Below, in pieces: positions 1 to 24,272 of a stretch of 24,272 nt of DNA; the first letter of the stretch is position 1; the number at the start of each line of letters is the position of its first letter. Made by a program: the position numbers and the translations under genes. Below the pieces are notes generated by a model. The model was not told the DNA's origin, searched no databases, and saw nothing but the letters and a program-made list of their open reading frames with translations. The stretch comes from a virus (Duplodnaviria; Caudoviricetes): IMG/VR virus record IMGVR_UViG_3300022909_000108, positions 1-24,272 of that record. One strand, written 5' to 3'.

Positions 1-2
1 CT

Positions 3-314
3 TTGCAAAATGCAGTAGCAGCATACTTGGCAGATATGTATCCAGTAGGTTCAATAAACGCAAACAAACTTGCAAAGATACATGCTACTTCTTATGCAGG
101 TGCAACAGTTGACGGCGTTAACGTTGAAGCAATTAAAAATGTAAGTTATATTGCAGTTGATTCAAATGGTACACAAAATGAATCAGTGGTGCAAGATGTA
201 GTTTTTGCTCCAGAAGGCGCCTCAGGACTAGTTGTTCTTACACCAACAAGGTCATTAATGGTATATAAAGCAGTAGGTAACGCCTGGGTGCACCAGACAA
301 CTACAGCATATTAA
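3..314 (+). CDS. C-terminal part of a probable virion structural (baseplate/tail) protein; 5' end lies outside the window
   Basis: Frame is open from the window edge to TAA at 312-314; Val/Ala/Ser/Thr-rich composition; lies directly upstream of a fibre-like gene. Confidence 0.55.
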   Translation: MQNAVAAYLADMYPVGSINANKLAKIHATSYAGATVDGVNVEAIKNVSYIAVDSNGTQNESVVQDVVFAPEGASGLVVLTPTRSLMVYKAVGNAWVHQTTTAY

Positions 315-320
315 AAAACG

Positions 321-327
321 ATAAATA
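321..327 (+). promoter_or_regulatory. T4-late-type promoter box (ATAAATA)
   Basis: ATAAATA in the 40-nt intergenic gap, followed by an AGGGG RBS (340-344) and ATG at 355; resembles the T4 gp55 late consensus TATAAATA. Confidence 0.6.
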
Positions 328-354
328 ATAGATAGTACTAGGGGTTAAACTAAC

Positions 355-1833
355 ATGGCATATCAAATTGATAGATATAATAATACATTATTAACAGTTG
401 TCGAAGACGGCACGGTTGATCAAACTACCGATCTTAAATTTATCGGTAAAAACTATGCCGGTTACGGCGAAATCCAAAACGAGAACTTTCTTTATTTACT
501 TGAAAATTTTGCAGGAGCAAATCAACCAGCAAGACCATTAAGTGGACAAGTTTGGTTTGATACTGCTGGAAGCAAACTTAAATTTTATGACGGCGCAAAA
601 TGGCGCACTACTGGCGGCGCTGAAATTGGATCAGCTGAACCAACTGGTTTAGCAGTTGGAGACTTTTGGTGGGACTCTGGCAATGATCAGTTATATGTAT
701 ATAACGGTACGAACTTTGTATTGATTGGCCCACAAAACGCAGGCGAAGGTGTAACCCAAATGCAAAGTCTAGAAGTTCTAGACGATATTGGCGGCGTAAG
801 AGGAATTATTGGCGCAACTATCGAAGACGAAGTTGTTATGGTTATTAGTCCGACAGAATTTACATTATCAGATGCTACTCCAGTAATTGGTTTTGATAGA
901 GTCAAAAAAGGTGTAACTCTTGTTAATACTAAATTAGATACAAGCGGTGTTACATCAACACCGCATTATTTCTGGGGAACAGCTTCTAATTCATTAAAAT
1001 TAGGTGGCAGAGATGCATCAGAATATGTATTAACAGCAGTTGGCGAAAATACAATATTCAGCTCAGTTGTAGAATTTCCAGATGCTGGACTTTTTGTAGG
1101 CGATTCACAAGATCTTCAAATAATTGTTGAAAATGGCACTGAAGGTGTTATTCAAAACGTTTCAGGCAATAACAGTATTATTAAACTAAAAACAACTGAT
1201 TCACAAGGAGTTGTAACACACGTTGCAACAGTTAATTCAACTGGACTTATCCCTGCAACTGATAACACATTTAATATAGGCAGTGCTAGCTTGCGTTGGG
1301 CAAATGTTTATGCAGCTAACTTTACAGGTCTTGCAGAAAAATCCAGCGCATTAGTAGTTAGTGGAACATCTAGAAGCGGTGATATTAGTGCATCTAATAA
1401 TTCTGTTGCTGTTCGTGATGCAACTGGTAACATTGCTGCAAACTTATTCCAAGGTACTGCAACACAAGCACGATATGCTGACTTAGCAGAAAAATATACA
1501 ACTGCTGAAGAGTACCCTGTTGGTACAGTTATGGCAGTTTGCGCACACGAAGATCACGAAACTGAAGCAGCTAATACTAACAGTATTGCAATTGGTGTGA
1601 TATCACATGCACCTGCATACTTGATGAACAGCGAATGCAACGGACAAGCAATTGGTTTAAAAGGACGAGTTCCTGTGCGTGTAGTTGGACCAGTAAAGAA
1701 AGGTCAAGCAGTATACTGCGGTGACAATGGCACAGCAAATGCTGTATTAAATGGTTGCTGTTTAGTTGGAGTTGCATTAGAATCAAGTGACGACGCTTCG
1801 GAAAAATTAATCGAATGTGTACTTAAAGTTTAA
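355..1833 (+). CDS. Tail fibre / virion appendage protein with a C-terminal intramolecular-chaperone (peptidase G2-like) domain
   Basis: N-terminal 'IGKNYAGYGEIQNENFLYLLENFA' and repeated 'GQVWFD/GDFWWD...LYVYNG' blocks typical of large-phage fibre proteins; 'DNTFNIGSASLRWANVY' fibre motif; C-terminal 'YADLAEKY...IGVIS..PAYLMN...GRVPVRV.G.VKKG'. Confidence 0.75.
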   Translation: MAYQIDRYNNTLLTVVEDGTVDQTTDLKFIGKNYAGYGEIQNENFLYLLENFAGANQPARPLSGQVWFDTAGSKLKFYDGAKWRTTGGAEIGSAEPTGLAVGDFWWDSGNDQLYVYNGTNFVLIGPQNAGEGVTQMQSLEVLDDIGGVRGIIGATIEDEVVMVISPTEFTLSDATPVIGFDRVKKGVTLVNTKLDTSGVTSTPHYFWGTASNSLKLGGRDASEYVLTAVGENTIFSSVVEFPDAGLFVGDSQDLQIIVENGTEGVIQNVSGNNSIIKLKTTDSQGVVTHVATVNSTGLIPATDNTFNIGSASLRWANVYAANFTGLAEKSSALVVSGTSRSGDISASNNSVAVRDATGNIAANLFQGTATQARYADLAEKYTTAEEYPVGTVMAVCAHEDHETEAANTNSIAIGVISHAPAYLMNSECNGQAIGLKGRVPVRVVGPVKKGQAVYCGDNGTANAVLNGCCLVGVALESSDDASEKLIECVLKV

Positions 1834-1842
1834 GGATTACTA

Positions 1843-2766
1843 ATGGCCGATATTACCGCAACTCGAATAAACAATTTACACGAAAAGATTAAACTTGTTC
1901 TAGGAGTTGGAGCAGGACAAAATGGATATGGACAAGTTCTTGTAAGTTCTCCTGTTTCAAATTTAGGAGATATTGCATCTGCAGAAGACGTAAATAATAT
2001 CTACGCTGATGTATTAAAGGCTAGAATACACCAAGTCGGTGTAGGTGATATTGGTATTGCAGAAGTAATACAAAATTTAAATACTATTGCATTAGATACA
2101 AGTAATTTTGTTGATGACGATGGAATTACAACACCTGATCCTGAAGGAAATAAAAAGGGTATTGTTGATTTTGAAAACTTAATGTCATCAGTTGAAATTG
2201 ATAAATTTTTAATGCATCCGTCGCAAGCTGCACTTGAGCCTGCAATTAACAGTGTGAGAACTGCTACTTGGAATGGATTAATTAAACACCAAGTAATTGT
2301 AACGTTTACTGATGAAAACGAGCGTAGATATTTTTTTAACACTGGCGGCGAAATTAGAATTAGTGCAAACAATACTAGTGCATCTACACCTAAAGGACTA
2401 GATTGGGCTGAAGTTTGCTCACAAGTAGGAATAGTATCATTTAGTGCTAACAATACGCAGAGTACGCAAGGTGGTGCCCAGAGTATTGGTAATTATACAT
2501 TAACTTCTTCTGATCAAACAGTATATCAAAAAATTGGCGGCGGCACATATAGTACAGTTTACGCAGGAAACATTTATACAATAAAAGCTAGGTCAGAATC
2601 TGATAACACTATTATATTTACAGTTGAGTTTAATGACGTTGTGTTTGATAACAACGTCGACAATAATGTAGATGGACGACTTGAAAGTACTTTTCAACAT
2701 TATCGGGCAAGCGCCGATGTTGATGTTGCTGCACCTGCGTATTTTAATCAAATCACTCTTGCATAA
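1843..2766 (+). CDS. Virion structural protein (tail/baseplate-associated), paralog of 2825-3829
   Basis: AAGGA RBS before the ATG; shares 'YGQ', 'R.HQ.G', 'WNG.I.H...VTF', 'R.FFN.GGEIR.SA' and 'IGNY.L' motifs with the next gene. Confidence 0.7.
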   Translation: MADITATRINNLHEKIKLVLGVGAGQNGYGQVLVSSPVSNLGDIASAEDVNNIYADVLKARIHQVGVGDIGIAEVIQNLNTIALDTSNFVDDDGITTPDPEGNKKGIVDFENLMSSVEIDKFLMHPSQAALEPAINSVRTATWNGLIKHQVIVTFTDENERRYFFNTGGEIRISANNTSASTPKGLDWAEVCSQVGIVSFSANNTQSTQGGAQSIGNYTLTSSDQTVYQKIGGGTYSTVYAGNIYTIKARSESDNTIIFTVEFNDVVFDNNVDNNVDGRLESTFQHYRASADVDVAAPAYFNQITLA

Positions 2767-2798
2767 TTCGGCTTTAATTGTTTTAACAATTAAATAAA

Positions 2799-2805
2799 AT
2801 AAATA
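2799..2805 (+). promoter_or_regulatory. T4-late-type promoter box (ATAAATA)
   Basis: ATAAATA, with a second TTAAATA at 2790-2796, in the intergenic gap ~20 nt before ATG 2825. Confidence 0.55.
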
Positions 2806-2824
2806 CTGGGTAAAGAGAGTACTG

Positions 2825-3829
2825 ATGGCTACAACTACAACAATATTAGCAAGTAGATATAACACGCTTAGAAATTTAACAAATAAAGTTCTAGGAGCGT
2901 CTGTATCAGCATCACCTAATTATGGTTACGGTCAAGGATTTTCAACTTCTGCAGTTGTTGGATCTAGAGCTGATTCGACATTATCAACTGTTAATAAAAT
3001 AAGTGCGCAAGATTACGAAGATTTATACATTGACTTAGTAAGAACAAGGGCACATCAAATTGGATCTTTTGCAATATCTCCATTTGTTCTAGGTGACTAC
3101 GAAACTAACTTAGCTAGCACTGATAAAGTTGAATTGGCATATATGACTGCGCTCGAATCATTAGCTGCCCAAATAGAAACAGATAGATTTTTAATTCATC
3201 CAACGCAATTTAATCTAGACACTCTTAAGAATACTCAAGGTGCCCCGCTTGTTAGTACACGATTAAATAGTGCCAATGGCACATGGAATGGGGTTATTAC
3301 ACATATTTTTACAGTAACATTTGAATCAGATGTTAAAAGACGTGAATTTTTTAATGCCGGTGGAGAAATTCGATTAAGCGCACTTGTATCATATGTAGGT
3401 AGTCAAGCAAAAACAGTTGATTGGCAAACAATTTTAGCAGCAATGGGTAGTATTAGTTTCAAAGCTAATAATACTGCCAGCAATGTTGCCGGTCAGGGCA
3501 CAGGCTATCCGATTGGAAATTATCAATTATCTAGTACATACCAACGTGCTTATTCTCGTACCGGCGGAACAACATATGCAAGAAATAACTATACTATAGA
3601 TGTATTATCACTGAATACATCTACAATACAGTTTAAAGTTTCGTTTGTTGACGGACAACCAAACGATATTACATATGGTATCGACGAAGCAGTATTTGGA
3701 GACTTTACTAGCAGAGCTGAACTTGCTCAACCAGACGGAGTAGTAACAATTAATGGAATTGAGCATCCGACTGTATTATTTCCTATTGCAAAGTTACCAA
3801 AAGGTTCAACTGTTTCGAATCTAGGATAA
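2825..3829 (+). CDS. Virion structural protein (tail/baseplate-associated), paralog of 1843-2766
   Basis: Ser/Thr/Gly-rich 334-aa ORF with the shared 'RREFFNAGGEIRLSA' motif. Confidence 0.7.
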   Translation: MATTTTILASRYNTLRNLTNKVLGASVSASPNYGYGQGFSTSAVVGSRADSTLSTVNKISAQDYEDLYIDLVRTRAHQIGSFAISPFVLGDYETNLASTDKVELAYMTALESLAAQIETDRFLIHPTQFNLDTLKNTQGAPLVSTRLNSANGTWNGVITHIFTVTFESDVKRREFFNAGGEIRLSALVSYVGSQAKTVDWQTILAAMGSISFKANNTASNVAGQGTGYPIGNYQLSSTYQRAYSRTGGTTYARNNYTIDVLSLNTSTIQFKVSFVDGQPNDITYGIDEAVFGDFTSRAELAQPDGVVTINGIEHPTVLFPIAKLPKGSTVSNLG

Positions 3830-3841
3830 CCATCTTTTAGG

Positions 3842-3870
3842 TTGACGCAGATCAAAATTTGTTATATACT
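3842..3870 (+). promoter_or_regulatory. Sigma70-type promoter (TTGACG-N17-TATACT)
   Basis: -35 TTGACG at 3842-3847, exactly 17-nt spacer, -10 TATACT at 3865-3870; AGGA RBS at 3884-3887 before ATG 3895. Confidence 0.7.
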
Positions 3871-3894
3871 GTACAAGTATATTAGGAATAAATT

Positions 3895-4239
3895 ATGGAT
3901 CAGCGTTTAAAAAAAGCAATTGATTTTTCTAATTATGCGGTTACTCTTAGTAACCAAAAACGCATATTAAACGAAAAATTTAAAGAAAGTTGTGTATATT
4001 ATTTTAATGGTAGTCAATTTACTATTACTCAAGAAATTATAGGATTCTGTCAAGCATTAGCACATACTACTTCAATTATATTAATTGATGACAACGGTAT
4101 TCCAGTTAAAATTGATAACTTGTTAAGTTTTACAGCAGATATTATTGAAATATACACTAACGCATCTAATGAATATTTAGATGAATATAACGAATTAAAA
4201 AAATCTAGATCAGTTGAAAAATTAATAAATTATGAGTAA
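3895..4239 (+). CDS. Hypothetical protein, possibly tail-assembly-chaperone-like
   Basis: 114-aa ORF with promoter and RBS; position between the structural genes and the enzyme cluster; no catalytic motif recognised. Confidence 0.55.
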   Translation: MDQRLKKAIDFSNYAVTLSNQKRILNEKFKESCVYYFNGSQFTITQEIIGFCQALAHTTSIILIDDNGIPVKIDNLLSFTADIIEIYTNASNEYLDEYNELKKSRSVEKLINYE

Positions 4240-5086
4240 AGGTGCAGTACTAATTGCTAAAAATAATAAGTACGTGGACTATATTAAGCAAGCAGTATTT
4301 CTTGCGCAACGTATTAAAAAATATTTAGATATTCCAACTACTATTATTACTGATAACACATCGTATCTAGTTAAAACATATGACGCAACTGTTTTTGATC
4401 AAATTATCGTGATCAAAGATACTGCATCGTCAGTTAATGAGCGATTATTCTTTGACGGCACAACTTCTAACAAAACAGCTAGCTTTCGAAATAGCAATAG
4501 GGCAATAGCATACGAGTTATCGCCGTATGATGAAACATTATTATTAGATACTGATTATATTATTTCAAATAATATTTTAAAAAATTGTTTTAAATCAAAT
4601 AATGATTTTTTAATATATAAGGATGCAAGCGATCTTGCCCAGGTTAGAGATGAACAAGAATTTAAATTTATAAGTGAGATTGGTGTAGACTTTTATTGGG
4701 CTACTGCTGTATTTTTTAGGAAAACATTATCTAATAAAATATACTTTGATCTTGTATCTCATATTGAAGAGGAATGGACACACTATCGTAGAACTTATCA
4801 GATCGAATCTTCTACATTTAGAAATGATTATGCCTTTAGTATTGCTATCCATATTATGAATGGATTTCAACAAGGAGACTTTGCTAATCCAATGCCGGGA
4901 AAAATGTGGTACACTACTGATAAAGATTTGTTAATTTCTTTAACTGATGGTAATATGACTTTTCTTGTTGAGAAAAAGAATGAATTAGGTAATTATACAG
5001 CCTTATCGTCGTCAAATCAAACAGTACATGTTATGAACAAATTTAGTCTAGGGCGCATAATCGATAAGGAATTTGCAAATGTCTAA
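4232..5086 (+). CDS. GT-A fold glycosyltransferase (GT8-like nucleotide-diphospho-sugar transferase)
   Basis: 'YELSPYDETLLLDTDYII' DxD motif, downstream 'RNDYAFSIA' and 'VHVMNK'; 8-nt overlap (ATGAGTAA) with the upstream gene. Confidence 0.75.
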   Translation: MSKGAVLIAKNNKYVDYIKQAVFLAQRIKKYLDIPTTIITDNTSYLVKTYDATVFDQIIVIKDTASSVNERLFFDGTTSNKTASFRNSNRAIAYELSPYDETLLLDTDYIISNNILKNCFKSNNDFLIYKDASDLAQVRDEQEFKFISEIGVDFYWATAVFFRKTLSNKIYFDLVSHIEEEWTHYRRTYQIESSTFRNDYAFSIAIHIMNGFQQGDFANPMPGKMWYTTDKDLLISLTDGNMTFLVEKKNELGNYTALSSSNQTVHVMNKFSLGRIIDKEFANV

Positions 5087-5906
5087 CGGATATGTAATGC
5101 TTGCGCAAAACAGCCAAGATAACTATGTATTGCAAGCATGCCTTTGTGCAATGAGTTTAAAAGTAACACAACAGTTTTCGAATGTGTCATTGATAACTAA
5201 CGATGATGTTCCCCAAGAATATCAACATTTATTTGATAAAATTATTCCTATTCCCGGAACCGACGATGCAGCCGATTCTAATTGGAAGATTGAAAATCGG
5301 TGGAAAATTTATAATGCAAGTCCGTATAACAAGACAATAGTATTAGATACAGATATGATTGTGCTTAGTGACTTAACATCGTATTGGAATTTTTTAGAAA
5401 AGTATAAAATATTTTTTACAGGCAATGTTTATAACTATCGCGGAACAATTGCTGATAATAGTTTTTACAGACAAACATTTCTTGACAATAACTTACCTAA
5501 TCTATATAGCGGGCTACATTATTTTGAAAAATCTAATTCTGCTAGTGAATTCTATTTGTGGTTAGAAGTTGTATTAACTAATTGGCAATTGTTTTATAAA
5601 TCTTTTTTAGATATTAAATCTAGACCAGTGGGTCCTAGTATTGATGTGTGTGCAGCAATAGTTGCAGTGATATTAGATATTAATATCACTAATTATAAAC
5701 CACTGTTTACCCATATGAAATTAAAAAGCCAGGGTTGGTTAAAACCTTCATCCTCTTGGCAAATACATGCAGGTTGTTACGTATCAACGGATGGAACAAT
5801 TAAGATTGGTAATTATTTACAAACGGGTATATTGCATTATACTGAAAAAGACCTGTTGACTAATACTAACATTGTTTCAATATATAAGGATATTTTAAAT
5901 GTCTAA
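5079..5906 (+). CDS. GT-A fold glycosyltransferase, paralog of 4232-5086
   Basis: 'YNASPYNKTIVLDTDMIV' DxD motif, 'FTHMK', 'LHY'. Start moved from 5073 to ATG 5079 because of the AAGGA RBS at 5066-5070 and MSNGYV aligning with MSKGAV. Confidence 0.75.
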   Translation: MSNGYVMLAQNSQDNYVLQACLCAMSLKVTQQFSNVSLITNDDVPQEYQHLFDKIIPIPGTDDAADSNWKIENRWKIYNASPYNKTIVLDTDMIVLSDLTSYWNFLEKYKIFFTGNVYNYRGTIADNSFYRQTFLDNNLPNLYSGLHYFEKSNSASEFYLWLEVVLTNWQLFYKSFLDIKSRPVGPSIDVCAAIVAVILDINITNYKPLFTHMKLKSQGWLKPSSSWQIHAGCYVSTDGTIKIGNYLQTGILHYTEKDLLTNTNIVSIYKDILNV

Positions 5907-6504
5907 TCTGCAAGAATTATTTAAAAAAATATCAAATACATCTATTAATGTTAATCAAAATACTTACGTTTACTACGATAGTTTAGGTATAATAAATAAA
6001 ATTAGTAATCGTAAATTAAATGACACTGAGTTTAATATATTAGAAATTCCTATCGACGATACTAACGATATATTATCAGGTAAAAAAAGAACAAGTGATT
6101 ATATAGTAATTAATCACCCTGAAACAAAAACTCCTATACTAACACTTGTTAGTAATGTATTAATTACACCTGATGCAACTAATAATTGTTATAATATACC
6201 CAAGAATATTTCTAATGCAAATGTTACTATTATAAAAAATTTAAAAGCAAAATGTTGGGAATTAAAACTTGATGCCGCTAGTAAATTGTTTATAGAAAGT
6301 TTAAAAGACTCAAAAAACGTATTTTATTTTAGTGTAACAAAAAAGAATGATCCTAATATACTTTATAGATCTATTGAATTTAAAAATGTATCACCGGTGC
6401 CGTTTGAATACCCGTTTGAATTTAATAACGAAGATGTAAGTATATATACGTCAAAATATTTTAATATATATTCTATGGAAATTAAAGATGCCACAATTAT
6501 TTAA
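5899..6504 (+). CDS. Hypothetical protein (very AT-rich)
   Basis: 201-aa ORF with AAGGA RBS and 8-nt overlap (ATGTCTAA) with the upstream gene; no motif recognised. Confidence 0.6.
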   Translation: MSNLQELFKKISNTSINVNQNTYVYYDSLGIINKISNRKLNDTEFNILEIPIDDTNDILSGKKRTSDYIVINHPETKTPILTLVSNVLITPDATNNCYNIPKNISNANVTIIKNLKAKCWELKLDAASKLFIESLKDSKNVFYFSVTKKNDPNILYRSIEFKNVSPVPFEYPFEFNNEDVSIYTSKYFNIYSMEIKDATII

Positions 6505-8092
6505 AGTAATCGACTGTGATATTATCTATCTAAGTTATGATGAGCCGAACGCAGAAAAAAACTATGCAGATTTGTGTACTAAAGTGCCTTGGGCAAAACG
6601 TGTACACGGTGTAGAAGGCAGTGATGCTGCACATAAGGCTTGTGCAAATCTAAGTGAAACAGATCGTTTCATTACTATTGACGGCGATAATATTGTTGAC
6701 AGAGATTTCCTTAATCAAGAAATCGAGTTTAAAGAGCATGTTGACTTGTCTACTAGTGTCATCAGTTGGTCTGCAAAAAATTCTATTAACGACCTTACAT
6801 ATGGCAACGGCGGCATCAAGTGCTGGCCTAAGCAGCATGTATTAAACATGCGTACACACGAAAATGCTGATGCTGATAATATTGCAGCACAAGTAGACTT
6901 TTGTTGGGACTTGAATTACTTACAGCAAAATGCAATATTTTCTACTATACATAACAATGCTACACCTCAACAAGCCTGGCGTGCTGGATTTCGTGAAGGG
7001 GTCAAAATGTCACTTGATCAAGGAGCCAAACCCTCCATAGAAAATTTTATAAATGGTCACAAGCGTAACCTACAACGACTATATATTTGGTTAATGGTCG
7101 GTGCAGATGTGCAAAATGGTCTTTGGGCAATACTAGGCGCAAGAGCAGGTTTATACATGACAATGTGTACAGATTGGGATTATGTACAAGTACGTGACTT
7201 TGAGTATTTAAATGATTTATGGAAAGTTTCTTTTGAGTCAATTGAAGATATTGAATATGAAATAGAAGAATACGGCAACAAACTTATACAAAAGTTACAA
7301 ATACCGATATCTTCTGTGCCATTTAATAAACAGCAAAGTGCATTTTTTAAACAAATGTACGTTCAACCTGTACGTACTACTGATATAAGCAACATTGTTA
7401 TAAAAAGTAATTATGACATATTTATGATTTCTTACAATGAATCTAACGCAGATGTAAATTACGAAAAGTTAAAAAAGAAATTTTCTCGAATTAAACGAAT
7501 AGACGGCGTTAAAGGTATTCATGCTGCACACAAAGCCGCAGCAGATGCATGCACTACACCGATGATGTGGGTAATTGACGCTGATGCAGATGTGTTAGAC
7601 ACATTTAATTTTGATTACAATGTCGATGACCACGATCGAGATTGTGTGTTTGTATGGCATAGTAAAAACCCAATCAACGATTTAGAATATGGATATGGAG
7701 GCATCAAGTTATTTCCTACTAAACTAACTCGCAGTATGGATATGTCTAAACCTGATATGACTACAAGCATTAGTACTAAATTTAAGAAGATGGAAGAAGT
7801 AGCGTGTGTTACTCGATTTAATACAGACGAATTTAGTACTTGGCGTAGTGCATTTAGAGAATGTTGCAAACTTAGTAGTAAAGTAATTGATAGGCAGAAA
7901 AATGAAGAAACAGAACATCGTTTACATGTCTGGCAGACAGTCGGGAAAGACCGTCCTTACGGAGAATGGGCTATTAAAGGCGCAGAAGCAGGGACTGCTT
8001 ACGGAACAGCAAGTCAAGGCGACATTGAAGCTCTTAAAAAAATAAATGATTTTGAATGGTTAATGGAGAAGTTTAATGAACAAGGAAACTAA
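6488..8092 (+). CDS. Glycosyltransferase-like protein with two tandem GT-A-like domains
   Basis: Duplicated motifs: SYDEPNA/SYNESNA, GSDAAHKA/GIHAAHKA, IDGD/IDAD (DxD), YGNGGIK/YGYGGIK, WRAGFRE/WRSAFRE. Confidence 0.7.
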   Translation: MPQLFKVIDCDIIYLSYDEPNAEKNYADLCTKVPWAKRVHGVEGSDAAHKACANLSETDRFITIDGDNIVDRDFLNQEIEFKEHVDLSTSVISWSAKNSINDLTYGNGGIKCWPKQHVLNMRTHENADADNIAAQVDFCWDLNYLQQNAIFSTIHNNATPQQAWRAGFREGVKMSLDQGAKPSIENFINGHKRNLQRLYIWLMVGADVQNGLWAILGARAGLYMTMCTDWDYVQVRDFEYLNDLWKVSFESIEDIEYEIEEYGNKLIQKLQIPISSVPFNKQQSAFFKQMYVQPVRTTDISNIVIKSNYDIFMISYNESNADVNYEKLKKKFSRIKRIDGVKGIHAAHKAAADACTTPMMWVIDADADVLDTFNFDYNVDDHDRDCVFVWHSKNPINDLEYGYGGIKLFPTKLTRSMDMSKPDMTTSISTKFKKMEEVACVTRFNTDEFSTWRSAFRECCKLSSKVIDRQKNEETEHRLHVWQTVGKDRPYGEWAIKGAEAGTAYGTASQGDIEALKKINDFEWLMEKFNEQGN

Positions 8093-9035
8093 CACAAATT
8101 CCATCAGTTGGCTGCATGGCTTGCAAGATTATTTTGAATTTACAAACAAACATGATATTTCTCAATTTTGTAAAAACTTTTTAAAGGTTTTATATTCTGA
8201 AAATAAAGCACCTGTACTGCGCAATGTAATACTTGAAGGTATAGAAACCAACCCTGTAGATAACGTTGTTAACTTTTTTAGTCATACTGTTAATGATGAA
8301 CAAAACATGAAACTAAAGGAAATTAGTACAGCCTTACAACTATTATATCCAAATGAAGAACTATTAAACATATTAGCAAAGTATTATAGATTGCATGATA
8401 CAAATATTGCTGATGCATTTAGTAGAGGACAAGTAAATAGCAAAACATGGATGGTTTCTGAATTAGCAAAAATTAAAGATAATTTTGAAATGATTCATAT
8501 TCATGCTGGTTGGATGGGTCAAACAAGATTATATTTAGATGCTGCAAATATTTCTTATAATAAAATGAGAATATTTGATGTTGATAGGTTTGCTTGTGAA
8601 GTGAGTGACACAATATTCAACAACGATCTTATTGAAGGATACAAAGCTAAAGCAACTGAACTAAGACTTCCTCTTAGAGACGATTCAGAGGAAGAACAAA
8701 ATATGCCTTGGGTGACTAGAACTGGTATCGAGTACGATGTACAAAATTATAACAAAGGTAATTCTTACAAAGAAAAAACAATGCCTGATTTAATTATAAA
8801 TTCTAGTGCAGAGCACATGAGCAGTGTGTGGTATCACAAAATGATTAATCGTCCTATGGAAACAGATCCTTTATTTGTAATACAAACAAACAACTTGTTT
8901 GATGTACTAGAGCATCAACTGTGTGTATATACTTTAGATCACATGCAAAAGAAGTTTCCTATGAGTAGATTAGAGTTTGCTGGAGAAAAAGAAATGTACG
9001 GATATAAAAGATTTATGATGATAGGTCGACCATGA
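8076..9035 (+). CDS. Class I SAM-dependent methyltransferase-like protein
   Basis: 'DAFSRGQVNSKTW', beta1 'IHIHAGWMG', acidic 'IFDVD' at the end of beta2, 'DLIINSSAEHM', C-terminal 'YKRFMMIG'. Confidence 0.6.
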   Translation: MNKETNTNSISWLHGLQDYFEFTNKHDISQFCKNFLKVLYSENKAPVLRNVILEGIETNPVDNVVNFFSHTVNDEQNMKLKEISTALQLLYPNEELLNILAKYYRLHDTNIADAFSRGQVNSKTWMVSELAKIKDNFEMIHIHAGWMGQTRLYLDAANISYNKMRIFDVDRFACEVSDTIFNNDLIEGYKAKATELRLPLRDDSEEEQNMPWVTRTGIEYDVQNYNKGNSYKEKTMPDLIINSSAEHMSSVWYHKMINRPMETDPLFVIQTNNLFDVLEHQLCVYTLDHMQKKFPMSRLEFAGEKEMYGYKRFMMIGRP

Positions 9036-9253
9036 ATTTAGATAATTTAAGTTTAAGAGATCTTCAAAAAGAAAGTGCTAAGGCATTAAGCACAATAGAA
9101 GCTACTAATAACAATATTTGGCAATTTAACAAACAAGCACATCACAATAGTCAAAATTGGTATAAGGCAGTTATTGAATGGTATGTAGAACAGTACGGAG
9201 ACTTGCCTAGTCGAGTAGGTCCTGGCAAAGATATAAAATTGGTATTAGAATGA
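9032..9253 (+). CDS. Small hypothetical protein
   Basis: 73-aa ORF coupled by ATGA overlaps on both sides. Confidence 0.65.
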   Translation: MNLDNLSLRDLQKESAKALSTIEATNNNIWQFNKQAHHNSQNWYKAVIEWYVEQYGDLPSRVGPGKDIKLVLE

Positions 9254-9594
9254 TTTTTAAAAATAATATTAAACTTTACTACTTTAAAGACACGCAAGAA
9301 ATTACCCTTAGTATCAAAGTAGCTGATAATTTTGTTAATTCATATAGATTTACAGAATCGCAATTTGATAAAATAATAGAAAATTGGGATAAACCTGGCG
9401 GAATTGAATTTAGAACAAATAACGGTAGTTGGATGTTCCAACATAAAAAAAGAGGACCTAGACCAGTTTGTGAGCCTGCAAATTATGTTAGAATTGATTA
9501 CTGGCGCGACGAACAAAGTTTTCATTACAGATTAAATTATGATGATATGATTAGTATTGTAAAAGATTATTTTTATCAAAAGGAAATCAAGTAA
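9250..9594 (+). CDS. Hypothetical protein
   Basis: 114-aa ORF; ATGA overlap upstream, stop directly abuts the next ATG. Confidence 0.6.
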   Translation: MIFKNNIKLYYFKDTQEITLSIKVADNFVNSYRFTESQFDKIIENWDKPGGIEFRTNNGSWMFQHKKRGPRPVCEPANYVRIDYWRDEQSFHYRLNYDDMISIVKDYFYQKEIK

Positions 9595-10677
9595 ATGTAC
9601 AATTACACAGATATTAAAGAAGTACACTTGGAAGTAACACAACGATGTCAAGCTGCATGTTCTATGTGTGATCGTAATATAAATGGTGGTGAAGATAATC
9701 CTCATATTACGAATGCAGAACTTTCATTAGAAGACTGCAAGCGCATCTTTAAGCCAGAGTTTATTGCACAATTAAAAACTATGTATATGTGTGGAAATTT
9801 AGGTGATCCGATTGTTGCTAAAGATACATTAGAAATATTCAAATACTTCCGCGAACATAATCCTAATATGTGGCTAAGTATGAATACAAACGCAGGAGCA
9901 AAAAATGTTGAATGGTGGACTGAACTGGCCCATGTCTTTGGAAGAATGGGGGCTGTTATTTTTAGTGTCGACGGTCTTCGCGATACGAATCATATTTACA
10001 GACAAGGTGTAAATTGGAACAATGTAGAACGTAGCATGAAAGCGTTTGCTAGCGCTGGCGGCAGAGCACGTTGGGATTTTTTAATATTTGAACATAATGA
10101 GCATCAAGTAGAAGAAGCAGAAGCTCTTTCAATTAAATGGGGTTTTGAAAAATTTATCAAGAAGAAAACTGGCCGATTTGTAACATCGAAAGTTAAAGCT
10201 AAAGAAACACACCAATCGGTAAATAGAAAAGGTGAACAAACTGCTGTATTATCAAAACCTAAGAAAAAAGAAAATATAAATTTGGCATTACAAAAACAAG
10301 CTGAAATTGAGAAATCTTATGGCGGTATGAAGAACTATCTTGATAAATGTAACGTTTCGTGCAAAGTAGCTAAACAAGGAAGTATTTTTATTACAGCTGA
10401 AGGATTGTTAATGCCGTGTTGTTGGACTGCTGGCCGCATGTATAAATGGTGGCACGCTGATCCTAAAATAGAACAAATATGGGATCATATAGATGTCGCT
10501 GGCGGCAAAGAAGGAATTAGTGTAATAAACAACGACATTAAAGATGTTGTCGATGGCAAATTAATATCTAGTATTACTAATAGTTGGAAACTTGATAGTG
10601 TTAAAGAGGGAAAATTAGGAGTATGTGCGCAAAAATGTGGAACCGAGTTTGATCCTTATGCTGAACAATTTAAATAA
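9595..10677 (+). CDS. Radical SAM protein with C-terminal SPASM/twitch-like domain
   Basis: CxxxCxxC = CQAACSMC; 'CGNLGDP', 'TNAG', 'FSVDG'; C-terminal 'C...FITAEGLLMPCCW...CAQKC'. Confidence 0.9.
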   Translation: MYNYTDIKEVHLEVTQRCQAACSMCDRNINGGEDNPHITNAELSLEDCKRIFKPEFIAQLKTMYMCGNLGDPIVAKDTLEIFKYFREHNPNMWLSMNTNAGAKNVEWWTELAHVFGRMGAVIFSVDGLRDTNHIYRQGVNWNNVERSMKAFASAGGRARWDFLIFEHNEHQVEEAEALSIKWGFEKFIKKKTGRFVTSKVKAKETHQSVNRKGEQTAVLSKPKKKENINLALQKQAEIEKSYGGMKNYLDKCNVSCKVAKQGSIFITAEGLLMPCCWTAGRMYKWWHADPKIEQIWDHIDVAGGKEGISVINNDIKDVVDGKLISSITNSWKLDSVKEGKLGVCAQKCGTEFDPYAEQFK

Positions 10678-10685
10678 GTAGTAGT

Positions 10686-12110
10686 ATGACAGACAATAAC
10701 CCCCCTTCAGAAACATTTTGTTTGCTACCTTGGGTGCATTTAAGCACAAGACCGGACGGTAGCATGCGAGTATGTTGTACCGCAAACGCAAGTAGCGTAG
10801 GTCCTACGAATGATCACACCCATTATGGCCAAGTTGGTGTTCTTAAAACAGAAGACGGCAAGCCTAACAACTTGAATGTAAGTGATTTTGAAACTGCCTG
10901 GAACAGCACATATATGAAAAATGTGCGTAAACAAATGCTTGCAGGAGAAAAGCCAGCTAGTTGTTTAAAATGTTACAAAGAAGAAGCAGCCGGCCATAAT
11001 AGTAAGCGTATGTGGGAAACTGCGTATTGGAGTCAGCGTGTCGATGTTGACAAATTAATTGCTGATACTAAAGAAGACGGAAGTGTTCCTCCACAGCTTG
11101 CATATATAGACTTAAGATTTGGTACTAAGTGCCAGCTTGCATGTGTGATGTGCAGTCCACACGATAGTAGCGGTTGGATCAAAGATTATAAAGCAATCTT
11201 TCCTGCTGTAGAAAATGCAAGCCTAAAAGAAACTATGCAATGGCAGGATAAAGGCAGCTATAACGGCAGTAGCTACAATTGGCACAAACAGAATCCTACA
11301 TTCTGGAAACAGTTCTATGAGCAAATGCCAAGTATGCAACAAATTTATTTTGCTGGCGGCGAAAGTCTTATTATTGAAGAACACTATGAGATTCTTGAAC
11401 ATGCTATTAAAATGGGCTATGCTAAAAACCTTGAATTGCGATACAACTCAAATGGTGTAGAATGGCGCGAAGATTTGTTTGAGTTATGGAAAGAGTTTAA
11501 GCTAGTACGCTTCCATTACAGTATAGACAGCATTGAACAAATGAATGATTATATTCGTTATCCTAGTAAGTGGACACGCCAAGCAGAAGTATTTCATATA
11601 TTAGACAAAAAAACAAGCAATAACGTAGAAGTTACTGTAGCATGTGCAGTTCAAGCACTGAATATATATTATATCCCTGATCTTATTAAATGGAAACTTG
11701 AACAAGGGTTTAAAAAGATTAACATGTGGCCATTTGGCGCCGGCGGGGTAAATTATCACTTTGTTTATCATCCGCCGCATCTTAATGTTAAGGTCCTGCC
11801 TAATGAATTCAAAGCAGCGTGTCGCAAAAAGTATGAAGAATTTTATCCATGGTGGGAAGCTAATTGGGAGAAAAGTATACCAAGCTGGCATAAAGGCAAA
11901 GTAGACTACGATACTTGGCGCAATGCAAGTTATGGTATTAAACGTCTTGAAGGCATGCTAAAATTTATGGAAAGCGAAGACTGGACTGTGCGATTGCCTG
12001 AAACAAAAGAATTTTTAGATTTATGCGATAAACAACGTGGTGTTAAGTTTGAAGAAACATTTCCAGAAATGAAAGATATATTTAAAGGATTAGAAAATGG
12101 CAGTAAATGA
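10686..12110 (+). CDS. Radical SAM protein with N-terminal twitch-like Cys cluster
   Basis: N-terminal 'FCLLPW...DGSMRVCC...CLKC' precedes CQLACVMC; 'FAGGES', 'YNSNG', 'SIDS'. Confidence 0.9.
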   Translation: MTDNNPPSETFCLLPWVHLSTRPDGSMRVCCTANASSVGPTNDHTHYGQVGVLKTEDGKPNNLNVSDFETAWNSTYMKNVRKQMLAGEKPASCLKCYKEEAAGHNSKRMWETAYWSQRVDVDKLIADTKEDGSVPPQLAYIDLRFGTKCQLACVMCSPHDSSGWIKDYKAIFPAVENASLKETMQWQDKGSYNGSSYNWHKQNPTFWKQFYEQMPSMQQIYFAGGESLIIEEHYEILEHAIKMGYAKNLELRYNSNGVEWREDLFELWKEFKLVRFHYSIDSIEQMNDYIRYPSKWTRQAEVFHILDKKTSNNVEVTVACAVQALNIYYIPDLIKWKLEQGFKKINMWPFGAGGVNYHFVYHPPHLNVKVLPNEFKAACRKKYEEFYPWWEANWEKSIPSWHKGKVDYDTWRNASYGIKRLEGMLKFMESEDWTVRLPETKEFLDLCDKQRGVKFEETFPEMKDIFKGLENGSK

Positions 12111-12993
12111 TTACCTAAGAGAGCACTATATGTTGCCTATGGATCATCCAATAGCAATAGAAAACATGCGCAGACATAGTTCTAAAGCTGAAGTGTTAGA
12201 AAACATGTTTAGTGCAGCTGAGTTAGACAACATATGGAAACAAGCATTTAAAAATGATCGTCAACCTAGACTCAATCGAAACGGTACTGTTCTTATTGCA
12301 GGCGGGTTAGAAGAAATTTACTTAGAGTTTAAAGAACGTATTGATAACTTTATGGGACCTGCTGCTGCATTATCGCCTAGCATTGGAGGCAACTACTTTA
12401 TTACGCCTCAACAATATGGATTGCACAATGACAGTATCAGGCCAGAAGACTTTGAAAACACTTATAAGCATACGCCGCTAAATCACGAACGTAGAAAATA
12501 TACATGTTGGAAAAACTTTTTAATTCCATTATGGATAGGAACACATCACGACGAAGTAGATGGCGGCCAAATTGTATTTTTTAATCAACGTCATATTGAT
12601 TGGGCACATGTATATAATGGCGGAAACAAAACACCAAACATTGCTAGTGTTTACAAAATTACAACAGATTATACTGAAATTCAATTTCATGATGGTGACG
12701 GAAATGCAATACCTAAAGAAAATAATGCAACACCATTTGACAAAACTATGCATAAACTATGGATGAATACTCCATACGAGCGTCTACAAGGTTTAAGTCT
12801 TGAGAAGATTATTCCATGGGAACCTACTATTGGGATGAGTTTTGATGCAACTCAGTTACATGCAAGTAATGAAGGCACAAAAGCAGCTGGCAAAAAGATG
12901 TGGAATAGCAAAATGGGATTACTTCTTACATATCTAATTGAACTAGATGACGACTTATTGCTCGATTGGAGAGCTGAACAAGCTAAGATGTAA
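12097..12993 (+). CDS. 2OG-Fe(II) oxygenase-like protein
   Basis: HxD ('LHNDS') and distal His ('FDATQLHAS'); paralog of 20923-21615. Confidence 0.65.
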   Translation: MAVNDYLREHYMLPMDHPIAIENMRRHSSKAEVLENMFSAAELDNIWKQAFKNDRQPRLNRNGTVLIAGGLEEIYLEFKERIDNFMGPAAALSPSIGGNYFITPQQYGLHNDSIRPEDFENTYKHTPLNHERRKYTCWKNFLIPLWIGTHHDEVDGGQIVFFNQRHIDWAHVYNGGNKTPNIASVYKITTDYTEIQFHDGDGNAIPKENNATPFDKTMHKLWMNTPYERLQGLSLEKIIPWEPTIGMSFDATQLHASNEGTKAAGKKMWNSKMGLLLTYLIELDDDLLLDWRAEQAKM

Positions 12994-13723
12994 ATCGATC
13001 TAACGCTAAAGGTAGTAATATTTCTGCTACCTTTAGATTACCTTGTAAACTTAAATGATGTCCGTCATCTATGCAATACGGATTTATATCAAATTCTTCA
13101 GCAGAAACAAAATCAAATTCTTTTCTAATATCATCATAACACCGTAAGGGAAATCCCGACCGTTGAGCGTCTATAATCTGATGACCATACATTATAAACG
13201 GAATCTTTGAGTTTTCTAATATCTTTTTTGCTAGCAATACTTGCCCAAAAAACTCTGAATTCTCGTCATACTGTATACGGTTCTTAAAGACAAAAAAAGT
13301 ATTTAAATTTTTACCAGTAATTGAATGCCTTTTTGGTACTATACTCTGAGTACTATACCAGTGATAGTTTTTATATTCATAATCGCGTAGAGTATAAACA
13401 GTTGAAGAAGGGTATTTAGGTGTAAACTCAATAAAGTCTTTTTCACTTACTGGAGTAAAATCTAATAAATTCCTACTGTATCCTCTGCCTAACGTAGTAG
13501 ATTGAAAAATTATTGCATCAAACTTTAAATCAGTATCTAATATTTGTAATAATAAATCTATCTGCATACCTATACTACTACCGCCGCTAGCAGTACTGTA
13601 TATTTTGAAATCTTTATCTTTTTCTTTTAATAACGAGTTTAATAATGTAATAGGAGAACTTTGGTTATCTCTAAATGGACTTATTTCACTCCAACTGCAA
13701 CCTAAGTGTAATATTTTTTTCAT
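12983..13723 (-). CDS. SGNH/GDSL-hydrolase-like protein (esterase/acyltransferase)
   Basis: 'LGCSWS' block I Ser, 'SGGSS', 'QST', C-terminal DxxH 'DDGHHLSLQGN'. Start moved to ATG 13723 (ATGA overlap with the upstream minus-strand gene). Confidence 0.7.
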   Translation of the reverse strand: MKKILHLGCSWSEISPFRDNQSSPITLLNSLLKEKDKDFKIYSTASGGSSIGMQIDLLLQILDTDLKFDAIIFQSTTLGRGYSRNLLDFTPVSEKDFIEFTPKYPSSTVYTLRDYEYKNYHWYSTQSIVPKRHSITGKNLNTFFVFKNRIQYDENSEFFGQVLLAKKILENSKIPFIMYGHQIIDAQRSGFPLRCYDDIRKEFDFVSAEEFDINPYCIDDGHHLSLQGNLKVAEILLPLALDRFTS

Positions 13724-14430
13724 ATTTTGTTGTATCCGTTTATCATACAAGATCTAAATTGCTGATATTTTTTACTAGCCCAGCCGTGTACAATTATGTG
13801 TATTCGAGGTTCATCACTGTTATTCCACACAGCATGATTTGTACTAATATTTAACATTCTTATGTCTCCTGACTTCCATGGTATGATTCCGTAATTTTCC
13901 ATGCCGAACATACAGTCATGTGGATTATTCAATGCCAAATTAAATGCCTGTAATTTATTTTTGTCATTATCTCTGTGAGGCATTATATATCCGCCTGGTT
14001 CTAATAGCATAAATCGGACTCTTAAAAATTGATCTAACGGCATTATATTTTTTAAAAAATATGTTGTTTTTGGACACGCATCTGCAATTTCAGTCCAGTG
14101 CATTTCCGGCATAGACGAAATATCGTATTGGTCATCGCCTTGAGTAATATGTTTACCACGTCCGTGCAATACTAAACTTTTCCATCCCCAATGACTTTCG
14201 CCGTCGGATCTATGTTCATAGAAATCGTCTATAAGATTGTATGCCTCGTTATACATTTCTTCATACGGCATACTTAAATCAAGCCGCAACGATTTAATAG
14301 GACTTTCTTCGATAATCCATTTAAGTGCTTCGTCTTTGTTTAAATCACTCGGAATTTTTGGTAGATTTAAATAATGATTTTCTAATTTCCTCTTTTCGAA
14401 GAACTTTGAGATAGTCTGTATAGTACTCAT
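13720..14430 (-). CDS. Aspartyl/asparaginyl beta-hydroxylase-family 2OG-Fe(II) oxygenase
   Basis: 'RVRFMLLEPGGYIMPHRD' (HxD) and 'NHAVWNNSDEPRIHIIVHG'. Confidence 0.8.
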   Translation of the reverse strand: MSTIQTISKFFEKRKLENHYLNLPKIPSDLNKDEALKWIIEESPIKSLRLDLSMPYEEMYNEAYNLIDDFYEHRSDGESHWGWKSLVLHGRGKHITQGDDQYDISSMPEMHWTEIADACPKTTYFLKNIMPLDQFLRVRFMLLEPGGYIMPHRDNDKNKLQAFNLALNNPHDCMFGMENYGIIPWKSGDIRMLNISTNHAVWNNSDEPRIHIIVHGWASKKYQQFRSCMINGYNKI

Positions 14431-15724
14431 ATAAATCTTTCCTCCATTCGTAATTTACGATTTCATCAGGATCTAATGTAAACGTATTTACGCTCTCAGT
14501 ACCAAAGCCTGTCTTTGCTTCACTACTAGGCAAAATACCCCGAATAAAGCTATTGTTATTTTTTAATCTCTCATTATGTGCAAGAATCTTGATCATTAGA
14601 TTAAAATGTATTTGACTAAACAAATAGTATGTTTTTCTATAAGAAAGTATATTGCTAAAGTTGTATAATGTTACACAGTACTCTTGTATTTGATTGCTTA
14701 ATTGTTCTATTTCAAAAAAGCTCTCTCTATTATAAAATATATTCAATTTTTGCAATCTTAATTTTAAACTATTCCAATCAGTGGTTAAATTTTCTAAAAA
14801 CTCTTTTTCGTAATTGTCTATTTTATCTTTATTAGAATCGTGTAATGCTAACCCAGTATTGTAACAAAATTCTGCAAAGTTAGTTCCGTCATACTCTTTT
14901 ATTAATTTTTTTGTAAATTCTAACTGTTTCGAATTAATATCTTTAAAATCAACTGTATGTAAATTAGGACAGCGATCTACAATTGCAAGTGCTTGTAGTC
15001 CGTTTGCTGGTGTTACGAGTTTCTGAACGGTGGGCATTTCTTCAGAAATTAATGGCTCAGTTGCACAATTAAATACAGTGTCGGTCATGTTAGTTTCTAT
15101 TCGAAGATAGCTTCCGTATTTAAGAGCAAGATCATTATACAAATAAAATTTATGTTTGCGTTCTTCTTCAGACCATGGTCTAATTTGAAAATTATTTTCA
15201 AGTAATTTAGAAATAATTAATGCACCCGGTTTAACATTTTTAAATTCCGTTTTACCATTTCCTTTAGTAACAGAAATTGGAGTATATCCGTCATGAAATG
15301 TCTCAACACTCCGAGCAATATTTTGCAAGTCGGCAGTCATTCCTCCGCTGTAAGTAGGGCATCCTATAGATCTATAAGATTCAGTATGTATTATAAAACA
15401 TTGTTCATGCAACTCGTAATACTCTTCATTCTTATCTAATAAATGTCCTATTAGTGAATAACCTTTTAAATTTTTTCCGGTTAATTCTCTTAAATAGTAC
15501 GGATCAAATGTTCCGCTTGGCTTAGTAAACAATGCATACTCGACTGATTCTGTTTTTAAACACTCAAACGCTGAGTTATAATCTGTAAAATACTTGTATT
15601 CGATGTCGTGCCTTACTGATCCTTCGAGTAAATTATAATTTACTTCGCGACATAGTGGATCTTTAACATTTTTATCATCTACAATGTATATTGTAAATTG
15701 ATTTCTGATAGGTTTTCTTCTCAT
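14345..15724 (-). CDS. Hypothetical two-domain protein, C-terminal half possibly methyltransferase-fold
   Basis: Long ORF; start moved to ATG 15724 (GGAG RBS at 15733-15730). C-terminal 'TPANGL...VDFKDIN...LYNFSNILSY' only loosely resembles a Rossmann SAM-binding fold. Confidence 0.55.
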   Translation of the reverse strand: MRRKPIRNQFTIYIVDDKNVKDPLCREVNYNLLEGSVRHDIEYKYFTDYNSAFECLKTESVEYALFTKPSGTFDPYYLRELTGKNLKGYSLIGHLLDKNEEYYELHEQCFIIHTESYRSIGCPTYSGGMTADLQNIARSVETFHDGYTPISVTKGNGKTEFKNVKPGALIISKLLENNFQIRPWSEEERKHKFYLYNDLALKYGSYLRIETNMTDTVFNCATEPLISEEMPTVQKLVTPANGLQALAIVDRCPNLHTVDFKDINSKQLEFTKKLIKEYDGTNFAEFCYNTGLALHDSNKDKIDNYEKEFLENLTTDWNSLKLRLQKLNIFYNRESFFEIEQLSNQIQEYCVTLYNFSNILSYRKTYYLFSQIHFNLMIKILAHNERLKNNNSFIRGILPSSEAKTGFGTESVNTFTLDPDEIVNYEWRKDLYEYYTDYLKVLRKEEIRKSLFKSTKNSE

Positions 15725-15742
15725 TTTCTCTCCGTCCAATGT

Positions 15743-15773
15743 TATTTATTAACTAAGCATATAATGATAAATA
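15743..15773. promoter_or_regulatory. Divergent pair of T4-late-type promoter boxes
   Basis: ATAAATA on the minus strand (TATTTAT at 15743-15749) and on the plus strand (15767-15773), in the 54-nt gap between divergent ATGs at 15724 and 15779. Confidence 0.65.
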
Positions 15774-15778
15774 TTTTC

Positions 15779-16990
15779 ATGATATGTAGTAAACAATTTA
15801 CAGACCTCAATTTAAGACTGTTTGCACACAGTGTAAAAAATTGTTGCAAAACACTCGAAACAAATTTTACATTAGAAGACATTGAAAAATATGGACCTAA
15901 TGTATTTTCTATGCAAGCTGATATAGCCGAGCGCAGGCGTGCATTAGTATACGATGATCAATTGCCAGCAGCTTGTAAATATTGTATAGAAGCAGAACCT
16001 AACAGTATGCGTAAACTTTGGAATCGATGGGATGAACCTAAGACAGACACTGAAAAAGAAGTTATCAGTGAGACTGATTGGATTAATTATATCGAAATAG
16101 TTAATAGTACAGCATGTGATTTAGCTTGTATATATTGCAATGCTGAAAACAGTAGCACATGGGCTAAAGAAATGGGCGTTCCTATTTACAAAGCAGACTT
16201 GCATTGGAAAAATAAACTTTTAGAAAATTTTTATTTGTATTTAGAACAAAAAGATTATTCTAAAATTCCAGAAATGACATTTGCTTTTTCGGGCGGAGAG
16301 CCTACATACGACAATGAAACATTTGATCTTATTGAAAAGATTGTTCAAATTTGTAAAAACAAAACAAAAATACGGATTGATATAACTAGTAATTTTAATA
16401 CTAAACCTAAACAGTTAGACAAGTTTATAAAATTAATATCTGAGAGTGCTGACATTAAATGGACATGGGTTGCAAGTATTGATGATATTTACGAAAGAAA
16501 CGATGCTATAAGATTTCATAGTAACTTTTCAATCATAGAAGAAAACATCAAAAAGCTATACAATCTTGATAATGTTATGCTTTGCATATTACCTAGTATT
16601 AATGTATTCTGTTTACCTTATCTTAAAGAGTTTGTTAATTATTTTACAAAGTTGCTCGGAAAAGAAAACTATATTAGTAAATGGCACTTTGGACAAAATA
16701 CAATTACGGGCCCTGAATATCTCAGTCCTTATATGTTAGATAAGTCTTACGAATCATTTATAGATAGCGCAATTGAAGAATCTAATAAATTACCTAATAT
16801 ATCAAATAGTGTTCACATACAATGGATATCACATTTAGAAAATATTAAAAATAATTTAGGATTATATAACGAAAATAAATGGTGGAAAATTTTACGTGGG
16901 TTTTCTAGTCAACGAGCTGCTGCACGAAACGGTATTAATATACTAGATACATTTCCGCACTTGCAAAATAAAATACAAGAGGTAGCATAA
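15779..16990 (+). CDS. Radical SAM protein with N-terminal twitch-like Cys cluster
   Basis: 'MICSKQF...NCC...CKYC' then CDLACIYC; 'FSGGEPT', 'TSN', 'SIDD'. Start moved to ATG 15779 so the N-terminus aligns with paralogs 10686 and 18588. Confidence 0.88.
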   Translation: MICSKQFTDLNLRLFAHSVKNCCKTLETNFTLEDIEKYGPNVFSMQADIAERRRALVYDDQLPAACKYCIEAEPNSMRKLWNRWDEPKTDTEKEVISETDWINYIEIVNSTACDLACIYCNAENSSTWAKEMGVPIYKADLHWKNKLLENFYLYLEQKDYSKIPEMTFAFSGGEPTYDNETFDLIEKIVQICKNKTKIRIDITSNFNTKPKQLDKFIKLISESADIKWTWVASIDDIYERNDAIRFHSNFSIIEENIKKLYNLDNVMLCILPSINVFCLPYLKEFVNYFTKLLGKENYISKWHFGQNTITGPEYLSPYMLDKSYESFIDSAIEESNKLPNISNSVHIQWISHLENIKNNLGLYNENKWWKILRGFSSQRAAARNGINILDTFPHLQNKIQEVA

Positions 16991-18048
16991 TGTGGCCATT
17001 AGAATCTAAAGACATAGAACAATTGCATTTCGATCTTACAAATTTTTGTAATGCAAAATGTCCCGAATGTGTAAGAGAAATTGATAGTTTATGTCGTCCG
17101 TTTTTAGATAAAGACATGCTATCTTTAGAATTGATAAAAGAAAGATTTACAAAAGAACAGCTACCAAGATTAAACGCTGTTAGATTTTGTGGTAGTTTCG
17201 GCGATCCATTAACTCATCCAAAACTATACGAAATTACACAGCATTTTATAGACGAATGGCCTGACATTAAAATTATTTGTAGTACAAACGGCGGATTAAA
17301 AAATGAAAAAGATTGGAAAAAATTAGCAGAACTATATCAAGGCAACCGCTGGATTGTATTTGGCATTGATGGCTTAGAAGATACTAACCACAAATATCGC
17401 GTAGGCGTAAATTGGAATAAACTAAATCAAAACATTAAAGCGTTTATAGATGCAGGCGGATGTGCCCATTGGCAATTTATTGTATTTCCGTGGAATGAAC
17501 ATCAAGTTTTAGATGCCCGATCATATAGTATAGATGTTGGATTTCAAAACTTTTTTATAATACAAAGTCATAGGAACGGAGCTACTGATAGCATGTATAG
17601 TAATAAAACTATCGAGTTTCAGTTTGAGATGTTAGAAAAAATTAGTAAAAAGAAATCTAAAAAATGGAACGATATAATGGGAATGCAAAAGATTAGGAAT
17701 GATCCTACTCGAAAAGCATTGCCAGAAAATACTACAACTATTGATTGTGAAGTTATTGGAAATCGCGATATTATGATTATGGCAACAGGTGCAGTATATC
17801 CGTGTTGCCACCTCGGCGCAAGAATGTTTAATAACGACAAAAAATTAAAGTTATGGTATGAGTTGGCCGGCGGCACAGATACATTTAATCTAAAAAATCA
17901 CACAATGGATGAAATTATCAAAGGTAAGTTCTTTTCGATTATACATGATAGCTGGGCAATAGCGCAAGAAAATCAACTAGGAAAATGCAGTGCCTGTATT
18001 GAAACCTGCGGTACTAAAAAACGGTTAGATAAAAAATATGTCTTGTAA
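16990..18048 (+). CDS. Radical SAM protein with C-terminal SPASM/twitch-like domain, paralog of 9595-10677
   Basis: CNAKCPEC; 'CGSFGDP', 'TNGG', 'FGIDG', 'NEHQV'; C-terminal 'GAVYPCC...CIETCG'; GAGG RBS. Confidence 0.9.
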   Translation: MWPLESKDIEQLHFDLTNFCNAKCPECVREIDSLCRPFLDKDMLSLELIKERFTKEQLPRLNAVRFCGSFGDPLTHPKLYEITQHFIDEWPDIKIICSTNGGLKNEKDWKKLAELYQGNRWIVFGIDGLEDTNHKYRVGVNWNKLNQNIKAFIDAGGCAHWQFIVFPWNEHQVLDARSYSIDVGFQNFFIIQSHRNGATDSMYSNKTIEFQFEMLEKISKKKSKKWNDIMGMQKIRNDPTRKALPENTTTIDCEVIGNRDIMIMATGAVYPCCHLGARMFNNDKKLKLWYELAGGTDTFNLKNHTMDEIIKGKFFSIIHDSWAIAQENQLGKCSACIETCGTKKRLDKKYVL

Positions 18049-18595
18049 AATATTAATAAGTGGCAATTCTAATTTTGGGTTAGCTAAAGAACTTAAAAAA
18101 ATATATATTGACGCAAATTTTGCCAGCCGGGCATCGGGCTTTGATCTTACTACAACTTCAGGTCAAGAATTATTTGCAAAATTAGCTCAACACCACGACG
18201 TAGTAGTTATTAACAGTGCCTTATGGAAATTTAATCAAACTGTGTTATTAGATACTGTTTATAAAAAACTAATTGAAGTAAAAAAACCTACAAGAATTAT
18301 TTGCGTAGGTAGCACAACTGATAGAGTAAAAAATGGAAAAGCCTGGTTATATAATGCTGAAAAAAAAGCGTTAAGAGATTATTCAAACACTTTAGCAATC
18401 AGCGGAGTGTGGAATAGTGATGCACCTAAAGTTAGTTATATTAGTTTTGGCACACTAACAAACAATCAGGAAAAACACCCTGATCGAAAATGCTTAAACA
18501 TTAGTAAAGCAGCTGAATATATTAAATGGCTAATTGATCAACCTAGCGATATTAATATTAATGAAATCAGCATAGATAGGATGCAACATGACTAA
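18038..18595 (+). CDS. Short-chain dehydrogenase/reductase (SDR)-like NAD(P)-binding protein
   Basis: N-terminal 'ILISGNSNFGLA' glycine motif, 'INSA', 'VGS', catalytic YxxxK ('YNAEK'). Confidence 0.75.
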   Translation: MSCKILISGNSNFGLAKELKKIYIDANFASRASGFDLTTTSGQELFAKLAQHHDVVVINSALWKFNQTVLLDTVYKKLIEVKKPTRIICVGSTTDRVKNGKAWLYNAEKKALRDYSNTLAISGVWNSDAPKVSYISFGTLTNNQEKHPDRKCLNISKAAEYIKWLIDQPSDININEISIDRMQHD

Positions 18596-19802
18596 TCCAT
18601 TAAAAAGTCATCCTACGTTTTGTCCTCATCTTTGGCAACATTTTAGTACAGATCCTAATGGACTAGTAAAGTTTTGCTGTGAAGCAGCTCACATGAATGA
18701 CAACGAGCTTGATTTGTCAACCTATACAATTAAAGAAATATTTAATAGTAATGCTTACAACACGATTAGAAGAAATAATCTTAGAAGAATTAAAAATCGA
18801 GAGTGTGCATCGTGTTGGAATAAAGAAGCAAAGGGCCTTAAAAGCAAGCGACAACTTGATATAGATGCAATTGACGATCCAGCAGTAGCCAACAATATGG
18901 AACGTTGGTCTAACAGCGAAGACATAGTGCCGATATATTATAATTTGCAAGTTTCAAAAACTTGTAACCAAGCATGCATAATGTGCGAACCATTCTATTC
19001 AAGTTTAATTGAATCAATATATAATCGAACCGATCCAGCTGTTGCTGAAAAGTTTAATTTTGATAGATGGAATAGAAATAGCGTTCCATTTAAAAATATT
19101 GCCAAAGTTCCAAAATTTTGGGAAGGACTTTCTGAAGTAGACAGTCAGTTAACACAGTTGTATGTTACTGGCGGAGAACCGTTTATAATAAAAGAACTTT
19201 GGACATATATTGAGTCATTAGTAACTAGAGGCTATGCAAAAAATATAAATTTTTGGTGCAACACTAACTTTAGTAAAATAACGTCTGCTCAATTAGATTT
19301 ATTGTTAGAATTTAGGTCAGTTGAATTAAATTTAAGTATAGATGCATACGGAGACACATTAGAATATTTACGCCATGCATCTAATTGGAAAACTATTAAC
19401 CAAAATATTGATCTTGCAATGCCTTATATAAAAGAAAATTTTAAGATTACAATAGTGCCGGTAATGCATGCGTTAAGTATTATAGAACTTGATCAATTAA
19501 TAATTTGGTGGAATGACAAAATGAAAGGCAAAGCATGCAAAATAAATCCTATAATTCTCACTTCACCTTTTTCTATGACATTAGATAGTTTACCTAGTAA
19601 ATATCTTGTTGGACTAAAAGAAAAAATTAACGCAGTACTTGATGAATCATCGGCAGAACATTTTTTAAATGTATTTCAGTCAATAGACAATCATTGCTTT
19701 AATTTAGAAAATAATAAACAATTAAGAAGCGAACTTGAATTTTTTAAACACGTAATGAAAAAAGATTTTCCAAACAAGTTCGATTACATATATGATATAT
19801 AG
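18588..19802 (+). CDS. Radical SAM protein with N-terminal twitch-like Cys cluster, paralog of 10686-12110
   Basis: 'FCPHLW...NGLVKFCC...CASC' then CNQACIMC; 'TGGEPF', 'NTN', 'LSIDA'. Confidence 0.9.
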   Translation: MTNPLKSHPTFCPHLWQHFSTDPNGLVKFCCEAAHMNDNELDLSTYTIKEIFNSNAYNTIRRNNLRRIKNRECASCWNKEAKGLKSKRQLDIDAIDDPAVANNMERWSNSEDIVPIYYNLQVSKTCNQACIMCEPFYSSLIESIYNRTDPAVAEKFNFDRWNRNSVPFKNIAKVPKFWEGLSEVDSQLTQLYVTGGEPFIIKELWTYIESLVTRGYAKNINFWCNTNFSKITSAQLDLLLEFRSVELNLSIDAYGDTLEYLRHASNWKTINQNIDLAMPYIKENFKITIVPVMHALSIIELDQLIIWWNDKMKGKACKINPIILTSPFSMTLDSLPSKYLVGLKEKINAVLDESSAEHFLNVFQSIDNHCFNLENNKQLRSELEFFKHVMKKDFPNKFDYIYDI

Positions 19803-19814
19803 AGAAGCAAACTT

Positions 19815-20933
19815 ATGACTGAAGATTTAAAATGGAGCAATTATGATTTTACTAAAATTCCTTTTGAGGATATTGTTAGTGTAGGCCAAAGAACTCTTCT
19901 CTACAGGGATCTATTTACTGTTAGTTGGTTGCTTGGGAGATTCTGTAACTATAAGTGTAGTTACTGTTGGCCCTATGCTAGAAGTGATCGCAAAGACCAT
20001 AGACCAACAGAACTATGTCTTCATACAATTGATGAAATAAAGAGGCAAGCTCGTGATAACGGTTTTAATAGTTTTCATTTTAGTTTATCTGGCGGTGAGC
20101 CTACTTTTCACCCTGGCTACTTGGATATTCTCAAACATCTTGCTGATGATGTTGATAATACTAATTATACTAGTGTTCACATGACATCAAACTGCTCACG
20201 CAATATGGCTTGGTTTGAGCAGTATGTGGAGGCAGTAAAGCCATTCCATCGTGCAAGTATTACAGCAAGCCTGCATACAGAACATTTAAACACTAAAGAG
20301 AAGATGCAGGACTTTGCAGACAAGCTAATCTTCTGTCAAGAGCACGATGTACAAGTTACGATTAATATGGTTATGGTTCCGGACTGGTTTGAGCGTGATT
20401 GGGAAAACGCATTGTTCTTTCACGAGCAAGGCATAAACGTCACGCTAAAGCCTCAAAGCGACCCTACAGCTAGCCGAGTAGTTGATGGGTATACAGCAGA
20501 GAACCTAAAGCGACTACACAACGGCATGCCGCAACGTGCGTACACAGAGAGCAAGCGTAAATGGGAAGGTAGACCTAAAGCAACATTCCAAGTTCCTAGA
20601 GATATTATGGGAAAAAATGATGCAAGTGTTCCTTGGCATATGCAAGTTGAGTTAAAAGACTCTAAGGGCGAAAAATGGTACATGGACCAAGCAGAACGAT
20701 TTAACGCCTTTAATTTCAACAATTTTGAAGGATGGGCTTGCAATGCCGGTTACAGTGGCATTATAATACGCGAGCCAGACGGTTCGGTAAAAAGAAGCTA
20801 TAGTTGTCACGATGCACCTCTTGGTAACATCGAAACAGGTTTTACACTGTTTAAGACACCTAAAACATGTATTACTAAGAGTTGTGTATCAAGTGCTGAT
20901 AGTAAGATACCTAAGAGAAAACATGCGCAGTAG
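19815..20933 (+). CDS. Radical SAM protein with a short C-terminal Cys cluster
   Basis: CNYKCSYC; 'LSGGEPTFHP', 'TSN', 'ASLH'; C-terminal 'CNAG...DGSVKRSYSC...C...C'. Confidence 0.9.
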   Translation: MTEDLKWSNYDFTKIPFEDIVSVGQRTLLYRDLFTVSWLLGRFCNYKCSYCWPYARSDRKDHRPTELCLHTIDEIKRQARDNGFNSFHFSLSGGEPTFHPGYLDILKHLADDVDNTNYTSVHMTSNCSRNMAWFEQYVEAVKPFHRASITASLHTEHLNTKEKMQDFADKLIFCQEHDVQVTINMVMVPDWFERDWENALFFHEQGINVTLKPQSDPTASRVVDGYTAENLKRLHNGMPQRAYTESKRKWEGRPKATFQVPRDIMGKNDASVPWHMQVELKDSKGEKWYMDQAERFNAFNFNNFEGWACNAGYSGIIIREPDGSVKRSYSCHDAPLGNIETGFTLFKTPKTCITKSCVSSADSKIPKRKHAQ

Positions 20934-21615
20934 TACACAAATAGAAAAAATTAAAAAAACACATTCTGATCCTGTGCAAATATTTAATGCATTGGACGAA
21001 ACTAAGATTAAATTTCTATTAGACTACTATCATAGTCAAGACAAAATAGAAAAAAATACAGGTCCAAAAGTAGTTTATGTAAAAGAAGGAACAGGCATAA
21101 TTGACGATATGCTTATACTGTTGCGCAAACAGTTTGGCAATTTTAAAGTTCGTGCTTGCCACTTCTTTGATGTTGATAATCCTCACGTATTGCATATAGA
21201 CGATAGTTATGATTATCCAAATAGTTACAAAGCATTTACTATACCGTTATGGGTAGAATCAGGTGATTGTAATAAAATTAAATTGGTCATGTTTGATCAA
21301 TATTATTATGGCGGCCCAGTAAAGTTTTTCAAAGGTGAAGTGTTTGAAAAAGAAGTTATCTTTTATAACAAGCATCTATACGATTATACTGATATTGAAA
21401 ATTTATCAAACACTAGTATACTTAAACCAATAAAATTACAATTACTCAGTCATTTAAAGGAAGAATGGTTAGAAGGTCTTAGTGTGCAAACATATTATCC
21501 ATGGACAATAGGATCGATAATAGCATTTGATAGTTTAAAGATACATTGCTCTAGTAACTTCAAAAAAGTAGGTATCAATCGAAAAATTGGACTAAGTATC
21601 TTTACGGAGATTTAA
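20923..21615 (+). CDS. 2OG-Fe(II) oxygenase-like protein, paralog of 12097-12993
   Basis: 'VLHIDD' (HxD), 'FTIPLW', 'FDSLKIHCS'. Start moved from 20812 to ATG 20923, giving a short overlap with the upstream stop. Confidence 0.65.
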   Translation: MRSSTQIEKIKKTHSDPVQIFNALDETKIKFLLDYYHSQDKIEKNTGPKVVYVKEGTGIIDDMLILLRKQFGNFKVRACHFFDVDNPHVLHIDDSYDYPNSYKAFTIPLWVESGDCNKIKLVMFDQYYYGGPVKFFKGEVFEKEVIFYNKHLYDYTDIENLSNTSILKPIKLQLLSHLKEEWLEGLSVQTYYPWTIGSIIAFDSLKIHCSSNFKKVGINRKIGLSIFTEI

Positions 21616-22347
21616 ATGAAGAATCATATCATTACAACTGAAGAAAAAAAGAAACTTAAAGTTAATTATCTTGAAGCGTATGAGGAAGGGATAATCACTA
21701 ATCCTAAAATAATGGATATTGCTTGTGAAATGCAATTAGACGCAATTGGAGATTTTGTTCCACTAAACTTTAAAGTAGATTTATTTCAATTTCAGCAAGA
21801 AATTAAAAAATATGAATCATCATGGGTTCCTTATTTGCATCGAGAAGGTGTACTTAATGATCGACAAGGGCTAAATTTAATAGGATTGCCTGGCGATACT
21901 CCGACTGATAGTTTATCTATGCCAGAAGCCCAACGCCGCACAGGTCGCAAATTGTCTGAATTAGATTTTGACACTCCTACTGAATTATATTATGACCTAC
22001 AGAGTATACACCCGTTGTTAAATGTTTTTCCTAAATTAGGTCGTTGTAGTTTAGTAAAGGTTAACACCGGCGGCTGGTTTCCTAAACATAGAGATGGTAT
22101 TTTATTACAACGTCAAACATTTAGAATTGTATTATTTCTTACTAATACCGGACATGCACATTATGAATGGGAACATGATCACAGAGTTAGACAAATTGAA
22201 GAAGGTCGTGCATACTATATAGATACTAGAAAAACACATAGGACGCACAGTTATGTTCATGACAGCATACATTTAGTTATGAATATACCAAAAACGTATG
22301 ATAATGTGTTGCGTGTATTAAATATATTAGATGCTGGCGAATCGTAA
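21616..22347 (+). CDS. Aspartyl/asparaginyl beta-hydroxylase-like 2OG-Fe(II) oxygenase
   Basis: 'GGWFPKHRD' (HxD) and 'IDTRKTHRTHS...IHLVMN'; GGAG RBS. Confidence 0.7.
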   Translation: MKNHIITTEEKKKLKVNYLEAYEEGIITNPKIMDIACEMQLDAIGDFVPLNFKVDLFQFQQEIKKYESSWVPYLHREGVLNDRQGLNLIGLPGDTPTDSLSMPEAQRRTGRKLSELDFDTPTELYYDLQSIHPLLNVFPKLGRCSLVKVNTGGWFPKHRDGILLQRQTFRIVLFLTNTGHAHYEWEHDHRVRQIEEGRAYYIDTRKTHRTHSYVHDSIHLVMNIPKTYDNVLRVLNILDAGES

Positions 22348-22829
22348 TGTTTAAAAAGTTAGATGTAGAATATAACAAAGAAGAACTTTTAAGTTTAGCA
22401 AATTCTTTGGAATATAATCGTGCATCTAAAGAATTAGGTAGGCAAATACCTCAAGAAATCGTACCTGCTTTTGGATTAGATCATCCGTTGATAAAAAGTA
22501 TAATCCAACAACTACCTAAAGTGCGGTTTTACAACAGCAGTTTTATTAGAACTACTCCTAATACTGTTATAGATCCGCATACTGATAGTTCTGGGTTAGA
22601 TAGTATACAGCGTACAGTTAATTTTTTATTTCCTCTTAAAAATTACAATAGTCCTTTAACAATACACAATAATGGCGAGCATGTATTTGATATTACAGGC
22701 CCTATTGCATTTAGATGTGACTTACCTCACAGTTATGAAAATCGAACAGATGATTATAGGGTAGCACTTATATTACAGGTAAAATATCCTTTTACCTTTG
22801 AACGACTAATAGTAACTAAGGCAATATAA
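22347..22829 (+). CDS. Small 2OG-Fe(II)/cupin oxygenase-like protein
   Basis: 'IDPHTD' (HxD), 'DLPHSYEN...RVAL'. Confidence 0.7.
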   Translation: MFKKLDVEYNKEELLSLANSLEYNRASKELGRQIPQEIVPAFGLDHPLIKSIIQQLPKVRFYNSSFIRTTPNTVIDPHTDSSGLDSIQRTVNFLFPLKNYNSPLTIHNNGEHVFDITGPIAFRCDLPHSYENRTDDYRVALILQVKYPFTFERLIVTKAI

Positions 22830-23410
22830 TGAAAATAGGATTTTATGGCCATTCTACTTGTGCATATCGTAGCAGCGAATCATTTATAGATTTAATTGGA
22901 ACAACGTTAGGTGCTGACATAGTTAATGTGGGTGTCCGCATGGGCTCAGAGGAACGCTCTTTATTAGACTTAAAAAAAACTAAACCTGATATTGCAGTTG
23001 TGTTTCATAGTCAAAGCAGATTAATTTATTCACCAAATAGAGATTACGATTTTGATGCAAGCAGTGATTACGGACTTCTCCCAGATGAAATTGAAATGCT
23101 CGAAACCTATAACACTTATTTTAGAGATAAAGAATTAGAACGTGCAAGGCTATATGGTGCTGCAATGCAAATAGAACAGTATTGTAATGATACAAATACG
23201 TTTGTAATTAATTGTGTTGATACTGCGCACCCATTTCCTAATTGGATTAAATTATCTAATGAAGATATTAAATGCATGACAATAGCAAAATCTAATAGAT
23301 GTGATTTTTCTCAAGGACCAAACGGCATTACAGCCAAAGGCAACGCATTAATTGCAACGCACTTGTTAAATACTATTGCGGCTCGTGACGGAGTGGTCAA
23401 ACGTGTCTGA
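22829..23410 (+). CDS. SGNH-hydrolase-like protein, probably lacking the catalytic His
   Basis: 'KIGFYGHSTC', 'NVGVRMGS', C-terminal 'PNGITAKGNALIA' where an SGNH protein would have a His; the last 11 codons (including the stop) lie within the tRNA. Confidence 0.55.
   Translation: MKIGFYGHSTCAYRSSESFIDLIGTTLGADIVNVGVRMGSEERSLLDLKKTKPDIAVVFHSQSRLIYSPNRDYDFDASSDYGLLPDEIEMLETYNTYFRDKELERARLYGAAMQIEQYCNDTNTFVINCVDTAHPFPNWIKLSNEDIKCMTIAKSNRCDFSQGPNGITAKGNALIATHLLNTIAARDGVVKRV
23367..23377 (+). promoter_or_regulatory. T4-late-type promoter immediately upstream of the tRNA
   Basis: TAAATACTATT ends one base before tRNA position 1 (G23378); matches the extended T4 late consensus as I recall it (TATAAATACTATT). 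Confidence 0.6.
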
Positions 23411-23468
23411 CTGTAAATCAGATGGTAGCAATAGCACCTACGGTGGTTCGAATCCCCCAGCCGCACCA
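23378..23468 (+). tRNA. tRNA-Tyr (GUA), bacterial class II type, with atypical acceptor and T stems
   Basis: Acceptor GCGGCT/AGCCGC, D-stem ACG/CGT with GG in the loop, anticodon stem TCTGA/TCAGA with loop CTGTAAA (GTA at 23413-23415), long variable arm, GGTTCGAATCC T-arm, discriminator A and encoded CCA (23466-23468). Confidence 0.85.
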
Positions 23469-24170
23469 TTTTTTTCTGCATACACAGACATCGGCTGGAA
23501 AGAAGAGTATCAATCTTTATGTAGTGACTTGCAGCATTCTGGTAAAAATGAACTTTATTATTATGCTATTCCTAATATTCTACAAAAGCGTTTAAATCTT
23601 CCTAGTAATACTAGATTGTCATTTGTTGACATACCAAAACCTGTAGAATCAATTTGGCATAGAGATACTAGGGGAGAATGGGTAATTAATGTATATATAG
23701 AGCCAGGAAACGGAAAAACTGAATTTAGGACAGGAAACTTTACATCAGAAAAAAATCAATCTTGGTGTATAAATGTATCTGAAGAGCACAGGGTTTGTAC
23801 GCCAAATCCTAGACAATTTATACAGATAGAATTAGAACAAACTTGGCAATGGCCAGATACTAAATTGTTATGGCAGGAATGGTTAAAACAAAAACACAAT
23901 AATAGTTTAATTAATGATAGGGCCTGGCTGCATTTGCATCATTCTGAGTACGTAAGTCAACTTACAAGAACAGTAGACTGGCATCAAGCACCTGGAATAT
24001 GGGGACTTGTTATAGTACCTATTAAAGGACATACAATAATAGAGTATAAAGATGCTATTATAAATATTAACAAACCTACATTAGTGCAAACTAATATTTT
24101 ACATAAATGGATTCCTGGGACCGAAGATAATGTTTTTTGGGCATATAAAATAAAATGTATTACACGATAG
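23403..24170 (+). CDS. 2OG-Fe(II)/cupin oxygenase-like protein with two tandem domains; start uncertain, probably GTG 23403 inside the tRNA
   Basis: 'IWHRD...INVSEEHRV' in domain 1 and 'DWHQA...QTNILHKW' in domain 2. The frame has no ATG at all; GGAG (23390-23393) lies 9 nt before GTG 23403. Confidence 0.6.
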   Translation: MSDCKSDGSNSTYGGSNPPAAPFFSAYTDIGWKEEYQSLCSDLQHSGKNELYYYAIPNILQKRLNLPSNTRLSFVDIPKPVESIWHRDTRGEWVINVYIEPGNGKTEFRTGNFTSEKNQSWCINVSEEHRVCTPNPRQFIQIELEQTWQWPDTKLLWQEWLKQKHNNSLINDRAWLHLHHSEYVSQLTRTVDWHQAPGIWGLVIVPIKGHTIIEYKDAIININKPTLVQTNILHKWIPGTEDNVFWAYKIKCITR

Positions 24171-24272
24171 ATTACCCAAAATTTTTAGAGTTGCAACAAA
24201 GTTTAATACCTATAGTGTTAAACGCAAAAATTAATGTACATGCGTACAACGGTCCATATACAGACGAAGTTC
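24155..24272 (+). CDS. N-terminus of a hypothetical protein running off the window
   Basis: ATG 24155 opens MYYTIDYPKFLELQQSLIPIVLNAKINVHAYNGPYTDEV with no stop before the window end; overlaps the upstream stop as other genes here do. Confidence 0.5.
   Translation, partial: MYYTIDYPKFLELQQSLIPIVLNAKINVHAYNGPYTDEV

Follow-up and report, generated by a model that had tools for sequence, protein, structure and literature searches.

Islands of variable biosynthetic genes have been described in several groups of large phages. In pelagimyophages and cyanomyophages, T4-like aquatic phages of SAR11 and cyanobacteria, a hypervariable island named the host recognition cluster (HRC) occupies the structural region, following fibre genes and a giant gene of the VrlC type; it is rich in glycosyltransferases, with GT8 the commonest, gains and loses radical SAM cassettes, is non-syntenic, and is read as an O-chain modification system in the sections of PMC7029224 devoted to it. 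Jumbo cyanophages carry clusters for sugar or amino-acid modification that comprise glycosyltransferases, epimerases, 2OG oxygenases, carbamoyltransferase, halogenase and methyltransferases, according to the cluster descriptions of PMC7824862 and PMC12801897. In mycobacteriophages, phage-encoded glycosyltransferases glycosylate the virion (Freeman et al. 2023, as summarized in PMC12619734). The first-pass annotation of the present locus had named no characterised pathway of such composition, and none has been characterised, but similar islands have already been published for other phages, as the portions of PMC7029224 and PMC7824862 cited here indicate.

In the present study, such an island was analysed in a window of 24,272 nucleotides, the whole stretch of virus DNA examined. 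The likeness to the island of PMC7029224, as its relevant sections present it, lies in a variable island that follows fibre genes and a gene of VrlC type in a T4-like setting, which is seen in a 335-kb relative where a gp6 wedge gene, a 5265-aa gene that is probably of the VrlC type and tailA paralogues precede the island, with a Gp23 capsid gene on the same contig. However, the present island belongs to a clade of jumbo phages related to RsoM2USA, possesses a strictly conserved glycosyltransferase core tied to one structural-type gene, is dominated by N-twitch radical SAM enzymes, and is in part chromosomal in Bdellovibrionota. Moreover, the published island is bounded downstream by the neck gene gp14, whereas in one relative (G002) PanD and an Mtd_N fibre gene close the island and non-structural genes come next, and the published hosts are SAR11 or picocyanobacteria, as against Ralstonia for one cultured relative here. 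The enzyme mix of the jumbo cyanophage clusters is shared with the island and its relatives, but the terms "radical SAM" and "rSAM" are absent from the main text of PMC7824862, the S-SCSM2R cluster has one such gene, and the cluster accounts of PMC7824862 and PMC12801897 describe no fixed link to a structural acceptor. Moraphages are likewise large aquatic phages, with four core glycosyltransferase orthogroups against four glycosyltransferase domains here, but their marker DnaK, as given in the relevant part of PMC12619734, was not found on the contig of the 335-kb relative. With the mycobacteriophages and chlorovirus PBCV-1, whose soluble GT-A enzymes glycosylate the virus's own structural proteins in the cytoplasm, the locus shares virus-encoded, soluble glycosyltransferases linked to structural genes; the glycosylation was demonstrated by mass spectrometry there and is predicted from genes here. 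There is no sequence similarity to these systems, and the structures overlap only in the nucleotide-binding part (TM 0.23-0.33). To our knowledge, no radical SAM tailoring occurs in the virion glycosylation of mycobacteriophages or PBCV-1.

The island consists of 24 closely packed genes from position 3895 to the contig end, with overlaps at 19 of the 23 junctions (longest-ORF coordinates), and it runs at least 9 kb past the window in an identical contig. The cluster is real and three-tiered. First, a fixed phage core is formed by a 114-aa gene, two GT8-like transferases and a 201-aa gene. Second, a pathway core comprises two GT-A domains, a methyltransferase-like (MTase-like) gene, three radical SAM genes and a short-chain dehydrogenase-like (SDR-like) gene. 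Third, a swappable tail holds oxygenases, SGNH-like genes and further radical SAM genes. The tightly coupled cluster claimed by the first-pass annotation was confirmed, together with its six radical SAM genes, each with a single CxxxCxxC and a PF04055 match (above the cut-off in four, below it in two), and its glycosyltransferases (three genes carrying four DxD domains), but the single pathway of about 20 kb was not borne out and gives way to a conserved core with a lineage-specific tail. Three genes on the minus strand (12983-15724), a tRNA-Tyr, the continuation of at least 9 kb and a separate promoter had been overlooked.

This promoter, of the sigma-70 type (TTGACG-17-TATACT, 3842..3870, plus strand), opens the island, and 29 of 34 relatives match the consensus at 10 or more of its 12 letters. 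The late motif ATAAATA was found before the island in 0 of 34 relatives and ahead of fibre genes in 25/68 and 18/45. Judging from these sequences, a conserved sigma-70-type promoter of its own is predicted for the island, rather than the late motif seen at fibre genes. An early role directed at the host or at DNA would be equally consistent with the lack of the late motif.

The window opens inside a 626-aa tailA paralogue (3' end at 3..314, plus strand; complete in the identical contig L151:7242-9122), which has PHROG matches to virion structural proteins (E 5e-12). The next gene, tailA (355..1833, plus), matches phrog_19602 (tail fibre, E 2e-20) and phrog_14394 (virion structural, E 4e-10) and has homologues in Atu_ph07, Phosso and GAP32-like phages. 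The structural-type protein strB (1843..2766, plus) and its paralogue strC (2825..3829, plus; 36% identity) are the candidate acceptors. The strB model (AF2 pLDDT 91.8) combines a helical N-domain with a jelly-roll C-domain; it falls in no named family, and a structure search with VIA returned generic beta-sandwiches (best Z 6.5) and no significant match to solved structures. Its homologue in the cultured phage RsoM2USA, ORF355, bears a tailA-type N-terminal domain and sits behind the tube and sheath genes, and strB is probably part of the virus particle; ORF355 is not among the ten virion bands reported for RsoM2USA. The adjacent proteins had been described as Ser/Thr-rich tail proteins. Tail-fibre family matches were obtained for 355-1833 but not for the others, and the Ser/Thr content is only modest (16, 16 and 21%, with 16% in strB and 21% in strC), while strC is lengthened in some relatives to 745-2065 aa with 27-30% Ser/Thr.

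Behind these genes, the phage core is fixed in relatives. From 224 loci, the best 80 ranked by similarity to GT3 were compared, counted as non-redundant loci long enough to tell, and because they were picked by GT3 similarity the synteny partly reflects shared descent. Within this set, the order strB/C-114-GT1-GT2-201-GT3 was kept upstream of GT3 in 34/34, 34/34, 34/34 and 36/36 loci, strB/C stood directly before the 114-aa gene in 32 of 34, and tailA was present in 27 of 30. Thus, linkage to structural genes, a test set beforehand, was found. RsoM2USA, a soil phage infecting Ralstonia, has the same gene order at 33-46% identity. The 114-aa gene (3895..4239, plus; 34/34 loci among the best 80 of 224) is nearest to the named Atlas cluster DUF4376 at 0.88, below the bar, and a DUF4376-like adaptor or chaperone is a possible lead. 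Retaining GT-A enzymes have a DxD motif plus later conserved Asp, His and Lys residues, and this pattern is shown by GT1 (4232..5086, plus), a predicted GT8/glycogenin-like glycosyltransferase in which D106, D108, R197, D199, H266 and K270 are invariant in 128 sequences of 31-48% identity. All 18 rows of its profile search against the PDB were glycogenin, with a best E of only 0.014, and PF01501 was matched neither by GT1 nor by any of the 128 homologues at E 0.05. The paralogue GT2 (5079..5906, plus; 36/36 loci among the best 80 of 224), which clusters with GT1 and is predicted to be GT8-like, matches PF01501 below the cut-off (E 0.0045, 17.0 vs 24.3 bits). The 201-aa gene (5899..6504, plus) has matches in 74 loci and no Pfam, PHROG or NCBIfam match.

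The pathway core begins with GT3 (6488..8092, plus), two fused GT-A-fold domains that are separate genes in most relatives and are predicted glycosyl- or nucleotidyltransferases from AF2, Foldseek and VIA. The model has a pLDDT of 93, and D65 and D67 of the DxD are invariant. For the first domain, GT3a, the Foldseek rows at E<=0.001 were ThuS/SunS and the PBCV-1 capsid glycosyltransferase (PDB 2p6w/2p72/2p73), at the TM values given above, and VIA gave Z 10.6 for B4GALNT1 (rmsd 3.1, 141 aligned), 10.4 for STIV A197 and 9.3 for MobA, so that glycosyltransferases rank on top with MobA-like nucleotidyltransferases only about 1 Z unit behind. As modelled, GT3a has the GT-A fold, a Rossmann-like nucleotide-sugar-binding domain with DxD. 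The MTase-like gene (8076..9035, plus) has orthologues in bacterial loci and conserved class I motif columns (GW, D170, NxSxEH), but no Pfam or PDB support was obtained even with a 19-sequence alignment, and the methyltransferase assigned earlier is upheld by motifs only. It is followed by a 73-aa gene (9032..9253, plus; 63-89% conserved in phage relatives) and a 114-aa orphan (9250..9594, plus) with matches in identical contigs only. The three core radical SAM genes are rS1 (9595..10677, plus; PF04055 E 5e-8, C-terminal twitch-type cysteines), rS2 (10686..12110, plus) and the MoaA/viperin-like rS6 (19815..20933, plus; PF04055 E 2e-14, with weak viperin/MoaA matches). The SDR-like gene (18038..18595, plus) has no direct family match; two bacterial loci contain homologues of it (E 2.5e-33 and 2.8e-11), one with adh_short at E 3.5e-5, and these place the proposed SDR through a bacterial homologue that is itself below the cut-off.

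Two radical SAM genes belong to one family. Against the NF033640 cut-off of 170 bits, rS2 (418) and rS5 (259; 18588..19802, plus) pass, and the divergent rS3 (162; 15764..16990, plus) just misses. PF13186 is N-terminal in both passing proteins (residues 12-97 in rS2, 12-77 in rS5), ahead of CxxxCxxC at 149 and 126; by sequence, rS2 and rS5 are assigned to NF033640 (N_Twi_rSAM), with a twitch half-domain N-terminal to the radical SAM domain. All 13 of the strain differences listed for rS2 fall at third codon positions. In contrast to these N-twitch enzymes, rS4 (16990..18048, plus; PF04055 E 9e-13, PF13186 E 7e-5) has a C-terminal SPASM/twitch. We know of no reaction assigned to NF033640, and the present analysis places the family in a sugar-transfer context: of 33 loci among the best 80 of 224, 27 have an N-twitch gene no more than 3.5 kb behind GT3, and in RsoM2USA such a gene lies between the two GT3 domains.

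In the tail, six Fe/2OG oxygenases had been claimed, and the HxD motif is present in all six. The AspH-family ox2 (13720..14430, minus; PF05118 E 1.5e-20) exceeds the Pfam cut-off, and the AspH-like candidate ox5 (22347..22829, plus; E 3e-4, 21.0 vs 22.6 bits) is just under it, but the others have no Pfam match. Homology chains only tie to oxygenases the candidates ox1 (12097..12993, plus; homologous to ox3, E 8e-4), ox3 (20923..21615, plus; homologue L096:5538) and ox4 (21616..22347, plus; bacterial-locus homologue at E 2e-15 that also matches ox2). The cupin-type candidate ox6 (23376..24170, plus; putative start, frame open through the tRNA) is tied by motif only, with an identical contig as its only homologue. 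The two SGNH genes likewise retain their motifs but have no relevant Pfam match (12983..13723, minus, start ATG at 13723; 22829..23410, plus, 3' end entering the tRNA). An orphan of about 460 aa (14345..15724, minus) matches an identical contig only and has no Pfam, PHROG or NCBIfam match. The atypical tRNA-Tyr(GUA) (23378..23468, plus; 6-bp acceptor stem, T-stem mismatch) was not found in five related stretches scanned. Most tail genes have homologues in identical contigs only. The variable slot of relatives holds UDP-glucose dehydrogenase, epimerases, RmlC, DegT aminotransferase, hexapeptide acetyltransferase and carbamoyltransferase, and PanD, halogenase, TauD, AMP-binding, ATP-grasp ligase and B12 radical SAM genes are also carried. 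The distal part of the island contains a membrane fatty-acid desaturase and a QueC-like PP-loop gene; these two, like the PanD and halogenase of relatives, would be superfluous for a glycan.

Within one Bdellovibrionota class, 10 of 238 genomes also carry the pathway core on their chromosomes, and the island is thus partly common to the chromosomes of some predatory bacteria. Orthologues of rS6 (61-70%) were found in these 10 genomes, GT3 in 13 including all 10, and NF033640 above the cut-off in 125 of 238; orthologues of rS1 and rS2 share 44-47% and 58-61%. The set of GT3, rS1, rS2, rS6, the MTase-like gene and the SDR travels jointly across phages and bacterial chromosomes; in the latter the core adjoins GT2-type glycosyltransferase genes among cell-envelope glycosylation genes. 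PMT_2 (GT-C) genes occur in only 2 of 8 bacterial loci. In one Bdellovibrionales chromosome, strB and the whole core lie beside pheT, without tailA. By simple hydropathy, at least three hydrophobic segments were found in 1 of 402 phage island ORFs, as against proteins in 6 of 8 bacterial loci. The flippase and polytopic GT-C transferase that characterise GtrABC-type serotype conversion likewise gave no family match in the window, its continuation or the relatives examined.

Herein, we propose that the island might decorate virion proteins of the strB/strC type with a radically tailored glycan, a reading to which we give an even chance. The glycan chemistry, as judged from gene content, is well supported because the core is fixed behind strB/strC, relatives carry NDP-sugar enzymes, and the bacterial neighbours are glycosylation genes; this part of the earlier virion-glycan reading holds, and we infer the virion acceptor. 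RNA-library contigs from four salt-marsh runs, which may include DNA, covered 24-29 of 30 bins of positions 1-20000. The phage copies are nearly free of membrane proteins, and therefore the acceptor is likely cytoplasmic. In the infected cell, an unusual sugar edited by radical SAM enzymes would be made in the cytoplasm and attached by the soluble GT8-like and GT-A transferases to the phage's own strB/strC-type proteins. First, the predicted host-type sigma-70 promoter opens a separate unit before the 114-aa gene, and the enzymes might be made ahead of the late fibre proteins. Second, GT3a, GT3b, the MTase-like protein, rS1, rS2, rS6 and the SDR may activate, edit and methylate the sugar, either nucleotide- or protein-linked. 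Third, 114, GT1, GT2 and 201 could prime and extend the glycan on Ser/Thr/Tyr of strB/strC, the phage core replacing the membrane GT-C-type transfer step of some bacterial copies. Fourth, the swappable tail might make the decoration differ between strains, like O-antigen variation; it comprises additional N-twitch radical SAMs, Fe/2OG oxygenases, acyl enzymes of the SGNH-like and GNAT kinds, B12 radical SAMs and, in relatives, NDP-sugar enzymes. Other substrates are possible for some of its genes.

A role in remodelling the host surface from within the cell (LPS core/O-chain or lipid A), which would ward off superinfection or grazing and has been suggested for the islands of pelagimyophages and cyanophages (PMC7029224), is unlikely. 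The host-type promoter, the orthologues among bacterial envelope glycosylation genes, the weak OlsC/LpxO matches of ox2 (far below the cut-off) and the distal membrane desaturase agree with such a role, as does GT8, which is typical of LPS core synthesis and for which that paper argues so in GT8-rich islands. However, among 401 of the 402 phage island ORFs there is neither a flippase nor a GT-C nor any other polytopic transfer protein, the tie to strB/strC is strict even in the bacterial copy, and the same core in a Ralstonia soil phage and aquatic phages would hardly serve a shared surface glycan.

It is improbable that only the front core (114-GT1-GT2-201-GT3) glycosylates a structural protein and that the rest is a loose array with several unrelated substrates, its radical SAMs, oxygenases and acyl enzymes acting on protein side chains, lipids and cofactors. 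The joint travel of GT3, rS1, rS2, rS6, the MTase-like gene and the SDR across phages and bacteria, and the N-twitch gene close behind GT3 or between its domains, argue for a connected pathway, despite the many tail genes without homologues beyond identical contigs, the opposite-strand genes, the interrupting tRNA, the desaturase and the relatives' PanD, halogenase, TauD and AMP-binding genes, and the fact that orthologues of rS1, rS2 and rS6 were not found in two RsoM2USA stretches.

A free small molecule against defence or competitors (a glycosylated nucleoside, aminocyclitol or peptide), an option raised for cyanophage clusters in the discussion of them in PMC7824862, is quite improbable. 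All enzymes are soluble, relatives carry an ATP-grasp ligase, PanD, halogenase, carbamoyltransferase and B12 radical SAMs, rS6 has its weak viperin/MoaA matches, GT3a has glycocin peptide transferases as its top Foldseek rows, and the core includes a conserved 73-aa gene; but that gene was not found in bacterial loci, no exporter or scaffold synthase was seen in the stretches examined, and the link to a structural-type gene is fixed. Hypermodification of phage DNA or tRNA is very improbable, since, although phage GT-A enzymes, radical SAMs and 2OG oxygenases that modify DNA are known and the promoter is early-type, with a QueC-like gene and a tRNA within the array, the island lies in the structural region, its bacterial orthologues lie among envelope genes, the 335-kb relative has a FolE and QueE locus separate from its island, and no match was found to TET/JBP, thymidylate-synthase-like or nucleotide-kinase families in the window or to hydroxymethylase and hmdU kinase families in the window and continuation, divergent members of which could escape. 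RNA-library contigs from four salt-marsh runs, which may include DNA, covered 24-29 of 30 bins of positions 1-20000.

The island that runs from position 3895 to the contig end, behind the fibre genes, is real, widespread and uncharacterised, and several findings bear on its function. First, its gene content largely matches the first-pass annotation, which had described a cluster of tailoring enzymes. All six radical SAM genes (rS1 to rS6) carry CxxxCxxC and match PF04055; rS2 and rS5 belong to the N-twitch family NF033640, and rS3 falls narrowly below. The labels of the remaining enzymes stood in part: one of the six proposed Fe/2OG oxygenases passes Pfam, one is narrowly under, and four carry an HxD motif with weak homology chains, and the methyltransferase (MTase), SDR and SGNH assignments come from motifs or homologues. 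Three island genes lie on the minus strand. Across 128 homologues of GT1, one of two GT8-like genes, the DxD motif and the Asp, His and Lys residues that follow it are invariant, and in the PDB the GT1 profile matched glycogenin alone, weakly; the family is large, since 761 clusters at 50% identity match GT1 at E 1e-10. For the first of the two fused domains of GT3 a GT-A fold is confidently predicted, with nucleotidyltransferases close behind among the structural matches. Nothing meaningful came from searching PDB sequences with the profiles of GT1 (38 rows), strB, the 114-aa protein, MTase and GT3 or with the SDR sequence, and a match of the 114-aa protein to SDHTT3 (E 0.0015) was dismissed as one of unrelated composition. 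Profile-profile comparison detected no relation between GT3a and GT1, the 114-aa and 201-aa proteins, strB and the 201-aa protein, or MTase and GT3. A repeated insert of ~200 aa is shared between the 201-aa gene of some phages and the second GT8-like gene, GT2, of others (L090:8670-10004, L071:7688-9121), which suggests that both proteins work together; the insert has no Pfam match, and by eye it resembles small carbohydrate-binding modules. An atypical tRNA-Tyr(GUA) at 23378-23468 (6-bp acceptor stem, T-stem mismatch) overlaps the last two ORFs of the window, namely the 3' end of the preceding gene and a following reading frame that is open through the tRNA; TAAATA lies just before it, at 23367, and the tRNA was absent from five related stretches scanned.

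The window is a complete contig of 24,272 bases. Two further IMG/VR contigs (L002, L003) are identical to it, and the longer of the two indicates that the first ORF of the window is the 3' end of a 626-aa fibre paralogue and that the cluster extends at least 9 kb further. This distal part (G001:C1:1-9400, L093) encodes a GNAT, two B12-type radical SAM enzymes (one with a B12-binding match), two more AspH matches, a membrane fatty-acid desaturase and a PP-loop-like protein, a set also present in genomes G002 and G004. A 335-kb relative encodes Gp23 and the gp6 baseplate wedge, which identifies the window phage as a T4-like jumbo myophage. Among 50,697 records, the Ralstonia phage RsoM2USA was the sole cultured phage with GT1 or GT3. 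In RsoM2USA, ~20 similar-sized 200-aa hypothetical genes with a common terminal motif lie 3' of the island (195-210 kb; L082:1-15056). At L096:16589-16939 and L097:2562-2903, a phage-encoded aspartate decarboxylase (PanD) gene adjoins an Mtd_N fibre gene at the far end of the island. One jumbo phage contig was binned twice (C57, C77) in a Neomarinimicrobiota MAG (G004:C57, 335 kb, L086), and several further bacterial MAG matches resemble phage contigs. Most contig matches in bacterial genomes are probably mis-binned phage contigs; one of the 10, L086, was checked and bears Gp23.

Second, the genes that open the island form a conserved core next to a candidate acceptor. Gene order was compared in the best 80 among the 224 viral stretches that carry a relative of GT3 (39 after removal of near-copies), counting only loci that were long enough. 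Upstream of GT3, GT2 was found in 36/36 of these non-redundant loci, GT1 and the 114-aa gene (3895-4239 in the window) each in 34/34, strB (1843-2766) or its paralogue strC (2825-3829) in 34/34, and the fibre gene tailA (355-1833) in 27/30; strB/strC immediately precedes the 114-aa gene in 32 of 34. In L066, a 2OG oxygenase gene and a DUF6065 gene lie between the two. The core order recurs in RsoM2USA (33-46% identity), where a single N-twitch gene separates the GT3 domains and an MTase-like gene comes next. There, ORF355, the homologue of strB, is preceded by tube and sheath genes and starts with a tailA-type N-terminal domain, and this shared domain is the best hint that strB and strC may be particle components. 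Ten bands were identified from virions of RsoM2USA in the available portion of PMC8504454; ORF355 is not among them, which counts against a place in the particle. No relative of strB has a name, and its predicted structure combines a helical N-domain with a jelly-roll whose matches, lectin-, CBM- and tailspike-like sandwiches, are at generic Z only; no PDB structure reached E 0.001 in Foldseek (TM did not exceed 0.21), the viral structure library gave unnamed phage proteins only, and the Atlas gave no named match. Ser/Thr makes up 16% of strB and 21% of strC in the window; three clusters of relatives have strC forms lengthened by extensions to 745-2065 aa, with 27-30% Ser/Thr. The long, Ser/Thr/Pro-rich extensions look Ig-like (L076:1083-7280, L066:208-5256, L011:5001-7238), and these homologues have no Pfam or PHROG match. 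No conserved sequon-like motif was found in strB/strC, just scattered Ser/Thr, Tyr and Asn columns. Complex prediction for strB with the 114-aa protein gave no answer (score 0.00, without controls) and is weighed neither way.

Third, a sigma-70-type promoter at 3842-3870 opens the island. Of the 37 non-redundant 114-aa genes, three were excluded for uncertain starts; in 29 of the other 34, at least 10 of 12 sigma-70 consensus letters were found within 90 bases upstream, and none of the 34 has the late-type motif ATAAATA; ATAAATA precedes tailA in 25/68 and strB/strC in 18/45, where the sigma-70 score is reached in 4/68 and 8/45. These contrasting sites indicate that the island is a separate transcription unit, probably earlier than the fibre genes, and the reading as a late operon was rejected on this comparison. 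Co-transcription therefore no longer argues for a virion target, with which the separate unit is still compatible. Because a window-wide scan found no excess of promoters (95 sites against 98.7 expected), conservation of the site alone is the evidence. A strong sigma-70-like site also lies within 90 bases upstream of 19/46 GT3 genes in relatives, so the island may have a further, internal promoter. Contigs of four salt-marsh RNA libraries, in which DNA carry-over is possible, cover 24-29 of the 30 bins of positions 1-20000, with gaps in some runs, e.g. 5337-6670. All 13 listed strain differences in rS2 fall at third codon positions.

Fourth, part of the pathway is shared with Bdellovibrionota. 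A Bdellovibrionales MAG carries strB-114-GT1-GT2-201-GT3 and five radical SAM genes adjoining pheT, without tailA, on a contig that also bears ribosomal and other housekeeping genes. None of the other genomes among the 238 of the class has GT1, and the idea that Bdellovibrio-type bacteria generally carry the whole core was therefore rejected. N-twitch genes exceed the cut-off in 125 of the 238; they are arrayed, with at least seven scored matches per genome in many, often near GT2, GT-C, ABC-2 transporter, DegT and carbamoyltransferase genes. Orthologues of rS6 (61-70%) occur in 10 genomes, all within the 13 that have GT3; half of the ten seem closely related, leaving fewer independent cases. 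In seven further bacterial loci, GT3 is accompanied by rS1, rS2 and rS6, usually by an MTase-like gene and sometimes by an SDR. GT2 genes, FAD oxidoreductases, QueC-like genes, B12 radical SAM and UDP-glucose dehydrogenase belong to the same clusters; two of the seven hold PMT_2 (GT-C) genes, and one sits after a polysaccharide locus. Trees place phage and bacterial sequences on separate sides with 100/100 support for rS2 (5 and 10 rows) and rS1 (14 and 8); the rS6 tree lacks the resolution to place them. Recent phage-bacteria transfer is thus unsupported, and the rS1/rS2 pathway is, on these sequence trees, old and common to both. By simple hydropathy, a protein with at least three hydrophobic segments occurs in 6/8 bacterial loci and, the distal desaturase aside, in 1/402 phage-island ORFs; the bacterial locus with the phage core, which is truncated by the contig end, shows none. 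From this distribution, we infer that the phage core and GT-C are alternative transfer modules serving one sugar pathway.

Herein, with gene content, gene order, the promoter, solubility by hydropathy and bacterial context as observations, we propose that a radically edited sugar would be synthesised in the cytoplasm and then transferred to strB/strC-type virion proteins, where we infer every reaction, the identity of the acceptor and its location in the particle; this proposal has about an even chance of being correct. More tentatively, jumbo phages of a clade widespread in water and soil may use radical chemistry to build a dedicated, strain-variable glycan coat, by an ancient N-twitch radical SAM sugar pathway that they have in common with predatory Bdellovibrionota, plugged into a soluble glycogenin-like protein-priming module in the phage or a membrane GT-C module in the bacterium, which would give the first N-twitch function and new sugars on virion surface fibres. 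If true, jumbo myophages would glycosylate themselves, and a chemistry could be assigned to a large uncharacterised radical SAM family. Large aquatic phages commonly have GT islands adjoining their fibre genes, and published readings (host O-chain change, DNA protection or metabolites) were assigned without test. In the literature searched, no paper on this composition was found; the sole related match reports, in the text available, that pelagimyophages have host recognition clusters rich in GTs and with radical SAM cassettes, interpreted as O-chain modification (PMC7029224). A corresponding change of the host surface is rather unlikely to be the role of the present island. Cyanophage sugar clusters (PMC7824862, PMC12801897) and four core GT orthogroups in moraphages (PMC12619734) appear in the accessible parts of those reports; virion glycosylation is established for mycobacteriophages, as relayed by PMC12619734, and for PBCV-1, according to PDB entry titles. 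For the present island, the minimal core is conserved, a candidate acceptor can be named and the bacterial orthologues come with another transfer module, so the question of its function can be addressed with five to ten genes in a laboratory strain.

Most remaining tail genes of the island have homologues in few relatives only. Other phages fill these slots with genes for UDP-glucose dehydrogenase (7 loci), epimerases, RmlC, DegT, hexapeptide acetyltransferase and carbamoyltransferase, and glycan chemistry is supported by the sugar-nucleotide enzymes among them. The slots also take up tryptophan halogenase, AMP-binding, TauD, PhyH, ATP-grasp and PanD genes, an indication that several products may depend on the island; the family scan covered 56 and 30 chosen proteins, about half of them without any match. 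That the core glycosylates and the enzyme array is unrelated to it is quite unlikely, and a free metabolite as the product is decidedly unlikely. DNA or tRNA modification is very unlikely, given that the 335-kb relative has a FolE and QueE locus apart from the island. This locus (L150:3301-10949, on G004:C57), with FolE and QueE-like genes and an unnamed 498-aa gene nearby, is a candidate deazaguanine DNA-modification locus.

Follow-up and report, generated by a model that had tools for sequence, protein, structure and literature searches.

A family of double-bulged tRNA-like RNAs in large phages and its predicted SGNH-fold partner protein

The window analysed here, a 24,272-nt stretch of viral DNA (IMG/VR record IMGVR_UViG_3300022909_000108), carries near its end a tRNA-Tyr-like sequence whose acceptor branch departs from the canonical tRNA geometry at two places, and the question raised by this locus is whether the sequence is an error, a decaying or merely tolerated tRNA, or an RNA with a role outside translation. 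A sequence-only reading had proposed that it may be chargeable but poorly ribosome-competent, acting as an aminoacyl donor or as a decoy. The coordinates of the RNA, its parts and the two overlapping ORFs are given in Table 1.

Table 1. Features of the RNA-protein locus in the window.
Feature	Position	Strand	Basis or remark
Partner gene, 193-aa protein of predicted SGNH fold	22829..23410	+	Stop and final codons fall within the RNA
Double-bulged tRNA-like RNA (type I), Tyr identity	23378..23468	+	Sequence, ARAGORN, Rfam, family alignment, pair counts
5′ acceptor strand, 8 nt (G23378-G23385) before T23386	23378..23385	+	C23384 (position 7) unpaired
Anticodon loop, GUA at 23413-23415, U33	23411..23417	+	Sequence
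Variable arm, 19 nt	23423..23441	+	Bulge and length not conserved (L176, L089, L207)
T-stem, 4 bp, central bulge (GG-W-GG / CCCC)	23442..23458	+	Motif recurs in type II hairpins
Bicupin-like ORF	23403..24170	+	Likely GTG start and first ~22 codons inside the RNA

Both departures are plain in the letters, as had been noted earlier: eight nucleotides precede the U8 equivalent T23386, and 11 nt (23454-23464) separate the T-loop from the discriminator A23465, which is followed by CCA (23466-23468). Instead of the 7/5 geometry with its 12-bp acceptor branch, the RNA has 11 bp and two bulges, and the fold proposed from the single sequence, with C23384 and T23444 bulged, was upheld by the pairing in the family alignment described below, in which G23385 is predicted to pair with C23458 and the 5′ strand of the T-stem spans 23442-23446, including T23444. 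U8, the D-loop GG, the T-loop and the CCA of a cloverleaf are present, and U33, A73 and an anticodon arm of normal form with a 5-bp stem are also found in the window copy. The marks on which the Tyr assignment had been based (G1-C72, A73, GUA and a long variable arm, next to the encoded CCA) were all found, and A73, G34, U35 and G1-C72 match the TyrRS identity set as listed in PMC9976931, a comparison of marks only. The 19-nt length of the variable arm stood, but the bulged A described in it proved incidental, the arm of the close relative L176 being 3 nt shorter and having no bulge; a GNRA-tetraloop reading of this arm was rejected, because L089 breaks the pattern and the arm varies. ARAGORN assigned the RNA to tRNA-Tyr, and Rfam RF00005 gave a score of 35.8 bits (gathering threshold 29) and placed two deletions in the 3′ strand. 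Single-sequence folding (z -0.82) gave another T-stem register and does not discriminate. BLAST against named phages returned only ordinary tRNA-Tyr-like partial matches, and no promoter or terminator signal above chance was found around the RNA.

Searches tied to Tyr suggested a one-off. Patterns bound to the Tyr anticodon or the D-arm recovered only the same phage and an unrelated tRNA in L002 (3002-3086, minus strand), an ordinary tRNA-Tyr that is one base short in its 3′ acceptor strand and, with a 7-nt 5′ strand, falls outside the family; among 80 loci reached via a radical SAM gene, the tRNA occurred in the same phage only. The one-off reading was overturned by the family. In L085, a homolog sharing 33% identity with ORF 22829-23410 precedes a tRNA-like sequence of the same geometry, which ARAGORN missed at default settings. 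A geometry-only pattern matched 25 viral loci, and a looser pattern matched at least 121 metagenome loci (~190 estimated; full flanks for 80) and 46 loci in prokaryotic genomes, the cellular (GTDB) genomes having been scanned with the RNA pattern only. A cloverleaf filter was passed by 25/25 viral, 38/121 metagenome (among the matches listed) and 0/46 prokaryotic loci, and 49 of the 50 filter-passing sequences were retained after L166, a truncated ordinary tRNA, was dropped. The window RNA is a member of a conserved, apparently undescribed family of double-bulged tRNA-like RNAs in large phages, which comprises at least 49 distinct phage or metagenome RNAs with 8 nt before U8, 11 nt from the T-loop to the discriminator, and two bulges. 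The element is not Tyr-specific: the family includes Gly (the commonest), Tyr, Phe, Pro, Thr and Asn anticodon types as well as broken loops.

The alignment of the 49 RNAs defined the shared fold. In the double-bulge fold 94.2% of the cells were paired, compared with 43-54% in slid controls, and two-sided changes were found in 15 of 20 pairs overall and in six of the seven acceptor pairs, so that the stems covary across the family, as the covariation check proposed earlier had called for. The 3′ acceptor strand leaves 7 nt, and position 7 is unpaired in all 49 RNAs: pair 7:84 forms in none of them, alignment column 7 is C, T or A and never G, and column 8 is always G. A full 5-bp T-stem register likewise gave no standard pair at the disputed position (0/49). 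The T-stem bulge is an A in 44/49, and the D-arm and positions 8-10 are normal. Because the T-arm letters were largely set by the search pattern, as was the CCA, and because the G8-C pair is invariant across the 49 RNAs, the case for the T-arm rests on position 7, on the type II hairpins described below and on a generic T-loop scan of the loci found from the protein side, in which GG-W-GG was present in every 11-nt RNA within 100 nt of the gene.

An indel in the C5 run at 23454-23458 had been named as a possible source of the unusual geometry. No indel was found there in the six covering runs of eight compared (X5, X13, X14, X15, X16 and X17), all of them contigs and not raw reads, with the same habitat label in all six, possibly from one campaign and with X5 possibly the source of the window itself; X18 does not span the run, and X21 is a short gapped piece of another tRNA. 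The RNA-library contigs X14, X15 and X16 span the RNA, and contigs show neither expression nor ends. Canonical homologs, with decay confined to this copy, had been the other concern, and the homologs keep the odd geometry. The geometry is neither an assembly error nor decay.

A gene of the same protein family as ORF 22829-23410 lies within 100 nt of 46/49 family RNAs; the remaining three had no partner within the DNA available, L175 and L262 having been left out of the partner search. No partner gene was found in the 15-kb fragment of L112. Among the matches listed, a partner was detected at 23/25 viral and 36/38 metagenome family loci and at 0/83 non-family metagenome matches. Searched from the protein side, 53 viral loci fell into 36 clusters at 90% identity, of which 35 are accompanied by the RNA or a motif hairpin; the motif is present in 19 of the 20 clusters not first found via the RNA, the other 16 having been found through it. 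In the 77-kb fragment of L144, no family RNA was detected by model R1. A type I RNA, as in the window, adjoins the partner gene in 20/36 clusters. In 13/36 clusters (type II; 11 called by one detector, one by another and one by eye), the motif instead forms a hairpin directly 5′ of a 7/5 or degenerate tRNA and consists of a helix, a 1-3-nt bulge, GG/CC, a bulged A and then G-C, several hairpins having by eye C-G where type I has G8-C. The hairpin detector fired on 5/318 mock genes, and on 1/165 distant tRNAs versus 10/31 nearby ones.

On a tree of 52 partner proteins, the RNA architecture changes six times, at least five of them forced by well-supported branches, against a mean of 13.1 after shuffling, which indicates that evolution has retained the motif on changing tRNA bodies; three separate groups of this tree contain GUA RNAs. 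The RNA overlaps the 3′ end of the partner gene in 25/49 cases and lies upstream of it in 9/49; it is antisense to the gene in L133, L125, L141 and L161, a type II RNA lies 1.3 kb away in L135, and a type I RNA ~66 kb away in L152. This variety of downstream, upstream, opposite-strand and distant placements suggests that the RNA works in trans. Apart from the pair, no gene family is conserved; the most frequent one occurs in 11/50 loci, so that no acceptor gene emerges. From this two-way association, the RNA and the partner protein very probably form one functional module. The earlier statement that no aminoacyl-transferase is recognisable in the window missed the adjacent gene, and ORF 22829-23410 would be the best candidate consumer of the RNA.

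The partner was then compared with known proteins. The AlphaFold2 model (pLDDT 93.9) best matched SGNH/GDSL esterases (Foldseek E 8.6e-5; VIA Z 12.7, rmsd 3.2, 149 residues) and also SGNH-like proteins of uncultured phages, and the partner is predicted to be an SGNH-fold protein. The family contains 177 clusters at 50% identity. In 94 mostly full-length members, with blocks assigned by eye against Table 2 of PMC10792757, the block I nucleophile is G7-x-S9, and Ser9 is kept in 91. Further kept residues are S40 (93/94), E42 (92), R43 (94), K49 (93), H60 (87), D74 (94), R107 (91) and N165 (91), and S40-E-E-R43, K49, H60, D74, R107, W139 and N165 stand out as the invariant residues of the family. 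The block V Asp-x-x-His is not conserved in these 94 members, Asn165 being the conserved residue in that region; a DxxH pattern occurs in 3/94, at unconserved places, and the block II and III residues are non-standard. According to PMC10792757, the superfamily includes the D-alanyl transferase DltD as well as rearranged and two-chain triads, and the OSK domain of Oskar is an RNA-binding member without a triad. On the model, catalysis by the partner is plausible, perhaps through another triad such as one with His60 and Asp74 or one completed in a dimer; since the block V Asp/His is absent and blocks II and III are non-standard, it may, by analogy with the OSK domain, be a non-catalytic RNA binder. 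The window partner had no match in Pfam, PHROGs, NCBIfam or PADLOC, and none in named phages by BLAST; a PDB sequence search named nothing for it, the ESM Atlas returned unnamed viral clusters only, and across 33 family members PADLOC gave one weak match. Aligned by hhalign with the other SGNH-like ORF of the window, it gave no significant result. That other ORF (12983-13750, minus strand) was recognised by motif, with a D-x-x-H near its C-terminus and no Pfam match, and is not linked to a tRNA within the window.

Whether such RNAs could be charged and yet kept from the ribosome was considered from the anticodon loop and the synthetase identity marks. U33 is present in 15/49 type I RNAs, with the rows of L263 and L186 re-read by hand, versus 162/164 other tRNAs of the same loci, a control probably inflated by ARAGORN scoring; U33 or a 7-nt loop is missing in 34/49 family RNAs. 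The three closest relatives of the window RNA have C33, the window copy U33. In type II bodies, position 33 is G or A in L115, L125, L127, L135 and L161 and U in L119, L121, L145 and L148. Compared with the identity sets in Table 1 of PMC9976931, U73 with G1-C72 was found in 17/17 NCC RNAs, and a switch to C1-G72 with A73 in 3/3 AGG RNAs; the window-type GUA RNAs have A73 in 4/4, and the synthetase marks often switch together with the anticodon. A canonical tRNA-Gly(TCC) stands beside the family RNA in contigs L112, L129 and G003. The loss of U33, the retained Gly, Pro and window-Tyr identity sets and the coexisting tRNA-Gly give indirect support to the earlier proposal of a chargeable but poorly ribosome-competent RNA. 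In addition, the two bulges fall at the acceptor and T-stem pairs that set EF-Tu affinity (PMC11231383).

Other observations count against a donor role. Identity is discordant in many RNAs, with U73 in 6/10 GUA RNAs, A73 in 0/8 GAA RNAs and C73 in the GUU RNA; the 7-nt anticodon loop is absent in 4/49, and the anticodon is ambiguous in four. In the window copy, U33 and the anticodon arm are as in ordinary tRNAs; many family copies sit in tRNA clusters and not in enzyme arrays, and 8/4 tRNAs, one of them with a T-stem bulge, functioned in translation in E. coli (PMC5389517).

Taking both sides together, we tentatively favour, at slightly less than even confidence, the reading that the RNA is a chargeable, ribosome-excluded tRNA bound and used by the partner as an aminoacyl donor. 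Host RNase P would cut the RNA out of the operon transcript, and the host synthetase matching the identity marks, here TyrRS, would charge it. With position 7 and a T-stem nucleotide bulged, EF-Tu would bind the RNA less well, and the same bulges would form the handle bound by the partner, the bulged T-stem being the predicted contact. Ser9 of the partner would then receive the amino acid for transfer to an acceptor; the most plausible one, guessed from the neighbouring genes, would be a surface glycan or protein that the nearby enzymes synthesise or modify. A different tRNA body or anticodon would bring in a different amino acid. More doubtful, though possible, is a general scheme of modular aminoacyl delivery, in which an SGNH-fold enzyme with a rebuilt active site captures charged tRNA by a bulged-helix handle, either built into the T-arm or grafted on as a 5′ hairpin, and exchange of the RNA resets the amino acid (Gly, Tyr, Pro, Thr, Ser, Leu, Phe or Asn).

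The neighbourhood on which the acceptor guess is based lies at 9595-22829, where six radical SAM(-SPASM) genes and oxygenase-like ORFs are found, with glycosyltransferase-like genes upstream; this array follows tail-like genes, and its gene content differs between close relatives. Among 27 window ORFs scanned, Pfam recognised six radical SAM genes, two oxygenases resembling Asp/Arg hydroxylases and, weakly, a glycosyltransferase. Comparable cyanophage arrays were read as surface-polysaccharide or metabolite tailoring systems (Iyer et al., PMC7824862), and neither SGNH nor GDSL occurs in that paper. An upstream ORF of the window resembles jumbo-phage proteins, and related contigs reach 382 kb. 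The bicupin-like ORF is a neighbour and not a conserved part of the module; residues 1-33 of its model have pLDDT <50. It apparently starts at the GTG inside the anticodon arm, and the frame is kept in relatives: in L176, L207 and L089 the variable arm differs by 3 nt (91 vs 88 nt), and L207 and L089 encode only a one-cupin-length version.

The same linkage would also be expected if the RNA and the protein formed a complex without any transfer, the RNA serving as a decoy or sensor for host tRNA-cutting defences, or as an antitoxin or pseudo-substrate. In these last two roles it would hold the protein, which might be an aminoacyl-tRNA hydrolase or a binder without catalytic activity, in check for as long as it stays intact and charged. 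The lack of a canonical triad and of a conserved acceptor gene, the diverse and sometimes broken anticodon loops, and the patchy presence of the pair (both ORFs and the RNA are absent at this site in the syntenic relatives L003, L004 and L007) fit such a complex, as do a phage tRNA-Tyr that counters retron-Eco7 and irregular tRNAs near toxin-antitoxin genes, reported in PMC11555353 and PMC5389517, respectively. However, PADLOC was blank for the window protein and weakly positive for the single family member noted above, a plain decoy needs no concerted switches of acceptor end and anticodon such as those of the Pro and Gly types, and Ser9 is almost invariant, while a decoy alone leaves the protein unexplained. 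We regard this alternative as the main rival, less likely than the donor reading.

An improbable alternative is a cis-acting processing or feedback signal, by which host tRNA-trimming enzymes would cut the partner message and the protein would bind the motif and regulate its own expression. The 3′ overlaps seen in about half of the family (25/49) suit this idea, excision in the window would remove the partner stop codon and the likely start of the next gene, and some type II tRNA bodies are degenerate. Nevertheless, the RNA is on the opposite strand in the four loci named above, upstream in nine, 1.3 kb off in L135 and ~66 kb off in G003, and a cut signal needs neither an encoded CCA, although this was pattern-fixed, nor anticodon-matched identity.

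Little probability is likewise given to a working translational tRNA of tolerated odd geometry, whose gene link would reflect hitch-hiking or a dedicated helper protein. The window copy, with U33, a 5-bp anticodon stem, A73 and CCA, would allow it, and non-7/5 tRNAs can translate, the selC* tRNA-Cys having its own factors (PMC5389517). But C33 in the three closest relatives, the 34/49 RNAs without U33 or a 7-nt loop and the coexistence of canonical isoacceptors argue against it, and hitch-hiking leaves unexplained why the motif is rebuilt as a hairpin on unrelated tRNAs. Finally, it is exceedingly improbable that the RNA is an assembly error or a decayed pseudogene, or owes its shape to the frames that overlap it: the low Rfam score (35.8 bits) and the overlap with two ORFs, where an 11-nt strand leaves the GTG at 23403 in frame, would suit such a view, but the six covering runs lack an indel, 49 distinct RNAs share the geometry with compensatory changes, and 21 of them do not overlap the partner's 3′ end, which rules out reading-frame constraint as the cause.

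Among known systems, the nearest RNA architecture is that of the selC* tRNA-Cys and the minor 8/4 tRNA-Sec with a bulged A51a (Mukai et al., PMC5389517; PMC7609411). In these RNAs as in the present family, eight nucleotides form the 5′ acceptor strand, the 4-bp T-stem is interrupted by a bulge (51a) in its middle, U73 is frequent, and a dedicated protein is encoded nearby, in their case SelB* or CysRS*. In contrast, they have a 12-bp branch with eight acceptor pairs and Cys or Sec anticodons, reside in cellular hosts and translate (PMC5389517), whereas the present family has an 11-bp branch, a second bulge, many anticodons and an SGNH-fold partner as predicted. No GCA or UCA anticodon was found among the 49 RNAs, and the D-arm is ordinary and not tRNA-Sec-like as in allo-tRNAs. 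With neither an 8-bp acceptor stem nor a Cys or opal anticodon, the family does not belong to the selC*/8/4 tRNAs.

The nearest logic, with unrelated parts, is that of the non-proteogenic tRNA-Gly of S. aureus and FmhB/FemA/FemB (PMC7826273), in which the tRNA interacts poorly with EF-Tu and is preferred by the transferase through D- and T-arm determinants; the same logic may apply here. That system differs in its RNA changes, its enzyme family, its chromosomal location, its single amino acid and its known acceptor. The present family, for its part, is phage-borne and would serve several amino acids. No Fem family was found among the Pfam matches of 27 window ORFs, the linked protein being of predicted SGNH fold instead. 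The Fem fold is GNAT-like. In another tRNA-like system, Ro60 binds a bulged stem of Y RNA. Ro60/TROVE with its tRNA-like Y RNA, mentioned for jumbo phages in PMC7824862, resembles the present pair in that a phage protein gene stands with a tRNA-like RNA gene and a separable helix may act as the protein handle; the protein folds are unrelated, and in the present RNA the acceptor end, with its CCA, is free. Rfam gave no Y RNA match in the window or the six loci scanned, only tRNA. Within the SGNH/GDSL superfamily (PMC10792757), the partner shares the predicted fold (Z 12.7) and the block I serine but lacks the block V Asp/His and has invariant residues of its own.

In the literature searched, outside which most subscription papers lie, neither the RNA family nor any pairing of an SGNH protein with a tRNA was found to be described. 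The 11-bp double-bulged acceptor branch is a tRNA architecture that we did not find described, and such genes are overlooked by annotation tools or listed among normal tRNAs. With its strict two-way association, the pair provides a testable two-gene case of phage tRNAs outside translation, relevant to the reasons for which phages carry tRNAs. If the RNA is an aminoacyl donor, the partner would add a new fold to the tRNA-dependent aminoacyl transferases, and the motif would be a portable RNA handle diverting charged tRNA from the ribosome, which could aid engineering; if the RNA is a decoy or antitoxin, the pair would be a new RNA-based conflict module.

Several minor observations were made at other loci. 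L135 has the partner gene as a tandem pair of paralogs (2299-3708), with a single shared type II RNA 1.3 kb downstream. Family RNAs with a shrunken anticodon arm lie upstream of a divergent partner clade in L093, L110 and L111, and this clade has G-A/T-S-E in block I. The type II tRNA-Pro bodies of L125 (2868-2944, minus strand), L127 (2905-2981), L135 (4971-5047) and L139 (1459-1531) share a C and then an A before the GG-containing acceptor strand, readable as an A1-G72 mismatch or as a further A bulged out behind C1; A33 is present in three of them. L116 carries a second, longer tRNA-like sequence (6188-6285) with an 11-nt 3′ strand, CCA and a different T-stem, 2.5 kb from the partner gene. 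The high-GC loci L258, L292 and L305 share an element of ~100 nt which has a T-arm, ACCA and ends complementary to each other (GCCGG/GCCGT ... ACGGC) and possibly represents another tRNA-like family.
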